The position numbers and the translations under genes are program-made. A stretch of DNA of 64,000 nt. It comes from a virus (taxonomy: Duplodnaviria; Caudoviricetes). The stretch is from positions 256,400 to 320,399 of IMG/VR virus record IMGVR_UViG_3300038679_000051. The stretch is one strand, 5' to 3'. This document shows, one piece after another, positions 1 to 64,000 of the stretch. Every line of letters begins with the position of its first letter. The stretch's first letter is position 1. The notes under the pieces are model-generated. The model was not told the DNA's origin, did no database searches, and saw only the letters and a list, made by a program, of their open reading frames with translations.

Positions 1-1
1 G

Positions 2-1036
2 CATAAGAACGTATCGGATGGCGTGAAGAGAGCATTTGCCTCAGATCCAGATATGAAACAAAAAATGTCTAGTCGATCAAAGAAATTATGGCAGAATGAG
101 GATTATAGAGAGAAGATGGCTGTCGTACAAGCAAATCACCCAGTCATAAGTTCATTGGCACGTAAGTTTTATGCAATGTTGACGCAAATGAATATAAAAT
201 ATGTTGAGGAAGGTCCCGAAACAAAATTTGGTCCATGGACGTTTGATTGTCTAATACCGAAGCAAGGTAATATGCAAAAACATTTATTGGTTGAAGTTCA
301 TGGTGAATATCCACATTCAAGAGAGGATACGAAAATAAGAGATGCAGCAAAGGCGACATATGCGAATAGATATTTGCTTGATTATGAATTAAAAGTCGTG
401 TGGGAGCAATGGTTTCTATTTAGAAATAAAGTAGAGGATATGGTTAGAGAATGGATTGGGATTAAAGAGAATACGACGTTGGTTGATTTCTCACTGAATG
501 ACGTTAAAACTATAGAATCATCTTACAAGGAATGTCTTGATTTTCTTTCTCGACATCATTATCTTTATACTTGTCCACGAGGATCAACATATTATAAGGC
601 AGTCATTAACGATGAGATTGTGGCAGTTTGTTTATATAGTCCATTAATAAGACAAAACATTGGCATTAAAAATTGTCTTGAATTATCGCGTTTCTGCGTC
701 CATCCATCATACCAAAAGAAAAATTTTGCCTCTTGGTTAATTTCGAGGACTAATAGGTTATTGAAGATGGATAAACCGGAGACGGAAACAATAATAACAT
801 ATGCAGATTCTACAGTCGGTCACGTTGGTACGATTTATAAGGCGGCTAATTTTAAATTAGATCATATAGTTGAGCCTGATTATTGGTATGTTGATAAAGA
901 CGGTTATGTCGTACATAAACGGACATTATATGCTCGTGCCTGTAAAATGAGTCAGAAGGAACGTGATTATGCAGAGAACCATGGTTATAAAAAAGTCTGG
1001 GGTGGTGAAAAACGACGTTATTCAATTAATTTGTGA
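2..1036 (+). CDS. Vsr/DUF559-type PD-(D/E)xK endonuclease fused to C-terminal Mom-like GNAT domain (Hef-like homing endonuclease family), 5'-truncated
   Basis: Frame is open from position 2. Motifs FDC..LLVEVHGEYPHS..D..K..VVWE, then FLSRHHY..ELSRFCVHP..NFASWLIS..TYADSTVGHVGTIYKAANF. Paralog of 31457 and 34657. Confidence 0.75.
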   Translation, partial: HKNVSDGVKRAFASDPDMKQKMSSRSKKLWQNEDYREKMAVVQANHPVISSLARKFYAMLTQMNIKYVEEGPETKFGPWTFDCLIPKQGNMQKHLLVEVHGEYPHSREDTKIRDAAKATYANRYLLDYELKVVWEQWFLFRNKVEDMVREWIGIKENTTLVDFSLNDVKTIESSYKECLDFLSRHHYLYTCPRGSTYYKAVINDEIVAVCLYSPLIRQNIGIKNCLELSRFCVHPSYQKKNFASWLISRTNRLLKMDKPETETIITYADSTVGHVGTIYKAANFKLDHIVEPDYWYVDKDGYVVHKRTLYARACKMSQKERDYAENHGYKKVWGGEKRRYSINL

Positions 1037-1329
1037 ATGTATTGCTTATCTACCCGATTATAAAGCTTGAACCATCCAACAATAGAAGACATTTTCGCAT
1101 CATGCCCAAAAAGGAAACGCGTTATTTGATTCAATTCGCGTGCCACGAACCATTCCTGATCGAGTGGCCTTTTAATACTGGTTTTGGCATCCCATGGTAT
1201 ATTTATTGTCACTTCCCATGACCAAGGTTTTCCTTCTGCGTCGTCTGATAATGCACGCAATCCTTCCGACCCTAGTGATCCTTCCGATCCTAGTGATCCA
1301 CGTGATCCGAATTGTTCTTGTTCATTCAT
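1018..1329 (-). CDS. hypothetical protein
   Basis: ATG at 1329 overlaps the stop of the upstream gene (ATGA coupling); short GSLGSE repeat. Confidence 0.55.
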   Translation of the reverse strand: MNEQEQFGSRGSLGSEGSLGSEGLRALSDDAEGKPWSWEVTINIPWDAKTSIKRPLDQEWFVARELNQITRFLFGHDAKMSSIVGWFKLYNRVDKQYIHKLIE

Positions 1330-2030
1330 TCCTTTGATTCTTTGATCCATTTTTCTAATTCATTACACACCATGCTTACACCACCTGAACATTCGTGTAC
1401 TTTGCTGTTACGGTTTTTGGCTATGTTTTTTATGGCATTATAAGTCGAATGATCAATGAAACTAGTGAGAATGAATATTTCGCCCCATGGAAACGGTGAT
1501 GGTATGCCACTTTTATTACCTGAATCATAAAATTTCAGATCGATGTCTGGAAATCGTTGTTTGATTTCGTTTTCTTGATTGTTTTTGACGCCGAAGATGA
1601 TTGCTTTCAGCCTCTTCGTGGCGTATGCTTCTGGGATTTTTTCGCCTAATTTCCCTGCGGCATTAAACATCATTCTAGTGCAGGCTGTCATCATGTCGAT
1701 GTTAGTCATTAAACGGCGGACGAATGCGACGGCCAGTTGTTCTATAGTCATTTCTGCTAATAAATCATCTGTGGTCTTTTGTGGCGGCAATTCTTGTTTT
1801 ATGACGCGGAAACCGTCTTCTAATTCTTTGACATGTTCCTGCCAGCGCTCGACCAACCAACCGATTTGCGAGACGGCAGTTACCTTGCGACGACGGTCTG
1901 CCGGTATTTGTTGTTGTGCGCGTTCGAGCTGTGAATTTAACGTTTCATGTGGATTCTTTTTGTGCATGTTAATGACGATAGATGCGAGTTTGTCTTTTTC
2001 TTCGTCTGACCAAAAGATGCGATCTTTCAT
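1326..2030 (-). CDS. protein with N-terminal HTH-like region and C-terminal DUF2325-like domain
   Basis: C-terminal IFILTSFIDHSTYNAIKNIAK..VHECSGGVSMV resembles DUF2325; WSDEEKDKL is Myb/HTH-like. Confidence 0.55.
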   Translation of the reverse strand: MKDRIFWSDEEKDKLASIVINMHKKNPHETLNSQLERAQQQIPADRRRKVTAVSQIGWLVERWQEHVKELEDGFRVIKQELPPQKTTDDLLAEMTIEQLAVAFVRRLMTNIDMMTACTRMMFNAAGKLGEKIPEAYATKRLKAIIFGVKNNQENEIKQRFPDIDLKFYDSGNKSGIPSPFPWGEIFILTSFIDHSTYNAIKNIAKNRNSKVHECSGGVSMVCNELEKWIKESKE

Positions 2031-2113
2031 TTTTCACCCCTCTTCTCACGGTTTCTGCTGCATTTTTATTGTGGTGGATTCTTTCGTAAATGATTTTGTG
2101 ATGACATTCTCTG

Positions 2114-2120
2114 TAAATAT
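2114..2120 (+). promoter_or_regulatory. putative late promoter (TAAATAT)
   Basis: T4-late-like core 20 nt upstream of the tail tube ATG, followed by a GGAG RBS. Confidence 0.55.
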
Positions 2121-2139
2121 AATTTTGGAGAAAACAAAC

Positions 2140-2655
2140 ATGCCGGGTTTTATGATAGAAGGTAAAGGTCAAGGTCCATCAAATGAATTGGGTGGATCAG
2201 ACGTCCATCGCATCCATAGGTGGTCGTTCGAATGGACGGGTCTTGGTAAAGAGGTTCAGGATTATGCTCTAAATTGCACTAGGCCGACGTTAGATATAGA
2301 CACAGTGACGATCCATCAACGACAAAATGAGGCATATTTGCCTGGTAAACATAGATGGGCACCAATTAGGTTGACGTTATATGTGATGCAGAAGGATACG
2401 CTACAGAAATTGAAGCAATTGCGTGACAAAACAGTTACTACAAATGAAGGAATGAATAATTATGCAATGGAGAGAAATTCCGTATCACAAATGACTTTGC
2501 AGGCATTAAATGGTGAAGGACAGGTTATATATAAATGGATACTCGAAGGATGTTGGATATCTAAAATTGAACATCCTACGTTTAATTATGATAACAGTGA
2601 TCTGGCGACCGTCGAAGTGATGGTGGCATATGATTACGCAAAGGAAGAAGAATAG
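2140..2655 (+). CDS. T4 gp19-like tail tube protein
   Basis: True start 2140 (GGAG RBS). RWSFE..CTRPTL..YLPGKHRWAPIRLT..WILEGCWIS..YDNSDLATVEVMVAYDYA is a tail tube pattern. Confidence 0.85.
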   Translation: MPGFMIEGKGQGPSNELGGSDVHRIHRWSFEWTGLGKEVQDYALNCTRPTLDIDTVTIHQRQNEAYLPGKHRWAPIRLTLYVMQKDTLQKLKQLRDKTVTTNEGMNNYAMERNSVSQMTLQALNGEGQVIYKWILEGCWISKIEHPTFNYDNSDLATVEVMVAYDYAKEEE

Positions 2656-2667
2656 GGGGACTTAGGG

Positions 2668-3150
2668 ATGCCAGGATTTTATGTTGAAAAGGCGAGAAGT
2701 GATGTAGAGAAAACGTTCCTGCAGCATTTCTGGTACGCGGAACAAATTGGTCCATTGAACGTCCAAGGATTGTTGCTACAAGATGTCGGTTTGCCCAACT
2801 TTGAAACTGCGCCACATGAACAGAATGGTGCATCATTAACGTATAAGTTCGCAAATTTCATTAAATATTCTGACGCTACCATTACGTTCTATGATACGTT
2901 GGGCTTGTTCAAAGATTTAGAAGAATGGCGGAAGAAAATATGGGAACCAAACACCGGATTGCAGCCAAAGAAATCTTATGCTAAGGATACCGTCATAGTG
3001 CAAACTGATGGGGCTGGCAACGAAAAACAGAAATACAAATTAGTCAATACATGGCCGTCTAAAATAGATTCTGGACAACTTACATACACCAAAAGTGAGG
3101 CAAAGGTAGTAACTCTCACTCTGGTGTGTGATTATATGACGGTCGAATGA
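2668..3150 (+). CDS. second gp19-like tail tube family protein
   Basis: VGLPNF..KYSDATITFYD..EWRKKI..Y.KD..L.NTWPSKI..LTY..VTLTL.CDY. Confidence 0.8.
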   Translation: MPGFYVEKARSDVEKTFLQHFWYAEQIGPLNVQGLLLQDVGLPNFETAPHEQNGASLTYKFANFIKYSDATITFYDTLGLFKDLEEWRKKIWEPNTGLQPKKSYAKDTVIVQTDGAGNEKQKYKLVNTWPSKIDSGQLTYTKSEAKVVTLTLVCDYMTVE

Positions 3151-3162
3151 TAATTTCATAAG

Positions 3163-3169
3163 TAAATAT
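3163..3169 (+). promoter_or_regulatory. putative late promoter (TAAATAT)
   Basis: Same motif, upstream of the AAGGAG RBS of 3190. Confidence 0.55.
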
Positions 3170-3189
3170 TATCAAAGGAGATCGATCAC

Positions 3190-4182
3190 ATGACCGACAA
3201 AAAAGAAGATAACGTGGCTGACAAGAAGGATAACGTCCATAATGCCGAATCATTTGAATTTGATAAGGTCATTAAGAAAGTAGACGCTACTAATTTAACG
3301 TCCGACAAGTTATTCGAAGAAATATTGAAGTCGGATGATACGTTGCCATGGTGCAATGCTTATCTCCCGTCTCGTGGAATGTTCTATAGTCCAGATAGTC
3401 CTGTGCCGACACCACTCATTCCGGATGGTTTAGTACAAATTCGTCCGATGGGTTTGGATATTGAAAAATTGACGTCGACGCCGAGATATCAGGGTAAATT
3501 CGTAGAATTAATGATCGAAAAATGTGTCAGGTTTCCAGACGGTTTTAACCAAGCTGATTTGTTGGTCGGTGATCGTCTGTTTTTGTTATTCTACATTCGT
3601 GGCATAACCTATGGCAATAAATATCAGTTTGCGCTCAAATGTCCCGGTTGCGACAAAACTGGCATACATGATTATGATTTAAATGAATTGGCAAGAACGA
3701 TTAAGTCGGCAGATCCCGACATCGTTAGTGAACCATTTAAAATCAAATTGCCATATTTGTCTGAGAAATATGGTAAAGACGTTATGGTGAAGGCTAGATT
3801 CATGCGTGGTCGCGATCAGAACGTCATGTCGCAACGAGCATCCTTCAAAAAGAAGGTAATGACGATTAAACCAAAATTGGCGTCAGACAAACCAAATGAC
3901 GAGCAAGTTGACGTGACTGATGAGAGCGTCATTGAAAAGTTCTGTTTGTTGATTACGGAAGTGTTGGGCGTTTCTGATCCATATAAGATCAAGCAATTCG
4001 TAGAGAGCAAACTTCATTCATTAGACGCAGCGGCAATTAACGTTTATCTTGAGGAAAAATGCCCCAGCATGAGTGCGGAAATTCGCGTGACGTGTGGCAA
4101 TTGTGGTCAGGAAGTTGATACTACGCTGCCAATAACCGCTAGATTTTTTCGACCGCAGGTCCCCGGAGGAGATGGAGCATGA
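3190..4182 (+). CDS. T4 gp26-like baseplate hub / tail assembly protein
   Basis: LLVGDRLFLLFYIRGITYG..CPGC..CGNCG..LPITARFFRP pattern, adjacent to the tail tubes. Confidence 0.75.
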   Translation: MTDKKEDNVADKKDNVHNAESFEFDKVIKKVDATNLTSDKLFEEILKSDDTLPWCNAYLPSRGMFYSPDSPVPTPLIPDGLVQIRPMGLDIEKLTSTPRYQGKFVELMIEKCVRFPDGFNQADLLVGDRLFLLFYIRGITYGNKYQFALKCPGCDKTGIHDYDLNELARTIKSADPDIVSEPFKIKLPYLSEKYGKDVMVKARFMRGRDQNVMSQRASFKKKVMTIKPKLASDKPNDEQVDVTDESVIEKFCLLITEVLGVSDPYKIKQFVESKLHSLDAAAINVYLEEKCPSMSAEIRVTCGNCGQEVDTTLPITARFFRPQVPGGDGA

Positions 4183-4345
4183 GTGGGAAAGTCTAATGGA
4201 GCAGACGTTTCTGCTCATATATTATGGACATATGAATTTATCTGATATAAGGAAATTGACGGCTGAAGAACGCATATGGTATATCAAAAGAATAGACAAG
4301 GAGAAACAAGCCGAAGCTAATGCATATAAAGGAAACAAAAAATGA
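4172..4345 (+). CDS. small gp51-like baseplate hub assembly protein (57 aa; not in the ORF track)
   Basis: MEHEWESLMEQTFLLIYYGHMNLSDIRKLTAEERIWYIKRI..; typical partner downstream of gp26-like genes; ATGA overlap with the next gene. Confidence 0.7.
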   Translation: MEHEWESLMEQTFLLIYYGHMNLSDIRKLTAEERIWYIKRIDKEKQAEANAYKGNKK

Positions 4346-5445
4346 GGATAGGCGTTTATGCTATATGTAAGAACGAAGCGTCATTGATTAAAAGGTGTGT
4401 AGACTCAATAAATGAGGCAGATGACATTACGTTTCTAGATACTGGATCAACCGACGACACAAAAGAGAAATTAAAAGAATGTGGTGTGAACGTTTATGAT
4501 GAATTGGCGACGTTTGGAGAACAACCACCTAATCGGATTCCGAGCATTAAATGGCGATATGACGTCGCTCGAAACAGAGCACTACAAATGGTCCCCAAAG
4601 ACATTGACGTGTGTCTAAGCTTAGATGTCGACGAGATATGTGCCCCTGGTTGGCGTAAGGCAATAGAGGAATGTTGGAAACCAGGCACCACCAGGCTTAG
4701 ATATAAATATGTGTGGAGCCATTCGCAGGATGGCTCCCCAGATGTAATGTTTATGTCAGAGAAAATCCATTCCAGATATGATTATGTTTGGTGCCATCCG
4801 GTACATGAGGTGCTACATTATGTTGGACCCGCAGAAGAGAAATTTGCACAATGTGCATGTCGGATCGATCATTGGCCGGTTAAGAAAGATTATAGATCTA
4901 ACTATCTGCCATTAATGGAATTGGGTGTCATGGAACGTCCAGATGACGTCAGATTGGCACATTATTTAGGTAGAGAATATTATTTTCATAAGAAATATGA
5001 TGAGGCAATAATTGAATTAAAGCGGCATTTATCATTACCTAATGCATGGTGGGAGGCAGAACGAGCATCATCGATGAGATACATTGCTCTGTGTCACAAA
5101 GCTAGAAACGAACGGCACGAGGAATGTCGATGGTTGATGAGAGCATGCGCAGAAGCACCAAATGAAAGAGATTCATGGGCTGCATTGTCAAATCATTATA
5201 CTATACACAAAAATTGGTCTGGGGGTTATTTCGCCGCTCTTCAGGCATTAAGCATCAAAGAACGTCCAATGCATTACATAACCAGTGCTCTCGTGTGGGG
5301 GATGTTTGTACATGACTTGGCTGGGACTAATGCTTATTATTTGGATCTAAAAGCGGAATCCAAAAAACATTATGAAGATGCATTAAATTTCGATCCAAAC
5401 AACGAACGACTGAAGAATAATCTGAGAATAATCGGCAAAATATAA
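4342..5445 (+). CDS. glycosyltransferase family 2 with TPR repeats
   Basis: YAICKNE..LDTGSTD..ARNRAL..SLDVDE (DxD)..HPVHE, followed by TPR-like helices. Confidence 0.85.
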   Translation: MRIGVYAICKNEASLIKRCVDSINEADDITFLDTGSTDDTKEKLKECGVNVYDELATFGEQPPNRIPSIKWRYDVARNRALQMVPKDIDVCLSLDVDEICAPGWRKAIEECWKPGTTRLRYKYVWSHSQDGSPDVMFMSEKIHSRYDYVWCHPVHEVLHYVGPAEEKFAQCACRIDHWPVKKDYRSNYLPLMELGVMERPDDVRLAHYLGREYYFHKKYDEAIIELKRHLSLPNAWWEAERASSMRYIALCHKARNERHEECRWLMRACAEAPNERDSWAALSNHYTIHKNWSGGYFAALQALSIKERPMHYITSALVWGMFVHDLAGTNAYYLDLKAESKKHYEDALNFDPNNERLKNNLRIIGKI

Positions 5446-5483
5446 AATATAGCGGAGATTTTCTTTGCTAATGAGGACATGTC

Positions 5484-7814
5484 ATGGCCATTAAATTCTA
5501 TTGTGTAGATGATTCATTACCAAAGAGAAATAGAAGGGGCAATGTCGTATTATTGTCTGACGAGGCAGTGGCTGCGATCATATGTGAATTGTGTGGTGGC
5601 ACTGGTGGCGGTGGCGGGTCGCAGGGACCACAGGGAACGCAGGGCATTAATGGCGTACAAGGTGAAACTGGCTCCCAAGGTCCACAGGGTTCCGGTGCTG
5701 GTTCACAAGGTCCACAGGGCATTCAAGGCCCACAAGGTTTTGGTACACAGGGCGTAAGCGGACCACAAGGTGATCAGGGCATCCAAGGCCCACAAGGTTC
5801 TGGCACACAGGGCGTAAGCGGATCACAAGGCGATGATGGTGCTCAGGGCATTCAGGGTCCACAAGGCTCAGGCGAGGGTGGCACAGGACCACAGGGTCCA
5901 CAAGGCGTTCAAGGCCCACAAGCAGTGGCAAGCGCTGGTGATTCTTGTGGCGTTTATCATTCTAAATCAGTGAACATACCAAACAATGCAGTTACGTATG
6001 TTGACTGGGATTCAGAAGACCATGATGCCAATGACATGCATGATTTGGTCAATCCATCTAGGATAACAATTAAGCATGATGGGTTGTATCATATAATCAA
6101 TAGGATCAAGTTTGATGCAGATGCTAATGGTTTTAGATATGCTGAGATTATATTAAATCGTACGACCGTATTAGCTCGTACAGAAGATATAAATCCATCG
6201 GACATAGAAGGCACTTATTTAGAAGTGGATTCTGGCGTCATATCATTGTCGCTAGATGATTATGTTGAAGTCAGGGTTTATCAAAGTTCTGGCGGTGCAT
6301 TGGGTGTTATGAGTGGCAATGTCGTTGATGGTTATTTCTCGGTGACGGAAATGTTGGGTGTTGGACCACAAGGATCGCAGGGTAGTGGTACTCAAGGCCC
6401 GCAGGGCGTTCAGGGTCCGCAGGGCGTTCAGGGTCCGCAGGGCGTTCAGGGTCCACAAAATACGATAGATCCAGGCGATTCTTGTGGCGTTTATCGTTCA
6501 GCATTAATAAGCACATTGCATAATACGATCACATATGTTGATTGGGATTCAGAAGATCATGATACCAATGACATGCATGATTTGGTCAATCCATCTAGGA
6601 TCACAATTAAACGTGATGGATTATATCACATAACTAATAGAATTAAATTCGCACCAAACACGAATGGTTTTAGATATGCTGAGATTATATTAAATCGTAC
6701 GACCGTATTAGCTCGCACGGAAGACATAAATCCATCGGACATAGAAGATTCTTATTTAGAAGTTGATTCTGGCGTCATATCATTGTCGCTAGATGATTAT
6801 GTTGAAGTCAGGATTTATCAAAGTTCTGGCGGTGCATTGGATGCCGCAGGGAGTAATGTCGTTGATGGTTATTTCTCGGTGACGGAAATGTTGGGTGTCG
6901 GACCACAAGGCCCACAGTGTTCAGGTGGTGGTGTGACTGGTCCACAAGGACCACAGGGTCCAGCCGGTGTCCAATCCACATACACAAATGCCAACCCATC
7001 CGTCATTGAGGTTGGTGGGATTGATGTCGGTACGACATTTTCTAACACCACTTTCGAAGATTTTATGGACATGTTACTTTACCCAGAATTATTCCCTACT
7101 CTAACTGCACCATCTTCTACTTTTACTTCAACAATTACTGGTTATAGAGAAATTGGTGAGGTGATTGCGACCATAACGCTTGCTTCAACATTTAACCGTG
7201 GTAGCATCAATCCCCAATATGAAAGCACTAGTCCCTATCGGAGTGGTGAGGCTAATTCTCATCAGTATCAATATAATAGTGCTGATATCAAAACCAATTT
7301 AGATACGTCTTTGAACATTATTAATCATTTGGTTGTGTCGGGTGCTCAAACATGGCGTGGACGTGTGTCGTATGATGCGGGCGTCCAGCCAAAGGGCAGT
7401 AAGGGGACGAATTATAATTCACCATTAAGTGCAGGTTCGACTTCTTATATAAATCGCATTATCACGGGTGTCTATCCCTATTTTGCGACAACTAGTTTAA
7501 TCACTGTGCTAACGAAACAGACATTGGCTGCCATGAATAGTTCATATGTACAGACTGATATGGTTGCTGAATCTGGTTCAGATAAACAGACGGTTGAATT
7601 TCCGGACGCTTGGAGTGCAATAACTGGCATTCAATTTTATAATACTGTTAGTAGTACCTGGGAATGGATCAATGGTAGTAAAGCTAATAGTCTGATTACT
7701 TTTACAGTAACTGCAACCACTGAGACGATACAGGGCAATGTCATCGACTATCAAAAATTTACTCATAATGGTAGTTTGATTGGTGCTCGACAATTGAGAT
7801 GGTACACTACTTAA
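5484..7814 (+). CDS. collagen-like fibre protein with two C1q/TNF-like beta domains
   Basis: GPQ/GSQ/GTQ triplets; duplicated ~140 aa domain (about 5940-6362 and 6477-6899). Confidence 0.8.
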
Positions 7815-7824
7815 GGGACTATAA

Positions 7825-10422
7825 ATGGGTCGAGAAAAGGGACTTGCAAGTTTTTCTTCTAATTTCGAGGGCCAAATGGCCGCTCCGATTGATGCGCGTA
7901 TGTTAGTAGAGACTAAGGCTGATCTTATTGTGGCTGCTACTTGGCTCGCGAATGATGGTGGTACTTATGCTTATGCTGGTATGATTGTAAGTGTGCATGG
8001 CGATACAACACCCGAAAACAATGGAGTGTATAGATTAAAAGCTCTTCCAGTTACTACTGAATCTAATTGGGAACTTCTGGGTGGGGGCAGTAGCGGTCCA
8101 CAGGGTCCACAAGGCATACAGGGGCCGCAAGGCTCAGGATATGGCAGTAGCGGTCCACAGGGTCCACAAGGCATACAGGGGCCGCAAGGCTCAGGATATG
8201 GCAGTAGCGGTCCACAGGGTCCACAAGGTGCTACTGGTGACCAAGGCGTTGCTGGTAGTCAGGGTAGTGTAGGTCCACAGGGTGGTGATGGCAGTCAGGG
8301 TTCAATTGGTGATCAAGGTGTTGCTGGTGCTCAAGGTCCACAGGGCGAAATAGGTTTTGCGGTAGGGAATTTGGCTTATTTTAGATTCGACAATGAAGTT
8401 ACCGATACTGGTATGGCTAGTGAAGGTGGGGCGTTTCGTTTTAATAATGCAAACACAACCCTTGTAACCAAAATATGGATCAATAATACAGATGCCTTCA
8501 CGACTGACGTTTCTGCGTGGTTGGCAACATGGGCTGAATCCACAAGCACAATCAAAGGTTATGTGAACATTAGAGGGAGTGCTTCCAATTTCTATATTTA
8601 TTCTGTGACTGGTGTTACCACCAAGGTGGGGTATTATGAGATTGACGTAATCCATATTGCCGATCAGGGCGGTGGACCACCAGTTGATGGTGTAGAATAT
8701 CCCATATCTTTTAGCAGAACCGGGGACATAGGCATCCAAGGTGCTACTGGTCCTCAAGGTCCTGTAGGTGTTCAAGGTACTGCTGGTGCCCAAGGCGTTG
8801 TTGGTGCCCAGGGTGCTACTGGTGCACAAGGTCCTGTAGGCAGCCAAGGTGCTGCTGGTGCCCAAGGCGTTGCTGGTGCCCAGGGTGCTACTGGTGCACA
8901 AGGTAGCACTGGCATAGATGGTACTACTGGTCCCCAAGGTCCTGTAGGCAGCCAAGGTAGTACTGGTAGTCAGGGTGTTGCGGGTGCACAGGGCGTTGCT
9001 GGTGCTCAGGGCGTTGCTGGTGTTCAAGGTACTGCTGGTGCACAGGGTAGCACTGGCATAGATGGTACTACTGGTCCCCAAGGTCCTGTAGGCAGCCAAG
9101 GTGCTGCTGGTGCCCAAGGCGTTGCTGGTGCTCAAGGTTCTACTGGTGCCCAAGGTGTTTCCGGTGCTCAGGGTATAAATGGTGTCACTGGCCCACAAGG
9201 TCCACAGGGCGATCAAGGCCCGCAAAACGTTATTGGTGCTACTGGCCCACAAGGACCACAAGGCACTGGCACGCAGGGTCCACAAGGTGATGATGGTGCC
9301 CAAGGATCACAAGGCATAAATGGTGTTACTGGTCCACAAGGTCCACAAGGTGAGAAGGGTGATCCCGCTGGAACACCTGATTCATGTAAAACAATATTAG
9401 AATCCGATTATCCATTAGCGAATGATGATGCAATTGCAATACCGTTTACTGACGAGGATCATGATACCGATTCGATGCATAGCAATATTGTCAATCCAAG
9501 TAGGATTACCATCAAAACGTCTGGTTATTACCATGTTCGTGGTGTACTTAAATTTGCGACGAATGCAATTGGCATACGATATGCTTATATCAGTAAAGAT
9601 GGAATTAAATTGGCAGATGAAGTCAGAGATCTGAGTCCGTCTGGTTCTTATGTTTCTTATGTAGAGGTCGACCTAGGCGTAATTTCTCTTTCGACCAATG
9701 AATATATCCAGATACATGGTTATCAAAACAGTGGCGATCCCTTAGGTGTTTTGATGGATGGTAGTTTTCTGTCTGTAACGAGTGCATCTGGTGCTAATGG
9801 TGATCAGGGACCAACTGGTCCGATAGGACCACAAGGTGTCATTGGTAGTCAAGGCGATGATGGTACACAGGGACCACAAGGCACTGGTACGCAGGGTCCA
9901 CAGGGCGATCAAGGCCCGCAAAACGTTATTGGTGCTACTGGCCCACAAGGACCACAAGGCACTGGTACGCAGGGTCCACAGGGTGATCAAGGCCCACAAA
10001 ATGTTATCGGTCCGCAAGGTTCACAGGGTCCACAGGGTGATCAGGGCATTGGTGCTACTGGCCCACAGGGACCGCAGGGTCCGATTTGTGCATCAGTACA
10101 AGCACAATCGACCACACCATTAAATCTTACGGCCGCCGATAGTGGCAAAATAATTACAAATGAAGGCATGACTGAATTATTAGTAGTAAATCTACCTACA
10201 GCGGAGGCAGATTTAATGTTCACATTCATAGTACAAGATTCAGACGGAATAAAGATAGTGGCCGGCGTAGACGATAGTACAAGGCTTGGTACAACCGTCA
10301 GTAAATTAGCCGGATATATTCAGAACGCTGTGATTGGATCAATAGTCCGATTGGTGTGTATAAATAATACTGAATGGTTCGCCGAGTATTGGGTAGGTAC
10401 TTGGATAGTGGAGATTTCATAA
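7825..10422 (+). CDS. collagen-like tail fibre protein
   Basis: Long GAQ/GAT/GPQ runs; one C1q-like domain (about 9379-9800). Confidence 0.8.
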
Positions 10423-11159
10423 TGGCTACAGTTGGCTCTCCCGGCATCGGTGTAATTCTTCCGGGGATGGTTATATCATTCGCTGGTGCATCTGTACCAG
10501 AGGGGTGGTTGGATTGTGATGCTACCGCCGTCAGTCGAACCACATATGGTAATCTATTCGCAGCCGTTGGTACTGCTTATGGTGGCGGTGACGGTGGCAC
10601 AACTTTTAATCTTCCTGATTTTCGTGGTCGTTCTATTTTAGGCGAGGGTACTGGTTCCGGTCTCACTGCGAGGGCAAGGGGCGATAAGGCTGGCGTCCAA
10701 TCAGTTTCCATAAGCGCAAATAATTTGCCGCAGCATACGCACGCGGGTGGCGGAAATGTGGGAGCCGAATCCAGCCATGCGCATGGGGCCGGAACCTATG
10801 CAATATCAACGAACAGCAATGCGCACACCCATTCGGGATCGACTGACTGGCAATCTCACGACCACACCCATTACTACTATAATCAATGGTCTGGAAGTGG
10901 TGCGAGTGGTAATAGTTGGGGTGGCTCTTATATAGGCCAAACGAACACGACATCCGGCGTGACGTCAAATCATTATCATCCATTCACAACGGGCAACAAC
11001 TCTTCTGGTGCGAACCACGATCACACGCTGAGCGGTTCGACTGCTGCTGGATCATCTCATGCGCATTCAGACCCGACAACGGGCAACAATACCACCACGG
11101 CCTCGAATGTGGATACGATAAGTCCGTTTGGCGTAGCCAAATACATCATCAAAACGTAA
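10422..11159 (+). CDS. tail collar domain fibre with His-x-His repeats
   Basis: Start at 10422 (TAATG coupling). PGMVISFAG..P.GWL.CD..VSRTTY.NLFAA.GT.YG.GDG.TTFNLPDFRGR collar motif. Confidence 0.85.
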   Translation: MATVGSPGIGVILPGMVISFAGASVPEGWLDCDATAVSRTTYGNLFAAVGTAYGGGDGGTTFNLPDFRGRSILGEGTGSGLTARARGDKAGVQSVSISANNLPQHTHAGGGNVGAESSHAHGAGTYAISTNSNAHTHSGSTDWQSHDHTHYYYNQWSGSGASGNSWGGSYIGQTNTTSGVTSNHYHPFTTGNNSSGANHDHTLSGSTAAGSSHAHSDPTTGNNTTTASNVDTISPFGVAKYIIKT

Positions 11160-11175
11160 TGATCAGGAGCATGAA

Positions 11176-12093
11176 ATGGCTCACGTAATTGATATTTTCG
11201 GTACAGGCGCACCAGATGCGGCGTCAGCGGCTGGTAAGAACATGCTTAAAGCCGCTGACGTAGCAGCACAACAATCAATTATTATTCCTTCTGGTATTGT
11301 GTTACCATTTGCGGGAGCAAGCGTACCAGAAGGGTTTTTAGATTGTAATGCCGCCGCCGTCAGTCGGACTACCTATGCAAATCTATTTACGGCGGTAGGC
11401 ACTGCCTATGGTGGTGGTGACGGTGGCACAACTTTTAATCTTCCTGATTTTCGTGGTCGCTCTATTTTAGGCGAGGGTACTGGTTCCGGGCTAGCTGCGA
11501 GAGCAAGGGGCGATAAGAGTGGCGCAGAGGCGATCACTTTAGCTGCAACTGCATTACCACAACACACACATGCGGGTGGTGGTAACGTTGGTGCTGAGGC
11601 TTCCCATAGTCATGCCGTTGGATCGTACGCTAATGGCGCTGAGGCGAGTCATACTCATGCCACCGGATCATACGCTGCTGCGACTAATAGTAACACTCAC
11701 ACTCACACTATGAGTTTTAATTCAGGTGATATTGCCGGTTCTAATCATAGACACAACATCAAGCTTGAAATGATAGGAGGAAGCGGATCGACTAGGAATG
11801 TTGTTAGTACAGGCGGCACTGAAACTGGTGATGTGACCTCAGTCGAGAATGCCAATCATTATCATGCTGTCAGTGGTACTTCGGCGAACAACTCTGCTGG
11901 TGCAAATCATGATCATTCTATGAGCGGTTCGTCCGCTGCTGGTTCCAGTCACAATCACACTATAAGCGGTTCGTCCGCTGCCGGGTCATCACACACACAT
12001 TCAGACCCGACAACGGGCAATAATGCAGCCCCATCAACAACCGTACCGACCTTGAGTCCGTTTGGCGTAGCCAAATACATCATTAAAACATAG
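11176..12093 (+). CDS. second tail collar domain fibre with His-x-His repeats
   Basis: Same collar motif; close paralog of the preceding gene. Confidence 0.85.
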   Translation: MAHVIDIFGTGAPDAASAAGKNMLKAADVAAQQSIIIPSGIVLPFAGASVPEGFLDCNAAAVSRTTYANLFTAVGTAYGGGDGGTTFNLPDFRGRSILGEGTGSGLAARARGDKSGAEAITLAATALPQHTHAGGGNVGAEASHSHAVGSYANGAEASHTHATGSYAAATNSNTHTHTMSFNSGDIAGSNHRHNIKLEMIGGSGSTRNVVSTGGTETGDVTSVENANHYHAVSGTSANNSAGANHDHSMSGSSAAGSSHNHTISGSSAAGSSHTHSDPTTGNNAAPSTTVPTLSPFGVAKYIIKT

Positions 12094-12122
12094 GGTTCAG
12101 CGAACCATAAGGAGAAACAAAG

Positions 12123-12650
12123 ATGAGCTTTCCGGATGCATTAGACTTAGCTACAGCCTTAGAGTCTGGCAAAGCAACCAAGGAACAAGTTAATCTTGCG
12201 GCTGAACGGTTGCGGCAATTTTTTCAGCTAGCGAAAACGCAGGAAGCAAACGTGGAATCATTTAGAACGGCACGTGATACTGCCGTCTCAAATCTTGCTG
12301 AGCGTGAGGTGGTACTTGGTGAGATGATCCATACGGCTGCGAATACAATCAACCAAAAAGAACAAGAATTAATTGAAAAGACAAATCGATTATCCAACAA
12401 AGATGTTGAAATTCAGACCTTAACGCAATTGATGGCGGATAAGACGGCTGAATTATCCACGAAAGAATCTATGATAATCGTTAAGGAATCAGAATTAACC
12501 GTCGTTTCGCAAGAACTGACAGCGCTTAAAGCCAAGCCAGAAGTGATAAAAGTTTTAGATGAAGAAAAGGCGAAGCGAATAATAATGTTGAAAGCAGAAT
12601 TGGCAGAATTAGAACCAAAAGAAGAACCAATTGGAGAAATAGAGAAATAA
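12123..12650 (+). CDS. coiled-coil hypothetical protein
   Basis: GGAGA RBS; E/K/L-rich heptads. Confidence 0.65.
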   Translation: MSFPDALDLATALESGKATKEQVNLAAERLRQFFQLAKTQEANVESFRTARDTAVSNLAEREVVLGEMIHTAANTINQKEQELIEKTNRLSNKDVEIQTLTQLMADKTAELSTKESMIIVKESELTVVSQELTALKAKPEVIKVLDEEKAKRIIMLKAELAELEPKEEPIGEIEK

Positions 12651-12655
12651 AAATT

Positions 12656-12841
12656 CTAGAAATCTTTGGTCTTTTCTTTTGCTTTTTTGGCGCTTGTTTT
12701 TACCGTTTTACATATTGGGCATGTCCATTCATCATAATCGTTTGGGTTGCGGGCATGTGTTGTCGTTTTCATGCATTTAGAACAATAATGATTCATTTTG
12801 GTCAACATCGGCAATGCCTCATATAACATTTGCAGTTTCAT
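12656..12841 (-). CDS. small zinc-ribbon protein
   Basis: CSKC..WTCPIC. Confidence 0.55.
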   Translation of the reverse strand: MKLQMLYEALPMLTKMNHYCSKCMKTTTHARNPNDYDEWTCPICKTVKTSAKKAKEKTKDF

Positions 12842-12903
12842 GTATGGTTTCTCCTTGAAGACATTTTGGCTTTACCGTTGTGCATCCAGTAATATTTTTG
12901 TCG

Positions 12904-12910
12904 TAAATAT
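12904..12910 (+). promoter_or_regulatory. putative late promoter (TAAATAT) directly before an RBS-less ATG
   Basis: Motif ends 4 nt upstream of ATG 12915. Confidence 0.45.
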
Positions 12911-12914
12911 TAAT

Positions 12915-13889
12915 ATGGAGAGAGAAACGTTACAACCGATTGATAAGTTTAACCATTGTGCGTCAATTATTGAATTCTATGACGGCGTATTGATTGCTTA
13001 TTATGCCGGTTCGAGGGAATGTAATGACGACCAACGAATAATCCTGACGTACAAGAACGTACATCAACCAAAAAAGAGATGGAAATGGTCTGATGCAATC
13101 AGTTTTGAAATTGGGACAGGGAATCCCATTTTGTTTAAACATGATAATGCAATCTACGTTGCTTATGCCAAATTTGAACGAGACTTTCCACAACGCGTGA
13201 AAAAATGGGCTTATTGTTCATTGTGGTGTCGTAAAATATCATTGAGCACGCAATTGGTCGTGGGTGATCCAATGCCCATGTTCAAACACCCGCAGATTGG
13301 TTTTCTGTTTAGGATTGCGCCGTTCTACCACGATGGTAGAACGTTTTTACCGATATATAGGGAAGAGAATTGTTATAGTGCCGTATATGAATGGTTAGGA
13401 GACAAATTAAAGCTAATCGGGCGGATTGGTTATGGTTGTAATTCGACCATGCAACCGTCATTATGGTATGATGGCACGGCATTTCACGCATTGTGCAGGA
13501 ATTATCGTCCCAGCGTATATGGACCATACGCATGGCATTCAACGTCACCAAATCTGATAGATTGGTCACATCCTGAATTGGAAAAGACGTTAGACAACAA
13601 TAACAATTCAATCGCCGTCATAAATGATGATAAGAAGGATCCATTGGTCATTTGGAACGTAGGGATGGATAGACGAGATCTCCGTTTAGGTAGGCTCAAT
13701 GGGCACATGCGTGGCATAAGTTATGTGACGCTCAATTCTGACGATGGGTTGAGATATGGGTCTTATCCAAATTATTGCTTTGATAAATTCAATGGTCTTC
13801 ATATGGTATGGACCGATATGATTGACGACAATTTATCGATCAGTTATATGTCATTGAATGAAAAGGAATATCGGCAATTAAGAAAATGA
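12915..13889 (+). CDS. BNR-repeat / exo-alpha-sialidase-like beta-propeller
   Basis: HCASIIEF..L.AYYAGSRE..GNPILF..MQPSL..RN..S.NL..WS.P..NNNS pattern; likely start 12915. Confidence 0.65.
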   Translation: MERETLQPIDKFNHCASIIEFYDGVLIAYYAGSRECNDDQRIILTYKNVHQPKKRWKWSDAISFEIGTGNPILFKHDNAIYVAYAKFERDFPQRVKKWAYCSLWCRKISLSTQLVVGDPMPMFKHPQIGFLFRIAPFYHDGRTFLPIYREENCYSAVYEWLGDKLKLIGRIGYGCNSTMQPSLWYDGTAFHALCRNYRPSVYGPYAWHSTSPNLIDWSHPELEKTLDNNNNSIAVINDDKKDPLVIWNVGMDRRDLRLGRLNGHMRGISYVTLNSDDGLRYGSYPNYCFDKFNGLHMVWTDMIDDNLSISYMSLNEKEYRQLRK

Positions 13890-14143
13890 GGAGGGGGAAA
13901 ATGCGCTTTAAACTTAAGGGCGTTGATAAGGTCTTTATTTCATGGACGACAACCACTTGGAATGGGGTCCAATATTACGAAGGTGTTGTAACTTGGCATA
14001 AGAAAATGCCTAAATCAGGCAAGAAAGAAGCGTTTGCTCTTTGTATGGGCAAACAAGTAATTACCGAAAAAGAACATTACATTGTTGAAAAGGACATAAC
14101 GACACTTGCTTCTAAACCCTACTGGGAAAACCAAGGTAATTAG
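13886..14143 (+). CDS. hypothetical protein
   Basis: Coupled to the upstream stop; plausible RBS. Confidence 0.5.
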   Translation: MRRGKMRFKLKGVDKVFISWTTTTWNGVQYYEGVVTWHKKMPKSGKKEAFALCMGKQVITEKEHYIVEKDITTLASKPYWENQGN

Positions 14144-14145
14144 TT

Positions 14146-15291
14146 TTATTTTTCCGGTTCGATATCTGCCAATCTTGCATATTCTGCATCGTCATATTTC
14201 TCGCCTCTTGACATTAGATTATGTTTCAATTGTTCTGGCGTCCTAGATAACCACTCAAATTCAAATGAGGTATATCCAAATGGTCTTAACGTGCTTTCCA
14301 ATAATTCGCGCCATCGTTTGTATCTAAAATGATATCCTTCCACTATTATGTCCTTTGATAGATTTAACGATAGGCAAGCATTTTGTAATATGAAACGCTC
14401 CAATGATTGCGTCAACAAATCATTGATTCTAGTTTGTTCATAATCTTTCAAACATTGATCGTCTTGGTTCAACGTACGCATCGTTTCACGTAATACGCCA
14501 TCTAAAGACAAGGCATTGGTCGATCTAGTATGGGTCGTATAGGTTTTGCCAGATCCAGGGGGGCCTGAAATTATGGTTACTTGTTTCTCACTATCGCGGC
14601 GTTTTTTGCATACGAATAAATATCGTACGCCGTTCTTACCACCTTCATGTAATCCTTTGGGCAGTTGTGGTGGCGGCATGCGACAATGGATCATGGCATG
14701 GTCGAAATGTCGTCGTAACGTTTGTAAGCAGTAAGCCAGTGACGGTATGTTATTGTTGAATCCTTCTCTATAAGTCATCAATTCGGCGGTCAATGGGTTG
14801 CAAATTATTTCGAGATAATAATTTGCACTATCAATTTTGGCTAGGCGTTCAATGGCTTTATCAAATTTAACGTCTGCATCATTCACGCGACCTTGTATTA
14901 AATGATGTAATACTGCCAAACAAAACGTGATGTCGAATGCGTCCTTCTCATAGGGCTGTGTCGTCCAGAAATCAGATTGCATTATTAAGTGGTTTCTATG
15001 TTTCACATAATTTTGTAGTAAAAATCTGGTGGCCAATACTGCATTGATGTCACGGTCTATGCCGACAATCGAACTTGCCCCAAGCTGGGCGGCTCTACAG
15101 AGAAAATATCCGCTCGAACAACCAATATCTAGAACCCTCTTATTTCTGACGGACAATTCCGACCACGGCAATTCACGGTCGCGCAAAAGCGTGTCGGAAT
15201 GACCCCTAATGATTGTTGAACCTATTTTGAACGTATGGTAATGGAACCCCGGCGTTTTCTTAATGTGTTCAATGATTTGTTGTTCGTCCAT
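14146..15291 (-). CDS. class I SAM methyltransferase (CmoB/DUF1698-like) fused to P-loop kinase domain
   Basis: VLDIGCSSGYF..GID..FDITFCLAVLHH, then IISGPPGSGKT Walker A. Confidence 0.75.
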   Translation of the reverse strand: MDEQQIIEHIKKTPGFHYHTFKIGSTIIRGHSDTLLRDRELPWSELSVRNKRVLDIGCSSGYFLCRAAQLGASSIVGIDRDINAVLATRFLLQNYVKHRNHLIMQSDFWTTQPYEKDAFDITFCLAVLHHLIQGRVNDADVKFDKAIERLAKIDSANYYLEIICNPLTAELMTYREGFNNNIPSLAYCLQTLRRHFDHAMIHCRMPPPQLPKGLHEGGKNGVRYLFVCKKRRDSEKQVTIISGPPGSGKTYTTHTRSTNALSLDGVLRETMRTLNQDDQCLKDYEQTRINDLLTQSLERFILQNACLSLNLSKDIIVEGYHFRYKRWRELLESTLRPFGYTSFEFEWLSRTPEQLKHNLMSRGEKYDDAEYARLADIEPEK

Positions 15292-15313
15292 TTTCTATCT
15301 CCTTTTCATTATA

Positions 15314-15321
15314 TATTTATA
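15314..15321 (-). promoter_or_regulatory. T4-type late promoter consensus TATAAATA
   Basis: Exact TATAAATA on the minus strand, upstream of the AAGGAG RBS of 15291. Confidence 0.6.
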
Positions 15322-16756
15322 GAGCATTTTTCACCTTGGCTATTTCACTTCCAAATTTCCAATCATGTCTAATGACGTTTTCTTTTGTTCGGATTATTTT
15401 TAATGATTCAGTTTCGTTCATCAACACTCTATCAATCGTTCCACCATAACTTTCGTTTTTTCTTGTACGTTTAATTCTTGGATCGCAATTTCGTATCAAC
15501 CAGTCTATTGATCGACAATTTATTATATAAGCATAAGTTCCCGCCTGTCCATTGATTTTCTGCCAATAATCACTCACATTACATTTAACGATAGTTGGTA
15601 ATTTCGGATGATGATATAAGTATGCTATGTCGAAATCATCGGGTAGATTTTTAACATATTTATAAAAGATGTCGATGGAGTCACAACTGACATCATCTTC
15701 CAAGATCAAAACGTTTCCACCGTATCTTTTTGCTCGTTTAAAACATTCCAATTGTGCTAGTGCACAAGCAAAACTGTTGCGTTTTATGCCATCAGAGGCG
15801 TTTACGTTATGTGATTCGCCGCCAGATCCTTTATAAAACCATGACGGTACTTCGTCATTCCATATGATACCGGGCACTCTCTCAGATATAGAATTAAGCC
15901 CTAATTGTAGGAGTAGACGTTCGACGTTTAATTTCCTGTCGTGAGAACCATCTATATTTATATAAAAGACACGATTAATTTTGTATGGATAGATTTCAAT
16001 CAATGAATGTGTCTGACTATAAAAATCAGACAGAGAATGTATTGGCTGAGTAATGACGACTTTATGTTCTACTTGACGACGACTTAGACTTGCATAATGT
16101 TTGTGTGGCAATTGTCTACTCAATGCGAGTTTATAACCAGATCCAATCAATTGTTTGCTCATATCGATATCGCAATGCAAATGTTTCCTACATTTTGTCC
16201 AATTGATTGATTTTAATGCGGCAGTTCGAAATAATGTTGCCGAATATGTTGCCCAATATACTAACCAAACAATCTTATCATTAATCACTAGTTTTCTTTC
16301 TGATTCTACGTTTTTGATCGTCGGTGACGTCGCCTTTCCGTATTCGTCGACGGCAAACAATTCGAGACTTGCAACGTTATTTGGCAATAATTTCATCAAT
16401 TTTTCGGCTTCCAGCCTATTGAATAATACAGTGTCTTGCTCACATATCCAAACGAATTCGTCGTTGATCACATTAATCGTTTTTTCCAACAATAAATTCA
16501 TTCTCGGTGGTTTACCCTCCGATAATTCGACAATTTCACCCATTGTCCTTAGCCATTCCTTATCTTCTATTGGTGCTGCATCTACAGCATATATGAAGTT
16601 TATGTCTCTATTACAATCATATGTCTCTTTGATGCATTTCTTAATCAATCGCCTATTTTCTGGCCAATCTTTCCTAATATAAATCGTCTTGATCATTGTA
16701 ATGGTTCTTCGTTTTGGTCTAAACCCGCTCAAGATTGGCGCAAATTTATGCATCAT
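15317..16756 (-). CDS. two-domain glycosyltransferase: N-terminal GT-A-like domain plus C-terminal GT25-like domain
   Basis: C-terminal VFYINID..DR..ERVPG..CALAQ..VLILEDD..AGTYAYII is GT25-like; N-terminal domain has WICEQD. Confidence 0.7.
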   Translation of the reverse strand: MMHKFAPILSGFRPKRRTITMIKTIYIRKDWPENRRLIKKCIKETYDCNRDINFIYAVDAAPIEDKEWLRTMGEIVELSEGKPPRMNLLLEKTINVINDEFVWICEQDTVLFNRLEAEKLMKLLPNNVASLELFAVDEYGKATSPTIKNVESERKLVINDKIVWLVYWATYSATLFRTAALKSINWTKCRKHLHCDIDMSKQLIGSGYKLALSRQLPHKHYASLSRRQVEHKVVITQPIHSLSDFYSQTHSLIEIYPYKINRVFYINIDGSHDRKLNVERLLLQLGLNSISERVPGIIWNDEVPSWFYKGSGGESHNVNASDGIKRNSFACALAQLECFKRAKRYGGNVLILEDDVSCDSIDIFYKYVKNLPDDFDIAYLYHHPKLPTIVKCNVSDYWQKINGQAGTYAYIINCRSIDWLIRNCDPRIKRTRKNESYGGTIDRVLMNETESLKIIRTKENVIRHDWKFGSEIAKVKNAL

Positions 16757-17580
16757 TTACCTTTCGTGAAGGGAATGATTTGTGGGCCGATTTTATAAAA
16801 AATATCTTCTATGCCGAATCTGCCTTTTAATATATCATAATATTTATATATGTCGCGCCTATATTTAGAATAATCATTTTCAGTCTCATGTTTGTGGTCG
16901 ATGATTACGTTATTCGTAAATGCAACTTTAACGTTTCCTCTTTCTTTTAAATTTAGAAATATATCAATATGCGATACGGTTTTCAGTTCTGGCATCCAAC
17001 CTACATTGCGCATTAATTGCGTTTTAGCTATGAAAAAATTCATAATTATGTCATAATATTTAATACCGTTTATTTCAGCCACAGGGACATCTTTGTTGAG
17101 GATCAACATACCATTGTCGTATTCTGCCTGTATGTTATAGGAATGACCTATGACGAAACCACCTACTACATCCATCTTTTCGGTCGTAATTAACTTATAG
17201 AAATTTTCCAATACGGTTTCATCTATAAATATGAAATCATCATCACATAATATGAAATATGGTGTCTCTACTTTGCTCAATAAGAAATTTCTACCCGCAC
17301 CCGCACCGACATAAAATGGGAGTTTCCAATATTTGATCGCATGACCAAAACCGTGATCATTGAATTCTTCGACTGTCATTCGATGTAATTCAGAATCATC
17401 TGCTATGAGTATGTGCATGTCCAAATAACGTTTTCTGACGGATTTTATAAGTCGTGCCAAACAAGTTGGTCGTTTGAATGTTTTGATTATTAGCGTTACT
17501 TCTTCGTTGAATTTAGTCATGCATTCAAGTTTCGGCATGATCAATTTATCAACTTCCCTTTTAGGGAATTTATGAGCCAT
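16753..17580 (-). CDS. glycosyltransferase family 2
   Basis: VTLIIKTFKRP..ILIADDS..GAGRN..TPYFILCDDDF; RBS spacing favours ATG 17580. Confidence 0.85.
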   Translation of the reverse strand: MAHKFPKREVDKLIMPKLECMTKFNEEVTLIIKTFKRPTCLARLIKSVRKRYLDMHILIADDSELHRMTVEEFNDHGFGHAIKYWKLPFYVGAGAGRNFLLSKVETPYFILCDDDFIFIDETVLENFYKLITTEKMDVVGGFVIGHSYNIQAEYDNGMLILNKDVPVAEINGIKYYDIIMNFFIAKTQLMRNVGWMPELKTVSHIDIFLNLKERGNVKVAFTNNVIIDHKHETENDYSKYRRDIYKYYDILKGRFGIEDIFYKIGPQIIPFTKGK

Positions 17581-17633
17581 TTTCATTCTCCTAATTATCT
17601 ACATTTGATTCTAATAAGCGGGCGTGGCGTTGA

Positions 17634-18023
17634 TTAATGAGGTAAAGAAGTGGTTGTGATGTCTTTAGGCAACAAGACGGAACGCACGGTTTCCCAATTT
17701 ATTAAAGGACGTTTGTGCATTGCGTATTGAATCAATGGGGCACCAAAAGCAGCGTCATCGATATACAGATGTGCATAGGCTTTTGGGCTGGTGGTCCAAT
17801 TTTGTTCTGGATTGCGTTGGATTCCAAACAATGGGATGTTCCGTTGTCGATACCATTTTATGGCATCTTGGAGTTGTTCACCATCCCGCATGGTCCAGAG
17901 GATTATTTTGTGTCCTTGTGCGACTAAATCACGCAACGTGTCAACCGCACCAGGCGCATCTGAACCGACATCTGGGAAACGGTGATCTACGACGGTCCCA
18001 TCGAAATCGACCGCGATGATCAT
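17634..18023 (-). CDS. HAD-superfamily phosphatase (BT0820-like)
   Basis: IIAVDFDGTVV..LWTMR..K.YAHLYIDD. Confidence 0.85.
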   Translation of the reverse strand: MIIAVDFDGTVVDHRFPDVGSDAPGAVDTLRDLVAQGHKIILWTMRDGEQLQDAIKWYRQRNIPLFGIQRNPEQNWTTSPKAYAHLYIDDAAFGAPLIQYAMHKRPLINWETVRSVLLPKDITTTSLPH

Positions 18024-18232
18024 GATCTAGTCCATCTTTCGAACTTTGGGCATGAATGGTTGTAGTGGACGTTATGGTTATAATTGTTTCCAGATGCATC
18101 CTTGTTTGAACAACGACCTTGACTGCTTTCTGCGATCACCTCACCTGAACACATGTGTGATCGATCTTCTCGTTTGCCGCTCCAGTAAATGCAACACGCA
18201 CAATGCTTGCCTGTAACGCTGCTGACGCTCAT
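18020..18232 (-). CDS. small Cys-rich hypothetical protein
   Basis: GGGAGG RBS; CACC, C..C and CP motifs. Confidence 0.55.
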   Translation of the reverse strand: MSVSSVTGKHCACCIYWSGKREDRSHMCSGEVIAESSQGRCSNKDASGNNYNHNVHYNHSCPKFERWTRS

Positions 18233-18442
18233 GTTCTTTCCCTCCCTTTTTATCGTTTCATGAGACGATGATTGCGATTCACCTTAAATGCTACCTATCC
18301 ACCAGCATTGATGCCCATCTTATGCAAAAAATCTGTGTCAGATTGCTTAAACATGCGTTCCTCCCAACGTTCATTAACGTTATGAGGGCAATCCGTCAAT
18401 TCTTTTTTTGAATCTTCATATGTTTGTCCTGATAAATAATTA

Positions 18443-18640
18443 AGAGGGGATTAAGAATGAAATCAGATACGTGGAATTAATCAAACGCAATAACCTTGAT
18501 CTAAAATAGATTGAAGACAACGTATTGCCGTTGTTGGCTGACAACATGAGTAAAAGATGGGCGGTAGAGTTCCGTAAGATGGCACTTAAAGACGAAATCA
18601 ATGAGGACGACGAAAACATGATCCTGAGGAGCATGACGTA
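18443..18640 (+). pseudogene. possible gene remnant with internal TAG
   Basis: Frame reads EGIKNEIRYVELIKRNNLDLK*IEDNVLPLLADNMSKRWAVEFRKMALKDE..; protein-like, but no start codon and one stop. Confidence 0.25.
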
Positions 18641-18642
18641 AC

Positions 18643-19356
18643 ATGCTTTACGCCGCCGGTCGGAAAATACCTAAACGGTTGTTGGAACGACCGGAAACGA
18701 AGTCACTCATATTGTCCAACAGTATGATACCGAGATTTAAAAAATCAACACGAATGCGGGATGCAATATTTGTATGGATACCAAAGTGTGCTGGGACTAG
18801 CATTTATAGGTCATTAGGATTCACTAAACTTAAGCGACATAGACAATTCACCAAATTCAATAATTCAGGTCGCGTTACATTTGATCATGTCTCATTGTTG
18901 ACATTACTCGAAAACAATTATGTGTCGAGACAATATTATAATAGGGCATTTAAATTTTGTTTTGTCAGGAATCCATGGGATAGAATAATTTCATTGTACC
19001 ATTATCTGTGGCGTTACCACAAAACTGATTTTAAAAATTTTTGCTATCTCATAGATAAAGGCATAGATGACATTGGATTATATAATTCTAAAGGTTTTAG
19101 CCAGGCTAATCCGCAATACAAATGGATTTATGATGAAAACATGAAGTGTATAGTTGATTTTATTGGTCGTCATGAGATGTTGCAACACGATTTCGACACC
19201 ATATGCAATAAGTTGAACATGCCATCTATTGAGTTATTAAGAGCAAATAGATCAAGACATAGGAAACCTTACCCAGATTATTATGACGATGAGACGAAAG
19301 AGATTGTGCGTAAGATCTATAAAAAGGACATTGAATTATTTGGATACGAATTCTAA
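18643..19356 (+). CDS. sulfotransferase (Sulfotransfer_2 family)
   Basis: FVWIPKCAGTSI (5'-PAPS loop), FVRNPWDRIISLY (3'-PAPS motif), DFIGRHE.L..DF. Confidence 0.85.
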   Translation: MLYAAGRKIPKRLLERPETKSLILSNSMIPRFKKSTRMRDAIFVWIPKCAGTSIYRSLGFTKLKRHRQFTKFNNSGRVTFDHVSLLTLLENNYVSRQYYNRAFKFCFVRNPWDRIISLYHYLWRYHKTDFKNFCYLIDKGIDDIGLYNSKGFSQANPQYKWIYDENMKCIVDFIGRHEMLQHDFDTICNKLNMPSIELLRANRSRHRKPYPDYYDDETKEIVRKIYKKDIELFGYEF

Positions 19357-19442
19357 TGAACAATAAGATACCTAAACGATTGTTGGAACGACCGGAAACG
19401 AAGTCACTCATATTATCCAACAGTATGATACCGAGATTCAAA
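18664..19442 (+). repeat. 78-bp direct repeat encoding an identical 26-aa N-terminal leader (18664-18741 and 19365-19442)
   Basis: Both copies translate to KIPKRLLERPETKSLILSNSMIPRFK; four nucleotide differences, all synonymous. Confidence 0.95.
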
Positions 19443-20015
19443 ATCAAGATCAAAGAACCAAAACGTTCTAGGAGCGTTCGCGATCGTCATGTTGGTGGTT
19501 TTCATACGCACGGTGATCCGTCAACGTGGTATCCGGACATGTGGCAATGGTTTGTAAAGACACACAACATCAAAAACGTATTGGACGTTGGTTGTGGTGC
19601 CGGTTATGCGGCTGGATATTTTGCACATCTTGGTTGTAATGTAACGGCAATTGACGGTTCGAAAAAAGCGTTGAATTATAAAGTGTTCAACATTAAGATA
19701 CACGATCTGGTTTATGGTCCATTCTTACAGAAAGACGTTGATTTAGTTTGGTGTTGTGAAGTGGTAGAACACATTAGAGAAGAGTATCTTGGGCATTTAT
19801 TGGATACGATTTGTCAGGGCAAATGGTTGTTGATGACGCATGCCAGACCAGGCCAACCAGGGACGCATCACGTCAATTGTCAGCACGATGGTTACTGGAT
19901 TGGAAAAATAGAAGAGAGGGGATGCAAATACGACGACGCCATTACGTCGTCGTGTAGAGACATGGCTGGTGGTTTCTTCAAAGAAAGCGGATTGGTGTTT
20001 AAATGCTTACAATAG
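19356..20015 (+). CDS. class I SAM-dependent methyltransferase
   Basis: VLDVGCGAGY..AIDGS..DLVWCCEVVEHI..PGQPG.HHVN. Confidence 0.85.
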   Translation: MNNKIPKRLLERPETKSLILSNSMIPRFKIKIKEPKRSRSVRDRHVGGFHTHGDPSTWYPDMWQWFVKTHNIKNVLDVGCGAGYAAGYFAHLGCNVTAIDGSKKALNYKVFNIKIHDLVYGPFLQKDVDLVWCCEVVEHIREEYLGHLLDTICQGKWLLMTHARPGQPGTHHVNCQHDGYWIGKIEERGCKYDDAITSSCRDMAGGFFKESGLVFKCLQ

Positions 20016-21367
20016 CTGGTAGGAATCCACACAAGAAACTGATAATCCCTAAAAGAGAGATCAAACCGATCATCAAACAAGCATCGCAAGAAATCGAATT
20101 AAAACAAATACCAAGCGTGGTTGAGAAAAAGACAATTGCGATGATTAAATGTGTCTTTATTAGAGAAGATTGGCCGGAAAATAGGCGATTGATTAAGAAA
20201 TGTATCAAGGAGACATATGAACAGAATAGAGACGTTAGAATAATATTTGCCGTAGATGCAGCACCAGTAGAGGACAAAGAATGGTTGAAAACGATGGGTG
20301 AGGTAATAGAATTATCAGAGGGTAAACCACCGAGGATGAATTTATTGTTGGAAAAAGCAATCAATATGGTTGATGATGAATATGTCTGGACATGTGAGCA
20401 AGATGTTATTATTAGTAAAAGCGAGAGATTGAAAGCAGAAGAATTAGTCAGAAAATTACGTGATGATGTTTATGCATTAGAGATAAGATCTGTTGATGAG
20501 AATGGGTGGCCGACTTATCCATTTAAAAGAAGAAGAACCATTGAGAATGAAAAAATTGGTGGTTATGTTGTATGGTTAGATAGCAAGCATACTACGTTTT
20601 CTAGTGTGATATGGAAGACTAAATTTATGAAATTGATCGACTGGAAAGGATGTAGAACGCATTTATATTGTGATGTTGATGTAAGTTTGCAATTGCGACA
20701 AAGAGAATATAAGAATGCATTATGTGGCGACATCAAGTATGTTCATTATCCAAGTTTAAGTCGTAGACGATTTGATCACAATGAATTGATGCAAATCGGC
20801 ATAAAATATGGAACTGATAAGGCAATTGGTCATAATTATATAAAATATTATTATGAACTGTTTAAACATAAACGAAATGACGTCAAAAGGGTGGTTGAAA
20901 TTGGTGTTCATAAAGGTGCGTCATTGAGAATGTGGCAAGAATATTTTCCAAATGCACAAATTTATGGCTTTGATATCAAAGATTATGGTGATTATTTTAA
21001 TAAAACCGAAAAGAGAATCAAGACATATGTCGTTGATCAAACTGATTCAAAACGACTAAATGAGATTATGACAGAGATAGGAGAAGTTGATATAATTATA
21101 GATGATGGTTCGCATATTGACACTCACCAATTGATCAGTCTTAATGCATTATATAAATGGGTTAAACCTTTTGGATGTTATATAATCGAAGATATCAATC
21201 CAAAAGGTTATAATTATGGTGATAGATCAGAAAAGTTTATTGCATCATTTAATGATGATTTGATAGATAAAGATGTTGTATTAACGTTAAAACATAATAA
21301 AATTGAAGTTCATAATAATGAACCTGGTACATGCATGATAGCAATTTTCCATGTGCTCGTGAGGTGA
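20003..21367 (+). CDS. GT-A-like domain fused to sugar O-methyltransferase-like domain
   Basis: N-terminal domain is a close paralog of the 16756 N-terminus; C-terminal KYGTDK..HNY..VVEIGV..GASLRMWQEYFPNA.IYGFDI..DIIIDDGSH. Confidence 0.75.
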   Translation: MLTIAGRNPHKKLIIPKREIKPIIKQASQEIELKQIPSVVEKKTIAMIKCVFIREDWPENRRLIKKCIKETYEQNRDVRIIFAVDAAPVEDKEWLKTMGEVIELSEGKPPRMNLLLEKAINMVDDEYVWTCEQDVIISKSERLKAEELVRKLRDDVYALEIRSVDENGWPTYPFKRRRTIENEKIGGYVVWLDSKHTTFSSVIWKTKFMKLIDWKGCRTHLYCDVDVSLQLRQREYKNALCGDIKYVHYPSLSRRRFDHNELMQIGIKYGTDKAIGHNYIKYYYELFKHKRNDVKRVVEIGVHKGASLRMWQEYFPNAQIYGFDIKDYGDYFNKTEKRIKTYVVDQTDSKRLNEIMTEIGEVDIIIDDGSHIDTHQLISLNALYKWVKPFGCYIIEDINPKGYNYGDRSEKFIASFNDDLIDKDVVLTLKHNKIEVHNNEPGTCMIAIFHVLVR

Positions 21368-21369
21368 AA

Positions 21370-21891
21370 ATGGACACGAATGTTTTGAACTTTGTAAAAA
21401 AGTTGAATCTAAACGAAAACGAAAAGGTACTAGAAGTGGGGAGTTTAAACATCAATGGTACAGTACGTTCTGTCATTAAAAATAAAAACTATATTGGCAT
21501 AGATGCCGTTGCTGGAAATGGCGTTGATGTCGTCATGGATTTATTTGATATTGATATAAAGTTTGAAGTTGGTAGTTTCGACATTGTTGTTTCTTGCGAA
21601 TTACTAGAACATGTTGAGGATTGGTTTGGTGCCATACAAAAAATGTGGAAAATGTTAAGACCACAAGGACAGTTGGTTTTAACTACCCGTCGCCCTGGTT
21701 TTGGTTATCATGCTTATCCGAATGACTTTTGGCGGTTTACTACCTCTGATTTAAAAAAAGCATTTAAAAAGCAATATTGTCTAATTGAGGATCTTGATAA
21801 TTTTGGGATTGGTTGTTTGGTAATCAAGACAACAGAATCAATTGATAATAATAAATTTTCAATTGATTCTTTCATAAAACCATATCCCTAA
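21370..21891 (+). CDS. class I SAM-dependent methyltransferase (type 11-like)
   Basis: VLEVGSLNING..GID..GVDVV..FDIVVSCELLEHV..LRP.G..YH.YP.DFWRF; start 21370 after GAGG. Confidence 0.85.
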   Translation: MDTNVLNFVKKLNLNENEKVLEVGSLNINGTVRSVIKNKNYIGIDAVAGNGVDVVMDLFDIDIKFEVGSFDIVVSCELLEHVEDWFGAIQKMWKMLRPQGQLVLTTRRPGFGYHAYPNDFWRFTTSDLKKAFKKQYCLIEDLDNFGIGCLVIKTTESIDNNKFSIDSFIKPYP

Positions 21892-22662
21892 TTCAACATT
21901 GTCCGATGTGATGGCTTTACCGATAAATTTGTTCGTTGTCTGATCTAATTGCATATTTCCATGCTTATAACCATTTTTCCAAGTGACTGTAAAAGATGTT
22001 TTGTCTATGCTAAGTATTCCGACATACCCATTTGAGTGTGAGACATTCATCGATTTGTTGATTGTGACTATTCCATCATTGCATTTCCACTTACCAATTA
22101 TTTTAGTTATATCAATTTCATTTTTCTTAACATTTTCCACTTTTTTAGTGGTGGTTTCTTTCCCCGGATTGATTACGATCCTGCTTTCCAGTTCCAATAA
22201 TTTCTTATAACCGTCTTGATCTTTGTGTCTGATTTCTTCTGCCACTCGTTTCAGTTCTTTCTTTGCTTCTTCTACCGTCTCGATTGCTCGCTTCATTGTG
22301 CCGTCCACTTTGTCGGCTTTGGCGATGATGTTTGCACATTTCTCCAGCATTATGACCTCTTCGCGGGTCGTGGATAGGCGTCGGTTTTTGTGGAGGGATT
22401 CTTGTGCCGCTTTTGCGTCGTCTAGGGCACCCACGTAATCTTGTTCATCCAGTCTGATTTGGGCACGGATTGTCAATGCTTCGGGGTCGTCCCCCTTCAC
22501 TTTGATGGCGGCTTCGAGTAGTGCTTTAGCCGGTTCGAGTTGTTTCAGTTCGATCATCCTCTTGGCGGCGTCAACGGACGTCCGACAGATTTGCTCCGGC
22601 GTCTCACCAGCAAAACAACCAAAACAAGCAATTACCAATAGCATTGCAACCATTTTCATCAT
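21859..22662 (-). CDS. secreted/periplasmic TPR-containing protein
   Basis: Signal-peptide-like MMKMVAMLLVIACFGCFA; TPR-like EALTIRAQIRL..DY.GAL.DAK.A. Confidence 0.65.
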   Translation of the reverse strand: MMKMVAMLLVIACFGCFAGETPEQICRTSVDAAKRMIELKQLEPAKALLEAAIKVKGDDPEALTIRAQIRLDEQDYVGALDDAKAAQESLHKNRRLSTTREEVIMLEKCANIIAKADKVDGTMKRAIETVEEAKKELKRVAEEIRHKDQDGYKKLLELESRIVINPGKETTTKKVENVKKNEIDITKIIGKWKCNDGIVTINKSMNVSHSNGYVGILSIDKTSFTVTWKNGYKHGNMQLDQTTNKFIGKAITSDNVELGIWFYERIN

Positions 22663-22910
22663 CGTTTTGTTCTCCTAAAAAGGGGGTCCAAACATTAACG
22701 CCTCGTTCACCGTATTTTTTTAACACGACGGTAACGACCGTCAAGAATTTCAATACCGTCATTGTCTTGGTATCATCGAGTTTTTCTGTGATTGACCGGT
22801 TTATCAAACATACAATGAACACAATCGTGTTTAGATAAATTAGACAAAGGAGAGGGGCATGAATCCAAGGAAAAATTGGTAAGACGTTTATAAATCCAAT
22901 CGAAGAAGAA

Positions 22911-23300
22911 TTAATGTGATGGTTTGTGGTCAGTTTTTTCGTCTGGCATTTCACATGCATCCAGGAGTAAATGAACTACTCTCATGACTTCTGGGTTTGG
23001 TTCTGATTGTGACATACGTCGTTTGTGCCATGTCCAAATAATGTCTCCCTTAAAAACGCTGAACCAAACATAAAAGTTTGTTATTCCTCTACCTGGCTGT
23101 AATGTGAACCAATATTTAAACCAAACGATTGGTCCTTTAAAGAATGATGGTCTAAAGATTCCATTTTGTTCGAACCATGCTTTACTTTCTGCTTTCTTAA
23201 TCTTCCTATGTTTCCACCATTTAATAGGTTCAACCAGCAACGCTGGTTCATCTGATAGACAATGATGTTTAACGGCCTCTCTGATCTCGTCGTTGGTCAT
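22911..23300 (-). CDS. hypothetical protein (Trp-rich)
   Basis: GAGGAG RBS; uninterrupted ORF. Confidence 0.6.
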   Translation of the reverse strand: MTNDEIREAVKHHCLSDEPALLVEPIKWWKHRKIKKAESKAWFEQNGIFRPSFFKGPIVWFKYWFTLQPGRGITNFYVWFSVFKGDIIWTWHKRRMSQSEPNPEVMRVVHLLLDACEMPDEKTDHKPSH

Positions 23301-23365
23301 TTTGCATTCTCCTCTGGTTTTCTATATTCTTTTGGATTGAGCCGTCAATTATCCATTATAATGTT

Positions 23366-23974
23366 TTAATGTCGAATATTTAGAAAGGCGTCTGCTTCAA
23401 TCCGTTGGTTTTTATCCGACAACCAATGATTTTTGGCTCTAACGTCATCGGTCACTACGTTTAATTGTGATGCCAATTTTTCTTTGGTCCATCCTGACGG
23501 TAGATCACCGCCAAAACCTATTGCCCATTTTTGTGGGCCGACGTTCAACACTCTACCACGTGGATAAGCCATCCATAATTTCTTAAAATCGTCAGTTGCC
23601 GTCTTTTTAAATGAGTTGGCGACGATGTCGGCAGCAGCGTTGCGCCATAACGTTGCATGTGAGTTACATTTGAAATATTCTTCTTCAAAGAATATCACCC
23701 GCCAGTCATGTTTATCCGGCACAATCCAGAACAATGCTTCTACTGCTCTAGCTTCCATGATCGTCGCCAAATACGTCATCCTTATGCCGCGTCTGGCGCG
23801 TTCATTCGACGTCGGTATGTCGTCATATAATTCTTTCAATTCAGTTGGAAGTAATTTTGGGTCAATGTCGTCATATAACGTGTCGATTTTGGTCGTTTCA
23901 GTGATTTTTACCTTATTTGGATCAATGCTGCCATTCTCATTTAAGACGTCATCATATAATGATTCCAATTTCAT
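23366..23974 (-). CDS. hypothetical protein, H-x-x-L/PRGR paralog family
   Basis: Start MKLESLYDDVLNE after a GAGG RBS; clear paralog of 26224. Confidence 0.7.
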   Translation of the reverse strand: MKLESLYDDVLNENGSIDPNKVKITETTKIDTLYDDIDPKLLPTELKELYDDIPTSNERARRGIRMTYLATIMEARAVEALFWIVPDKHDWRVIFFEEEYFKCNSHATLWRNAAADIVANSFKKTATDDFKKLWMAYPRGRVLNVGPQKWAIGFGGDLPSGWTKEKLASQLNVVTDDVRAKNHWLSDKNQRIEADAFLNIRH

Positions 23975-23989
23975 GTTTCCTCTGTTCAC

Positions 23990-24571
23990 CTAATCAGTTA
24001 GGTCTTTGGATGGGCTTGATATAATCTCGTCATATAATTGTAATTGTTTTGGCGCAAGACGATATTTTGATAAATCTAATGCACCAACGCTTTTAAAGAT
24101 ACGTTCAATACCGGCTAGGTCACTCCTCCTAGCTGAAATCAACTTCATTGCCGTTAATCCTGCCGCTGATGCTACGGGAATGCCGTTTTCTGTTGTTGCC
24201 TCGGCAAAAACTTGTGTGACGACATGCTCAGGGATTTTAATGAATGCGGCAGTCAACACTTCGACTTCGACGTTTGTAATGCGATGCTCAAATGAATGTC
24301 TTCGGTGATGTTTAAACGTCTTTAATGTGTCGTGCATCAGATCTATCGCCGATTCATTCATAACTAGAACGTCTATGTCTTGGGTTCCGGTCGGTATGGC
24401 TCGATGTCCGACTGCTAGCCCACCGACGAGGACCCATGGCGTTGACGTGCCTATTTCATTGGCGAAATCTTGCAATGTTCGTTTGAGAACGTTGGCACCA
24501 TCTTCGGTGAGCGATCTTACCGTATCGGCAATTCCAAGTGATTCATATAATGTGCGCATTCTCATGGTCAT
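23990..24571 (-). CDS. nucleotidyltransferase (Pol-beta superfamily, DUF6036/AbiEii-like)
   Basis: WVLVGGLAVGHRAIPTGTQDIDVLV..VEVL..L.AMKL..R.SD. Confidence 0.75.
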   Translation of the reverse strand: MTMRMRTLYESLGIADTVRSLTEDGANVLKRTLQDFANEIGTSTPWVLVGGLAVGHRAIPTGTQDIDVLVMNESAIDLMHDTLKTFKHHRRHSFEHRITNVEVEVLTAAFIKIPEHVVTQVFAEATTENGIPVASAAGLTAMKLISARRSDLAGIERIFKSVGALDLSKYRLAPKQLQLYDEIISSPSKDLTD

Positions 24572-24593
24572 ATTCCCCTTAAGTTAAACACAT

Positions 24594-25088
24594 TTATTGA
24601 TACGTAATTGGTCCGATGATTTGTTGGATTTGTTCTTTGTCTGATTCACTCATTTTTTCGTGATCGACCACTTCAATTTTGACTTTATTTTCCAACGCCA
24701 ATCTCGTGAGATCGAATCTGCCGATGATTTTCTTTAATTCCGATTCTTTAGACAACGACGATGGGAAATCATCACCGTGATAAATGGTGAAATTTCCCGT
24801 TGGTCGTCCTAGCGCCAAGTCTTTTACGTCAATGCGTCCACGAGGCATGCCATAGGCGACGTCTTTGAGTCTTTCCGTCTGGTCGTCGTCCAATCCATGA
24901 TGCTTCGCTACGTCTTCCGCCAATACGGCATTCCACACTTCATAATGTGACCAATTCTTGTCCTCCGTCAACGGCATGGTCCACAATTTCCAGTGTGGTT
25001 TGAGCCACAAATAATACCAAATGCCGATTTTGGGCGTAGAATCTTCCTTGATTCCAAACGTCCGTTCAAGTTTTTCATGTAGGTTCAT
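24594..25088 (-). CDS. hypothetical protein, PRGR paralog family
   Basis: SHYEVW..GMPRGRID..IYHGDDFP matches the 23974/26224 motif order. Confidence 0.65.
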   Translation of the reverse strand: MNLHEKLERTFGIKEDSTPKIGIWYYLWLKPHWKLWTMPLTEDKNWSHYEVWNAVLAEDVAKHHGLDDDQTERLKDVAYGMPRGRIDVKDLALGRPTGNFTIYHGDDFPSSLSKESELKKIIGRFDLTRLALENKVKIEVVDHEKMSESDKEQIQQIIGPITYQ

Positions 25089-25091
25089 CGT

Positions 25092-25604
25092 TCACCATCC
25101 TTGAGCGACGTCGAATGCCAGAGCAAGATGTTCATCGTCATTGGCACCGAAGATTTTGGTGACATCCTCAATTAAGCCGTTCTTCAACAGGTTTTCTATG
25201 GCGATCTTGACGAATTCTCGCTTACGCAACAATTCATTTACATCTTCCCAGAAGATTACGTCACCGTCCAGTTTCCTTTTAACGATTCCACGGACGACGT
25301 AATCATCCGTGGGTTTGGGGTCGTCAATAGATTTAGACAAACCGGCGGCATACAAAAGTGCACTATGGCTTATAGAACCTAAATTGATCGGCTCGTCAGT
25401 CTTAATCATGGTGGCGTCAAGATAGATGCCCTTTTTGGTTACGCCGAAGGCGACGTCGTTAACGTCGTGGTGGTCGGACGGTATGAATGCTTCGGACAGA
25501 ATGTTTCTAGAACGTCGTAATTTTTTGACGTTTACATATGATTCATAACACTTTTCCGGATTTCTGGCTATCAGACACCCATTGAGCATCCGTGAAATCT
25601 TCAT
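25092..25604 (-). CDS. hypothetical protein
   Basis: SHSALL..VVRG..IFW; possibly a distant member of the same family. Confidence 0.6.
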   Translation of the reverse strand: MKISRMLNGCLIARNPEKCYESYVNVKKLRRSRNILSEAFIPSDHHDVNDVAFGVTKKGIYLDATMIKTDEPINLGSISHSALLYAAGLSKSIDDPKPTDDYVVRGIVKRKLDGDVIFWEDVNELLRKREFVKIAIENLLKNGLIEDVTKIFGANDDEHLALAFDVAQGW

Positions 25605-26224
25605 TAGATTCCTAAAAAATCATCAGCAATTTTGCGGCTTTGTGTGTTAGCCGTCCAATGACTGCCGTATTCAAACGATGAGTTCGCTGTACCGACGCCG
25701 AGACTCGACATCAATTTTGTTTCATTCCAACCCGCTGGATAGTCTTTACCAAATCCTATCCACCACTTGTTGAATTCATTGGGAATGCTAACCAACCTAC
25801 CTCTTGGGTAAGCATTATATAATTCCAGAAATTCATCCGTCGGTTCTTTCCCAAATGACGTTGCGACTAGCCTTCCGGCATGCGCCCTCCACAGTGCCTT
25901 ATGTTCCTGATACAAGGAGAAATGATTTCTGGAGAAGAATATCGTCCGCCAGGCACCTTTCCCATCCGGCACGACCCAAAACAATCCATCGGTCGCTTTT
26001 TCCTCAAAGAGGACGGCGTACGTTCTGCGGAACGATTGCTGGTCTTCAGTCTTCATCTTATCGTGTAAACGCTTAAGTTCTTCTGGCAACAATGATGGAT
26101 GTACGTCATATGTGTCTTCTAATGTAGAACCTTTGACGCCATCGACATGTGGTGCACCCAATTTCGTCGGATCAACGTGTCCATTCTCGTCGAGGAATTT
26201 GTCATACAATGAGTCGAGTTTCAT
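25604..26224 (-). CDS. hypothetical protein, H-x-x-L/PRGR paralog family
   Basis: MKLDSLYDKFLDE..LFWVVPD..EHKALW..AYPRGRL..IGFG.D.P.GW. Confidence 0.7.
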   Translation of the reverse strand: MKLDSLYDKFLDENGHVDPTKLGAPHVDGVKGSTLEDTYDVHPSLLPEELKRLHDKMKTEDQQSFRRTYAVLFEEKATDGLFWVVPDGKGAWRTIFFSRNHFSLYQEHKALWRAHAGRLVATSFGKEPTDEFLELYNAYPRGRLVSIPNEFNKWWIGFGKDYPAGWNETKLMSSLGVGTANSSFEYGSHWTANTQSRKIADDFLGI

Positions 26225-26252
26225 GGGCTTGTCTCCTTTTCTGTTTTAGTTT

Positions 26253-26259
26253 ATGTTTG
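26253..26259 (-). promoter_or_regulatory. putative late promoter variant (CAAACAT)
   Basis: Upstream of the AAGGAG RBS of 26224. Confidence 0.4.
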
Positions 26260-26278
26260 TGAAATGACTTGTCAATTA

Positions 26279-26641
26279 TCAAATCATTGGGCCAGTTTGC
26301 ACGTCAGTCTTATACTCTTGAATGTCAAAATATTCAAATAATGTCCCTTCACTTATTTCCCACTCCGCTGTGTTGCAATCGGGCACGTGTGCGTGTCTTG
26401 GATATAATGGTCGTAGAACATAAACGTTTATGTCTGCGATGCCTTTTTCTGCTGGCGTAATCTTAGTCTGGTTGGTTATACCAATAAATCTATTGACTAC
26501 AAACCATCGTGATCCAATTAATTCATTCCATCTAAGATATACGTTCTTCATAACTAATACTGAACCTACATCGAGATGATTTAGGTTCTCATATGTCGGT
26601 TCTTTCATTTCATAAATTGGTGTCGGTGGGCATTGGCTCAT
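26279..26641 (-). CDS. hypothetical protein
   Basis: ORF fills the gap within the minus-strand block. Confidence 0.55.
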   Translation of the reverse strand: MSQCPPTPIYEMKEPTYENLNHLDVGSVLVMKNVYLRWNELIGSRWFVVNRFIGITNQTKITPAEKGIADINVYVLRPLYPRHAHVPDCNTAEWEISEGTLFEYFDIQEYKTDVQTGPMI

Positions 26642-26643
26642 GT

Positions 26644-27060
26644 TTATATCTCATCTGCGATTTTGTCAATGTCCGTCTTGTCTCTGTCTCGTTTCCCTTC
26701 TTCGTTTTTCTCGATTTCTCTCATCCCTGTCTCATCCGTCTCTTCTGTTTCCTCTGTTTCCTCTGCTTCTGTTCCCATCTTTTCTTCTGCTTCTTTTTCG
26801 CCTTTGGCTAGAAGTTCGGTTTCATCATCTTCGTACATTCTAAGCAATTTTTGGAATTCGCCGACGTGTACTTGTTCTTCATTGGCTACATCCTTCATAA
26901 TCTTTTTGACATTCTCATCGTCGACATATTCGGCGATGGTGTCATAGATGTGTATGGCTTCCTGCTCAGCGCACAATGACAGTCTCAGGGCACTTATTAA
27001 TTCTTGTTTGGTGATTACGTCGCCCGGTTTCTTGTGTTTGAATGGGTTTACGAAATCCAT
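26644..27060 (-). CDS. ferritin-like / rubrerythrin-family diiron protein
   Basis: ALRLSLCAEQEAIHIY..V..IM.DVANEEQVHVGEF (E, ExxH diiron ligands); acidic tail. Confidence 0.85.
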   Translation of the reverse strand: MDFVNPFKHKKPGDVITKQELISALRLSLCAEQEAIHIYDTIAEYVDDENVKKIMKDVANEEQVHVGEFQKLLRMYEDDETELLAKGEKEAEEKMGTEAEETEETEETDETGMREIEKNEEGKRDRDKTDIDKIADEI

Positions 27061-27061
27061 G

Positions 27062-27481
27062 TCATTCTCCTATTTCGATGGGTTTGTGCACTGATGCGGT
27101 CATCTTCAATGGTACATACATTCTATTGATGACGTCGTCATGTATGCGTCGCAATACGCGCAATATGTGGGACTTAGATGAATTTTCAGCGGGTGAATCT
27201 TTTATTGATTTAATTATTTTCATATATTCATTTTCTATTCTGTCATGTATGTCTTCATAATTATACTCTTCGCGTAGATTTGCGCCAATTTCACCATTCA
27301 ATTTGGTTAATATTTCTTTAACGATTGGTGCAACTTCACGATGGATTTTAGCCAGCTCTATTAATTCCTCGCCGAATCTTTTGGCTGATGCCCTATATAA
27401 TTCAAGCGACTCCCTACCTATGCTTATCGGGGCCAATCTTCTTGAAATTGCTTCATTTAGTCTTTTTTCAAAGTTAGTCAT
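27062..27481 (-). CDS. hypothetical protein
   Basis: AGGAG-like spacing; N-terminus MTNFEKRLNEA. Confidence 0.6.
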   Translation of the reverse strand: MTNFEKRLNEAISRRLAPISIGRESLELYRASAKRFGEELIELAKIHREVAPIVKEILTKLNGEIGANLREEYNYEDIHDRIENEYMKIIKSIKDSPAENSSKSHILRVLRRIHDDVINRMYVPLKMTASVHKPIEIGE

Positions 27482-28125
27482 ATCTTATTTTTGATGATGG
27501 TGAATTCGTCATAAATGCATTTTTGTAGACTATACAACGTATTTGGTTTGTCTTCGATTTCATCAAAATTGAAGTCAATGACCCCAGTTCCACTAGATGA
27601 TTCAATTTGGCGTGGTCTACCGTCTATGGTGTCTTGATCGATTTTCTGTTTTGGCGTTAGACCATGTTTTTTTCTAAAATCCTGTTCGACGTTGAGTCTG
27701 CGCATTTCCAACCAAATCAGTTGCAATTCATCTTCAGATATGGTCTCAAGTTCTTTCATACGTTGTCTTATTGCATCAACCCGTGCTGAATGAACGTACT
27801 TTTGTGAATCAAGCAATTCTTTGTTGATGAATTTCGACCAATGTTCGACAATCTCTTTCCCTGCCGGTGGTTTAAATTTAAACAATGACGACGTCTTTCG
27901 AAGACGAATGTCATTTCTTTCTCGCATGTGTTCAAAATTGATTATTGACCAGAGGGCGGTGACTGCAATCCTGGCTTCCGCCTCATCTACATCGCCTTTT
28001 TGCCATGATGCAATCGTTTTGGCATTGAAATCAATTAAATATTCATTTATCGGATCTAATTTATGGCACGTCCTAATTTCGGCGATCTCAGCCATTAAAA
28101 TTGGATAGTCATTCAAATCAAGCAT
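27478..28125 (-). CDS. hypothetical protein
   Basis: AGGAG RBS; coupled to the downstream gene. Confidence 0.6.
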   Translation of the reverse strand: MLDLNDYPILMAEIAEIRTCHKLDPINEYLIDFNAKTIASWQKGDVDEAEARIAVTALWSIINFEHMRERNDIRLRKTSSLFKFKPPAGKEIVEHWSKFINKELLDSQKYVHSARVDAIRQRMKELETISEDELQLIWLEMRRLNVEQDFRKKHGLTPKQKIDQDTIDGRPRQIESSSGTGVIDFNFDEIEDKPNTLYSLQKCIYDEFTIIKNKI

Positions 28126-28160
28126 GAGCCAATCTCCTGCTGCGTTTTATCGATTGGCTG

Positions 28161-28167
28161 ATGTTTG
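28161..28167 (-). promoter_or_regulatory. putative late promoter variant (CAAACAT)
   Basis: Upstream of 28125. Confidence 0.4.
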
Positions 28168-28173
28168 TCAATG

Positions 28174-28848
28174 TTAATTTTTGTTTTTTAGTGCGTTTCT
28201 GATGGCATTCCCAAGCTGCATTTTAGCCAGTCCGGCGTGTCGTTTGGCGATTTCGTCAGCGTTGGTTACACCCAATTCTTTAGCCCATTTATGAATTGCC
28301 GCCAAATCCATTCCCTTTAATTTGAGAGATAATTCGTCTTGCACTTTTTTCGGTTTGACTTTCTGCAATACCTGAGGTGCTTCTTTCGAAACAATGACGT
28401 TTTCGGGCATTGGTTTAGTCTCGGTGATGATTTCCTTATTTTGAGTCACTTTCTTCTCCTTCTCTTTTTTGGCGCTGGTGATTGTGCTGACTTGGCACAA
28501 TGCAATTGCTCTCTCACGTTCAATCCTTACTTTTGTCGGTTCTTTCCCACCATCGCTCTTCCAGAGATGTTCAGCATCACGTGCCATTAACGTATATGCT
28601 ATGGCCATCTCTAAATGTTTCCTATTTGACGACAATGGCTTCCCATTTAAATACTTCTCATATAATAAGGGTAAGGCTTCCATTTTCAACAATCGCAATT
28701 CATGGAGTACTTTCTGTATTCTGTTCATGTCGGTTATTGGCTGATCAAACACTGCAAACTTGTCCATTACTTGTGTCCTTTCAGAAATCGTATCGTTCAT
28801 TCTATCTCTTTCTTTTCGTCTTTGGGTCTCTTTTGGTATCATCTTCAT
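28174..28848 (-). CDS. hypothetical basic protein
   Basis: Long K/E-rich ORF, divergent from 28906. Confidence 0.6.
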   Translation of the reverse strand: MKMIPKETQRRKERDRMNDTISERTQVMDKFAVFDQPITDMNRIQKVLHELRLLKMEALPLLYEKYLNGKPLSSNRKHLEMAIAYTLMARDAEHLWKSDGGKEPTKVRIERERAIALCQVSTITSAKKEKEKKVTQNKEIITETKPMPENVIVSKEAPQVLQKVKPKKVQDELSLKLKGMDLAAIHKWAKELGVTNADEIAKRHAGLAKMQLGNAIRNALKNKN

Positions 28849-28905
28849 GTAAAAATACGTTCATCATTTGTTCCGTAAAATATATAACAAAGGAGGAACA
28901 AAATC

Positions 28906-29151
28906 ATGGCGCAATTAATCCCGACGTGGCTCATTCGTAACGTTAGTAACGGTAGTCTCACGGTGAAAGCAAATCCCGATTTGACATCACCAGTCTACCC
29001 TTCTTCGGCAAGTCTGGTAACGATCAAACCACAGACCAATGTGGAAATTGAACGAAGCCGTCTTGAAGAGGAGCAGATTCTCAATCTGCGACGAAAAAAT
29101 TTAATCACGATGACGCCGCTCGTCAAATCAATCGAGTCTGGCACTGAATAA
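28906..29151 (+). CDS. small hypothetical protein
   Basis: Strong AAGGAGG RBS; TAATG coupling to the next gene. Confidence 0.7.
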   Translation: MAQLIPTWLIRNVSNGSLTVKANPDLTSPVYPSSASLVTIKPQTNVEIERSRLEEEQILNLRRKNLITMTPLVKSIESGTE

Positions 29152-30341
29152 TGAACCTGTCGGACAGGCTTCATCATTTATTTGAGGTGGTTGACCCAAA
29201 CGACATCAATAATCGCATTGATGTATTGTTAAAGGCCATAGATCAATCCAAACCCAATTACATAAAGCATATCGATAGCGTAGTTGGGACAATGAATGAT
29301 TATTTGCGTGGGAAGGTCGATAGTGCGCCTGAAACCATAAAATCCATAAAATCTTCACCAGAGGCTCCGAAAGACGACCCAAAACGTAGAAAAATCAATA
29401 AGGATAAGGTTGCAGCGATTTTATTACGTACTGGTGAAGCTCCGGATATGACAACTGCGATCAGCCAAGCCGAAAAAATGAGTAATTGGACGGATGCACA
29501 ATGGGACGCATGGCATCAACAAGAATCAACATGTCGTCACGTCATTCCGTTGCTTGAAGCACGTGGATTGATTACGCTTAATGCAATCGCGATGCGTGCC
29601 CGCATTGCAGCGAATGACGTTGCAAACTCAATAAAGGCTGGCGAATTATTTCATAAACTTAAATCATTGTTGTCTGAGGGGTATTACATCGATGGTGGCA
29701 GGACGTTGTTAGAAGACATACACATTGATGATTTATATCAATCCATATCGAATTTAGATTTAGCGACGGCTTATGAAAAGTTCAAAGATGAATTGATTTA
29801 TATGAAAAAGAAATGGTCTAACGTTGACGACATAAACGTATTGGCCGATAAATTAAGAGAAGTTCGGATGCAATCGCCAATCAACAAACGAGTGGCATAC
29901 GATCTCGTTGATAAACTCAGGAAACAATATGTGGATTTGACGTTGCATTTCAAAATAATAGAATCGTTATCTAAGAAGATCGTTAAATGGTTGAAAATCA
30001 ATAACGCGGACGCTCGTGCTACGGCATCCCAAGTAGAGGCCATTATCAATAAGATCAACAAGACCGAGAAGAAGACGGAAGAACCAGAAACGCCAGAAAC
30101 GCCTGCAAAGGCAGAAACACCAGCGCCGAAGGATCGTGAAGTTGAATTGGCCAATAAACTTCGACAATTTGGCGTCAAGCAGGATCAAACATTCAGACAA
30201 TCTGCCATAAAACAGGCGATTGCAGCTGGTGCAAAAACTGATGATGAGATAATCGATAAAGCGATTGATCTATATAGAGGACACAAAATTAGGATTGACG
30301 ATCCGCACGCTGAACTCAGAAAGAAACTACGCTCATATTAA
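29151..30341 (+). CDS. helical hypothetical protein, possible head-internal protein; C-terminal RuvA-C/UBA-like three-helix bundle
   Basis: Several L-x-E sites (LFE, LLE, LSE); C-terminal ELANKLRQFG..AIKQAIAAG..DEIIDKAI. Confidence 0.5.
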   Translation: MNLSDRLHHLFEVVDPNDINNRIDVLLKAIDQSKPNYIKHIDSVVGTMNDYLRGKVDSAPETIKSIKSSPEAPKDDPKRRKINKDKVAAILLRTGEAPDMTTAISQAEKMSNWTDAQWDAWHQQESTCRHVIPLLEARGLITLNAIAMRARIAANDVANSIKAGELFHKLKSLLSEGYYIDGGRTLLEDIHIDDLYQSISNLDLATAYEKFKDELIYMKKKWSNVDDINVLADKLREVRMQSPINKRVAYDLVDKLRKQYVDLTLHFKIIESLSKKIVKWLKINNADARATASQVEAIINKINKTEKKTEEPETPETPAKAETPAPKDREVELANKLRQFGVKQDQTFRQSAIKQAIAAGAKTDDEIIDKAIDLYRGHKIRIDDPHAELRKKLRSY

Positions 30342-31183
30342 AAGGTTATTGATTTGACTTTGGCAACGTCCATGGCCGTGTCTATTTCACCATGTCTTTT
30401 GACCATCCTTTTCAATTCCTTCATGAATTTTATGTAATGATAACGTTCCAGCAATTTGAAGGTTACGTTATCCGGCAACGAGTTCTTAGATCCATATTCC
30501 CGAATCTCTTCTGGCGACATGTCTCTTTCAAACGCATTGTCACGTAGGTCGCTGAGATGGTTGTATTGTGATATGAGTACTTCTACCGAATCGTTGATTT
30601 CTTTCAATTTTTCGTTTATTCTGTTTTCAAGATCGGCAATGTCTTCGTCTTTCAATCTATTGAAAATGTCATAATCGATGATGTCCCGTTTCAATTCAGC
30701 TTTAGTCAAATCAATTTTTTCAACTTCATCATGGAATCGTTGCATGTAATCATCCAAATCAATTTCGATGTCATACGGTCCTAAAATCATTTCATCGTTG
30801 CGCAAATCATATAAACCATCGGCACGAGATCGGTCATATTCACCGCGCACCACATAGAATTGCAATGGATGATCGGTCCCTATAGCTGACGTTTCCTTGT
30901 CATGATATTCTTTTAGATAATTTTTAATTCTCTCATAGTCGACATCAGACATTTCCGGTGCCGTTTCCATTAGGATGTCTATGTCGGTGTCGTCCAACCA
31001 TTGATAACTTAATATGCTGCCTTTGACATATATGTTCCCGATTGACAATCCAGTTTCTCTGCTTATGTGGTCAATTATATCTAGAATCTGTTTACGTATC
31101 TCAGGCTTCATGACATGCATGTCATTGAATACCATTGGGTCTAGCGAACTTCTGGTTGGATCAATTATTGATTCAGTCAGCAT
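30338..31183 (-). CDS. nucleotidyltransferase-fold protein
   Basis: IYVKGSILSYQW..DTDIDIL (GS..DxD)..PLQFYV, followed by coiled coil. Confidence 0.7.
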   Translation of the reverse strand: MLTESIIDPTRSSLDPMVFNDMHVMKPEIRKQILDIIDHISRETGLSIGNIYVKGSILSYQWLDDTDIDILMETAPEMSDVDYERIKNYLKEYHDKETSAIGTDHPLQFYVVRGEYDRSRADGLYDLRNDEMILGPYDIEIDLDDYMQRFHDEVEKIDLTKAELKRDIIDYDIFNRLKDEDIADLENRINEKLKEINDSVEVLISQYNHLSDLRDNAFERDMSPEEIREYGSKNSLPDNVTFKLLERYHYIKFMKELKRMVKRHGEIDTAMDVAKVKSITF

Positions 31184-31201
31184 TTGTTTCTCCCATATGA
31201 T

Positions 31202-31208
31202 ATGTTTG
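31202..31208 (-). promoter_or_regulatory. putative late promoter variant (CAAACAT)
   Basis: GACAAACATATCAT upstream of the GGGAGA RBS of 31183. Confidence 0.45.
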
Positions 31209-31263
31209 TCTCACACAAAAATACGTCTACGATGGCAATGGTCTAATTTTAAGGAGAATCGCG

Positions 31264-31413
31264 ATGAAACTTGGTCGTAACGAAGTTGGAATCGTCTTGT
31301 TTGTAGCGAATGGAAAGAAAGCAATGACGATAACCGCAAAACGACCAATTAAAAATCCTAAAGTGGAGATGCAATCGCGAGAAGAGAAATTGAAGAATCT
31401 ACAAAATAAATAA
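31264..31413 (+). CDS. small basic protein (49 aa; not in the ORF track)
   Basis: AAGGAG RBS; MKLGRNEVGIVLFVANGKKAMTITAKRPIKNPKVEMQSREEKLKNLQNK. Confidence 0.55.
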   Translation: MKLGRNEVGIVLFVANGKKAMTITAKRPIKNPKVEMQSREEKLKNLQNK

Positions 31414-31456
31414 AGAAGTGATTTGAGTCCTCCCATTTGATGTGGTGGAAACGAAC

Positions 31457-32830
31457 ATGGATTATGTCGATCGTCTTAAGTCACTTTCACATCAAGTGGA
31501 ATCTGACGTAAGCGGTGTCACAATGGACGACGGAGTGAAAGTCACCGTTAAATGTTCATGTGGTCAGAGAAATGAAATTGGCGCAAGATCATTGATCAGA
31601 CGGTGGGCACACAAAGGGCAATATCTCTGTAAATCATGTTCAGTTAAGACATACGTTAACGATCCAAATAGAATTAAACGAGCGGTACAATCGTTTAAAG
31701 AATCAATGACTGATGAACGAAAAAAGAAAATGTCCGACGGTGTGTGTAATGCATGGAAAAATGATGATTATCGTGAGAAGATCTCAAAAGCGACGACACG
31801 AGACAACATAACTAATCCGTTGAAGAAAATTGCCAGAGAAAAAGCATTAAAGGCATTATTAGTTAAAAGACCAAACCATATGGCTGAGATACGACAATTG
31901 AATCAAAAAACAAGCAAAATACAGAAAATGTTATATGAAATGTTAGATGAACTTGGTGTCCAACATTTTAAAGATGATTCTAATGAATGTCGTATTGGTT
32001 ATTTCGTATTTGATTGTAGAATAGACCCACATGACAGAGTAAAGCTGAGAAAGTCGTTATTAATAGAAGTACAAGGAGATTATTGGCATTCTTTACCAAG
32101 AGTAGCATGTAAAGATGCATCAAAATCAACGTATATCAGTAGATATTTTGATCAATTTGATCTTAAATATATATGGGAACACGAATTTTACTCGAAAGGC
32201 AGAGTGATGTCATTGTTGCGGCATTGGTTGGGAATTGACGAATTTAATCAGATCAATTTCGAATTTAATGACATATTAATGAAAGAAATTTCAATTGATG
32301 ATGCTGAGAATTTCATATCGAAATTTCATTATGCTGGTAAACTTGGTAGGGGTGGCACTAAATTTGGATGTTATTTAAACGATAAATTGATTGCAGTGTG
32401 TGTTTTCTCACAATTACTCAGAAAAGAGACTGCAGAATTACAGGGACATAAGCAGAATGAAATGCTTGAACTTTCCCGCTTTTGTATTCATCCATCATAT
32501 CAGAAGAAGAACTTTGCTTCATGGTTTATTTCTAGGGCTACGAAGAAAATCATAGAAATTAGACCAGAAATCAAAAGGCTTGTCTCATTTTCTGATTCGA
32601 CATATAATCATGTTGGGACAATTTATAAAGCTTCAAATTGGATGTTTGATGGATTAGTGAAACCTAGTTATTGGTATGTTGATAAAGATGGATATGTTGC
32701 TCATAAGAAATCAATTTGGGATCATGCAAGCAAGATGAATATGAGCGAATCAGAATATTGTATTAAATTTGGATTTGTTAAAGTATGTGGCAAAGAAAAG
32801 AATAGATATATTTATGTAATCAAACCATAA
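31457..32830 (+). CDS. Vsr/DUF559 endonuclease-Mom-like GNAT fusion with N-terminal zinc finger (Hef-like)
   Basis: CSCG..CKSC; FDC..LLIEVQGDYWHS..D.SK..IWEHE; FHYAG..ELSRFC..SFSDSTYNHVGTIYKASNW. Confidence 0.8.
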   Translation: MDYVDRLKSLSHQVESDVSGVTMDDGVKVTVKCSCGQRNEIGARSLIRRWAHKGQYLCKSCSVKTYVNDPNRIKRAVQSFKESMTDERKKKMSDGVCNAWKNDDYREKISKATTRDNITNPLKKIAREKALKALLVKRPNHMAEIRQLNQKTSKIQKMLYEMLDELGVQHFKDDSNECRIGYFVFDCRIDPHDRVKLRKSLLIEVQGDYWHSLPRVACKDASKSTYISRYFDQFDLKYIWEHEFYSKGRVMSLLRHWLGIDEFNQINFEFNDILMKEISIDDAENFISKFHYAGKLGRGGTKFGCYLNDKLIAVCVFSQLLRKETAELQGHKQNEMLELSRFCIHPSYQKKNFASWFISRATKKIIEIRPEIKRLVSFSDSTYNHVGTIYKASNWMFDGLVKPSYWYVDKDGYVAHKKSIWDHASKMNMSESEYCIKFGFVKVCGKEKNRYIYVIKP

Positions 32831-32862
32831 AGTAGGACCGACAATAGCTTTCAAGGAGAAAG

Positions 32863-34614
32863 ATGATGCCAACAATTAATCCAAATTTGATTCCGACCAT
32901 TGAACCCGGTCAGATTTTTAGTAGATTTACTTCAGATACTACGCTCAACGTTCGGTGGCTTGAGGCAGTTGACCCGGTATATTTCGACATATACAATCGA
33001 CCAATTGCCGATACGGTAGTGAGACAATTGATATTGGCCAAAGCGTTGGACATTCTTAGCGTTCGTCTTGCTTTTATGGCTCATTTTCCATTTCTAATCG
33101 TTCCAACGATATCTGGGTCGACCATCCATGAATTGCCCTCCAATTGGATTTGGGACATGCATGCTTCGATCCCTGCCAAATGGAAAATGTTGCGATTGGC
33201 AAAAATCAAACGAATTAGTGGACACAACCCAAGCGGGACTGATGCGACATATACCGGCAAAATAGAATTCATCTTTACTGCATCTACGTCTACGTCGGTA
33301 GTGGAAACGGCGTTGTTTAAAGTCACTTATCAAATCGACAGCAATCTGACTTATCAAATCGTAGAAATTACCAATGTGATTGCTGGCGAAGAACCAATAG
33401 TCATTGATCCCGCTGAAGCGGACACTCTGGCTGGATATGTGATGTTCAGGACGTTGGATCTTACCAGCACAGCAGTAACTAATTTCTTCGATTTCATAGC
33501 ACCGCCAGTCGGTTCGGAAGGCACTGAATACCCAGTGCCTACGACGTATGAATTGGATGACTCACCGGCGGGCACTGACGTTAGCAGTGATTTCGGTCCG
33601 ACGGCCATCTCACACGGTACCGGTCTGTTGGTTGCATCTGCCTACAACATGATTCCAGCGCTCGATTCAGATGCCAACGTTTGGTTGAGCGCATTCAATT
33701 ATCCATTCGGATTGGTTGCATCACGGCAATCTACGTCACCAATATTGGTGACCATACCGAAGGCATTGTTTGCAGAATTTGACATAGCAGTTCCTGCCGG
33801 TGACGGCCCATTGGCTGATACGACCGGTCTAATGTTCCCAGTCTGGATTTCTCGAATCGAACGGGTGTCGTCTGGCAAATGTACGGCTTATTTTGCTACG
33901 CACAACGTTACCGATGACATGCCGTCCACGCAGCCAGTTGAATTTGCTACGCTCACATTAGAGAGCACGTTCCTCTCCGGTCGGATAATTCCCATAGTGC
34001 CACTTGACGATTTGTTCGAAAAATCTGGATCTGATTCATTATTGTGGCAACAACATTTTGGTCGGGGACATGTCGTATTGTCAGCGAAATGGGCAGTTGG
34101 AAATACCGAAATTTCTGATTTCTTTGCTGCATTGGACACGATCCTTGACGCACCAGCAGACTTGTTGTTTGACCAAAGTGCGACCAGAGTTGGATCTTTT
34201 GGTCTATCACGCGTCCCAAAATATGTCCCAACAATCGGCCAAGCACAAGCATTGCGTGGAAGTGCCGCACGTAGAGAAGTACCAGTGAATCCTGATGATA
34301 ACAATCGTTACGTCACTGAACAAGATCAGGGTCTTGGCGATAAATATGATTTTCAAACTTGCGAGAATCTAGACGTTGCCAAGCGGACGAATGCCGACAT
34401 CGATCGTTATGGTTATAAAGGTGGATTGGTCAGTCGATTCGTTACACTGATCGTAAATGAATGCGGCACCAGTCACAATTATGACGATGACATCTTACCA
34501 AGATTGAAGTGCTTATTGGGTAGAGACGTGATATTCGGCGACAGATGGTATGACGGAACTCGCGTTAAGACATACGTCATCGACGCCAATAATCAGGGCG
34601 TTTGGATAGGCTAA
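32863..34614 (+). CDS. putative virion structural protein
   Basis: 583 aa, S/T/P/D-rich and beta-like; GGAG RBS; no recognised family. Confidence 0.55.
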   Translation: MMPTINPNLIPTIEPGQIFSRFTSDTTLNVRWLEAVDPVYFDIYNRPIADTVVRQLILAKALDILSVRLAFMAHFPFLIVPTISGSTIHELPSNWIWDMHASIPAKWKMLRLAKIKRISGHNPSGTDATYTGKIEFIFTASTSTSVVETALFKVTYQIDSNLTYQIVEITNVIAGEEPIVIDPAEADTLAGYVMFRTLDLTSTAVTNFFDFIAPPVGSEGTEYPVPTTYELDDSPAGTDVSSDFGPTAISHGTGLLVASAYNMIPALDSDANVWLSAFNYPFGLVASRQSTSPILVTIPKALFAEFDIAVPAGDGPLADTTGLMFPVWISRIERVSSGKCTAYFATHNVTDDMPSTQPVEFATLTLESTFLSGRIIPIVPLDDLFEKSGSDSLLWQQHFGRGHVVLSAKWAVGNTEISDFFAALDTILDAPADLLFDQSATRVGSFGLSRVPKYVPTIGQAQALRGSAARREVPVNPDDNNRYVTEQDQGLGDKYDFQTCENLDVAKRTNADIDRYGYKGGLVSRFVTLIVNECGTSHNYDDDILPRLKCLLGRDVIFGDRWYDGTRVKTYVIDANNQGVWIG

Positions 34615-34656
34615 CGACAGTATTTCTTTCTTTTTCCTTCATTTGAGGACGAACCA

Positions 34657-36297
34657 ATGAGTCCAGACCAACCATCAACAATGAGAAAACATGACGAAAA
34701 AGGACCCAATGTTCAGCGACATCTTGTAACTAATTTAAAGATGACCGATGGATTGTTGAAGAAGATCATCGATGAATATGTTAATAAAGATGTCTCGATT
34801 ACTGATTTGTCAAGGAAATACGACGTTGATAAGAAGACGATTTCCAGATGGTTCCGTAAATCAGACGTGGCATTGAAGCCAAATAAGAAGCATGAATCAA
34901 TTAAAGTAGAGCGGGTGAAATGGCATACAAAAGAGGAAAGAGATGAAGAAATATTGAGGCAATACAATGGAACTGATCGTGGGTGTAACGTAATAGCAAG
35001 ATCATTGGGCATCGGTAAGAGGACCGTATTTCGCGTCTTAGACGATCACAACGTTGCAAGACACAAGAAGCACCAAACGGTGATTGATTTAGAAGCCTTA
35101 AAAAAGGAATATGAGGACGGTTGTGGCGTCGTTGAATTGGCAAGGAAGTACGATACGACGTCACGAACCATACACGATAGATTGACTAAAATTGGGTGCA
35201 TTTTGCGGACGTCGGCTGATACGAACAGTGCCATACCGATCAATCTTCAAGACGACGTAATTAAATGGTATGTTGATGAAGATCACAGCACATATGACGT
35301 TGCGAAGAGGCTCAAGAATTACAACGTTGATGTCCATCCAAACAGCATACAAAAGTTTATTAATCGCAGAGGATTGATGCGGCATGGACAGGAGATGAGA
35401 AATCACGTTGCTCGTAAACAGAAAAACAAGAATCACAGGACGAAAGTTGAAGCGATCGTCGAACAAGCAATCAAAGAGTTAGAAATTAAATATGATTGGC
35501 AACATCCCATCGACGGTTGGACATATGATTTTAGTTGTGGTGACGTGCTGATAGAAGCAAACGGTGATTATTGGCATTCATTGCCTGGTCGAAGACAGAG
35601 GGATGCAAAGAAATTCAACGTTGCGCGTGAACATAATAAGAAGGTGTGTTATGTGTGGGAACACGAAGCGAATGCAAATGTGGAATTGATTAAGAATAGA
35701 TTAAAACATGCATTGACTGATAAACCAACGTTTGATTTTAGGGCGTGTACCGTTAAAGCAGTTGATTTTAAAGACGTTGAGGCATTTCTTGATCGACATC
35801 ATTATCAAGGTTCAGGGCGCAACGGCACTACTTGCGTTGGATGTTATAACGGCGATGAACTTGTTGCCGTCGTTACGTTCGGCAGCGTCGTCAGATTGGA
35901 AATGGCAGAAAAACAAAGCATGGCGACCAATGAGATTAGGGAATTGATGAGACTTTGTATTAGACCGGACGTACAAAGCAGGAATTTTGCCACATGGTTG
36001 TTGGCTAGATCACGCAGAGTCCTCCGAGAAATGGAACCAAACGTTGAATTATTGATATCGTTTGCCGATCCAAATTTTGGCCATGTCGGCACGATCTATA
36101 AGGCCGACAATTGGCGTTTTGATGGTGAAACGTCATCGAGTTATTGGTACGTTGATCCTCGTTCCACAATCATCCATAAGAAGACCGTGTGGAATAGGGC
36201 GATGAGGAGCGGCATTACGGAGAAAGAACAAATAAAACGTGATCATCTGATTAAGGTCGAGGCAAGACCCAAATATCGATTCATTCGTAAACCCTAA
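34657..36297 (+). CDS. Vsr/DUF559 endonuclease-Mom-like GNAT fusion with N-terminal HTH array (Hef-like)
   Basis: About four HTH repeats (e.g. SITDLSRKYDVDKKTISRWF); YDF..LIEANGDYWHS..D..K..VWEHE; HHYQG..ELMRLC..SFADP..HVGTIYKADNW. Confidence 0.8.
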   Translation: MSPDQPSTMRKHDEKGPNVQRHLVTNLKMTDGLLKKIIDEYVNKDVSITDLSRKYDVDKKTISRWFRKSDVALKPNKKHESIKVERVKWHTKEERDEEILRQYNGTDRGCNVIARSLGIGKRTVFRVLDDHNVARHKKHQTVIDLEALKKEYEDGCGVVELARKYDTTSRTIHDRLTKIGCILRTSADTNSAIPINLQDDVIKWYVDEDHSTYDVAKRLKNYNVDVHPNSIQKFINRRGLMRHGQEMRNHVARKQKNKNHRTKVEAIVEQAIKELEIKYDWQHPIDGWTYDFSCGDVLIEANGDYWHSLPGRRQRDAKKFNVAREHNKKVCYVWEHEANANVELIKNRLKHALTDKPTFDFRACTVKAVDFKDVEAFLDRHHYQGSGRNGTTCVGCYNGDELVAVVTFGSVVRLEMAEKQSMATNEIRELMRLCIRPDVQSRNFATWLLARSRRVLREMEPNVELLISFADPNFGHVGTIYKADNWRFDGETSSSYWYVDPRSTIIHKKTVWNRAMRSGITEKEQIKRDHLIKVEARPKYRFIRKP

Positions 36298-36638
36298 TGT
36301 TTCCACAAACATACATTGAAATGCGATTGCACGATCTTCATCGCCCTCATCATTATCTCTTCGTGTACGGCACGTTGATGGATCCAGCCGTTCGTCTGAG
36401 CGTTTTTGGGCGTAATCCACAGAGCATTGTCGACGTCCTCAATGGTTATCGAAAGCGGATTGTTGGTTCTTATCCCGACATTGTACTTGACTCCAGAGGA
36501 ACCGTTTCTGGGCGCGTTCTCTGCATCACCGACGATGAATTGCGGACTGCCGATGGATGGGAGGAACGATATGTGCGGAAGCCAGTCACGCTGGAGAGTG
36601 GCCGGATCGCCTGGTCATATTTTATGAAAACATTCTAG
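36297..36638 (+). CDS. gamma-glutamylcyclotransferase (GGCT/AIG2-like)
   Basis: LFVYGTLM..V.G.V..EL...D.WE..Y.R..V.L.SG..AW.Y. Confidence 0.85.
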   Translation: MFPQTYIEMRLHDLHRPHHYLFVYGTLMDPAVRLSVFGRNPQSIVDVLNGYRKRIVGSYPDIVLDSRGTVSGRVLCITDDELRTADGWEERYVRKPVTLESGRIAWSYFMKTF

Positions 36639-36670
36639 AATTGTATTTAAATGATAAGGAGGAACATTTT

Positions 36671-36955
36671 ATGGACATGCACTGCATTGTCTGTGGTACT
36701 GAACTTAAGCCATGCTTTGATGGCATGCCTATTCCCCCGTTAGGGGCTACGGTTTTTCATGCTTATGGGAACTATGGATCGGAGGTTTTCGATCGCATGT
36801 CATTCCATGACAATGACACATATTTGGAAATTTGCATATGTGATGCTTGTTTAAGGCGTAAGGCAGAACTCGTCATATATTGTGAGAGAAAGGTGACGAA
36901 GGAAGTGAAAGAGCGTCCGTTCGGTGCCGTCCTTGCAGAAAGAATAATGCCTTGA
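36671..36955 (+). CDS. small zinc-binding protein
   Basis: AAGGAGG RBS before ATG 36671; CIVC..ICDAC. Confidence 0.65.
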   Translation: MDMHCIVCGTELKPCFDGMPIPPLGATVFHAYGNYGSEVFDRMSFHDNDTYLEICICDACLRRKAELVIYCERKVTKEVKERPFGAVLAERIMP

Positions 36956-36957
36956 CG

Positions 36958-38019
36958 TTAGAAGTAAGGATATCCTTCTAGACGAGCAATCTCGTCTTTA
37001 TACATTCTCTCAGTTATCCTCGCTTTGAGATTTATGCTTGGATCACAAAGAATTCTAAAAACATCCAGTCGCATTTGTCTATCAGGATTTATCGATCGAT
37101 GGGTAAGAAATTTATTGGTACAAATGTATTCGTTGTAATTGTTTTGGAATTTCGTCATATATCCATTGATGAAACCATAGGAACCTGGCCCTAAGCCGAT
37201 CATTTCATTCGCGGCGATCAAGTTTTCATTGTAAACATTGACATATTTGTTAGTAAAGAAACCAAACAATCCCTCCACAAAATTATGATTTTGCAACAAT
37301 TCTTTACAATGAAGATATGTTTCCCATGCCGCATTTTTGTCGATGGAATGTGTCTTACTGTCATATCGATATAACGTAATGCTTTGAAAACCATAATCAA
37401 TGATTCTTTTTAGATCATCATCGGTCGGTGAGATGGAAGTCTTGATGGCATAAATGAAGTCTATGTTGACGGCTTTGAATTTGTGTCTCACCAAATTGAG
37501 CGCTGCCAACGATTCTTCTGCGGCTCGTTTGTTGTGTCTAGTACCAATGATTTTTAAAGTCTTATCGTCGAGCGATTGCAACCCAACGGAAACTCTAGTG
37601 ATTCCAGATAGATCATTAAGATATTGTCGCGTATAATCTAGTGGATTACCTTCGAGAGTAATTTCACAATCATCGATTAAATTGAAGCGTTTTCTAATTG
37701 CATCCAATAACCGACGTATCTGCTTAATGCTTAGCAATGATGCCGTGCCGCCACCAAAATAAACGGCAGTGCATTTGGCCGTTTGAAATCTCTGTGGAGC
37801 ATGATTTATTCTTTCAACGATTATGTCGACATACCTTTCCAATTCTAATCCGAGCGAACTTTCAACTACGGCATGCTTAAAAAATGGACATGAACGACAT
37901 TTGCCGACACAAAATGGGATCGAGACATAAATTGAAAAAACGTCGTTGTATCTACCATCAAGATTTAAACAATCGCATTCTTCATTCGGCATCACAGGCG
38001 GTACGAGAAACGTATTCAA
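36958..38019 (-). CDS. HemN/HemW-like radical SAM protein
   Basis: IYVSIPFCVGKCRSCPF (CxxxCxxC), VYFGGGTAS, EITLEGNP, RVSVGLQS; TTG start with GGAGG RBS. Confidence 0.8.
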   Translation of the reverse strand: MNTFLVPPVMPNEECDCLNLDGRYNDVFSIYVSIPFCVGKCRSCPFFKHAVVESSLGLELERYVDIIVERINHAPQRFQTAKCTAVYFGGGTASLLSIKQIRRLLDAIRKRFNLIDDCEITLEGNPLDYTRQYLNDLSGITRVSVGLQSLDDKTLKIIGTRHNKRAAEESLAALNLVRHKFKAVNIDFIYAIKTSISPTDDDLKRIIDYGFQSITLYRYDSKTHSIDKNAAWETYLHCKELLQNHNFVEGLFGFFTNKYVNVYNENLIAANEMIGLGPGSYGFINGYMTKFQNNYNEYICTNKFLTHRSINPDRQMRLDVFRILCDPSINLKARITERMYKDEIARLEGYPYF

Positions 38020-38031
38020 GTTGCGCCTCCT

Positions 38032-38937
38032 CTAAGGTAGACAATTACAGAAATGATTTACCTTGTTTAATCGTTGTAGAACTGCAGTGGTTTCCTTGCA
38101 CAATCCCCAAGCAATTCCTGCGTCGGTGAGCAATTTGCCCAATTTTTCGTAGATTTCCATGCGCAGATCTGGGTTGATGCGGAGTGCCTTATCATCACCG
38201 TCGCGAACCATGAGGTGCCCGACCGTCATAAACGGATTGGCTGTCTCGACAGCATGCCCTCTGGAAGCATATGACGGTAAATTGCCTTGAGCACGCAATG
38301 TGCGCAGCGTTACGAAATCCGGTTTGATGGCAATTATGTCTTGAACGGTTTGGACGTACATCGTTTCCCATCCCTCGATGGGAATGATGGGGTCGAGCCT
38401 GATTCGTACGTTGTAACCAGCCGTCTTGGCTCTGGCTGCTGCCGCCAATCTTGCTGTGCTGGATGGAGCGAGATGCTCATACGTTGCGCTGATTTGAGCG
38501 GCGTTGATGGACCAACCTAGACGTAAATTGGGATGCACCGGAATTTCATCCGGCCAAGAATCTCCCTTGGTCAGAAAGGAGAGGACATGCTTGTTTTGAG
38601 CGGTGAAAAGTGGAATTACATGTGACAGATAAGCAGTGCTGACTGCGAAACTGTCAGCTAGTTCACCAGTGTTGAGCAACGACGGTTTCTCCGTCTTCTG
38701 TAACCAATCATCTACCTCTTTTTGCATCACGTCTAGGTTATCATACCAACGTGGTGACGTATTGCCGCGCAATGTGTTTTGGAGAAAGCAATATGAGCAC
38801 CGATAAGGGCAACCTACGGCATGGTGTAGAATGTAGAATTGTGGACAATAGACGTTTCCCGGCATCCTTTCAAACAATGAGATGAATTTATAACCGAGTT
38901 CAGATTTGCCCGTCCGTTTCTTGTGTGGGTTTTCCAT
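38032..38937 (-). CDS. splB: spore photoproduct lyase family radical SAM protein
   Basis: GCPYRCSYCFLQ, TGELADS, LTK, LGWSIN, RL.AA, RLDPII; start 38937 with AAGGAG RBS. Confidence 0.8.
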   Translation of the reverse strand: MENPHKKRTGKSELGYKFISLFERMPGNVYCPQFYILHHAVGCPYRCSYCFLQNTLRGNTSPRWYDNLDVMQKEVDDWLQKTEKPSLLNTGELADSFAVSTAYLSHVIPLFTAQNKHVLSFLTKGDSWPDEIPVHPNLRLGWSINAAQISATYEHLAPSSTARLAAAARAKTAGYNVRIRLDPIIPIEGWETMYVQTVQDIIAIKPDFVTLRTLRAQGNLPSYASRGHAVETANPFMTVGHLMVRDGDDKALRINPDLRMEIYEKLGKLLTDAGIAWGLCKETTAVLQRLNKVNHFCNCLP

Positions 38938-38955
38938 TCTGTGTTCTCCTTTGGT

Positions 38956-38992
38956 TTGGGTGACTCGTTCAACGTTGGGTGACTCGTTCAAC
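38956..38992. repeat. tandem 18-bp direct repeat TTGGGTGACTCGTTCAAC (two copies, period 19) in a divergent intergenic region
   Basis: Exact copies at 38956-38973 and 38975-38992. Confidence 0.9.
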
Positions 38993-39070
38993 ATTTTATG
39001 AATGGTTCATTCTTCGTCAATACTTGACCGCCGTGCAAATCTCGATAATGAACATATGGGAGGACCAAAA

Positions 39071-39595
39071 ATGTTTGAGCGACGATTAGATGAAGCATTA
39101 AATCTGTTGGAATCATTAGCAAGCAGATTCAACGCCGTTAGGTCCGATTTAAATGCACTCGTCGATTATGTCGTCGTCGGTGGTGCTGCCGTCACGCAAT
39201 ATGGTTGGTCGAGATTGACGCAGGACATTGACGTGTTGATGGACCGTAAGGATTATGATACGCTTAATGTGGACGTTTTTGAGAAACGTCCATCAGAGAA
39301 TAAGGCATTTGGTTTGCTGCATCATAAACCAACTGGAATGAAGATTGACGTCTTATTTGGTGGTGAGGGGAAATTCCCAAGCATAACCTCAATCGGCAGA
39401 TCAGAAAATGACCGACATTTGGTGTCGGTCGAGGATTTAATTTATTTAAAAACCCTAAGGGGCGATCCGAGTGATTATGGTGACATTTATAGAATCGTCA
39501 AAAGCGGCACCGTGATTGATTGGGAAGTGGTCAGAAACAAAGTGTCGCCGAAAGCATGGGGACGTATTGAAGACGATATGAAACATCTAATCTGA
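39071..39595 (+). CDS. nucleotidyltransferase (Pol-beta superfamily, DUF6036/AbiEii-like)
   Basis: VVVGGAAVTQYGWSRLTQDIDVLM..KIDVL..LIYLK..D..D; GGGAGG RBS before ATG 39071. Confidence 0.75.
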   Translation: MFERRLDEALNLLESLASRFNAVRSDLNALVDYVVVGGAAVTQYGWSRLTQDIDVLMDRKDYDTLNVDVFEKRPSENKAFGLLHHKPTGMKIDVLFGGEGKFPSITSIGRSENDRHLVSVEDLIYLKTLRGDPSDYGDIYRIVKSGTVIDWEVVRNKVSPKAWGRIEDDMKHLI

Positions 39596-39615
39596 CAATT
39601 ACGTATTTTCAATTT

Positions 39616-40767
39616 ATGAACATACCATTGGCTCATCTATTGAGACCGAGAATCATTGATGATGTCATTGGGCAACGGCATCTTCTTACTAAAAATGCAT
39701 CATTGCGTAAACTCATAGACGATGATGACGTATCGTCCATGATCTTTTATGGTCCACCTGGTTGTGGTAAGACATGTATCGCTCAAATTATAGCTGATCA
39801 AACCAAATGTAAATCGTTGAAACTTAATGCTACGTCCATGTCGGTGACTGACGTGCGGAAGTTTGCAAAAGAAGAAGGCAGAAAATTATTGATAATAGAC
39901 GAATGTCATCGACTGAGCGCCAATCAGTCCGACGTATTGTTGCCGTTCGTTGAAGATGGGACGTTGAATTTTATTGGTGCAACCACTGAGAACGTCTTTC
40001 ATGCCATGTCTGGGCCATTAATTTCAAGAAGTTTGATTTTTCAATTCGAACCATTAAGTCGTAAAGATTTATTAACCTTGATTTGTAAGGGCCTTTGTCA
40101 TCTGCAAGTTGAACGACCAAATTTGACGATGGACCCAGATGCTGCCTTATACGTCGTAGACGTGAGTTGTGGTGATGGCCGGAAATGTATAACGTTATTT
40201 GATCTTGCTTCACGCATTTGTGAAAACGACATAATCTCATTACAAACCGTCAAGAACGTTGCGCCAAACAAATATATGATCTTTAGCGAAGATCTTCATT
40301 ATGATTACGCCTCTGCCATGCAAGGTTCAATCCAAGCATCAGACCCAGACGCTGCCATTTATTGGTTGGCAAAATGGTTGGAATCCGGCGAGGATCCTCG
40401 TTACGTCGCTAGGAGGGTGCTCATCTCTGCGGCTGAAGATGCTTATGACAATCCCATTTGTACCGCCGTTGCGCATGCTGCTTTTATTGCCGCCAAAGAA
40501 ATAGGTCGTCCCGAATGCGACATATCATTGGCACAGGCCGTCTGTCTGATTGCTACGAGTAAGCGAGATAAAAGTGCCGCATGTGCAATGTGGTCTGCTT
40601 TAAAAGACGTTCGAGAAAGTAATGAAGTATGGGTGCCAAAAGAGATGCGTGATGCTCACTACAGTGGGGCCAAACAATTGGGGCAGGGTGCCTATCATGA
40701 TGGGCAGAATCAATTTGCTTATGTTGGCATAAACAAGCGTTATTATTATCCCGAAAAATGGAAATGA
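39616..40767 (+). CDS. rarA: replication-associated recombination protein A (MgsA/RarA AAA+ ATPase)
   Basis: PLAHLLRP..GQ.HL, GPPGCGKT, IDECHR, GATTENV, GDGR, SDPDAA.YWL, GEDP.YVARR..A.ED. Confidence 0.9.
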   Translation: MNIPLAHLLRPRIIDDVIGQRHLLTKNASLRKLIDDDDVSSMIFYGPPGCGKTCIAQIIADQTKCKSLKLNATSMSVTDVRKFAKEEGRKLLIIDECHRLSANQSDVLLPFVEDGTLNFIGATTENVFHAMSGPLISRSLIFQFEPLSRKDLLTLICKGLCHLQVERPNLTMDPDAALYVVDVSCGDGRKCITLFDLASRICENDIISLQTVKNVAPNKYMIFSEDLHYDYASAMQGSIQASDPDAAIYWLAKWLESGEDPRYVARRVLISAAEDAYDNPICTAVAHAAFIAAKEIGRPECDISLAQAVCLIATSKRDKSAACAMWSALKDVRESNEVWVPKEMRDAHYSGAKQLGQGAYHDGQNQFAYVGINKRYYYPEKWK

Positions 40768-40817
40768 TTGATCGTTCCACCGTATATAACTCAAAAATAT
40801 GAAAGAGGAGAGATGAG

Positions 40818-41513
40818 ATGCGACTTTCGTTGTTATGTGAAGGATTAATTAATGAGGCTGGATATGCCAGAACCATAACGTTCAATTATGACGTTAGAGG
40901 AGAACATGGTCCTAATAAGGACAAAAGACCGACCGTTCTCATTTTAGGTAAATGGAAGAATCCGAGGACAGGGAAAACATTGCTTGGTGGCATCAATTTA
41001 AACTATCTTGATAGATATGAACGTGACGTCATTTTGAGTCGTGATGATGATGACATGAAACGCGAAGAGAGAATAATGGAATTAAAGGATCTTTTAAAAT
41101 CCTGTAAGGGTAGGCAATGTACTAAAATAAAAAAAGAATTGGCAGAATTGGAAGATAAACACAAGGAGCGTAATTCATTACAATCTAATTTACGCAAAAT
41201 ATTGAGTCCTGACAAAAGCCTATATAATAGATATTGGCGTGCTCGTAGACACATACCGACCATTATCAATAAGGCATATCGCACATATGATTGGAACATG
41301 ATATCTGGGATGGGTGACGTTGATCGTGGCGCAATGCCATATAAATCAAAAGACACAGATGTTGTCGATCCAGCCGACAAAGAAATAGTGGCAAAACATA
41401 AGGCTGATGTTTCGGCAGCAAAGAAAATAGATAAAATGGCAAAAGCTGCTGCAGATGCCATAAGATCTGCAGGAAAAACGAAAGAAGTAATTAAGGCTTT
41501 GAAGAAAAAGTGA
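40818..41513 (+). CDS. T4 gp2-like DNA end protector protein
   Basis: D..P.VL..LGGINLNYL..R..I; AYRTY resembles gp2-family motifs. Confidence 0.5.
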   Translation: MRLSLLCEGLINEAGYARTITFNYDVRGEHGPNKDKRPTVLILGKWKNPRTGKTLLGGINLNYLDRYERDVILSRDDDDMKREERIMELKDLLKSCKGRQCTKIKKELAELEDKHKERNSLQSNLRKILSPDKSLYNRYWRARRHIPTIINKAYRTYDWNMISGMGDVDRGAMPYKSKDTDVVDPADKEIVAKHKADVSAAKKIDKMAKAAADAIRSAGKTKEVIKALKKK

Positions 41514-41520
41514 GGTCTAA

Positions 41521-42153
41521 ATGCAATTAATGGATTACATAAAATTTGATGGTCCAGCTTCCTATAAGTTGGAAGACATCAAAGTGTGGCTTGAACAACA
41601 TCAAGACAAAACCATTTATGAATTGTCGGAAGCGGCTAAACGTTCACCACAACGGGTTCGTTCCTGGCGAAATGTGTTCGGTTTAAATAAACCAAATCCA
41701 TTTCATGATCCTAAAAAACAAGAGACGATGCGTAGAAAGAAATTACAGAAAGGAATCATACCAAACTCCGTGGATAAGAGCAAAATCGAGGATCATGAAT
41801 GGATGCATGAGAAATTCATTAATCAGAAATGGACTAAATTAGACATCGCGTCGGTCTGTGGCGTGCGGAACATAGACGTCCATAATAAATTGGTTGAGCA
41901 TGGATTGTTTGTACCAAATGCGTGCAAGAACAAAGAATGGCTCTATGAATACTATATAAGGAGGAAGCTGTCGACCGTTGATTGTGCCAAAATAGCTGGG
42001 GTATACCCATACACCATTCAGCTTTGGCTCTATCGATTTGGTCTCGAAACGAGGATGGACGGAGAGGCTACGGGGGCACGCGGTGCCATTCCTATTACAA
42101 TCACAGATCAAGTTAAAGAAATCAACGTATCTGGAGCGGTTGCTCCGGAATAA
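41521..42153 (+). CDS. HTH-repeat DNA-binding protein
   Basis: Three HTH-like units (e.g. KEWLYEYYIRRKLSTVDCAKIAGVYPYTIQLWLYRFGL). Confidence 0.65.
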   Translation: MQLMDYIKFDGPASYKLEDIKVWLEQHQDKTIYELSEAAKRSPQRVRSWRNVFGLNKPNPFHDPKKQETMRRKKLQKGIIPNSVDKSKIEDHEWMHEKFINQKWTKLDIASVCGVRNIDVHNKLVEHGLFVPNACKNKEWLYEYYIRRKLSTVDCAKIAGVYPYTIQLWLYRFGLETRMDGEATGARGAIPITITDQVKEINVSGAVAPE

Positions 42154-43264
42154 GCCCGTACTTAGAGTATCCATAAGAAAAATCTTACGAGCATTACAGC
42201 GTTCGAATCTAATCAGCAAGTATCGCTTTAGAAAGGATGAGCTAAAGATTACGTTTGTAGACGGCGTAAAAGAGAGATGGTTATTGTCACCAAAACCTAA
42301 AGCAAAATTTGGTCTAAAATTATGTAAAATAGGTGATTTCTCATTCGGGGACATACCGGAAGTCTACAAAGAACTCCCACCTAAATTTGGACCATCAGTC
42401 AATCGGTTCTTCAAATTATACAACAACCATTTCAAACATTGTGGCGTAGTAGAACAAAGAATAGCGGTCCATAGTCTAATCATGAAGATCATAGAAGAGG
42501 GATGGAAGGATTTAGAATATCCGGCACAAGTCTTAATGGCGGACATCAATAACGTTCTAGAAGAACGATTGGACAGATATGTAATGAACAATGGTACGCA
42601 TTTCTTTTATTGTGCCAATTATTATGCTAGGCCAGGTCGGGTCATCTGTGAATCAATGCCATCATTTCCGGACGTTAAAGAACAGTATCGAAGGAAAGGA
42701 ACGATATCGATCACTTATAGGGAATTGTGGAACAATTCATTGGCGTTGACCTACGTAATTGATCATGTCTTATATCATGAACGAGACATTACTGTCAGAC
42801 AGATTATCAAACAAGCCACTGAGATGCACTTGTCAAAATTCGCCGTTGGTCCACGCTGGACTCCACCAGGATTCTATCGTCGTCTATTGCATGATCTCAA
42901 CATCAAAGAACAGATAAACGATTTGCACCCAAACGTCGGTGCCAAAGCATTGGCTGCAATTACGATGGGCATAAAATATGGATTCCGGGATGATGGTCGT
43001 TTTGGACAATCTCGACATCGACTTGAAGAGATCCTGAATAAGGAAATATGGGATTTTGACGGAGATGGATTGGTATGGTGTGATTTTAATTTTGTAGAAC
43101 CGACATGGGGACAGGTACATGAACATCTCATTAAATGGCAGAGATTGATAATTTATGTTCCGTGGCACATGCGCGATAGGGTATTACTGCATCGTAGACC
43201 GAAACATGAGATACGGGCCTTTGTTTGGTCAGCAACTGAATTTGATTATTTGATGGTCTATTGA
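42038..43264 (+). CDS. hypothetical protein, possibly a degenerate DNA methyltransferase-like fold
   Basis: WTPPGFYRRLL..INDLHPNVGAKALAA..GIKYG is spaced like the F-R-P..DPxxGxG SAM region but is non-canonical; start uncertain (TTG 42038 or GTG 42083). Confidence 0.4.
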   Translation: MVSKRGWTERLRGHAVPFLLQSQIKLKKSTYLERLLRNKPVLRVSIRKILRALQRSNLISKYRFRKDELKITFVDGVKERWLLSPKPKAKFGLKLCKIGDFSFGDIPEVYKELPPKFGPSVNRFFKLYNNHFKHCGVVEQRIAVHSLIMKIIEEGWKDLEYPAQVLMADINNVLEERLDRYVMNNGTHFFYCANYYARPGRVICESMPSFPDVKEQYRRKGTISITYRELWNNSLALTYVIDHVLYHERDITVRQIIKQATEMHLSKFAVGPRWTPPGFYRRLLHDLNIKEQINDLHPNVGAKALAAITMGIKYGFRDDGRFGQSRHRLEEILNKEIWDFDGDGLVWCDFNFVEPTWGQVHEHLIKWQRLIIYVPWHMRDRVLLHRRPKHEIRAFVWSATEFDYLMVY

Positions 43265-43277
43265 TGACGCGTCTTTT

Positions 43278-43284
43278 CAAACAT
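43278..43284 (+). promoter_or_regulatory. putative late promoter variant (CAAACAT)
   Basis: Upstream of an AAGGAGG RBS. Confidence 0.45.
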
Positions 43285-43303
43285 ATTTAAAAGGAGGATG
43301 ACC

Positions 43304-43531
43304 ATGATTTATGTCGAGAACACCCTACCAATCGTCAACGGCTATGTGCAGATTCCGAATTCTCAATTCAAACGCACGAGAGTTACGGTTACTGCCGCCA
43401 TGCTCGCAATACTTGGTGCAGTTGAACAAGTAATTGGGGTAATTAAGAAACAAAGAGTTCTTCGTCTGCCGCAATTCAACGTTGAGGATGGCTATGTTAC
43501 GGACTGGTATGCGGCGTTGAATGCCCTTTAA
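43304..43531 (+). CDS. small hypothetical (probable virion) protein
   Basis: RBS spacing favours ATG 43304. Confidence 0.6.
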   Translation: MIYVENTLPIVNGYVQIPNSQFKRTRVTVTAAMLAILGAVEQVIGVIKKQRVLRLPQFNVEDGYVTDWYAALNAL

Positions 43532-43548
43532 CGTGAATGGAGACGCAC

Positions 43549-44001
43549 ATGGATTTCAATGATGAAATCGAACCGGGTTCAGACGTTAAAACAATAAAAG
43601 AAGAAAAGCCAAACGTCGATCGGTTGGTTTATAAAATTGAACAATGCACTGACTATCAGTGCCTGTATGCTTTAGAAGAAGAGTTCAATAAGGTTGGATT
43701 AACCGTTCAGACTACGCCGAAAAATCGCATGATTCTCTGTAAATTGCGTAATGGCAAACCGTTGGCTGAGAGCGTGGTTGATGACTACATTTTCATTGGC
43801 AGTTTAGACAATATGACTAATGAATTATCTGATAGAGTCGTTTCAAAAATTGGAGATTTTGTACGTACCAATTCAGCGATGCCGGATAAAGTCCAGAACA
43901 TCGCTCGTGTCTGGCGTAATGGTTTGCGTATGTATGAATCGACGGTCGCAATAATGAATGAAGATGTCAGCAGAATTGCTGATAACATGATTCTCGACTA
44001 A
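43549..44001 (+). CDS. hypothetical protein
   Basis: GGAG RBS before ATG 43549. Confidence 0.6.
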   Translation: MDFNDEIEPGSDVKTIKEEKPNVDRLVYKIEQCTDYQCLYALEEEFNKVGLTVQTTPKNRMILCKLRNGKPLAESVVDDYIFIGSLDNMTNELSDRVVSKIGDFVRTNSAMPDKVQNIARVWRNGLRMYESTVAIMNEDVSRIADNMILD

Positions 44002-44011
44002 TTTTCTACTT

Positions 44012-44018
44012 TAAATAT
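44012..44018 (+). promoter_or_regulatory. putative late promoter (TAAATAT)
   Basis: Upstream of the AAGGAG RBS of 44037. Confidence 0.5.
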
Positions 44019-44036
44019 ACGTAAAGGAGATTGCTT

Positions 44037-44819
44037 ATGGCCCGTGGGAACGGCGTCTTTGCTCGCATAATGTCTTGCTCAAACAATATGGCTGAGGGTC
44101 CGCCACCGTCTGTTAATGACATATTTCTGCATTCAATGTTTGCTAGGGTTGCATTCAGCGACAATAGCGTCGTTGAATTTGAGACTAAATATGATAAAGA
44201 TACTAATACGATAGAATTATATGTGCCTAATGATAGGATGCCGATCTTCAATCAACTGACCGGCATGAAACGTGGCGAAAAGATGAAATGTTTCATAAAT
44301 TGGTTAATAGGCAGTCGTGATTTGATTATGGCGGCGACTGATGCCCGTGACGGTGAATTCGTACCATCAACGTCATTGCAAATTTGGTCTGGTGCGACGG
44401 TGAATAACGTTGATGGCAATAGATTGTCCATTGTCATGCCGACTGATGAAATGTCCGTCATAGGATATAATTTCAAAGTCATCGAGGGATTCGAAGGACG
44501 GGTTAGAATCTCATTGGTATGGACGTTTATGGGTGGTACTGGTCTTCCGGACGCATCATTCGTGATCAGAACGTCGACGAACGTTACTGGTGCACAAGGC
44601 AGTGACCCAATAGTAATAACTGGTGACGTCACAATACCTACGTTTAATTTATTGCTTGGAGACATTCGTGAGACGTTGATACTGGAGACTGGTGATGTCA
44701 TTCGTGGTAATGACATAATTGGGACGTTGATTCATAGAAATTTCAATGGATCAACTGATGCACACACTGAAGCTTATGGCGTTCTAGGATTGAGAATAGA
44801 GATGATTGAAAATGCCTAG
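44037..44819 (+). CDS. putative virion structural protein
   Basis: Beta-rich; its C-terminal half resembles the C-terminal domain of 44812-47139; heads the fibre operon. Confidence 0.55.
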
Positions 44820-47139
44820 GATCCCAATAACATATAAAGATCCAGTTTATGAAATAAATGATTTGCCAATCAATGGCAACTCATATGGTGACGTGCGTAC
44901 GGTTCTCGTTAATGGGCATCAATACTATTGGTCGACAAGCGAAACGAATGGCGATCTGATGGATTGGATCATTTTGAATGGTCCGGACATCATAGGTCCA
45001 ATAACTAATCTCGACGTTGGTACGGCAAATAACATCAAATTCTTATGCGTAGATGATCATGGACAGTTGATGAATCCTTATGGCAATGTTGGCATAATGG
45101 ATCTCAACATGGTCGCTGCAATAATCTGTGATATGTGTACCGGATCACATGGCCAGGGCGCTCAGGGTCCACAAGGCATTCAGGGCGTTCAGGGTCCACA
45201 GGGTTCTGGCGAGGGTGGTACGGGACCACAAGGTCCACAAGGTGTACAAGGCATCCAAGGTCCACAGGGTTCTGGCGAGGGTGGTACGGGACCACAAGGT
45301 CCACAAGGTGTACAAGGCATCCAAGGTCCACAGGGTCATCAGGGTCCAACAGGACCACAGGGTCCGCAGGGCATCCAAGGTCCACAAGGTTCTGGCGAGG
45401 GTGGCACAGGACCACAGGGTCCACAAGGTGTTCAGGGCGTTCAGGGTCCACAAGGCTCAGGTGAGGGTGGTACGGGACCACAAGGCCCACAAGGCATTCA
45501 AGGTCCACAAGGCTCAGGTGAGGGTGGTACGGGACCACAAGGCCCACAAGGCGTTCAGGGTCCACAAGGCTCAGGTGAGGGTGGTACAGGACCACAAGGC
45601 CCACAAGGCCCACAAGGTGTACAGGGTCCGCAGGCGGTAGCGAGCGTTGGTGATTCTTGTGGCGTTTATCGTTCAGCATTAATAAGCATATCGCATAATA
45701 CGATCACATATGTTGATTGGGATTCAGAAGATCATGATACCAATGACATGCATGATTTGGTCAATCTATCTAGAATAACAATTAAGCATGATGGGTTGTA
45801 TCACATAACTAATAGAATTAAATTCGCACCAAACACGAATGGTTTTAGATATGCTGAGATTATATTAAATCGTACGACCGTATTAGCTCGCACGGAAGAC
45901 ATAAATCCATCGGACATAGAAGGCACTTATTTAGAAGTAGACACTGGCGTCATATCATTGTCGCTAGATGATTATGTTGAAGTCAGGGTTTATCAAAGTT
46001 CCGGTGGTGCATTAGATGCTGCAGGAAATAATATTACAGATGGTTATTTCTCAATCACTGAAATGTTGGGCGTTGGACCACAAGGTACACAAGGCGAAGG
46101 TGATACGGGACCACAGGGACCACAGGGCATTCAAGGCCCACAATCAAGTGGTGGCACGGGTCCGCAAGGACCGCAAGGCCCACAAGCAGTGGCAAGCGTT
46201 GGTGATTCTTGTGGCGTTTATCGTTCTACGTCAGTGAACATACCAAACAATGCAGTTACATATGTTGATTGGGATTCAGAAGATCATGATACCAATGACA
46301 TGCATGATTTGGTCAATCCATCTAGGATAACAATTAAACGTAGTGGGCAATATCACATAACTAATAGAATTAAATTCGCACCAAACACGAATGGCTATAG
46401 ATATGTCGAATTGATCTTGAATCGTACTGCGATACTGGCACGATCAAAAGATGTAAACCCATCCAGTTTAGAGGATTCTTATTTAGAAGTGGATTCCGGC
46501 GTCATATCATTGTCGCTAGATGATTATGTCGAAGTCAGGGTTTATCAAAGTTCTGGTGGTGCATTAGATGTCGCAGGAAATAATATCACAGATGGTTATT
46601 TCTCAATCACTGAGTCATTGGGTCGTGGACCACAGGGGTCAGACAATTCGCCTTTGTCATTATTTATACCGGTCGGTCTGATATATCCATCACAGACCAA
46701 TGGTTCATCTGGTGTCAATCAATATGAAACTACAACAAATAAGATCAATTATGTGTGTGTAGAATTTACGGATGAATCACAAACATACGCGGAGTTTGAT
46801 CTGATCATGCCATCGAATTATGATGGTGGGACAATTTCTTATATAGTGCATTGGACGGCGATTGCCGGTACGCCGTCACAGACGGTGATGTGGGAGCTAC
46901 AGGGGAGGGCATTAGCCGACAATGAATCAATTGATCAGAATTTCGGATCTGCAATCCAGATAAGTGATGCATTCCAATCATCCGAAGTAGTGCACGTCAC
47001 TGATGAATCTGGATCATTGACATTGGCTGGATCGCCATCTGGGTCAAGGCGCGTTCAATTTAGATTAAGTAGAAATGGTGGAACGCTCGCACAGATGGCG
47101 AGATTATTGGGCATCATCATTAAATGTTCAAAAATATGA
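44812..47139 (+). CDS. collagen-like fibre protein with two C1q/TNF-like domains (paralog of 5484-7814)
   Basis: [13 protein letters not shown] repeats; domains at about 45652-46074 and 46204-46620. Confidence 0.8.
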
Positions 47140-47169
47140 TAGTGAACACAAACAGGAGAGGAAAATTAG

Positions 47170-50100
47170 ATGGCATCACTTTATGACCTGCAGCCAAATA
47201 AAATGTTCATTGGTTCCGCTACGATTGGCGAACCAATCCAAGTGGATATGTCATCAGGTCCGACCGGTCCGCAAGGCCCACAGGGCATTGCTGGTGCTCA
47301 GGGTACTACGGGTAGCCAAGGTAGCACTGGCATAGATGGTACTACTGGTCCTCAAGGTGCACAGGGTGTTGCTGGTGCACAAGGTACTACGGGTAGCCAA
47401 GGTAGTACTGGCATAGATGGTGCCACTGGTCCCCAAGGTGCCCAAGGTGTTGCTGGTGCACAAGGTACTACGGGTAGCCAAGGTAGCACTGGTATAGATG
47501 GTACTACTGGTCCTCAAGGTGCCCAAGGTGCTGCTGGTCCACAAGGTGTTGCTGGTCCACAAGGTGTTGCTGGTGCACAAGGTAGTGCTGGTGTAGATGG
47601 TGCTACTGGTCCCCAAGGTGCACAGGGTGTTGCTGGTGTACAGGGCGCTACGGGTGCACAGGGTGCTACTGGTGCCCAAGGTGTTGCTGGTGCACAAGGT
47701 GCTGCGGGTGCACAAGGTAGTGCTGGTATAGATGGTGCTACTGGTCCCCAAGGTCCCGTAGGTAGTCAGGGCGTTGCTGGTGTACAGGGCGCTACGGGTG
47801 CACAAGGTAGTACTGGCATAGATGGTGCTACTGGTCCCCAAGGTGCTGCGGGTGCACAAGGCGCTACGGGTACACAAGGTAGTACTGGCATAGATGGTGC
47901 TACTGGTCCCCAAGGTGCACAGGGTGCTACGGGTTCACAGGGTAGTGCTGGTGCTCAAGGATCAACTGGTAGTCAGGGTGCTACAGGTGCTCAAGGTGTT
48001 GTAGGCGCTCAAGGCGCTCAAGGTACTCAAGGTGAGAAGGGTGATGCGGCGGGCACCCCTGATTCATGTAAAGTAATCTTAGCCTCCAATTATTCATTAG
48101 GTAATGATAGCCCCACTGCCATACCATTTGGTGCCGAAGACCATGATACGAACACGATGCATGACAATAGTACTAACCCAAGTAGAATCACAGTTAAAGT
48201 TACCGGATATTATCATGTTCGTGGCGTACTCAAATTTGCCGCGAATGCTACAGGCATTCGTTATGCTTATATTAGCAAGGATGGGACGAAATTAGCCGAT
48301 GAGGTGCGTGACATCAACCCCTCGGTCACTTATTCATCTTCAATTGAAGTTGATCTTGGTGTTATCTCATTAAGCGCAGACGAATATATCCAAATACATG
48401 GTTATCAAAATAGTAGTGATTCATTAAACGTCCTGATGGATGGTAGTTTCTTAGCTGTAACATCGGCTTCAGGCGCTAATGGTGAGGCTGGCGTTACTGG
48501 TCCTCAAGGTCCCGCTGGTTCACAGGGTAGCGCTGGTGCCCAGGGCAGTGCTGGTGCTCAAGGTAGTACTGGTAGTCAAGGTGCTACTGGTGCCCAAGGT
48601 GTTGCTGGTAGTCAGGGTGCTACTGGTGCACAAGGTAGCACTGGCATAGATGGTGCTACTGGTCCCCAAGGTGCACAGGGTGCTACGGGTGTACAGGGTG
48701 TTGCTGGTGCTCAGGGTGTTGCTGGTGCTCAGGGTGCTACTGGTGCCCAAGGTAGTGCTGGCATAGATGGTGCTACTGGTCCCCAAGGCAGCGTAGGTCC
48801 ACAGGGTACTACGGGTAGTCAAGGTGTTGCTGGTGCCCAAGGCACTACGGGTTCACAGGGCGTTGCTGGTGCCCAGGGTGCTACTGGTCCTCAAGGGCCT
48901 GCTGGAATTGTAGATTATAATGCTGTTTTAAAATTGGATCAGACAACCCCTCAGACAGTAATAAATGGCGCTCCGATTTTTGATGTGGGTATCCAATCTA
49001 ATGACATTGTTGAAGTACTCGGTGCTGATGACACCGATGATGGTGACAATCTTCAGGATAACGGTGTTTGGTTAGATGGCGACGTGGACACTGATAAGCA
49101 AATCATTTTTGCTGAAAACGGCACTCCGTTATGGGCTGTGCAGGGTGCATGGCGCAATGAGAAGGGCGAGTTCATCTATTTATACAATTTGGTCTCTGGG
49201 GAGAACGTTTTAGCAATATCACAGAACGGTAGATGGAGCATTAATAAACCTACAAGCATCATCATGGAGCACGCGGCCTTTGTCGGTAGCGGGCCAAACG
49301 ACATGCTTCCGTCAGGTCTCTACACCCAAAGAATAACTCGCGGGTTCAACATTGAGATAGATGGGACCGGTACGCCGGACACCTTTAAATGGAGCGTCAC
49401 GACTGACGGCGTAACTTTTGTAGAGCAGGCTAACACTGTCCCAATAACCGCTGGTAAAATCACACTTAATTGGGGTGTGGAAATAGAATTCGACGCTACG
49501 ACTGGACATACGCTTGGCGATAAATGGTCTTTCAGGGCGCATCCGCAAGATGCCTTAGACACTATGACGTTAAAACCGCCCATGTTACAATGGGTCTTTC
49601 TTCATAACGAGGATTCGGACGTTTGGCGGGATGAAACCTATCAAGTATCTACGGTTCATTGCTCTATTGGCAGCGAAACAAGTGCCTTAGCAACAACGGA
49701 TGATGTTCTATATCTTGGCAACCATTCGCAGTTTAACTCCAGCTATTATGTGTTTGAAAGTTTTGGTGTCGGTCTCACCTTAGTGGTCGAGTATTGGGAC
49801 GGGGATTCTTGGGAAGCGTTAAGTTCAGCCAACGGTCTGATTGACAGCACCAGCAATTTTACTGCCAACGGTTCGATTTCATGGGATAAGGCTACCTTCA
49901 CCGATTGGGCGAAAACGACCGTAAACGGCGTGGAGGCGTACTGGATTCGCGTCCGAAGTTCCACCGATTCTACGACTACGCCAATCATAAGGGCGATAAG
50001 CCGACACACCGATTACCGGTTAGCCGTTTATTCAGCACACAACGATACGAGACGATCCTTTGCGGTTAAGGGTGACGGCATTACCGAAGTGTTTGAGGCC

Positions 50101-52011
50101 AACAGAACATCTACATCCCGAACGTTCAGAAGCAGTGAGCTGATTGATGAGCAAAGATTGAAAGACGCTTTATTGATTTATGTGGCAAAAACAAGTTATT
50201 GTACAAACAGTGATCTGGGTGCGTATAAACTGTTCTCTGATACCTTGCCAGGGACAGCTTTCAGCAAGGCGGCTACGGTAGATGCCGACGGCCCTATATT
50301 GGTCGGCAAATGGGTGGAATCTGCGGCACACGGCAGCAATATTATTGCAGGCAGTATTTTTGAGGCTTATTTATTTTTACAAAGAAGCGTGGCGAACAGG
50401 GTATTATCTTTCTATGTCGAGCTGTGGCGCGTACAGAGCGACGGTACTGACATTGCTTTGTTGGCAACATCTTCGCAAATTGTCGCACCTACGACGACAA
50501 CGATTGAAGCTTATGACTTTAAATTAGCATCCATTGCACAAACAATGGATGAAACTGATCGGTTGGCCATTAAGGTATATGCTTTAAGGGCATCAGCCCA
50601 TACGCAAACTGCCACGCTGTGGGGTGGCGGGGCGTATGCCAGCCAATTAAATTACCCGGCTACCATATTTGAAGGTAGTCAGGGTCCACAGGGTGCTACT
50701 GGCGCTCAAGGCGCTACGGGTTCACAGGGCACAGATGGTGTTACTGGTCCACAAGGTCCACAGGGTACTGGTTCGCAGGGTGCTCAGGGTGCTACGGGTT
50801 CACAGGGCACAGATGGTGTTACTGGTCCACAAGGTCCACAGGGTACTGGTTCGCAGGGTGCGCAGGGTGCTACAGGTTCACAGGGTGCTACTGGTGCCCA
50901 AGGTAGTACTGGTATAGATGGTGCTACTGGTCCTCAAGGTCCTGTAGGCAGTCAAGGTGCTACGGGTTCACAGGGTGCTACTGGTGCTCAGGGTGTTGCT
51001 GGTAGTCAGGGTGCTACTGGTGCACAAGGTGCTACGGGTTCACAGGGTGCTACGGGTTCACAGGGTGTTGCTGGTAGTCAGGGTGCTACTGGTGCACAAG
51101 GTAGTGCTGGTATAGATGGTGCCACTGGTCCTCAAGGTCCTGTAGGCAGTCAAGGTGCTACTGGTGCACAAGGTAGCACTGGCATAGATGGTGCTACTGG
51201 TCCCCAAGGTCCTGTAGGCAGTCAAGGTGCTACGGGTTCACAGGGTGCTACTGGTGCCCAAGGTGCTACTGGTAGTCAGGGTGTTGCTGGTGCTCAGGGT
51301 GCTACTGGTGCTCAGGGTGCTACTGGTAGTCAGGGTGTTGCTGGTAGTCAGGGTGCTACTGGTGCACAAGGTGCTACTGGCACACAAGGTAGTACTGGTG
51401 TAGATGGTGCCACTGGTCCCCAAGGTCCTGTAGGCAGTCAAGGTTCAACGGGTGCACAAGGTGCTGCTGGTCCACAAGGTGTTGCTGGTGCTCAGGGCGA
51501 CATAGGCCCACAGGGCGATGAAGGATCACAAGGCAGTGGTACGCAGGGGCCGCAAGGTGATGATGGACCGCAAGGTGGATTGATCCCTGGTGGTGATGCT
51601 TATGATCATTTAATCAAGGCGTCGGCAGCAGATTATGATGCAATATGGTCTAAATATCACCAAATCAATCAATACGATGAATCAATAGGTGATTTAGATT
51701 GTGTTGCCGATGTTGGCAGCGATGGAACTATCGCCCTTGATTGTTCATTGCATATGAATTGGGTCATTGATTTAAATGACGACGTTGAAATATCTATTTC
51801 AAATGTGGTTGCGTCTCGTGCGGCTTCGATTACCGCCTGGTTTGTCGGTGACGGTACGACACGAGCCGTCACTTGGCCGGTGAGCGTAACTTGGGTCAGC
51901 GGCGATGCTCCAGACATTGATGGAACTGATGATGCCCGAACCGTCATTACTTTATTGACGTTTGACGGCGGTACGACGTGGCTCGGCAGTGCTTGGGCAG
52001 AAGGGGTATAA
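47170..52011 (+). CDS. large collagen-like tail fibre protein (1613 aa; paralog of 7825-10422)
   Basis: Three long GAQ/GAT/GSQ collagen tracts, a C1q-like domain (about 48061-48483), a central beta region and a C-terminal fibre domain. Confidence 0.8.
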
Positions 52012-52013
52012 TT

Positions 52014-52985
52014 GTGATTGGCGCGACACTTAGACGTGGTGGCGGTGGCGGTTGCGTTGGTCCAGAAGTGACCATGGCTGCTGACGTATTGCCTAACGCT
52101 GATCTGGGTAGCATAACCCCGACCGGCAGTGGAACAGTGGCGGACCCGTATTTGTATTCTTTCTTAACTAAGTGCGGTTTGGCCATGGGTACTTATAAAA
52201 TTTATGGCAATAATTTAACCAATAAAAACGTTTTACTTAATTTAAAGAAAGGCCCTGTTACCGGCACTCAATCCGCAACTGCTTTCGACTTAAAGGCGGC
52301 GGCTACTGGTCAGCATGCGGCCGATTTAACAATTTACAGGGTTGGGGCAATCCAAATAGGAAAAGTTTGGACGTATGCTGGATTCTATAGCGCCGGTGCG
52401 GCACGAGCAGCAGGCACAATTACCATTGGTGCTGTCGACCTATTAGCTGGAAACATAGAAATAGCTGAAATTTTAGCCTATGGTGGTGGACAAACAACTA
52501 GAGTCAATGCTGGAAATGTAATAATACATGCAGCTGGAGATGTATTAATTTGGGACGGTGCAAATCCTGGGACATTGTCCACCATAGGTTATGGTGGAAT
52601 TAATTGCAGAGGTTTTGCCGGGAATATAACCATCAAACACGATGGTTCATTTCTGTCGACTTACGTAAACGCTTATGCAAATTACGGATCTACAATTTTA
52701 GGTAGCGGCGGAGGCGGTGGCGACGTAGACTTTGATGGCGGCTCTGCGAGCGGCACATTCGTTACATCGATGATAAATACCTCATGCCCGGGTAGTTATG
52801 ATGGTGGTCGTGCCGGTGACGTGACTGTTAAGAATTATGCCAGCGTCACAATAGCAAGCGGTATTTTAGCCAGACAGACAAGTGAGTCTTCATCAGGTCT
52901 TCGTGGCGGCAATGTGGCAGTTACGGGGATTGCCGGTGACATTACGATCGGGCTAGACGGCATTCAGTCTTACGCTTCAGGATAA
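52014..52985 (+). CDS. Gly-rich beta-helix fibre/adhesin-like protein
   Basis: GTG start MIGATLRRGGGGG; repeated GG.V.I..G.I pattern. Confidence 0.6.
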   Translation: MIGATLRRGGGGGCVGPEVTMAADVLPNADLGSITPTGSGTVADPYLYSFLTKCGLAMGTYKIYGNNLTNKNVLLNLKKGPVTGTQSATAFDLKAAATGQHAADLTIYRVGAIQIGKVWTYAGFYSAGAARAAGTITIGAVDLLAGNIEIAEILAYGGGQTTRVNAGNVIIHAAGDVLIWDGANPGTLSTIGYGGINCRGFAGNITIKHDGSFLSTYVNAYANYGSTILGSGGGGGDVDFDGGSASGTFVTSMINTSCPGSYDGGRAGDVTVKNYASVTIASGILARQTSESSSGLRGGNVAVTGIAGDITIGLDGIQSYASG

Positions 52986-52994
52986 GGGTTGGAC

Positions 52995-55900
52995 ATGGCT
53001 CATTACACTTGGATAACTGACACAACCGGCGCTATAGATAATGCCGCTAATTGGTCGCCGGCCGGTTTCATTAATGATGCCGGTAATACGTGCGAGGCCA
53101 GCAGCGGCATCTTGGACGTTGACGCAACCATAACCTTTGCGCCGCAACTTACTTTATATTCCGGTGCAACGATACGCGGTTCCGCTAATAATACTAGAAC
53201 ATGGAAGTTCACTGATTTGATATTGTCTGGCGGCACTATATTATCAAGAGGCGGCAATAGCGGCTTTAATGGAACATTTACCGCAGCCGCCAGCACGACT
53301 AGTTATTTGAACGCTGCCAATGGAACCTATGGTAGTGATAAAACTGATTGGACATTAAAAGGCTCTGGTACCATAGAGAAACTAGGTACTGCACCGTGGG
53401 GCGGCCCATTTAGCGGCACTAGTGAATTTACCGGCCATTTGATTATTAAGGCTGGTAATATGTCATTCATTTCAGGCACAACTACTTTCGGCGGCGTAGG
53501 TTGTAGGGTAACGACACAAGGCGGCTATATTGACCGACAATCTTCAGCAGCAACGATTACGTTCAGAACTCTTATCTTTGACGGCGGCGGTTGGTATGAT
53601 TCTGGCAATAACGGTACGACGGTAAATGCCGGTGTAGATATTTCTATTAACTCCGCATCCAATATTAGTATATTTGCCCCAGACCCGCCGGATTCGGGCA
53701 ACAGACCATTCGTTCGTTTCGTACCGGAAATCACAGGAACCGGCGATCTTACTCTTAACACAAGAGGCAATAAGCGCGGAATATCGCTTGCGGGTGGCGG
53801 CGACTGGTCCGGCTTACTTACGATCAATAAATTGTCTTACGTCTATATTGGCGGTAATTTTTGTTGTAAGCAGGGCATCGTGATGGAAGACGATGCGGAC
53901 AAGGGCGTTTTACGAATCGGTGCTTACCGTGTCTCAGATACAATAACCGACGTTGCTGGCGTAACAGTACAGGCGAAGTCATTGGTTTTAGGTGGAAACG
54001 CATATCCAGACGGTGAGTACACTCAGGCCAATGAAGCCGATTTAGACGGTTACATTGTTTTCAATAATGCTACGTCAAAGCTGATTGTACGGGCGGCTGG
54101 AACCGGTCTTGGCGGTGATGTAGAGTTGGAAGCTGATGGAGACATCACCGTTAGCGGCAATATAATCTCACGAGCTGGTACGTCTGATGCAGGCGACGTT
54201 GAAATCACTTCCGGCGGTGAGGTATCTCTAGTTGGAATTGATACCCGCGTGACGACCTCCGATTCTGGCGATCATTATGGCGGCAATTTAATTATTTCTG
54301 CCGTAGATGACGTTAGCATTTCTGCCGCAATTGATCTTGAACAGGTGCTCTATACGGCCGACCAAAGTCGCGATGGTTATGTCGACATTCGTACCACCAC
54401 TGGGGACATTAAGCTTGCAGCGTTGAATTTAACCAAGATTCGTTACGCTTATCTGAGCGGTGACGGTGACAGTCTAATTACCGGCGGCGTTGTTGGTTTT
54501 GATATTGGCGGCAGTCAAACGGAATTACGGACGCCAACTGGCAAGAAGATTTATTACGATTCAAGACATCCTGATAATGAATATTTAGATGGCGATACTT
54601 ATGATCTTGCAGACATTGATGGCGTTGCAGAGGCGGGTGGTACGCTCGAACCGTTGGCCGTTCCAGTTGACAACGTTTGGACCAATGGTGCCGCAGATAA
54701 CGCTTGGGGCACAGCCGGTAATTGGTCTTTAGGTCACGTGCCGACAGAATACGAGAACGTCATCTTTACGGCCAGTGCTGACATAAGCGGCGCGAGCACG
54801 GCGAATTGTAATGCAGCCGCTAATACCGTCGCGAGCGGTTGGTTGAATGGTCTTGCCGGAATAGACATTCGCAGCGGCTATACGGGCACGATTACTATGG
54901 CGGCCAATTTTGCCGGAGGTACGAGTCAGGCGTTGACCGTGCGCGGCGACGTGACGGTCGACGGCGGTGCAGCGGCAGGCGGCTTAGTCTTAACCGGCCT
55001 AGTCGAAACTAAAACGTTTGCGCCGGCTGCTATTGATATAATTGATGATTTAATCACGATTGCCAGTCACGGTTATGCCAATGGCGACGTAATTCAAATC
55101 ACAACTAGCACCACCATGCCGGGTGGTTTAACTTCCGCACTCGCTTACCACGTCGGCAATGTGACGGGAAGCACGTTTTCACTTCATACGAACATCACTG
55201 ACGCGTTAGCCGGTACGAATAAAGTCAACATCACGTCGCAAGGGGCTGGTACGCACACGTCCACACGCGGCGTGGGCGCGACAATCAACTGCTATAATTT
55301 CACTCTGGCTTCCGGCAAGGTCGTACATTCTGACGCTAGAGGCTTCTCGTCAGCGCAAGTGGGACCGGGCACGACTGGAAGTCACTTTTTTGGTGCGACT
55401 CACGGTGGCAGAGGCGGTGGAAATACCAATGAACCAACCATTCCACACCCATATGGAAGCCCTGCTGCGATTACGCTTGGTTCAGGTACGCTTTCAGCTA
55501 ATGGCGGTGGTGCAATCTGCATAAATGCGTCAGCGACGGCAAGCATAAGCGGCAGATTAAGTGCCGATGCCGGAACCGGCTCATTTTCCAGTGCTTCTGG
55601 CGGCAGCATCCGTATCGTTTGTGACGTTTTGTCCGGTTCGGGAGAAATTAGAACTAATGGTGGAACGAATACCGTTGCTCGTGCCGGGGGCGGCGGCGGA
55701 CGCATCTTCATTTCATACTCTTCATCAACATATTCCGGTACTTTTGAATGTGCCGGTGGAAAACCAGCCAGTGCTCAGCCGGGCATCGCTGGGACTCTAC
55801 AATTACCGTCTGGGGCAAATCTTACCGTAACCAAAGACGTGGGCTTACCGCCAGGAAGTCATACGTTTGGAGTCGTGGCCGTGCAGTCCAATGCCACGCT

Positions 55901-57308
55901 CGTCATGCATAGCAACCCGGTCTCGGTGGTCGCTTGTTCCTTGACCGCAACCAGCGTAACGGTAGATTCCGGTTCCACAATATCCGCCAATGCTGAAGGG
56001 TATGCACTATTTACTGGTCCTGGAAGTACTGGTGTAACAAATTATGGCGGTAGCGGTCATGGTGGTCGTGGTGGCGGCTTAAATCCAGGTCTGACTAATG
56101 GAGTTGTAACGGCTCCTGTTAATTTGGGCAGTAGCGCGTCGCATTATGGCGGTGGAGCAATTAAGTTAGTTGCTGGTTCGGTCGCAATTAACGGAACGCT
56201 CACCGCTAATGGACGTGGACGTTTTGACGCCGGGGCAGGTGGAAGCATTTGGGTCGTTTGTACCACATTGTCGGGTTCCGGTACGATCAGCGCACTCGGT
56301 GGGACCCCTGCGGCAGAATCCAATCGCGGCGGCGGCGGTGGTGGACGCATTGCGCTCGCATATGACACCAATACATTTAGCGGTACGGTAAGCGCGGCGG
56401 GCGGGGTGAATTCCGCCAATTCGTTATTCAACGGCGAACTCGGTTCAATCTTGCCCGGCAGTCTTTGTTCCGACGATCACGTCGCCGGACAGGCTGCGAA
56501 CGCCTTGGCTTCAGAACCTTACACGGGCAAAGTCATTTATGGTTTTACGATGTGTACGCCAGGAAACCAAGATGATCAGGCATTTGAGAATGCCGTCGTT
56601 AATAGCTTGGTGTTCGACATCACTTCAGCTTACGGCTTTGCGAACGCCGACATCAATACGATAAAATTGTACGAAGATTTAAAGAATGATGGAGTAACGA
56701 CGGATGACAGTGAAGTAACCATAGACAGCGCAACCGTGTCTGGTTTGACCGGCGGTGATGATGAAACCGGCACCTTAACGTTGGAATTCTCTGGCACTAA
56801 TTTCACCATTAATGATACGGCGGCGATTACCGCCTCAATATCTGGGGTGAATACGACCACGGAAGTGGTTACTACGTCGGCGGCTCACGGTCTGACCACC
56901 GGTCAAGCGGTTCGGTTCGACGGCAGCGGCATAATTCCGGTGCCGCTAAAAGGGGCAACGATTTATTACGTGAACGTGTTAAGTACGACCACGTTCTCCG
57001 TGCATACCACACGAGCCGATGCTTTAAGCGACAGCAATAGAGTTAACTTTACCAGCGCAGGCAGCGGCACTAGAACCGTTATCGTGTACAAGCGGTCTTA
57101 TTTATTGGTAGCTACGCTGTCAGACGTTATAGATGGTTGTAAATTCGACATACAACTCAACATTGAATCAGGAACGTCGCCAAACATTGATGCTTATGGT
57201 GCTGCCTTTAATGAATCATACTCGGAAGATAACGCAGGCACTGGTATTGCAGAATTGACTGGAACCACCACAGTGGCCGTTCATGATACGTTAGGGAGCG
57301 ATGTCTAA
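52995..57308 (+). CDS. large adhesin/autotransporter-passenger-like fibre protein
   Basis: W..AANWS motifs, GSGTIEKLG, repeated GGGAI..SGGSI.I..LSG.G.I..GG..GGGGGRI units, and two phage-type HG(L/Y).G..V modules. Confidence 0.65.
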   Translation: MAHYTWITDTTGAIDNAANWSPAGFINDAGNTCEASSGILDVDATITFAPQLTLYSGATIRGSANNTRTWKFTDLILSGGTILSRGGNSGFNGTFTAAASTTSYLNAANGTYGSDKTDWTLKGSGTIEKLGTAPWGGPFSGTSEFTGHLIIKAGNMSFISGTTTFGGVGCRVTTQGGYIDRQSSAATITFRTLIFDGGGWYDSGNNGTTVNAGVDISINSASNISIFAPDPPDSGNRPFVRFVPEITGTGDLTLNTRGNKRGISLAGGGDWSGLLTINKLSYVYIGGNFCCKQGIVMEDDADKGVLRIGAYRVSDTITDVAGVTVQAKSLVLGGNAYPDGEYTQANEADLDGYIVFNNATSKLIVRAAGTGLGGDVELEADGDITVSGNIISRAGTSDAGDVEITSGGEVSLVGIDTRVTTSDSGDHYGGNLIISAVDDVSISAAIDLEQVLYTADQSRDGYVDIRTTTGDIKLAALNLTKIRYAYLSGDGDSLITGGVVGFDIGGSQTELRTPTGKKIYYDSRHPDNEYLDGDTYDLADIDGVAEAGGTLEPLAVPVDNVWTNGAADNAWGTAGNWSLGHVPTEYENVIFTASADISGASTANCNAAANTVASGWLNGLAGIDIRSGYTGTITMAANFAGGTSQALTVRGDVTVDGGAAAGGLVLTGLVETKTFAPAAIDIIDDLITIASHGYANGDVIQITTSTTMPGGLTSALAYHVGNVTGSTFSLHTNITDALAGTNKVNITSQGAGTHTSTRGVGATINCYNFTLASGKVVHSDARGFSSAQVGPGTTGSHFFGATHGGRGGGNTNEPTIPHPYGSPAAITLGSGTLSANGGGAICINASATASISGRLSADAGTGSFSSASGGSIRIVCDVLSGSGEIRTNGGTNTVARAGGGGGRIFISYSSSTYSGTFECAGGKPASAQPGIAGTLQLPSGANLTVTKDVGLPPGSHTFGVVAVQSNATLVMHSNPVSVVACSLTATSVTVDSGSTISANAEGYALFTGPGSTGVTNYGGSGHGGRGGGLNPGLTNGVVTAPVNLGSSASHYGGGAIKLVAGSVAINGTLTANGRGRFDAGAGGSIWVVCTTLSGSGTISALGGTPAAESNRGGGGGGRIALAYDTNTFSGTVSAAGGVNSANSLFNGELGSILPGSLCSDDHVAGQAANALASEPYTGKVIYGFTMCTPGNQDDQAFENAVVNSLVFDITSAYGFANADINTIKLYEDLKNDGVTTDDSEVTIDSATVSGLTGGDDETGTLTLEFSGTNFTINDTAAITASISGVNTTTEVVTTSAAHGLTTGQAVRFDGSGIIPVPLKGATIYYVNVLSTTTFSVHTTRADALSDSNRVNFTSAGSGTRTVIVYKRSYLLVATLSDVIDGCKFDIQLNIESGTSPNIDAYGAAFNESYSEDNAGTGIAELTGTTTVAVHDTLGSDV

Positions 57309-57320
57309 AGGAGACATAGA

Positions 57321-58046
57321 ATGTACTCATTTGTTGATAAGGGAATACCTGGCGCACCGCAGCAACTGCCTAACTCTTGGCGCAATATCTCTAACTTAAG
57401 TGTTCTGGATGACAATAAGTTGCTTGAATTAGGCTGGTATCCGGTTGTAGAGGAGAAGGACCCTATAAACCCCGATTTAGAGAAATATATTGGACCGACG
57501 TACGTTTTGGAAGATGATCACGTAGCTTCAGTTTGGGCGATAGAGCCGCTGACCGCTGACGATAAGCAGGCTAGACGTTTGGAGCGCTATTTGTCCGAAA
57601 CGGACCCGCTGAAGGCTGAAGCTGAGGCGGAGTTGAAGCAAGGTCGTCCAGAGAAATATTTTGCATACATGGTTTTGCGAAATAAGATTCGTAGAGAAAC
57701 GGAGCCTGAAGAGACGCGTCTCGCACTTGCTAAAGACGACCAAAAGAAATATTGGAAGACCGTCTGCGACAACATGCTGGCGACCCGTTACCCTGAGATG
57801 AATTGTTTGGCGTACAACGCGCAATTGACTTTCGCTGTGGCGACAGGCAAAGCCAATCGTGCCGCTTACATTGGGCAATTGTTCGCGTGGGGCAGCCAAT
57901 TATTCACGTTTTATTATACAATTGCTGCGCAGATTGACGCTGAAGAAACAGTCGACAGTGTCTTATCTAAGACAATTGATTTCACGTTGTGGTTGGCAGC
58001 GGATCCGTTAATCACTGCCGCTGGAATCGAAGCGATTGAGGATTAA
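57321..58046 (+). CDS. tail fibre assembly-like protein
   Basis: LLELGWYPVVE..L..DHV..W; lies between fibre genes; AAGGAG RBS. Confidence 0.55.
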   Translation: MYSFVDKGIPGAPQQLPNSWRNISNLSVLDDNKLLELGWYPVVEEKDPINPDLEKYIGPTYVLEDDHVASVWAIEPLTADDKQARRLERYLSETDPLKAEAEAELKQGRPEKYFAYMVLRNKIRRETEPEETRLALAKDDQKKYWKTVCDNMLATRYPEMNCLAYNAQLTFAVATGKANRAAYIGQLFAWGSQLFTFYYTIAAQIDAEETVDSVLSKTIDFTLWLAADPLITAAGIEAIED

Positions 58047-58061
58047 TAAAGGAGATGTACA

Positions 58062-59831
58062 ATGGCTAACGTGATCGACGTAATCGGAACCAAGCTGCCT
58101 GCCGGGGATAATAACTTGGCTGTCGGTATTGGGGCTTTGAATGCTAATACTACAGGTGAAGGTAATGTTGCTATCGGTTATGAGGCAATGATTACAAACA
58201 CTATCGGAAAACATAATGTAGCTGTTGGTTATAATTCATTATATGCTAATACTACAGGTGACAGTAATGTTGCTATTGGTTTTTTTTCGCTTTATACTAA
58301 TACGATTGGTGAAGACAATGTAGCTATTGGTAAAAATGCTCTCTATTCTAATACGACTGGATTGCGCAATACGGCTGTTGGTAAGGATGCGCTCTATTCT
58401 AATACGATTGGTAAATGGAATACTGCTATTGGTCAAACAGCTTTAACAGCTAACACTACAGGTGATTCTAATGTTGCTGTTGGTATGGCTGCGTTAGCGG
58501 CTAATACAATTGGTGCAAATAATGTTGCTATTGGTTTTGGTTCGCTTTATACTAATACGACCGGCGTGCAGAACGTAGCTATGGGCACTAATGCTTTGGG
58601 GGTCAATACGATTGGCACAAATAACGTAGCTATTGGTACCAGCGCTTTAGATGCTAATACTACAGGAATCAATAACATAGCTATTGGCACTGATGCTTTA
58701 GGGGCTAATACGACTGGTCAGAGAAACGTAGCTGTCGGATATAATGCTTTATTAGTCAACACCATTGCTAATGATAACGTAGCCATCGGCCACCAAGCTT
58801 TAGATGCTAATACAACCGGCACAAATAACGTAGCCGTTGGTACTAATGCTTTGGGGGTTAATACGTCCGGCATTGAAAACGTAGCTATCGGCTATCAAGC
58901 TTTAGACGACAATACGGGTGGCTCCTGGAACGTAGCTATGGGTGCTGCTGCTTTGGGGGGAAATACGATTGGCACAAATAACGTAGCCATCGGCCACCAA
59001 GCTTTAGATGCTAATACGACTGGCTATGAAAACATAGCTATTGGTAGTGATGCTTTGGGTTCTAACACTACTGGGGTGCAGAACGTAGCTATCGGTTCTT
59101 CTGCTTTGTTGAATAATACTATAGGCTACAATAACATAGCTGTCGGTAACAATACTTTAGATTCTAATACGACTGGCATACAGAACATAGCTATGGGTAG
59201 TGGTGCTTTATATGCTAATACGGAGGGCACAGATAACGTAGCCGTCGGTACCATCGCTTTAGATGCCAATACGACTGGCACAAATAACGTAGCTATGGGC
59301 ACTAATGCCTTGGGGGCTAATACTACTGGCGTAGGTAATACTGCATTAGGCCATGCCGCCGGTTCCACAATCACAACTGGCACGAATCTCACCTGTATCG
59401 GTAGTGGTGCCGAACCTACCTCTGCCACTGCAACAAACGAAATGACCCTAGGCAACAACATAGCCACTCTACGTTGCCACGTTACTACAATCACAGCTAT
59501 TTCTGATTCTAGGGACAAAGCCGACATTCAGGATTTTAACGTCGGCCTAGACTTCATCGGTCGCATTATTCCTAAGCAATGGAAATGGGATAAGCGCGAG
59601 TGGTACGAGAATGGCATCTCGGATGGCAGTAAGAAGACTGAAGGACTCGAATACGGCTTCATTGCTCAAGAATTAGAACAAGCGCAACAGGATGCGGGGA
59701 TTGATTTGGGCTTGGTTTTCAAGAATAACCCTGATAAACTTGAAGCAACGCCTGGTAAGCTGTTGACCGTTTGTGTCAAGGCGATTCAGGAACTCGCGGC
59801 AAAGGTGAAGAAGCTGGAAGGACAGGGATGA
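58062..59831 (+). CDS. tail fibre with about 30 14-aa NTTGxNNVAIGxxAL repeats and C-terminal peptidase S74 intramolecular chaperone
   Basis: YadA-head-like repeats; SDSRDK.DI..GLDFI..P..W.W..GFIAQEL. Confidence 0.85.
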   Translation: MANVIDVIGTKLPAGDNNLAVGIGALNANTTGEGNVAIGYEAMITNTIGKHNVAVGYNSLYANTTGDSNVAIGFFSLYTNTIGEDNVAIGKNALYSNTTGLRNTAVGKDALYSNTIGKWNTAIGQTALTANTTGDSNVAVGMAALAANTIGANNVAIGFGSLYTNTTGVQNVAMGTNALGVNTIGTNNVAIGTSALDANTTGINNIAIGTDALGANTTGQRNVAVGYNALLVNTIANDNVAIGHQALDANTTGTNNVAVGTNALGVNTSGIENVAIGYQALDDNTGGSWNVAMGAAALGGNTIGTNNVAIGHQALDANTTGYENIAIGSDALGSNTTGVQNVAIGSSALLNNTIGYNNIAVGNNTLDSNTTGIQNIAMGSGALYANTEGTDNVAVGTIALDANTTGTNNVAMGTNALGANTTGVGNTALGHAAGSTITTGTNLTCIGSGAEPTSATATNEMTLGNNIATLRCHVTTITAISDSRDKADIQDFNVGLDFIGRIIPKQWKWDKREWYENGISDGSKKTEGLEYGFIAQELEQAQQDAGIDLGLVFKNNPDKLEATPGKLLTVCVKAIQELAAKVKKLEGQG

Positions 59832-60730
59832 TGCCCGACAAAGCATTAGGCGGCACTGAACTTGCCTTCAACAGCTTAACGTCCTTATTAGATTGTTCTA
59901 AGGTGAATTTAATTTCATCTATTTGTGATACGAGACAACTGGAGTTGTCCCGACCCAATGTGATTTGGGAGCAGTTGAGTTATGACCAAGAAAATGTACA
60001 GACACTAAGCAATCCAAGTTTTGTCTCAATGCTCGACCAACTTGTTTTTGTCTCGCATTGGCAACACGAACAATTCTTCAAACGATTCCCCATACGAGAC
60101 TGTAGACGTTCCGTCATACAGAATGCGATCCACCCGTTCCCCGCCCATAAGAAACCAGACGGCAAAATCAGGTTAATTTATACTTCTACGCCGTGGCGGG
60201 GTTTGTCGGTGTTGGCGGAAGCTTATGCCAAACTTAACCGTTCCGACGTGGAGTTGGTCGTGTATTCCGGCACCAGCATTTACGGCAATGCGTTTGCCGC
60301 GCAATCGAAGGGAAAATATGACGAATTATACCAACGTCTAAACAACGTAGGGGCGACGCACATTGAATATGCCCCCAATGAAGAAATTAGAGAGGCGTTG
60401 ATGCAGGCCCACATTTTTGCTTATTCCAATATTTGGGAAGAAACAAGCTGCATTGCCGCAATTGAAGCATTAGGGGCTGGATGCAAGGTGGTGACGACAA
60501 GCTTTGGTGCGCTGCCCGAAACGTGTGGTCTGTGGGCTGATTATGTCTTAATCTCCAATGATCTAGTTGACCGATATGCAGAAGCATTAAACCAAGCCAT
60601 AAACGATTATAAATCCAGTGAAACTTCTGACAAACTTGCCGATCAAGTAGCTTATTACGACAAACATTGGACTTGGGACGCGAGAATTGTACAATGGAAG
60701 AAATTGTTTAAAAGATTGGGGGAACGATGA
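59828..60730 (+). CDS. glycosyltransferase family 4 (GT-B)
   Basis: GGTE..VFVSHWQ..LIYTSTPWRGL..IFAY..EETSCIAAIEA.GAG..LPET; ATGA coupling. Confidence 0.85.
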   Translation: MMPDKALGGTELAFNSLTSLLDCSKVNLISSICDTRQLELSRPNVIWEQLSYDQENVQTLSNPSFVSMLDQLVFVSHWQHEQFFKRFPIRDCRRSVIQNAIHPFPAHKKPDGKIRLIYTSTPWRGLSVLAEAYAKLNRSDVELVVYSGTSIYGNAFAAQSKGKYDELYQRLNNVGATHIEYAPNEEIREALMQAHIFAYSNIWEETSCIAAIEALGAGCKVVTTSFGALPETCGLWADYVLISNDLVDRYAEALNQAINDYKSSETSDKLADQVAYYDKHWTWDARIVQWKKLFKRLGER

Positions 60731-61368
60731 GGCGTGTCTTAATCTTAACTCCGACGTTGGACGGGAAGCTTGATTGCCGGTACGTCTTCTCATTGATTGA
60801 GACGCTTAAGGCAGCGCCTAAAGACGTTTCGGTGGACTTCTTATTTATTGCGCATGACGCGTTGATTCAGCGCGCAAGGAATGATCTGTTTGTTTCTGGT
60901 TTGAGGTCTGGAGCCGATGATTTGGTTTTCATTGATTCGGATCAAACGTGGGACCCGGCGGCGTTTTATGCGCTTTTACGCAGGGAGGTTGACGTTGTAG
61001 GTTATCCGTACCCGAAGAAATGCGACGTTGAGACATATTGTGTTAACTGCACTACGCATAAGCTTGAGATTAAAGACGGATTAATGCAAATAGACGGATT
61101 AGGTACAGGCTTCCTTCGCATTACTAAGAAGGCAGCACAGCACGTTTGGGATAAGGCTGAAAAGTATGTTGAGAACGGTATTGAAAAACGTATGGTCTTC
61201 AACGTGACGGTAGAGAACGGGGTTTTGTTTGGTGAAGATATTTCATTTTGTAAATTATTGTCTCCGTTCGACATCTGGCTTGATACGACGTACACCGTGC
61301 CCCACATAGGTCACAAGGTCTATGTCGGGAAGTTTGATGCGTGGCTGGAAAAGATAAAGGGCGATTGA
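60727..61368 (+). CDS. GT-A fold glycosyltransferase-like protein
   Basis: IQRARNDL..LVFIDSD..GTGFLRI..GEDISFC..H.G. Confidence 0.75.
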   Translation: MRRVLILTPTLDGKLDCRYVFSLIETLKAAPKDVSVDFLFIAHDALIQRARNDLFVSGLRSGADDLVFIDSDQTWDPAAFYALLRREVDVVGYPYPKKCDVETYCVNCTTHKLEIKDGLMQIDGLGTGFLRITKKAAQHVWDKAEKYVENGIEKRMVFNVTVENGVLFGEDISFCKLLSPFDIWLDTTYTVPHIGHKVYVGKFDAWLEKIKGD

Positions 61369-61491
61369 GGCAATTCCAATTATTGCTCTAGCGAGAGTGA
61401 CAGAAATAATCTTATTAACGTATATGAGTGGTCTATTGCCGATGGCGGTAAAAGTTGCTAATTATGCACAGGTGTGATATATTGTCTTGAT

Positions 61492-61498
61492 CAAATAT
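61492..61498 (+). promoter_or_regulatory. putative late promoter variant (CAAATAT)
   Basis: Upstream of the AAGGAG RBS of 61536. Confidence 0.4.
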
Positions 61499-61535
61499 CT
61501 TATAAGATTGGACAAAAGAAAAGGAGACGACACCA

Positions 61536-61886
61536 ATGGCGACGATTGATAGGGAAGATGTAGAGAAGATGATTGATCGGCATCAAAGCTCATGTCTAAA
61601 ACCAATAGAAACGTCATTAGGGCACATGACGGGTACGTTGACGGCAATTAGCAATACGTTGGATGCAGTCAGACAGGAAATCACCGGTATTAGTTTAGAT
61701 AACAATTCTATGAATGAGCGGCTCCGACACGGTTCAGCGACGTTCCAAACGATCCACGCACAAATTGGTGACATACAAAGAATGCAGAATAAGTTGCAGA
61801 TGAGTTTATGGAAATTAGTCGTCCTAGTAGCTGCGAGTGGTACCACTGGTGTGGCAATTGCTAAGATGTTTATTGGTGGTGGGTAA
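61536..61886 (+). CDS. coiled-coil protein with C-terminal TM helix (holin/XhlA-like)
   Basis: Heptads followed by LWKLVVLVAASGTTGVAIA. Confidence 0.5.
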   Translation: MATIDREDVEKMIDRHQSSCLKPIETSLGHMTGTLTAISNTLDAVRQEITGISLDNNSMNERLRHGSATFQTIHAQIGDIQRMQNKLQMSLWKLVVLVAASGTTGVAIAKMFIGGG

Positions 61887-61924
61887 TGTTTTATAGCTGA
61901 AAATATATTGAAAAGGAGAACGAT

Positions 61925-62707
61925 ATGGCACAATTTCCGCGAATTTCTGGGAGAGTTGGTCAGACCATAATTCTGGACAATACGTTCTATCACGCTGGAA
62001 TTGCAGCCGAACCATATGCCGTGCGACGAATAGAAATTTATAAAAGTTCTGTTAGAGATGAAAATTTGGTCACAGTCATACCAATTTCATATCCACACGA
62101 TTCTGAGTATCCGTTTCCATTAGAAAGAGTGAATGACAGGCCGGGGTATTTGCGTCTCCCCTGGGCCGTGCCGGTAGACCTGAGTGCACCAGCGGCATAT
62201 TTCGACAAATGGGTGTTCATACCGGATGACGTTTATTCTTCTGGTGGGACTGAAGTTGATCCTGATGATCCATCGATTCAACAAGAGAAATGTTCTCGTT
62301 TTTGGTTGTACCCAGATCAATGGTTCGTTGACGATGGTTTAGAGACCGTCCGTTTCGGTTTTGAACCACTTGATTCTAAGTTTAACAAGGGTGACAAACG
62401 AATGCTGGAAGTTGGCCTGATGCCACTTCCATTATACGATTATGATCACAATTTAGTCGTGCCATTGATACCGTTTCTACAAGGTTTCATCCATATCGAA
62501 ACGCAGAATTGTGAAATTATCGTTGACAAGGAACCCATGACAATTGGCATTAGACAAGGTTCATATCGTTCAAATCCATTCGTTATGAAATCGTTGATAG
62601 ACACTAGTGGTTTTCTCATTGGCACGTATAAATATTACGTCTCAATCGAAATGCCAAACGGTCAAGTGCTTAGAAGCAATGAATTTCATTTCACTATTGG
62701 TGGTTAA
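61925..62707 (+). CDS. putative virion structural protein (Ig-like)
   Basis: AAGGAG RBS; AAAATAT motif upstream; beta-rich. Confidence 0.55.
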   Translation: MAQFPRISGRVGQTIILDNTFYHAGIAAEPYAVRRIEIYKSSVRDENLVTVIPISYPHDSEYPFPLERVNDRPGYLRLPWAVPVDLSAPAAYFDKWVFIPDDVYSSGGTEVDPDDPSIQQEKCSRFWLYPDQWFVDDGLETVRFGFEPLDSKFNKGDKRMLEVGLMPLPLYDYDHNLVVPLIPFLQGFIHIETQNCEIIVDKEPMTIGIRQGSYRSNPFVMKSLIDTSGFLIGTYKYYVSIEMPNGQVLRSNEFHFTIGG

Positions 62708-62710
62708 TGA

Positions 62711-63343
62711 TTATTTGATATATTTTGGTGGGCCAATCCTAATAATGGTTCTAACATCTCTTGGTTGTGTTTCTAATTCTCTTTCCAATTCTCGTAATGC
62801 ATTTAATTTCTGAACGTATGCCATATGCCATTTGGTTCTGTCTTCTGGAAGTGGACTAGATCTTGACAATCGTAAACAGAGCATTGTTTCTTCTCTAAGG
62901 ACGTTTATTCTGGTTTGTAGACATGCATTGTCTTGGATTAGGGCAATTTTGTCGGCTTCGGCGATCAATTCTTTATGTTGTTGTCTAAGTTCATCCCATT
63001 TTAAAGAAATGCGAAATCGACGATAATCAATTATTGTTTGTTGTAGATTGGTTACATTCGTTCCTATTTCGTCTAGAATTCTATTTGCCTGTTGCTTGAG
63101 GTCGTGCCATTCTGCCGACCATCCCTTTCGTTCTTCGTTGTCGGTTGTGGAATCATGGCGTTGTCTGACTATGGCAATCCGGTCCATAATTTGAGACATC
63201 TTCAATTTTAATTCGTTATCATTTTTGGCATTAACGATGGCTGTAGCTAAAGTAATTATCCTATCATTTGTGGATCTATTGTGGATGTACTCTTGGGCGA
63301 AGCCCGAAACACAACCTAAAAGAATTAAAACCGTCCATTTCAT
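62711..63343 (-). CDS. secreted coiled-coil protein
   Basis: Signal-peptide-like MKWTVLILLGCVSGFAQE; GAGGAGG RBS. Confidence 0.65.
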   Translation of the reverse strand: MKWTVLILLGCVSGFAQEYIHNRSTNDRIITLATAIVNAKNDNELKLKMSQIMDRIAIVRQRHDSTTDNEERKGWSAEWHDLKQQANRILDEIGTNVTNLQQTIIDYRRFRISLKWDELRQQHKELIAEADKIALIQDNACLQTRINVLREETMLCLRLSRSSPLPEDRTKWHMAYVQKLNALRELERELETQPRDVRTIIRIGPPKYIK

Positions 63344-63470
63344 CGCAATTCCCTCCTCTGCTGTAAAATAACGCGAATGTCATTTCGCGTAAATGTTTGC
63401 TGTTCGGCGGTCGATCTGATATAATATCATCACTAAAACATATCATTAGGCTAGCATAGGAGATGAAGAC

Positions 63471-64000
63471 ATGTCCGACATTGCTCATCCTACATATAGA
63501 GGCGACCCACCAAGTCCAGCAAATGGATATATCTGGTATAATTTGTTGACTGGTAAGGTGAGAATACGTGAGGGAAACACCACCAGAGATATAGGTTCTG
63601 GTATCGGCGCACAGGGACCATTAGGTCCGCAAGGCACTGCTGGTGCCCAGGGCACTACTGGAAGTGGTACGCAGGGTCCCCAGGGTAATATTGGCCCACA
63701 AAATGTTGCGGGTGATCAGGGCACTCAGGGTCCACAAGGCACTGGTACGCAGGGTCCCCAGGGTTATCAGGGTCCAACAGGACCACAAGGTCATCAGGGT
63801 CCAACAGGACCACAAGGTCATCAGGGTCCAACAGGACCACAGGGTTATCAGGGTCCAACAGGACCACAAGGTCATCAGGGTCCAACAGGACCACAAGGTC
63901 ATCAGGGTCCAACAGGACCACAAGGTCATCAGGGTCCAACAGGACCACAAGGTCATCAGGGTCCAACAGGACCACAAGGTCATCAGGGTCCAACAGGACC
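63471..64000 (+). CDS. collagen-like protein, 3'-truncated (not in the ORF track)
   Basis: ATG 63471 after AGGAG; [25 protein letters not shown]..; open to the window end. Confidence 0.8.
63762..64000 (+). repeat. 27-bp coding tandem repeat (G[H/Y]QGPTGPQ, about 9 copies)
   Basis: GGTCATCAGGGTCCAACAGGACCACAA units, in frame, with period 27. Confidence 0.9.

Follow-up and report, generated by a model that had tools for sequence, protein, structure and literature searches.

The region analysed here, referred to below as the window, is a stretch of 64,000 nucleotides (positions 256,400 to 320,399 of IMG/VR record IMGVR_UViG_3300038679_000051) from an uncultured jumbo phage. A first-pass annotation of its sequence had described three plus-strand open reading frames as paralogous fusions of a nuclease and an acyltransferase: copy 1 (2..1036), copy 2 (31457..32830, 457 aa) and copy 3 (34657..36297, 546 aa). 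Pairwise protein comparison bears this out (E 1e-61 to 6e-82), with copies 1 and 2 sharing 36% identity over 394 aa (E 6e-82) and copies 2 and 3 sharing 33% identity over 333 aa (E 1e-61). All three have a variable DNA-binding N-terminus followed by a Vsr-like nuclease and then a Mom-family GNAT domain, and all three carry the tail motifs YWYVD, HK and K.R(Y/F) that had been pointed out before. Copy 2 starts with an ATG at 31457; its frame is also open from a GTG slightly before this, at 31442. The window edge cuts the gene of copy 1, so that of the 595 aa of this Hef-type nuclease-Mom protein the window encodes the last 344; the full gene occupies genome positions 255648-257435 and starts 751 nt before the window. 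Although the three genes are real, they are not the full set, as the whole 320-kb genome gives five Mom matches, representing four full copies and one remnant. Copy 4 (444 aa, two HTH, minus strand, genome 239676-241010) and the remnant both lie upstream of the window. The remnant is found just 5' of the tail-sheath gene; it has decayed to a stub of 96 aa, and of the Mom domain only about the final 106-140 residues are left.

A modular N-terminal DNA-binding region typical of EDxHD homing endonucleases is present in copies 1-4. In copy 1 it opens with a CxxC...CxxC zinc ribbon and continues as an extended series of helical repeats with the pattern W-x-(D/N)-x-x-Y-R-x-K. The N-terminus of copy 2 (31457..31903, plus strand) likewise has a zinc ribbon and then basic helical repeats, with beta hairpins at residues 28-42 and CKSC at 58. 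The full-length copy 1 therefore shares the N-terminal type of copy 2 but has a larger number of repeats. It had been proposed that the three N-termini are all different and have been swapped; this applies to copy 3 with its array of helix-turn-helix modules (34657..35430, plus strand), but not to copies 1 and 2. In all, the genome has only two N-terminal types, the zinc ribbon with repeats (copies 1 and 2) and the HTH type (copies 3 and 4, both of which give HTH matches). The PADLOC 'HEase' model covers residues 89-348 of copy 3, which span the N-terminus and the nuclease (E 3.5e-14). The helical repeats resemble NUMOD3 by eye, and the Pfam NUMOD families gave no match in the N-terminal regions of the copies.

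The nuclease domain follows at 140..490 in copy 1 (residues 298-414), 31904..32260 in copy 2 (residues 150-268, with D186, E204, Q206, H211, D220, K223 and E241) and 35431..35733 in copy 3 (residues 259-359, with weak Pfam DUF559 and MTES_1575 matches), all on the plus strand. It had been called a Vsr/DUF559-type nuclease, which agrees with the profile search against the PDB: the best match was the homing endonuclease I-Bth0305I (3r3p, E 4.7e-12), followed by the DUF559 protein 3hrl (E 3e-5) and, weakly, Vsr. The same order was obtained when the structural model of the domain (pLDDT 92.4) was searched with Foldseek, with 3r3p at the top (prob 1.00, TM 0.64/0.77), then 3hrl and then Vsr (1vsr, 1cw0). 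Each of the four copies has D186, E204, H211, D220 and E241 (copy 2 numbering), as do 120-123 of the 123 relatives. The conserved nuclease residues are the equivalents of D196, E206, H213 and D222 of I-Bth0305I (D51, H69 and D97 of Vsr). In copy 1 this core is intact, and the changes are peripheral (YWH to YPH and WEHE to WEQW). PHROG 'homing endonuclease' families match the copies over their full length. By these sequence and model comparisons the domain is assigned to the EDxHD homing-endonuclease family of I-Bth0305I, in which Hef is also included; Hef was placed in this Vsr-like family by Taylor et al. (2011; PMC3239194).

The C-terminal GNAT domain lies at 491..1033 in copy 1 (residues 415-595), 32261..32827 in copy 2 (residues 269-457, with H291, Y292, R341, S355, D380, H385, Y390, H416 and K417) and 35734..36294 in copy 3 (residues 360-546), again on the plus strand. 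Its likeness to Mom, already suspected, is clear: Pfam Mom (PF25680, curated cut-off 27.1 bits) scores 67.9-104.2 bits in the four full copies and 53.3 bits in the remnant, and Mom of phage Mu (8bv8) is the top Foldseek structure (E 5e-12). With VIA-align, 8bv8 is again best (Z 17.0, rmsd 2.8 A, 159 residues; the next GNAT has 14.8), and the alignment of model residues 270-457 with chain residues 37-223 spans Mom's extra C-terminal region, within which invariant family residues also fall. Mom residues H58, Y59, R111, N121, D149 and Y159 are kept in 123 of 123 family members, against a mean column identity of about 28% among these proteins otherwise. The position of S124 is held by Ser in 111 members and by Thr in 12, among them copies 3 and 4. 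R111, S124 and D149, which are essential in Mu Mom, correspond to R341, S355 and D380 of copy 2.

Not every feature of Mu Mom is shared. In the alignment, the essential R151 is replaced by T, S or N and the dimer residue W48 by D, and R154 is His in the copies. In addition, Mu Mom is a stand-alone 231-aa dimer, whereas the Mom domain of the copies is the tail of a nuclease. However, R151 is likewise missing from five Mom-like proteins that phages encode as stand-alone units, and these share the His at 154 with the copies; R151 therefore looks like a peculiarity of Mu by sequence comparison rather than a feature that defines the family. Judged from sequence and model, the C-terminal domain truly belongs to the Mom family and is most likely active. 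The donor used by Mom was recently identified as Gly-tRNA(Gly) and not acyl-CoA or acetyl-CoA (Silva et al., 2026; PMC13219725). Acetyl-CoA binding, which had been suggested as a test of the role of the GNAT domain, is therefore outdated for this purpose, and its lack would no longer be a valid refutation.

This donor bears on genes found beside some of the fusions. In 79 IMG/VR loci with nuclease-Mom fusion genes (759 kb), four of the five tRNAs detected by ARAGORN are tRNA-Gly. With a covariance model, tRNA-Gly or tRNA-Gly-like genes were found near fusion genes in five independent lineages, between which the fusion proteins reach no more than 50% identity. Relative to the stop codon of the fusion gene, four of them are located at -50 to +32 nt, abutting or overlapping the 3' end of the gene, and one at +709 nt. 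Covariation of the tRNA-Gly-like sequences is strong: 99.3% of cells are paired, and both sides have changed in 17 of 21 pairs. This linkage fits the finding that Mom uses Gly-tRNA. It is a feature of some members of the family: most of the 79 loci have no tRNA-Gly(-like) gene within 5 kb of the fusion gene, and the covariance-model search gave no adjoining tRNA-like gene for copies 2 and 3. The phage studied here encodes a single tRNA-Gly-like RNA, which lies 4.1 kb before the window begins.

The fusion genes are patchily distributed, and they sit among conserved structural genes. Copies 2 and 3 are separated by a highly conserved gene of the structural region (32863..34614, plus strand, 583 aa) which has more than 400 homologs at about 50% identity. 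No Pfam or PHROG family matched it. It is a candidate for the major capsid protein and is likely to be the neighbouring target gene. On the other side of copy 2 is a minus-strand gene (30338..31183) with a 55% identical homolog in the relative L012. There, this homolog directly adjoins the homolog of the 583-aa gene with no nuclease gene between them, and both copy 2 and copy 3 are absent around a 583-aa gene homolog that is 65% identical. Copy 1 forms a 2.9-kb block together with two minus-strand open reading frames of 110 and 234 aa (1018..2030) that belong to no family. The block is placed between tail-tube paralogs, with paralog 1 just before the window (genome 255062-255601) and paralogs 2 and 3 on its right flank (2140..3150, plus strand). 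It is absent from two further relatives, L008 and L009, and in L008 the three tube genes are contiguous. L008 does have a homolog at the copy 4 site in the opposite orientation, while L009 and the P0011 contig have a copy after the sheath gene, where our phage has none. Every site is hence empty or differently occupied in the related jumbo phages compared, and the genes are either missing from the same sites or found elsewhere.

The copies fall into four separate clades of the family tree and need four separate origins. Copies 1, 2 and 4 and the remnant have a GC content of 33-35%, within the lowest 1-3% of the genome (41.5%), whereas copy 3, with the longest branch of the tree, has a normal value of 41.9%. 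These observations, the decay of one copy and the presence and absence in relatives agree with the first-pass annotation in its view of the genes as selfish elements. At 45-65% protein identity in the flanking genes, however, the relatives compared are far removed, so that presence and absence here show turnover and not recent homing.

Both the architecture and the idea that such proteins cut rivals and mark self are already in the literature. Iyer, Anantharaman, Krishnan, Burroughs and Aravind (2021; PMC7824862) described Mom-REase fusions of jumbo phages, among them five 'momylating enzymes' in phage PA5oct, as a pairing of restriction with momylation in which the nuclease restricts others and the modification protects self. 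These have the same architecture and proposed logic as our copies. They were not tied to Hef or to homing, however, an acyl-CoA donor was assumed and tRNA-Gly genes were unmentioned (Iyer et al., 2021). The likeness to Hef that the first-pass annotation had noted is found in the Hef-like homing endonucleases of Campylobacter phages, which align over the nuclease and the C-terminal domain. Hef of phage U5 and the Hef-like proteins of T4-like, ViI-like (LIMEstone1 F-LimIII/VII/VIII/X) and Campylobacter phages are also free-standing and multi-copy (9-11 copies per genome in CPX and NCTC12673), and are encoded beside conserved structural and replication genes, as are the copies beside structural genes. 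They share the order of parts: the N-terminus is a zinc ribbon or HTH, the nuclease in the middle is Vsr-like, and the C-terminal domain is GNAT-like and homologous to that of the copies, while identity to the copies is only about 25%. The Campylobacter proteins nevertheless fall short of the Pfam Mom cut-off, with changes at Y59 and H154 and, in one of two proteins, at D149, so that the domain may be non-catalytic in part of the wider Hef family. The copies keep the Mom active-site positions apart from R151 and W48 of Mu. I-Bth0305I has the nuclease fold and catalytic residues of the copies, and a modular HTH/NUMOD-type N-terminus as well. Unlike the copies, it is an intron-encoded protein of about 266 aa and lacks a Mom domain; with its target interrupted by the intron, it needs no further self-protection. 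Single-chain restriction-modification enzymes unite cutting and protective modification of the same sites in one polypeptide; the copies have both kinds of domain, which look intact by sequence, but their modifying domain is not a methyltransferase.

It is probable, if only by a little, that the copies are free-standing genes for homing endonucleases of the Hef and EDxHD (Vsr-like) family which also protect their carrier through Mom chemistry. They would have settled beside conserved structural genes of the phage, those for the tail tube and the tail sheath and one in the capsid region. The modular N-terminus (zinc ribbon and basic helical repeats, or an HTH array) would read a long DNA site, near which the Vsr-like domain would nick or cut. 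In a mixed infection, a relative without the nuclease would repair its DNA from the carrier and thereby copy the nuclease gene. By analogy with Mu Mom, the Mom domain may transfer glycine from Gly-tRNA(Gly) onto N6 of adenine in double-stranded DNA, with the donor probably including the phage-encoded tRNA-Gly look-alike. Being tethered to the DNA-reading module that also guides the nuclease, the Mom domain most likely places its marks on the carrier genome where the nuclease has its sites, or close by. A carrier marked in this way would resist its own nuclease and perhaps host restriction as well. Self-protection of this kind is plausible by analogy, and the tRNA-Gly genes beside the fusions together with the invariant Mom catalytic residues strengthen it. 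One observation does not fit simple self-immunity: Sandegren et al. reportedly found in 2005 that Hef of phage U5 cut its own phage DNA and DNA lacking the gene alike in vitro.

[quoted passage not shown] This is what was predicted for the jumbo-phage fusions (Iyer et al., 2021); the intact Mom residues agree with it, and a tRNA-Gly look-alike could also serve genome-wide modification. We nonetheless consider it unlikely, because a global function has no need of four copies with different sequence-reading N-termini and a remnant, and would not lead one to expect sites that vary between relatives or copies that are not each other's closest relatives, three of them with atypically low GC. The nearest relative of the nuclease is moreover a proven homing endonuclease, and the family annotations carry the same name. 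The two readings overlap to some degree, as a homing element can also exclude rivals.

Other alternatives concern the GNAT domain itself. It might be non-catalytic and kept for its fold, assisting the nuclease in locating or distorting the target as a DNA clamp or a base-flipping reader; this would suit both the Campylobacter Hef-like proteins, which keep the domain despite their altered active site, and the loss of R151 and W48 in the copies. This seems improbable to us, since all other Mom active-site residues are invariant in a divergent set of 123 proteins, the stand-alone Mom-like proteins lack R151 too and tRNA-Gly(-like) genes in five independent lineages are hard to explain if Gly-tRNA is not used. 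More improbable still is an active GNAT with a substrate other than DNA adenine, such as a protein or an aminoacyl-tRNA (as for TacT/AtaT-type toxins), the DNA-binding and nuclease parts then having a separate function. GNATs that handle aminoacyl-tRNA do have targets of many kinds (Silva et al., 2026), and the fold alone does not tell the substrate. Yet Mom itself is closer in structure and sequence family than any other GNAT, the 8bv8 alignment passes through the extra C-terminal region with its invariant residues, and the domain is always fused to modules that bind and cut DNA.

The homing reading can be taken one step further, although here we are doubtful. The nuclease-Mom gene, joined in some lineages by a private, non-translational tRNA-Gly, might be a self-contained 'cut and immunise' homing cassette, in which a single DNA-reading module would direct two activities, the nuclease towards genomes without the element and the Gly-tRNA-dependent adenine modification towards the carrier's own copy of the target. 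If true, it would offer free-standing homing endonucleases, which leave the target site intact when they insert, a way out of their self-cleavage problem. A homing endonuclease with a built-in antidote chemistry would then be a first, as would a site-directed use of momylation. A related association is known from the ssrA genomic islands of Dehalococcoides, where Mom homologs have an embedded tRNA-Gly-like 'pseudo-tRNA' (McMurdie et al., 2011; PMC3146451). As in the five fusion lineages, the link between a tRNA-Gly-like gene and a gene of the mom family is physical and is carried by a mobile element. Those islands are bacterial, the Mom homolog stands alone there, and it is the 5' end of its gene that has the RNA. 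The family studied here is borne by phages, has Mom fused to a nuclease, and places the RNA at the 3' end, or kilobases away in our phage.

The 320,399-bp phage record carries terminal repeats, and the window is its final 64 kb. The three nuclease-Mom fusion genes that the first-pass annotation had claimed are present as it stated, at window positions 2-1036 (copy 1), 31457-32830 (copy 2) and 34657-36297 (copy 3), all on the plus strand. They are clear paralogs, with 36% identity over 394 aa between copies 1 and 2 (E 6e-82) and 33% over 333 aa between copies 2 and 3 (E 1e-61). The family in this phage is larger, since a genome-wide search returned five Pfam Mom matches: the three copies of the window, a fourth gene and a stub. 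Copy 4 (genome 239676-241010, minus strand; L003:1522-2856 in the fetched stretch) is full length and encodes 444 aa with two helix-turn-helix (HTH) motifs. The stub, at about genome 248349-248639 (L005:1522-1812), is a 96-aa ORF of 34% GC immediately before the tail-sheath gene (957 aa, which it precedes in the upstream direction) and is the decayed C-terminal part of a fifth nuclease-Mom gene; with full copies as tblastn queries, only the final 106-140 Mom-domain residues were detected there, with no nuclease part.

Copy 1 is truncated by the window edge; at the N-terminus of its entire 595-aa protein, a CxxC...CxxC zinc ribbon precedes a long series of W-x-(D/N)-x-x-Y-R-x-K helical repeats. 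Copy 2 is built likewise, with a shorter repeat series, and the two N-termini align weakly (E 3e-4). The proposal that all three N-termini differ therefore holds for copy 3, which like copy 4 starts with an HTH array, and not for copies 1 and 2. Megablast of 10 kb against GenBank phages gave no match, and scans for repeats, promoters and terminators around copies 2 and 3 returned paralog similarity and chance-level sites only.

For the nuclease, Pfam gave only weak matches to DUF559, MTES_1575 and Vsr. The NCBIfam matches were all weak and sub-threshold. A profile built from 28 family members matched the catalytic domain of I-Bth0305I (PDB 3r3p, E 4.7e-12), the DUF559 protein 3hrl (3e-5) and, weakly, Vsr. 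Because the complete copy 2 model (457 aa) retrieved only GNATs in fold searches, the nuclease domain was modelled separately (pLDDT 92.4); for this predicted domain Foldseek ranked 3r3p first and also listed 3hrl and Vsr. Residues D186, E204, Q206, H211 and D220 of copy 2 align with D196, E206, N208, H213 and D222 of I-Bth0305I, whose motif residues correspond to Vsr D51, H64, H69 and D97, and equivalents are found in all four full copies. Across 123 relatives, D186, E204, H211, D220 and also E241 are each conserved in 120-123 proteins, and the Q206 position holds Gln in 102, Asn in 19 and His in two. Degeneration of the copy 1 nuclease was considered (YPH for YWH, WEQW for WEHE) and rejected, as these changes are peripheral and the core catalytic residues intact.

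Profiles of known homing enzymes point in the same direction. PHROG 'homing endonuclease' profiles match the fusion proteins over their full length; PADLOC found no defence-system family other than 'HEase', which spans residues 89-348 of copy 3 (E 3.5e-14); and tblastn matched 'Hef-like homing endonucleases' of Campylobacter phages at 9-11 places per genome. Hef-type enzymes were assigned to the EDxHD family by Taylor et al. (2011; PMC3239194), and Hef-like nucleases form an established group among free-standing homing endonucleases (PMC3239194 among others). The Vsr/DUF559-type nuclease and the likeness to Hef that the first-pass annotation had named are thus borne out, and we regard classification as Hef-type homing endonuclease genes as secure.

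The C-terminal domain had been called a Mom-like GNAT, and all four full copies score 68-104 bits with Pfam Mom (cut-off 27.1). For copy 2, the AlphaFold model (pLDDT 89) best matches the crystal structure of Mu Mom (8bv8), with a Foldseek E value of 5e-12 and a VIA-align Z of 17.0 (rmsd 2.8 Å over 159 residues; next GNAT 14.8). Mom moves glycine from Gly-tRNA(Gly) onto the N6 of adenine in double-stranded DNA, and in the Mu enzyme R111, S124, D149 and R151 are essential and H58, Y59 and Y159 important (Silva et al., 2026; PMC13219725). This mechanism has overtaken acetyl-CoA binding, on which the first-pass annotation would have judged the domain. Equivalent residues were mapped through the 8bv8 alignment and an alignment with the Mu Mom sequence. 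H58/Y59, R111, D149 and Y159 correspond to H291/Y292, R341, D380 and Y390 of copy 2, each found in 123 of 123 relatives; S124 corresponds to S355, replaced by Thr in copies 3 and 4 (Ser in 111 and Thr in 12 of the 123). Mean column identity is just 28% in a smaller alignment of 42 proteins.

R151 is the exception, its position being held by Thr, Ser or Asn in the fusion proteins. That this loss marks a dead Mom domain was set aside, since R151 is also missing from five stand-alone Mom-like phage proteins (HGTV-1, WIL-1, Thornton, Blett and S-SSM7). These five share with the copies of this phage a His at the position of Mu R154, and R151 would thus be a peculiarity of Mu. An active, Gly-tRNA-dependent Mom domain in the fusion proteins is, in our judgement, probable.

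A tRNA-Gly look-alike lies 4.1 kb before the window (genome 252216-252291; L006:14217-14292 in the fetched stretch). It folds as a cloverleaf with G1-C72, C2-G71, G3-C70 and U73, and so has the identity pairs of tRNA-Gly, together with an encoded CCA, an ACC anticodon and a bulged T stem. It was called neither by ARAGORN nor by Rfam at E<=0.1 on 18 kb, and, taken by itself, it reaches 18.3 bits under the Rfam tRNA model (cut-off 29 bits). Searches with blastn and nhmmer of L008, L009, L010 and L012, the first two and the last being related jumbo-phage contigs, gave no match, nor did two exact-pattern scans of viral contigs; its relatives were found by covariance model only.

We fetched 79 IMG/VR loci encoding relatives of the fusion protein (759 kb in total). 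ARAGORN at default settings called five tRNAs in them, four being tRNA-Gly, and all four lie at the 3' end of a fusion gene. A covariance model made from the RNA of this phage and that of locus L026 gave no match within the window and full-length matches in five places among these loci (L026, L076, L023, the L069 group and L098), at -7, +709, +32, +24 and -50 nt from the fusion-gene stop codon, respectively, beside five fusion proteins with pairwise identities of at most 50%. In the cloverleaf 99.3% of cells are paired, with both sides changed in 17 of 21 pairs; none of 500 shuffles reaches this value and slid controls fall far lower, in an alignment that, being fitted to the model, favours the result. 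Stand-alone Mom genes offer a parallel: in Microbacterium phage Blett (L017:277-1010), a Mom-like 'acetyltransferase' gene preceded by a ParB-like nuclease gene has an annotated tRNA-Gly(ccc) on the opposite strand within 33 nt after it, and a tRNA-Gly-like 'pseudo-tRNA' lies inside mom homologs of Dehalococcoides islands (McMurdie et al., 2011; PMC3146451). Not every Mom gene has such a neighbour: most of the 79 loci lack an RNA of this kind within 5 kb, and the sequences retrieved around the stand-alone Mom genes of Mu, HGTV-1, WIL-1, Thornton, Zartrosa and LP-114 yielded no tRNA-Gly. With Mom using Gly-tRNA, the presence of tRNA-Gly genes beside some fusion genes still argues that the fused Mom domains work as glycyl-transferases.

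The sites of these genes differ among related jumbo phages. In L012, a homolog of the left flank gene of copy 2 (window 30338-31183, minus strand; 55% identity) adjoins a homolog of the 583-aa gene that separates copies 2 and 3 here (window 32863-34614, plus strand; 65%), and both copies are missing. L008 has three contiguous tail-tube paralogs; in this phage a 2.9-kb block, copy 1 with two minus-strand ORFs, splits tube 1 from tube 2. At the intergenic site of copy 4, L009 has no homolog and L008 has a 49%-identical one in reverse orientation, which suggests independent insertion or cassette inversion. L009 and the P0011 contig carry a copy directly after the sheath gene, where this phage has none, its stub lying before that gene. 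In a tree of the nuclease and Mom region, each copy is closer to proteins of other phages than to its sister copies; the four copies need four separate origins, at least three of which are forced by well-supported branches. The GC content of copies 1, 2 and 4 and the stub is 33-35%, in the lowest 1-3% of 1.4-kb windows (genome 41.5%), and that of copy 3 is typical of the genome. Decay of one copy into the stub is a fourth line of evidence for turnover.

The nuclease-Mom genes thus turn over, as expected of free-standing homing genes. Because the compared relatives are distant, the comparison demonstrates long-term gain and loss beside conserved structural genes rather than homing events of recent date; a second sample contains an identical stretch of 17.7 kb, which has no variation. 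The selfish elements proposed at first pass fit the site differences, tree, GC and decayed copy, and the genes are not fixed and syntenic in L008, L009, L012 and P0011. The large terminase-like gene of L009 (20561-21545) contains intein and LAGLIDADG domains in the precomputed Pfam table, a further sign of a heavy selfish-element load in this phage group.

How might one protein combine these activities? The variable N-terminus would pick out a long target within a conserved gene nearby, the Vsr-like domain would nick or cut at or near it, and the Mom domain, tethered there as well, would protect the carrier genome through adenine marks made with Gly-tRNA(Gly). This local self-immunity is a reasoned guess that we hold to be somewhat doubtful. 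The main alternative is that the Mom domain marks the whole genome against restriction. In work of Sandegren and colleagues from 2005, Hef reportedly cut the DNA of its own phage, U5, in vitro, which speaks against simple immunity. The first-pass idea that such proteins cut rivals and mark self is partly supported and essentially a published one, as Iyer et al. (2021; PMC7824862) proposed that the nuclease is aimed at other DNA, with momylation shielding the phage, and described five such enzymes in PA5oct.

Of most value is the question of what the Mom domain does in homing nucleases, which is now directly testable through three facts: the use of Gly-tRNA by Mom, the invariant Mom active site in the jumbo-phage clade, and the tRNA-Gly genes that travel with the fusions. 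Should the domain write a protective mark locally, this would explain how free-standing homing nucleases spare their own genome and would provide a natural enzyme for attaching a bulky group to adenine at selected sites in DNA. Otherwise, these are simply further, well-annotated Hef-like selfish genes in a jumbo phage.

The Hef-like proteins of Campylobacter phages have a C-terminal domain homologous to the Mom domain of the fusion proteins. Unlike the latter, they score under the Pfam Mom cut-off and have other residues at Mom positions Y59 and H154 and, in one case out of two, at D149; the Mom-like domain may therefore not be catalytic everywhere across the wider Hef family. In Campylobacter phage CPX (L007:60-3349), two adjacent 'Hef-like' genes lie beside the tail-sheath gene. 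Escherichia phage ph0011 (Asteriusvirus; OP557969.1), a cultured jumbo phage of E. coli with a 348-kb genome, encodes a 532-aa 'hypothetical protein' of the nuclease-Mom type right after its annotated major capsid gene (L021:2149-3747) and is a possible laboratory model for nuclease-Mom genes.

The 583-aa protein between copies 2 and 3 has more than 400 length-conserved homologs of about 50% identity on jumbo-phage contigs and no Pfam or PHROG family, and is possibly the major capsid protein of the clade; as a single-protein query against viral contigs it returned no relatives, which were reached via a protein database. Directly after copy 3 (window 36297-38937) lie a gamma-glutamyl cyclotransferase-like gene whose start overlaps the copy 3 stop by one base, a minus-strand radical SAM gene and a gene resembling spore photoproduct lyase (Pfam SPL, as listed for contig L011, which is identical here). 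The two minus-strand ORFs that lie with copy 1 between the tail-tube paralogs (window 1018-2030) belong to no known family and are absent there in L008 and L009; one, of 110 aa, contains the Gly/Ser-rich repeat GSxGSLGSEGSLGSEG.

Follow-up and report, generated by a model that had tools for sequence, protein, structure and literature searches.

An uncultured 320-kb T4-like jumbo phage carries, directly upstream of two collagen-like tail-fibre genes, a gene predicted to encode an SgtA-like GT2+TPR protein O-glycosyltransferase, the putative initiating enzyme for fibre glycosylation. Since a protein-type glycosyltransferase (GT) precedes collagen genes, in a pairing that recurs in phages and in spore-forming bacteria, the fibres are probably sugar-coated. 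We are fairly confident that the GT2-TPR enzyme glycosylates the collagen fibres, and moderately so that this reaction, with the acceptor of a downstream enzyme island left apart, is the best overall explanation of the locus.

The tail module and its collagen-like fibres

The stretch analysed (the window) is the final 64 kb of a 320,399-bp IMG/VR virus record whose end repeat (terminal overlap) is just 151 bp, and it is the tail-fibre/hypervariable module of the phage. Homologues of the tail-tube protein gp19 (1579-3150) lie upstream of a baseplate gene, and the latter places the GT2-TPR gene and the fibres inside the tail module. The features outside the island are as follows:

3190-4182, +: T4-type baseplate protein (Pfam T4_baseplate, E 5.3e-11)
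4342-5445, +: GT2 + TPR glycosyltransferase, 367 aa, soluble (Pfam GT2 and TPR)
5484-7814, +: collagen-like fibre 1, 776 aa (translation; 34 Gly-x-y triplets, Y = Gln in 79%)
7825-10422, +: collagen-like fibre 2, 865 aa (Pfam Collagen, E 2.2e-45)
10374-11159 and 11176-12093, +: two tail-collar-domain fibre proteins (Pfam Collar, E 2e-21 and 2.6e-20)
12798-13889, +: BNR/sialidase-like beta-propeller (Pfam BNR_2, E 2.5e-10)
43537-52011, +: second fibre cluster (composition; gene order in relative L212)
43537-44001 and 44031-44819, +: conserved small genes of the second fibre cluster
44806-47139, +: collagen fibre 3 (composition)
47170-52011, +: collagen fibre 4, 1613 aa, highest Ser/Thr content (composition)
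58062-59831, +: fibre with S74 intramolecular-chaperone domain (Pfam Peptidase_S74, E 4.6e-11)
59771-60730, +: GT1-family glycosyltransferase after the S74 fibre (Pfam Glycos_transf_1, E 3.2e-13)
63471-64000, +: collagen fibre 5 (GXY tracts; collagen matches at both record ends)

The collagen genes are thus not confined to 5484-10422, as the initial annotation had them: three more were found (fibres 3 to 5), the last of which crosses the record's end repeat into the genome start. In fibre 1, short Gly-x-Gln tracts alternate with two BclA_C/C1q-like globular domains (residues 148-292 have BclA_C/C1q-like matches in the Atlas, TM 0.8-0.9), and the C-terminal tail-protein domain shares 28% identity with the crAss-like tail protein cr11_1. 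In fibre 2 a long Gly-x-y tract containing GAT, GST and GTT triplets occupies the centre (aa 300-467), and there is one BclA_C/C1q-like domain; its 104 triplets carry Gln at Y in 53% and Ser at X in 16%.

The tracts were correctly described at the outset as dominated by G-x-Q (Y = Gln in 46-94% of triplets) and nearly free of Lys and Arg (at most 0.01 per triplet), but the G-x-T (6-28%) and G-S-x (9-22%) triplets, also taken as dominant, are minorities. Ser and Thr together amount to 0.06-0.55 per triplet, and to 0.3-0.55 in fibres 1, 2 and 4; Thr occupies Y in 6% (fibre 1), 12.5% (fibre 2), 6% (fibre 3) and 28% (fibre 4) of triplets, with Gln prevailing.

The GT2-TPR enzyme and its collagen neighbours

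The product of 4342-5445 matches phrog_13126 over its full length (E 6.6e-91), and its D95-x-D97-E98 is invariant in 33 relatives. Its AF2 model (pLDDT 93) finds SunS (E 9e-15) and ThuS (E 4e-14) as top Foldseek matches over the whole length, and the family profile matches the GT domain of GmaR, the Listeria flagellin O-GlcNAc transferase (E 3e-10), as well as ThuS (E 8e-8). All three combine GT2 with helical repeats and work in the cytoplasm, where they glycosylate peptides or proteins. They share low identity with the phage enzyme (15-17%), they modify bacteriocin precursors or flagellin, and SunS and ThuS, as glycocin S-glycosyltransferases, form S-linkages to Cys. No TM segment was found in the GT2-TPR protein or in any island enzyme.

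By architecture, the enzyme is likened to SgtA of C. difficile (358 aa; GT-A at 1-260, then TPRs), whose gene neighbours bclA3 and which attaches beta-O-GlcNAc to Thr, but also to Ser, in collagen-repeat peptides of the exosporium glycoprotein BclA3 (PMC7157674). The phage protein has the same layout (about 360 aa; N-terminal GT-A, C-terminal TPRs), its gene likewise immediately precedes a collagen-like gene, the family of the predicted substrate joins a Gly-x-y stalk to a BclA_C/C1q-like head, and its Bacillota relatives abut GPT/GAT collagen genes. The systems differ in that the substrate belongs to the spore coat there and to phage tail fibres here, and in that GPT repeats there contrast with Gly-x-Gln tracts with sparse Thr here.

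The association with collagen genes is recurrent and non-random. Among the best 80 cellular relatives, all 41-46% identical and nearly all from Bacillota, a collagen-like ORF lies within 300 bp at 49 loci and within 3 kb at 56. A collagen ORF occurs within 10 kb in 28 of 60 viral GT2-TPR loci (within 200 bp and on the same strand in 14 of these), compared with 1 of the 44 viral loci used as controls (Fisher p = 1.2e-7). Collagen adjacency is scattered across many clades of the family tree (71 of 122 rows), and in the Actinomycetia phage DSL-LC01 the homologue is preceded by two collagen genes. The closest homologues (L212, L214 and L215; 45-52% identical) share the order BNR_2, GT2-TPR, GPT-collagen. 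In L212, homologues of the small genes at 43537 (58% identity) and 44031 (36%) come immediately after the GT2-TPR gene, with a collagen ORF next in line, and L214 has a PurZ-like gene in common with the window's phage. The proposal of fibre glycosylation is therefore supported, for the directly upstream gene, by fold, SgtA-like architecture, recurrent collagen adjacency and the conserved trio.

We hypothesize a cytoplasmic reaction late in infection: the TPR domain would dock on the collagen-like chains, and the GT-A domain, drawing on a host nucleotide-sugar, would add a sugar to Ser/Thr hydroxyls of the Gly-x-y tracts, giving glycosylated virion fibres. A search of the genome for a sugar nucleotidyltransferase found none, which counts against the explanation. 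By analogy with SgtA, the sugar may be beta-O-GlcNAc and the donor UDP-GlcNAc. Fibres 1 and 2 are the likely acceptors, and the more Ser/Thr-rich fibre 4 would probably be another.

It is improbable, by comparison, that the enzyme glycosylates some other virion protein, or non-collagen domains, and owes its location merely to membership of the tail module. Such a target would agree with the long branch (1.24) and unsettled placement of the window's enzyme in the family tree, where the loci of its nearest neighbours (L012, L036-L043) lack collagen genes, and with the collagen-free loci L045 and L046, where genes for fibre-like proteins rich in Ser/Thr surround it; in PaBG-like and Erwinia jumbo phages, the more distant homologues have no collagen neighbour either. 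Thr is, moreover, sparse in fibres 1-3, and in the collagens paired with GT2-TPR genes elsewhere Thr fills 33-93% of Y positions (about 60% in bacteria); this scarcity counts against glycosylation of the collagen tracts. The closest sequence homologues are nevertheless followed by GPT-collagen genes, only 38 nt separate the stop codon of the GT2-TPR gene from fibre 1, and SgtA accepts Ser besides Thr (PMC7157674), which suits the combined Ser/Thr content of fibres 1, 2 and 4.

The enzyme island at 14146-21891

The domain calls made initially (GT2-TPR, two collagen fibres, GT2, GT-A+GT25, HAD, sulfotransferase, GT-A+methyltransferase, two further methyltransferases, methyltransferase-kinase and BNR propeller) were all reproduced. 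Of the enzymes said to flank the fibres, the GT2-TPR gene truly abuts them, but the others start 3.7 kb downstream of fibre 2, past the tail-collar, unknown and BNR genes. They form an island of soluble glycan-tailoring enzymes only:

14146-15291, -: class I SAM methyltransferase + P-loop (AAA_33-like) kinase domain (Methyltransf_31/11, E about 1e-8; weak AAA_33, E 5.7e-4)
15317-16756, -: tandem GT-A + GT25 glycosyltransferase, 479 aa (homologues, AF2 model, Foldseek)
16753-17586, -: GT2 glycosyltransferase, 277 aa (Pfam GT2, E 1.3e-14; weak NCBIfam HpsN/PglI/WcaA-type matches)
17634-18023, -: small HAD-type phosphatase (NCBIfam BT0820-family, E 3e-28; phrog_1238, E 1.5e-31)
18643-19356, +: PAPS-type carbohydrate sulfotransferase (Sulfotransfer_2, E 7.1e-14, 53 bits vs cut-off 22)
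19356-20015, +: methyltransferase (Pfam)
20003-21367, +: divergent GT-A + Methyltransf_24 fusion (Pfam)
21331-21891, +: methyltransferase (Pfam)

The tandem enzyme (15317-16756) has no direct Pfam match above threshold; 28 of 29 phmmer homologues of its C-terminal domain are Pfam GT25, the Atlas yields GT25 clusters for it, and its N-domain is 53% identical to that of 20003-21367. The best PDB match of its AF2 model (pLDDT 87) in Foldseek is human COLGALT1 (GLT25D1; E 2e-16), a collagen hydroxylysine galactosyltransferase with the same tandem GT-A + GT25 layout, and the phage genome too encodes collagen-like proteins; mimivirus R699 and R655 are also among the structural matches. The TM-score to COLGALT1 is, however, just 0.33, owing to a different domain orientation, and hydroxylysine is impossible as an acceptor in the phage, as the tracts have essentially no Lys and a search for a 2OG-oxygenase (PF13640) was negative. 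Since GT25 also holds LPS enzymes, the match indicates family and not substrate.

The sulfotransferase has a PKCAGTS motif (aa 47-53), and its gene, bracketed by a 79-nt repeat (18664-18742 and 19365-19443; 95% identical), looks like a recent single-gene cassette insertion. Its closest homologues (44-47% identical) are chromosomal and belong to bacterial CPS/LPS loci: the neighbours are Wzi, GT4 and Glyphos_transf genes in L198/L199, and Wzy_C, Kdo-kinase-like, GT4, methyltransferase and APS-kinase genes in L202. No gene for PAPS synthesis occurs in the genome, a further point against the overall explanation. The adjacent module 19356-21891 is conserved, its three genes occurring together in a metagenome contig (L195/L204; 62%, 55% and 33% identity).

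The island had been proposed to extend, sulfate and O-methylate the fibre glycan. The full claim of a sulfated and O-methylated fibre glycan now appears doubtful, given where the kin of the sulfotransferase reside and given that about 140 GT2-TPR comparison loci contain no relative of any island gene in their flanks. Comparison with other loci favours the GT2-TPR gene and leaves the island genes without detectable linkage to collagen: viral-contig relatives of the GT25/GT-A enzyme are not next to it, and the 128 genes that neighbour collagen-linked GT2-TPR genes of phages include no GT, methyltransferase or sulfotransferase family among their top 25 Pfam families, the usual phage cassette being collagen plus a lone GT. 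The broader idea, that the island elaborates some virion-bound glycan, can be held tentatively. In the relatives at L212, L214 and L215 the GT2-TPR protein carries a second, fused GT-A-like domain, whose homologue in the window's phage is a free gene (genome 30352-31074); this implies a glycan of more than one sugar and shows that the genes of extension enzymes need not lie beside those of the fibres.

Candidate acceptors of the island enzymes

Somewhat unlikely, in our view, is that the island and the other GT islands of the phage remodel host envelope glycans (LPS core/O-chain, capsule) during infection, blocking superinfection or keeping progeny from being trapped on debris, with the GT2-TPR enzyme alone acting on fibres. 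The CPS/LPS setting of the sulfotransferase homologues is consistent with this, as are the naming of GT25 in Pfam as mainly an LPS glycosyltransferase family, the fusion of homologues of the 15317-16756 N-domain to Capsule_synth, GT9 and GT2 domains, and the missing collagen co-occurrence. The GT-rich hypervariable fibre regions of large T4-like marine phages, namely pelagimyophages (PMC7029224) and cyanomyovirus S-SCSM2R (PMC12801897), similarly interleave many GTs (GT2 and GT25 among them), epimerases and Mom genes with tail-fibre genes; the parts of those reports drawn on here attribute host O-chain or DNA modification to the GTs, leave fibre glycosylation out of consideration and, unlike the present locus, mention no sulfotransferase or SgtA-like GT paired with collagen. 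Yet the island lacks Wzx, Wzy, an initiating phosphoglycosyl transferase and any membrane-spanning protein, and it sits within the fibre module. The additional GT domain fused to the fibre GT in lineage relatives makes multi-step virion glycans plausible, and cultured-phage relatives of the Methyltransf_24 domain stand in capsid/GT/methyltransferase rows.

Hypermodification of phage DNA by the GTs, methyltransferases and sulfotransferase, raised as an alternative in the initial annotation, is very improbable. Phage GTs often glycosylate hydroxymethyl-pyrimidine DNA (reviewed literature), and this genome does invest in DNA modification, with three Mom-family genes in the window; these are themselves available for that task, however, no thymidylate-synthase-family hydroxymethylase occurs in the genome, and the GT2-TPR enzyme has a protein-binding TPR domain and peptide-GT structural neighbours. 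Neither Sulfotransfer_2 nor GT25 enzymes are known to have DNA substrates.

Virion glycosylation by phage enzymes has a precedent: GTs encoded among the structural genes of mycobacteriophages Che8, Corndog and Myrna O-glycosylate virion proteins (Freeman et al. 2023, as relayed in PMC12363180 and PMC12619734). In those phages, however, it is capsid and tail-tube subunits that are modified, at their C-termini, and not collagen-like fibres, the GT families are others, and no sulfotransferase figures. The Methyltransf_24 domain of 20003-21367 shares 39% identity with gp17 of Mycobacterium phage Omega, which comes after the capsid gene and a GT gene. The BNR propeller of the window, homologues of which (30-32% identity) adjoin the closest relatives of the GT2-TPR gene (L212, L214 and L215), has glycan binding or trimming, or receptor hydrolysis, as candidate roles.

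Organization of the fibre region

The window comprises the final 64 kb of a 320,399-bp IMG/VR virus record, whose "terminal repeat" is a mere 151-bp overlap. All five collagen genes of the phage lie inside this window or span the record junction. Beyond a contractile-tail module (1579-4182; tail-tube gp19 and T4-baseplate homologues) come the following genes:

4342-5445 (+): GT2+TPR glycosyltransferase (from domain searches), first of the gene row
5484-7814: collagen fibre 1, after GT2+TPR and a 38-nt gap
7825-10422: collagen fibre 2, after fibre 1
after fibre 2: two tail-collar proteins
between the tail-collar genes and the propeller: 175-aa protein of unknown function
12798-13889: BNR_2 propeller
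18023 down to 14146: leftward operon of HAD phosphatase, GT2, 479-aa protein, and methyltransferase + P-loop kinase
18643-21891: rightward operon of sulfotransferase, methyltransferase, GT-A+Methyltransf_24, and methyltransferase
44806-47139; 47170-52011 (1613 aa); 63471-end: further collagen genes (fibres 3 to 5)

The domain calls of the initial annotation were all reproduced, GT-A+GT25 included. Its description of the collagen tracts as dominated by G-x-Q with almost no Lys or Arg also holds: Gln occupies Y in 46-94% of Gly-x-y triplets, and Lys+Arg amounts to at most 0.01, and Ser+Thr to 0.06-0.55, per triplet. Gly-x-Thr and Gly-Ser-x, which it had likewise named as dominant, are both minorities: Thr takes 6% of Y positions in fibre 1, 12.5% in fibre 2, 6% in fibre 3 and 28% in fibre 4, and Ser stands at X in 9-22% of triplets (22% in fibre 4, 47170-52011).

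Between the collagen tracts, a globular domain of about 140 aa (DSCGVY...SVTEMLG) occurs three times, at 5925-6360 and 6470-6900 in fibre 1 and at approximately 9370-9780 in fibre 2. Atlas feature and structure searches group these inter-tract domains with BclA_C/C1q/TNF-like heads (features 0.91; TM 0.8-0.9 to C1q and BclA_C+collagen clusters). Since three such domains separate the tracts, we read the fibres as collagen stalks with C1q-like trimer heads, arranged as beads on a string. The C-terminus of fibre 1 is similar to a crAss-like phage tail protein. Elsewhere in the window, an S74 intramolecular-chaperone fibre is immediately followed by a GT1-family glycosyltransferase, forming a second fibre/GT pair (58062-60730) with a different enzyme family.

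The GT2-TPR enzyme and its collagen neighbours

The GT2-TPR enzyme probably glycosylates the collagen-like fibres, a reading that draws on its fold, on an architecture like that of the Clostridioides difficile glycosyltransferase SgtA, and on the recurrent adjacency of its family to collagen genes. Its AF2 model (33-relative alignment; pLDDT 93) consists of a GT-A domain followed by TPR helices. The N-domain matches Pfam GT2 (E 1.9e-7), is Rossmann-like alpha/beta in the model, and bears an acidic DxD-type motif (D95-x-D97-E98) that is invariant across the 33 aligned relatives; the helical repeats span aa 185-365, with a profile matching TPR proteins and the OGT TPR region, and the protein lacks a membrane segment (peak 19-residue hydropathy 0.87). 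Its top whole-length Foldseek matches are SunS and ThuS (E 9e-15 and 4e-14), which are glycocin peptide glycosyltransferases, and by sequence profile the best solved relatives of the catalytic domain are GmaR (E 3e-10), the Listeria flagellin O-GlcNAc transferase, and ThuS. By analogy with SgtA, the enzyme would transfer beta-O-GlcNAc from UDP-GlcNAc to Thr/Ser.

SgtA is a 358-aa protein (GT-A at 1-260, TPRs at 262-358) that also accepts Ser and whose gene adjoins bclA3, the gene of its collagen-like substrate (PMC7157674). The phage enzyme, of 367 aa, is likewise soluble, with an N-terminal GT-A (GT2) and a C-terminal TPR region, and its gene stands beside that of a collagen-like protein with BclA_C/C1q-like domains (fibre 1); because domain order, length and neighbour gene agree, architecture and gene context are the same as in SgtA/bclA3. 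The likeness is one of architecture and gene context, sequence homology being shown only to Bacillota enzymes in the same genomic context. Acceptor tracts of the SgtA type are rich in Gly-Pro-Thr or Gly-x-Thr; in the phage tracts Thr occupies 6-28% of Y positions, as against 33-93% in every other partner collagen, and Ser, which SgtA also accepts, 9-22% of X positions. We view the system as a phage-fibre variant of SgtA/BclA3, unusual in its Gln-type collagen, its conserved BNR partner and its very large accessory glycan toolkit.

The GT2-TPR family is a large one, with 1,197 or more members at E <= 1e-20, and its linkage to collagen recurs in viruses and cells. Of 60 loci in viral contigs encoding relatives of 30-45% identity, 28 contain a collagen-like ORF, defined by an unbroken Gly-x-y run of 36 residues or more, on the same strand and no farther than 10 kb away; in 14 of the 28 the distance is within 200 bp. 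One of 44 control viral loci, chosen around GT25/GT-A relatives and totalling 783 kb, has such an ORF (Fisher p = 1.2e-7). In species-representative genomes, which hold at least 577 relatives, the best 80 (41-46% identity over full length) come almost entirely from Bacillota, many of them spore formers; in 49 of these 80 a collagen ORF lies within 300 bp, in nearly every case just upstream and in the same orientation, and in 56 within 3 kb, with GPT/GAT tracts. In the Actinomycetia phage DSL-LC01, a GT2-TPR homologue comes after two genes annotated as collagen. Collagen adjacency marks 71 of the 122 rows of the family tree and is scattered among many clades, which argues that it is not a single inherited accident. 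The window's own enzyme forms a long branch without firm placement, and the relatives nearest to it on the tree have no collagen. In collagen-free loci the relative is still found among Ser/Thr-rich fibre-like proteins, so the family may serve virion proteins more generally. Megablast of the region found no match in cultured phages, and none of the papers returned by a full-text search on phage tail-fibre collagen and glycosyltransferases describes the GT2-TPR/collagen pairing.

The enzyme island and its candidate targets

According to the initial annotation, the phage builds a sulfated, O-methylated glycan on its own collagen fibres. Probable action of the GT2-TPR enzyme on the fibres is the part that finds support; the sulfated and methylated part, attributed to the enzyme island at 14146-21891, has no collagen linkage elsewhere, in that co-occurrence, found for GT2-TPR and collagen in both viral and cellular loci, does not extend to the island genes, of which no relatives occur in the flanks of approximately 140 GT2-TPR loci. 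Around collagen-linked phage GT2-TPR genes (128 neighbours), the frequent Pfam families are Gly_rich_2, lysozyme, amidase, holin and virion proteins, with no further GTs, methyltransferases or sulfotransferases, and the usual phage cassette pairs collagen with a single GT where the tail module ends.

The 479-aa island protein (15317-16756) has a direct Pfam GT25 score of 13.3 bits, under the 24-bit cut-off; of the 29 homologues that phmmer gives for its C-domain, 28 belong to Pfam GT25, its EDD motif is conserved, and its nearest Atlas clusters are GT25. Its N-domain is 53% identical to that of the GT-A+Methyltransf_24 protein (20003-21367), and its AF2 model (pLDDT 87) contains two GT-A domains. 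The best solved Foldseek match, with both domains aligned (E 2e-16), is human COLGALT1, a collagen hydroxylysine galactosyltransferase with the same tandem GT-A + GT25 architecture; Mimivirus R655 and R699 and LH3 rank lower. Unlike in the COLGALT1 system, there is no Gly-x-Lys acceptor with a lysyl hydroxylase, the tracts having at most 0.01 Lys+Arg per triplet and the genome no PF13640 2OG-oxygenase. Given these absences, a TM-score of 0.33, and the inclusion of LPS enzymes in GT25, the match speaks for family and architecture, not for substrate. Single-protein scans of IMG/VR returned no relatives of either this protein or the sulfotransferase, and a locus scan with the island's GT-A family returned one viral locus and six short ones from metagenomes, all of them free of collagen.

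The sulfotransferase (18643-19356) has its closest homologues, 44-47% identical, on bacterial chromosomes, with either Wzi/GT4/Glyphos_transf or Wzy_C/Kdo/GT4/methyltransferase/APS-kinase genes as neighbours. The protein scores 53 bits with the Sulfotransfer_2 HMM (cut-off 22), and PKCAGTS at aa 47-53 fits the PKxxGT/S loop, which binds the 5'-phosphosulfate of PAPS. Because its homologues adjoin CPS/LPS genes, it is best read as a PAPS-dependent glycan sulfotransferase of LPS/CPS type. A 79-nt direct repeat (95% identical; 18664-18742 and 19365-19443) forms the 5' coding ends of both this gene and the next methyltransferase gene; as the repeat brackets the gene and its copies are 701 nt apart, roughly the length of one gene, the sulfotransferase gene has the look of a recent single-gene cassette insertion with gene-junction duplication. 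A methyltransferase beside a sulfotransferase homologue in one comparison locus (L202) was considered as kin of the window's methyltransferases and showed no specific relation.

The methyltransferase, GT-A+Methyltransf_24 and methyltransferase genes are kept together (62%, 55% and 33% identity) in another metagenome contig, which also carries GT9, MT21 and radical-SAM genes. The MT24 domain is 39% identical to gp17 of Mycobacterium phage Omega, which is located after the major head protein and a GT; this row resembles arrangements in other mycobacteriophages for which virion glycosylation was shown, as summarised in PMC12363180.

What the island acts on can be weighed from these findings. Its enzymes could work peripherally on lipid-linked intermediates of the host, as the CPS/LPS loci of the sulfotransferase homologues and the missing island/collagen co-occurrence would favour; the conserved methyltransferase / GT-A+MT24 / methyltransferase trio with its Omega head/GT row and the COLGALT1 match make the virion a plausible target, and since the island proteins are all soluble, with Wzx, Wzy and an initiating transferase absent, cytoplasmic tailoring of a soluble acceptor fits the island. 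PMC7029224 and PMC12801897 attribute comparable GT-rich fibre regions to modification of host O-chain or of DNA. Hypermodification of the phage's DNA by the glycan enzymes is unlikely, as a thymidylate-synthase-type hydroxymethylase was not found in the genome and several Mom genes are present instead. Three Mom-family (GNAT) genes lie in the window (23-1036, 31442-32830 and 34657-36297), one of them fused to HTH domains; they probably serve adenine hypermodification of DNA, separately from the glycan enzymes.

That the island elaborates a virion glycan is a tentative proposal, somewhat more doubtful than probable, and a full sulfated and methylated fibre glycan is unlikely. In such a pathway, an SgtA-like enzyme would start a multi-sugar glycan on Ser/Thr of the Gly-x-Gln collagen fibres, extension would fall to a COLGALT1-like tandem GT whose acceptor had shifted from hydroxylysine to a sugar or to Ser/Thr, and GT-methyltransferase fusions together with the recently captured LPS-type sulfotransferase would tailor the glycan with O-methyl and sulfate groups. 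If true in full, this would be the first case of a virus encoding a route to a sulfated glycoprotein, and collagen glycosylation would have arisen here independently; the sulfotransferase/methyltransferase part is notable only if it acts on the virion. If dedicated SgtA-like enzymes routinely O-glycosylate phage fibres, many uncultured phages would have glycan-covered receptor-binding structures, the enzymes for which annotation now credits to host-surface or DNA modification. Host range, protease and defence resistance, and immune recognition of therapeutic phages would all be affected by such a layer, and so would the interpretation of "auxiliary" GT islands of large aquatic phages.

Two further observations concern the island's surroundings. 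Paralogues of unknown function at 23366-23989 (-) and 25604-26224 (-) have homologues (43-46%) adjoining GT-A-domain genes in two metagenome contigs (L206, L208), and could be further members of this glycan island. Beside the island, one protein alone looks exported: the 267-aa product of 21859-22662 (-), which has weak TPR matches and an N-terminus, MMKMVAMLLVIACFGCFAG, resembling a signal or lipoprotein peptide.

Lineage relatives and the wider genome

The closest GT2-TPR homologues (45-52% identity) are found in three metagenome contigs (L212, L214 and L215), each with a BNR_2 propeller 30-32% identical to the window's, then GT2-TPR, then a GPT-collagen gene; the recurrence of this trio indicates that propeller, GT and collagen travel together in the lineage. 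In L212 the GT is followed by homologues of 43537-44001 and 44031-44819 and then a collagen ORF, reproducing the gene order of the second fibre cluster in the window. Scans with baseplate proteins for close relatives of the phage turned up a single fragment of 4 kb in IMG/VR and nothing in metagenome contigs.

In these three relatives GT2-TPR carries a fused second domain of about 230 aa with a weak GT2 signal, and a free homologue from a phage GT-A-like family is encoded at genome 30352-31074. The fused GT-like domain and its free homologue suggest a fibre glycan of more than one sugar, with extension enzymes that may be encoded away from the fibres. By hhalign, the island's GT-A family has no relation to either of the two. 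A 996-aa protein with two GT2 domains (genome 191496-194483) has a 361-aa homologue (38%) directly downstream of GT2-TPR in another contig (L213:9152-10237), which hints at another extension enzyme of the same pathway.

Glycan enzymes are unusually numerous in this phage, whose genome has ten GT2 matches. A second sugar island outside the window (genome 23632-37485; L211:3632-17485) encodes an enzyme resembling GDP-mannose-4,6-dehydratase, two methyltransferases, one of them a sugar C-methyltransferase (Methyltransf_13/23/14), and a 240-aa phage GT-A-like protein homologous to the domain fused to GT2-TPR in the relatives; it also has a gene for a PKD/Ig-domain protein with four GT2 genes behind it. 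Searches of the genome for APS kinase, sugar nucleotidyltransferase, PF13640 oxygenase and thymidylate-synthase-type hydroxymethylase found none of them; lacking the first two, the phage must obtain PAPS and sugar donors from the host. The T4 late-promoter motif TATAAATA occurs at 10 sites (3.6 expected), mostly intragenic, and gives no usable timing information, and scans for sigma-70 promoters and terminators did not rise above shuffled background.

The phage and L214 also have a PurZ-like adenylosuccinate-synthase gene in common. The L214 copy (266-2647) has Hint and LAGLIDADG matches and corresponds to genome 124141-125430 in two blocks of 50% and 40% identity, and it appears to be interrupted by an intein.

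Follow-up and report, generated by a model that had tools for sequence, protein, structure and literature searches.

Two neighbouring genes of a phage, which encode a sulfotransferase and an unrelated methyltransferase, encode the same 26 residues, KIPKRLLERPETKSLILSNSMIPRFK, near the N-terminus, and the question that this raises is whether the shared leader is a peptide with a role of its own or a trace of how the two genes were put together. The first-pass annotation, made from the sequence alone, had taken it for a docking or targeting tag that is under selection and recruits modifying enzymes to a shared scaffold, substrate or assembling virion, and had pointed to an L-L-E site within it like those cut by the T4 prohead protease. 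The parts of this proposal are taken up here in turn. Throughout, the window is the whole stretch of DNA that was analysed, 64,000 nucleotides, which are the last 64 kb of an IMG/VR virus record that measures 320,399 bp and ends in direct terminal repeats.

The locus and its enzymes

The same genome encodes a gp23-type major capsid protein (Gp23, 264 bits) and a gp21-type prohead protease (Peptidase_S77, 99 bits), whilst a T4 baseplate protein and a gp19-like tail tube protein are encoded within the window; the phage is therefore a T4-like jumbo myovirus. The two leader-bearing genes lie in an island of fibre and sugar genes (Table 1), and public contigs recovered with the exact proteins are 100% identical to the window.

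Table 1. Positions of the features discussed, numbered from the first nucleotide of the window
Feature	Position	Strand	Remarks
GT2 enzyme	4342		Sugar/fibre island
Collagen-like fibre protein (fibre 1)	5484..7814	+	LPKR at residues 12-15; weak member of the PKR motif set
Second collagen-like fibre gene	7825		Island
Two tail-collar fibre proteins and one BNR-repeat protein			Island
Methyltransferase-kinase	14146-15291	minus	Island
Two-domain enzyme, GT-A-like N-terminal domain	15317..16756	minus	N-terminal RPKRR; start overlaps the GT2 stop (ATGA)
GT2 glycosyltransferase	16753..17586 (other end also given as 17580)	minus	N-terminus MAHKFPKRE...
Small protein	17634-18023	minus	"HAD-like" in the first-pass annotation; Pfam matches sub-threshold only
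Sulfotransferase gene	18643..19356	+	237 aa; Sulfotransfer_2 at residues 42-236
Leader copy 1	18664..18741	+	78 nt encoding KIPKR...MIPRFK, 26 aa; residues 8-33 of the sulfotransferase
Internal ATG (MIPRFK), sulfotransferase	18724..18726	+	No Shine-Dalgarno; start score -6.87; from here most of the leader would go untranslated
Class I SAM methyltransferase gene	19356..20015	+	219 aa
Leader copy 2	19365..19442	+	78 nt encoding the same 26 aa; residues 4-29 of the methyltransferase
Internal ATG, methyltransferase	19425..19427	+	No Shine-Dalgarno; start score -8.05; start of the public gene call
79-nt direct repeat, two copies	18664-18742 and 19365-19443
Antisense small ORFs	18648-18803 and 19226-19453	minus
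GT-A-like and methyltransferase fusion	20003..21367	+	N-terminus MLTIAGRN...IIPKRE, resembling MLYAAGRKIPKR of the sulfotransferase
Further methyltransferase			Island
ORFs with candidate capsid tags	23366-24571

The identity of the two enzymes behind the leader is apparent from their catalytic bodies. That of the sulfotransferase matches Sulfotransfer_2 (PF03567) at 53 bits against a cut-off of 22, carries the PAPS-binding IPKxAGTS motif, in which an alignment of homologues shows no variation at P47, G51 and S53 and almost none at K48, and has a core that AlphaFold2 models with pLDDT above 92. The body of the methyltransferase scores above the cut-offs of Methyltransf_11, 25, 23 and 12 over residues ~73-162 (Methyltransf_11 at 40 bits against 21) and contains the glycine-rich SAM motif DVGCG, with D77, V78, C80 and G83 invariant and G79 and G81 nearly so.

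The nearest homologues of both enzymes are without this leader. No close relatives of the sulfotransferase were found in IMG/VR, relatives of the methyltransferase are present there at only 35-44% identity with alignments that begin at residue 42-57, and methyltransferase homologues in general align from about residue 45 on. N-terminal extensions of at least 30 residues are present in 36 of 120 sulfotransferase homologues and are mostly basic, and the leader was considered as a native part of the Sulfotransfer_2 family; a profile of the RHPFRFRR-type extensions of these homologues gives it no score, and the idea was dropped. A BLAST alignment of the leader running on into another protein (P0054) is weak. 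Prediction of a complex between the sulfotransferase and the methyltransferase returned a score of 0.00, which speaks neither for nor against binding, and a programmed frameshift that would fuse the two genes was discarded by eye, there being no slippery site in the 18 nt over which one frame could pass into the other.

Two other glycan genes of the island matter to what follows. The N-terminus of the GT2 enzyme at 16753 has the same hydrophobic-PKR motif as the leader and is certainly translated: upstream of its gene lies a strong ribosome-binding site, AGGAGA, and its start scores 9.1. The fusion gene at 20003 has an ambiguous start, an internal MIK start scoring ~4 bits higher than the upstream one, and its relatives in IMG/VR match the C-terminal domain only. 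The C-terminal half of the enzyme at 15317 had been described as GT25-like, for which Pfam gave no confirmation.

Divergence between the two copies

The repeat is a direct one, of a single family with two copies, 79 nt long, 95% identical and 701 nt apart, and its flanks show no similarity on either side, the edges of homology being sharp. The peptide occurs twice in the 320,399-bp genome, and self-BLAST together with an all-against-all comparison of N-termini shows the repeat to be the sole dispersed high-identity repeat of its kind. Re-examination of the codons returned exactly the four pairs listed in the first-pass annotation (AAA/AAG, CGG/CGA, TTG/TTA, TTT/TTC), all four being transitions at third codon positions and synonymous.

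Four random substitutions would all be synonymous with a probability of 0.002 if changes were uniform and of 0.009 if they were transitions only. By the Nei-Gojobori method all 4 changes fall on the 17.3 synonymous sites of the leader and 0 on its 60.7 non-synonymous ones (Fisher p=0.0017), giving a dS of ~0.28. Had both copies drifted, ~14 non-synonymous changes would be expected against the 0 seen, whereas if one copy alone were constrained an outcome of zero still has a probability of ~0.07; it should be borne in mind that the inference of selection is drawn from two copies and four substitutions.

That selection acts on the peptide and not on the DNA or RNA is borne out by the restriction of the differences to wobble positions and by the effect of those differences on RNA folding. 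Copy 1 folds somewhat better than its shuffles (z -2.0), the value for copy 2 is z -0.15, and two of the silent changes break the stems of copy 1. The constraint, on these data, is on the encoded amino acids.

A basic N-terminus and the PKR pattern

In the AlphaFold2 models the leader has a pLDDT of 44-68 in the sulfotransferase, where it forms two short uncertain helices, and of less than 40 without secondary structure in the methyltransferase, compared with more than 90 in the cores. It contains three prolines. Its 26 residues have a net charge of ~+5 and are preceded by 7 residues in the sulfotransferase and by 3 in the methyltransferase, and over the first 35 residues the two proteins reach +7 and +6, the 97th and 95th percentiles of the ORFs of this genome. 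A signal peptide or transmembrane segment was rejected by eye, the sole hydrophobic run, SLILSNSMI, being too short.

The tripeptide PKR within the leader is found at other N-termini of the island. Among all ORFs of at least 90 residues it occurs 17 times in 133,579 residues, and 7 of these occurrences fall within the first 30 residues of a protein against 2.5 expected, for a motif that was defined after the sequences had been seen. Six of the seven lie in the 16-kb island, on fibre 1, the two-domain GT-A-like enzyme, the GT2, the sulfotransferase, the methyltransferase and the GT-A/methyltransferase fusion, whilst the seventh is on a protein encoded elsewhere in the genome that the ESM Atlas places among phage GT-A-like glycosyltransferases and for which a search of IMG/VR gave no homologues. 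The starts of the two GT-A paralogues (15317 and 20003) are ambiguous by the start-site model; public callers take the upstream ones. The motif is one at the protein level, because its arginine codons vary between CGN and AGR. It is suggestive that the leader belongs to this wider pattern of PKR N-termini.

A parallel in a related phage

The first-pass annotation had proposed searching for the peptide in phage proteomes, and it proved to be an orphan in the collections covered. The leader has no match in phage GenBank records by blastn, in IMG/VR by a back-translated pattern, in JGI metagenomes by two patterns, in GTDB genomes, or in 5.8 billion proteins queried with residues 1-40. A phmmer search of 1.84 billion cluster representatives gave a single match, P0249, which was set aside as spurious, being a repeat protein of 1850 aa whose many weak PKR..PET repeats sum to the score.

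Relatives of the phage are many when judged by the capsid protein (70-77% identity), and most are without these two enzymes. One of them, IMGVR_UViG_3300028883_000037, has a capsid protein 75% identical to that of the present phage, and in it the tblastn alignment of the methyltransferase extends on through the leader. Its own sugar island contains a collagen-like gene, gmd, GT1, GT2, GT9 and a pyruvyl transferase, and three different enzymes of that island begin with MDKFR, namely a fusion of GT2 with Sulfotransfer_3, a DUF5672 protein, and an adjacent methyltransferase, which has an extra C-terminal domain and a TTG start behind GGAGA. The two adjacent MDKFR leaders are the same at 14 of 19 residues with a nucleotide identity of 70%, and they differ by six silent codon changes (CGG/AGA and TTA/CTT among them) and five conservative replacements. 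This amounts to purifying selection of long standing on a basic N-terminal peptide.

The relation of this leader to the present one would seem to be that of a parallel, and homology is not claimed. The similarity of DKFRKRLINRIKPK in the relative to NKIPKRLLERPETK here has p 0.04-0.12 against composition-preserving shuffles, which is not significant. A shared leader on sugar enzymes is absent from four other relatives (a partial record, G010, one that is 89% complete and two that are complete), a profile of six leaders run against 33 related records finds only the phage it was trained on and one spurious match without a link to a sugar island, and the back-translated MDKFR pattern in IMG/VR finds only IMGVR_UViG_3300028883_000037 itself.

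Selected peptide or scar of duplication

Amongst the alternatives to an address peptide, the one that survives best is that the repeat is a scar of duplication or recombination. Here the 79 bp would be a copy made as the start of one gene received a different catalytic body behind it, leaving a peptide that is translated but has no specific function on at least one of the enzymes, with its identity due to youth, to gene conversion or to constraint on one copy. Exchange of fragments is known among phage proteins (PMC10684548), and the sharp edges of the repeat, its two copies in one genome, the orphan status of the peptide and the closest homologues that work without it are all as this explanation would have them, as is the probability of ~0.07 left open by constraint on one copy. 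Against it, the silent divergence of the copies rejects drift of both, the analogous leader on three enzymes of the relative is too diverged for conversion or youth, and other island enzymes too show the extreme charge and the PKR pattern. We consider a functionless scar unlikely on balance, and were it true the locus would be an example of phage genes assembled from fragments and nothing more.

Probable translation of the leader

A peptide can only be selected if it is made, and the case that had been named as refuting the proposal was that the true starts lie at the internal methionine of MIPRFK. Starts were scored with a matrix obtained by iterative training on 352 long ORFs of the phage, which gives a mean of 4.8 to the starts it selects and of -4.4 to the remaining in-frame ATGs; the start signal used across the genome is a Shine-Dalgarno site. 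The upstream ATGs score -0.10 in the sulfotransferase and -0.77 in the methyltransferase, ~7 bits above the internal ones (Table 1), which have values typical of non-starts, and so an internal start is not favoured. The sulfotransferase ATG is preceded by GAGGAG, 11 nt away, and by an ORF of 31 codons whose stop lies 1 nt before it, and that of the methyltransferase overlaps the sulfotransferase stop (TAATG). An overlapping stop and start is the usual junction for coupled translation.

Were both genes nevertheless to start at MIPRFK, the repeat would be a common leader RNA or initiation region spanning about -60 to +18 of each, for instance the operator of a translational repressor. The methyltransferase as publicly called (P0121, 196 aa) does begin at this internal Met, and internal starts bring both enzymes to lengths typical of their homologues, which in the sulfotransferase family mostly start 5-16 residues ahead of the PAPS loop and in the methyltransferase family 10-20 residues ahead of the HLGG motif. 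The fold of copy 1 would also suit such an element, but it is the fold that copy 2 has lost, and there is no plus-strand promoter match inside the repeat. Moreover, the three differences that lie 5' of the internal ATG are all synonymous and at third positions (p=0.014), the internal ATGs are without Shine-Dalgarno sites, and the leader of the relative begins at a start codon behind a good ribosome-binding site. A shared untranslated region is thus improbable. The evidence on translation is mixed and leans towards yes, and we regard it as very probable that the leader is translated.

Capsid targeting, recombination and the antisense frame

The suggestion of an L-L-E site implies that the leader is a capsid-targeting sequence of the T4 type, which would load both enzymes into the prohead core and be cut after L-L-E by the gp21-type protease. 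The protease and the gp23-type capsid are indeed encoded, and the peptide does contain LLE. However, LLE stands at residues 6-8 of the leader whilst identity runs for a further 15 residues (RPETK...MIPRFK), and from residue frequencies we estimate the chance of an L/I-x-E in 26 residues at ~0.2, or about 1 in 5 for an L-x-E. The leader is not ~10 residues long, is not amphipathic or acidic and does not directly follow the Met. It is strongly basic, whereas MKTYQEFIAE of T4 and the leaders of relatives are acidic and stop at the cleavage site, as does M.PDEIA.LITDDPDVLNE, which ends at L-x-E on more than 10 proteins of one relative, and the candidate tags in the same window (Table 1) are likewise acidic. 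Neither the other PKR N-termini nor the MDKFR leaders have L-x-E, and the enzymes need the cytoplasmic cofactors PAPS and SAM and sit in the fibre and sugar island, not in the head module. Prohead cleavage and virion targeting are thus very unlikely, and this part of the earlier proposal is not supported.

A role for the repeat as DNA is judged just as unlikely. It would be that the direct repeats recombine and delete the body of the sulfotransferase, giving sulfation-plus and sulfation-minus phage in one population. Recombination in T4-like phages works on homologies of about this size, the deletion would leave an in-frame leader-methyltransferase gene, and one public Logan contig, 100% identical, ends inside the repeat, although assemblers tend to end contigs at repeats. 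What such a role leaves unexplained is divergence at wobble positions alone, and leaders in the relative that are 70% identical in DNA yet conserved as protein.

That the conserved frame is the antisense one, with the open minus-strand ORFs encoding a selected peptide, is barely credible: the peptides are identical in both copies in this frame too, and the synonymous pattern by itself gives no choice of strand because the antisense frame is equally silent, but that identity is automatic when wobble positions are shared with the sense frame, one ORF would have the shared peptide at its C-terminus and the other at its N-terminus, the well-supported enzyme genes enclose both ORFs completely, and it is continuity with the enzyme ORFs that decides.

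A possible function for the leader

The reading that we prefer, at a probability of about one half, is that the leader is translated and under selection, and that it serves as an address or docking peptide by which tailoring enzymes reach a common site. Duplication of a 79-bp segment would have placed the same tag before a PAPS-dependent sulfotransferase and a SAM-dependent methyltransferase, and selection would then have kept it unchanged in its amino acids. The tag may act as a flexible, strongly basic N-terminal address that holds both enzymes at one site, where sulfation and methylation could be carried out on the same substrate as is used by the glycosyltransferases of the island. As for the site, it might be an anionic surface reached through electrostatic and hydrophobic contact, for example the inner membrane face, on which lipid-linked sugars are assembled, or it might be a phage-specific scaffold or substrate protein to which the tag docks.

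Whether the partner is specific depends on which evidence is given weight. A sequence-specific partner is favoured by the strict identity over 26 residues and by each phage having its own leader, and a generic effect of charge is favoured by the unrelated, mostly basic extensions on about a third of the sulfotransferase homologues. The docking or targeting tag of the first-pass annotation therefore stands, apart from its T4 prohead-protease and virion-targeting part, as a reasonable reading that is strengthened by the basic leader on three enzymes of the relative.

A wider proposal can be put forward tentatively, and we hold it to be somewhat doubtful: that T4-like jumbo phages which build their own glycans give their tailoring enzymes (sulfotransferase, methyltransferase and some of the glycosyltransferases) short, basic, disordered N-terminal tags, private to each phage lineage, that assemble them at one site, as a counterpart of the tail motifs of Golgi enzymes, with tag and receptor co-evolving too fast for recognition between relatives. 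Shared N-terminal address peptides in phages are already known as a kind, and the basic leader pattern is shown by two phages only. If the address reading is true, a portable tag, sufficient to recruit unrelated enzymes to one place, would explain how new tailoring activities are plugged into a pathway by a single short recombination, the peptide could serve as bait in a pull-down of the substrate or scaffold, and the N-terminal address peptides of T4-like phages would comprise, besides the capsid-targeting sequence, a second class of different chemistry.

Comparison with known systems

Short N-terminal motifs that direct proteins to a place are found in several systems. In Bacillus the collagen-like glycoprotein BclA and other spore proteins share an N-terminal exosporium-targeting motif. 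The likeness is that a short motif directs several proteins to a collagen-like glycosylated surface layer, and there are collagen-like fibres in the island here; the differences are the sequence and the organism, and that the proteins tagged in the BclA manner are structural whereas here they are enzymes, with one fibre that has a weak PKR match.

Another comparison is with the glycosyltransferases and sulfotransferases of the Golgi, which are sorted by short basic motifs in their N-terminal tails through recognition of the GOLPH3/Vps74 type. As with the leader, unrelated glycan enzymes would be placed at one site by a short, basic, unstructured N-terminal motif. The Golgi enzymes are, however, eukaryotic and membrane-spanning with a known adaptor, whereas those of the phage are soluble, have no transmembrane segment and work in a bacterial host, and the analogy is meant as one of logic only.

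Within the T4-like phages the obvious comparison is with the capsid-targeting sequence, which in T4 is MKTYQEFIAE. It is the only conserved part of the T4 internal proteins IPI, IPII and IPIII (PMC3012670), and so, like the leader, is a short N-terminal peptide common to otherwise unrelated proteins, in a phage type where the gp21-type protease is present as it is here. The leader differs in being basic, in being conserved well past its only L-x-E and in having two bearers, both cofactor-dependent sugar enzymes. Mosaicism of phage proteins at the level of fragments (Smug et al. 2023, PMC10684548) also puts a short stretch onto otherwise unrelated proteins by way of recombination, but what is exchanged there are domains and fragments, with no 26-residue N-terminal tag under purifying selection on two enzymes.

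A further counterpart is the MDKFR set of IMGVR_UViG_3300028883_000037. It differs from the present leader in having another sequence, in beginning directly at the Met, in its three bearers and in being older (70% DNA identity), yet it is alike in being a basic N-terminal leader common to a sulfotransferase-containing enzyme, a methyltransferase and a third enzyme of the sugar island, and in being kept as protein.

Short peptides and modules common to unrelated genes

The basic leader of the sulfotransferase and methyltransferase is not the only such sequence in this phage genome, as TDPLVDAAVK is a second short peptide common to unrelated ORFs, encoded twice by a 31-nt repeat whose copies have one silent difference. 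In GDP-mannose 4,6-dehydratase (gmd) the peptide belongs to the N-terminal extension and comes directly behind a possible start (MHA), whereas in the second, unrelated ORF of 160 aa it sits close to the C-terminus, directly behind an internal Met (MAR).

A longer N-terminal module is found on several genes of the genome, where it forms the N-termini of a protein family with PEICMAAV..DG.AL repeats; at least three further proteins, whose C-terminal parts are of other kinds, begin with it too. Conservation extends to the DNA level at their ribosome-binding site and start (AGGAGATAAAACGTG or ...CATG). Within the window, an inverted repeat corresponds to a GT-A-like N-terminal domain common to two enzymes whose C-terminal halves differ, that of one being a methyltransferase, whilst that of the other, taken for GT25-like in the first-pass annotation, has no match in Pfam.

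Features of the window, the remaining genome and a related phage
Feature	Location	Strand	Remarks
Protein with Mom-family/GNAT domain	window 23-1036	+	Pfam Mom, 71 bits
Inverted repeat	window 16434-16705 / 20132-20403	- / +	272 nt, 79% identical
Putative 31-codon ORF	window 18546-18641	+	MSKRWAVEFRK...DEINEDDEN...
267-aa protein	window 21859-22662	-	directly after the sugar-modification/fibre gene island
N-terminal module	genome 44558-115037, several genes (outside the window)	-	MHW..KEQLNDVI.AVRKI...MKD.TIVKKL, ~45 residues
TDPLVDAAVK ORFs	L016 (genome stretch outside the window) 1142-1624 and 2264-3463 = genome 236641-237123 and 237763-238962		
Acidic leader, examples	G002 91673, 97792, 108402, 121535, 290059		M.PDEIA.LITDDPDVLNE

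Surroundings of the leaders

The putative small ORF ends 1 nt upstream of the sulfotransferase start, its C-terminal half is acidic and adjoins the basic leaders, and it has no match in Pfam. A public contig (L017, a Logan contig of SRR13051709) is 100% identical to window 11430-18708, which shows that the same phage is present in a further data set; it ends inside leader copy 1, within a 35-nt stretch without differences between both copies, which is usual assembler behaviour at repeats.

The 267-aa protein, which matches TPR weakly and carries a signal like that of lipoproteins (MMKMVAMLLVIACFGC), may be an exported factor. The Mom-family/GNAT protein, which adjoins tail genes, may be a DNA-modification enzyme.

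Leaders in related phages

Leaders common to several proteins also occur in related phages, with MKNIDL.DP..DPKKLW found on three proteins of G001. Within G002 (IMGVR_UViG_3300032132_000001) four neighbouring genes (41890-43440) all begin with the serine-rich tag MKTRNGFVSNSSSSSF, and more than 10 unrelated proteins are headed by an acidic leader, which resembles a capsid-targeting tag.
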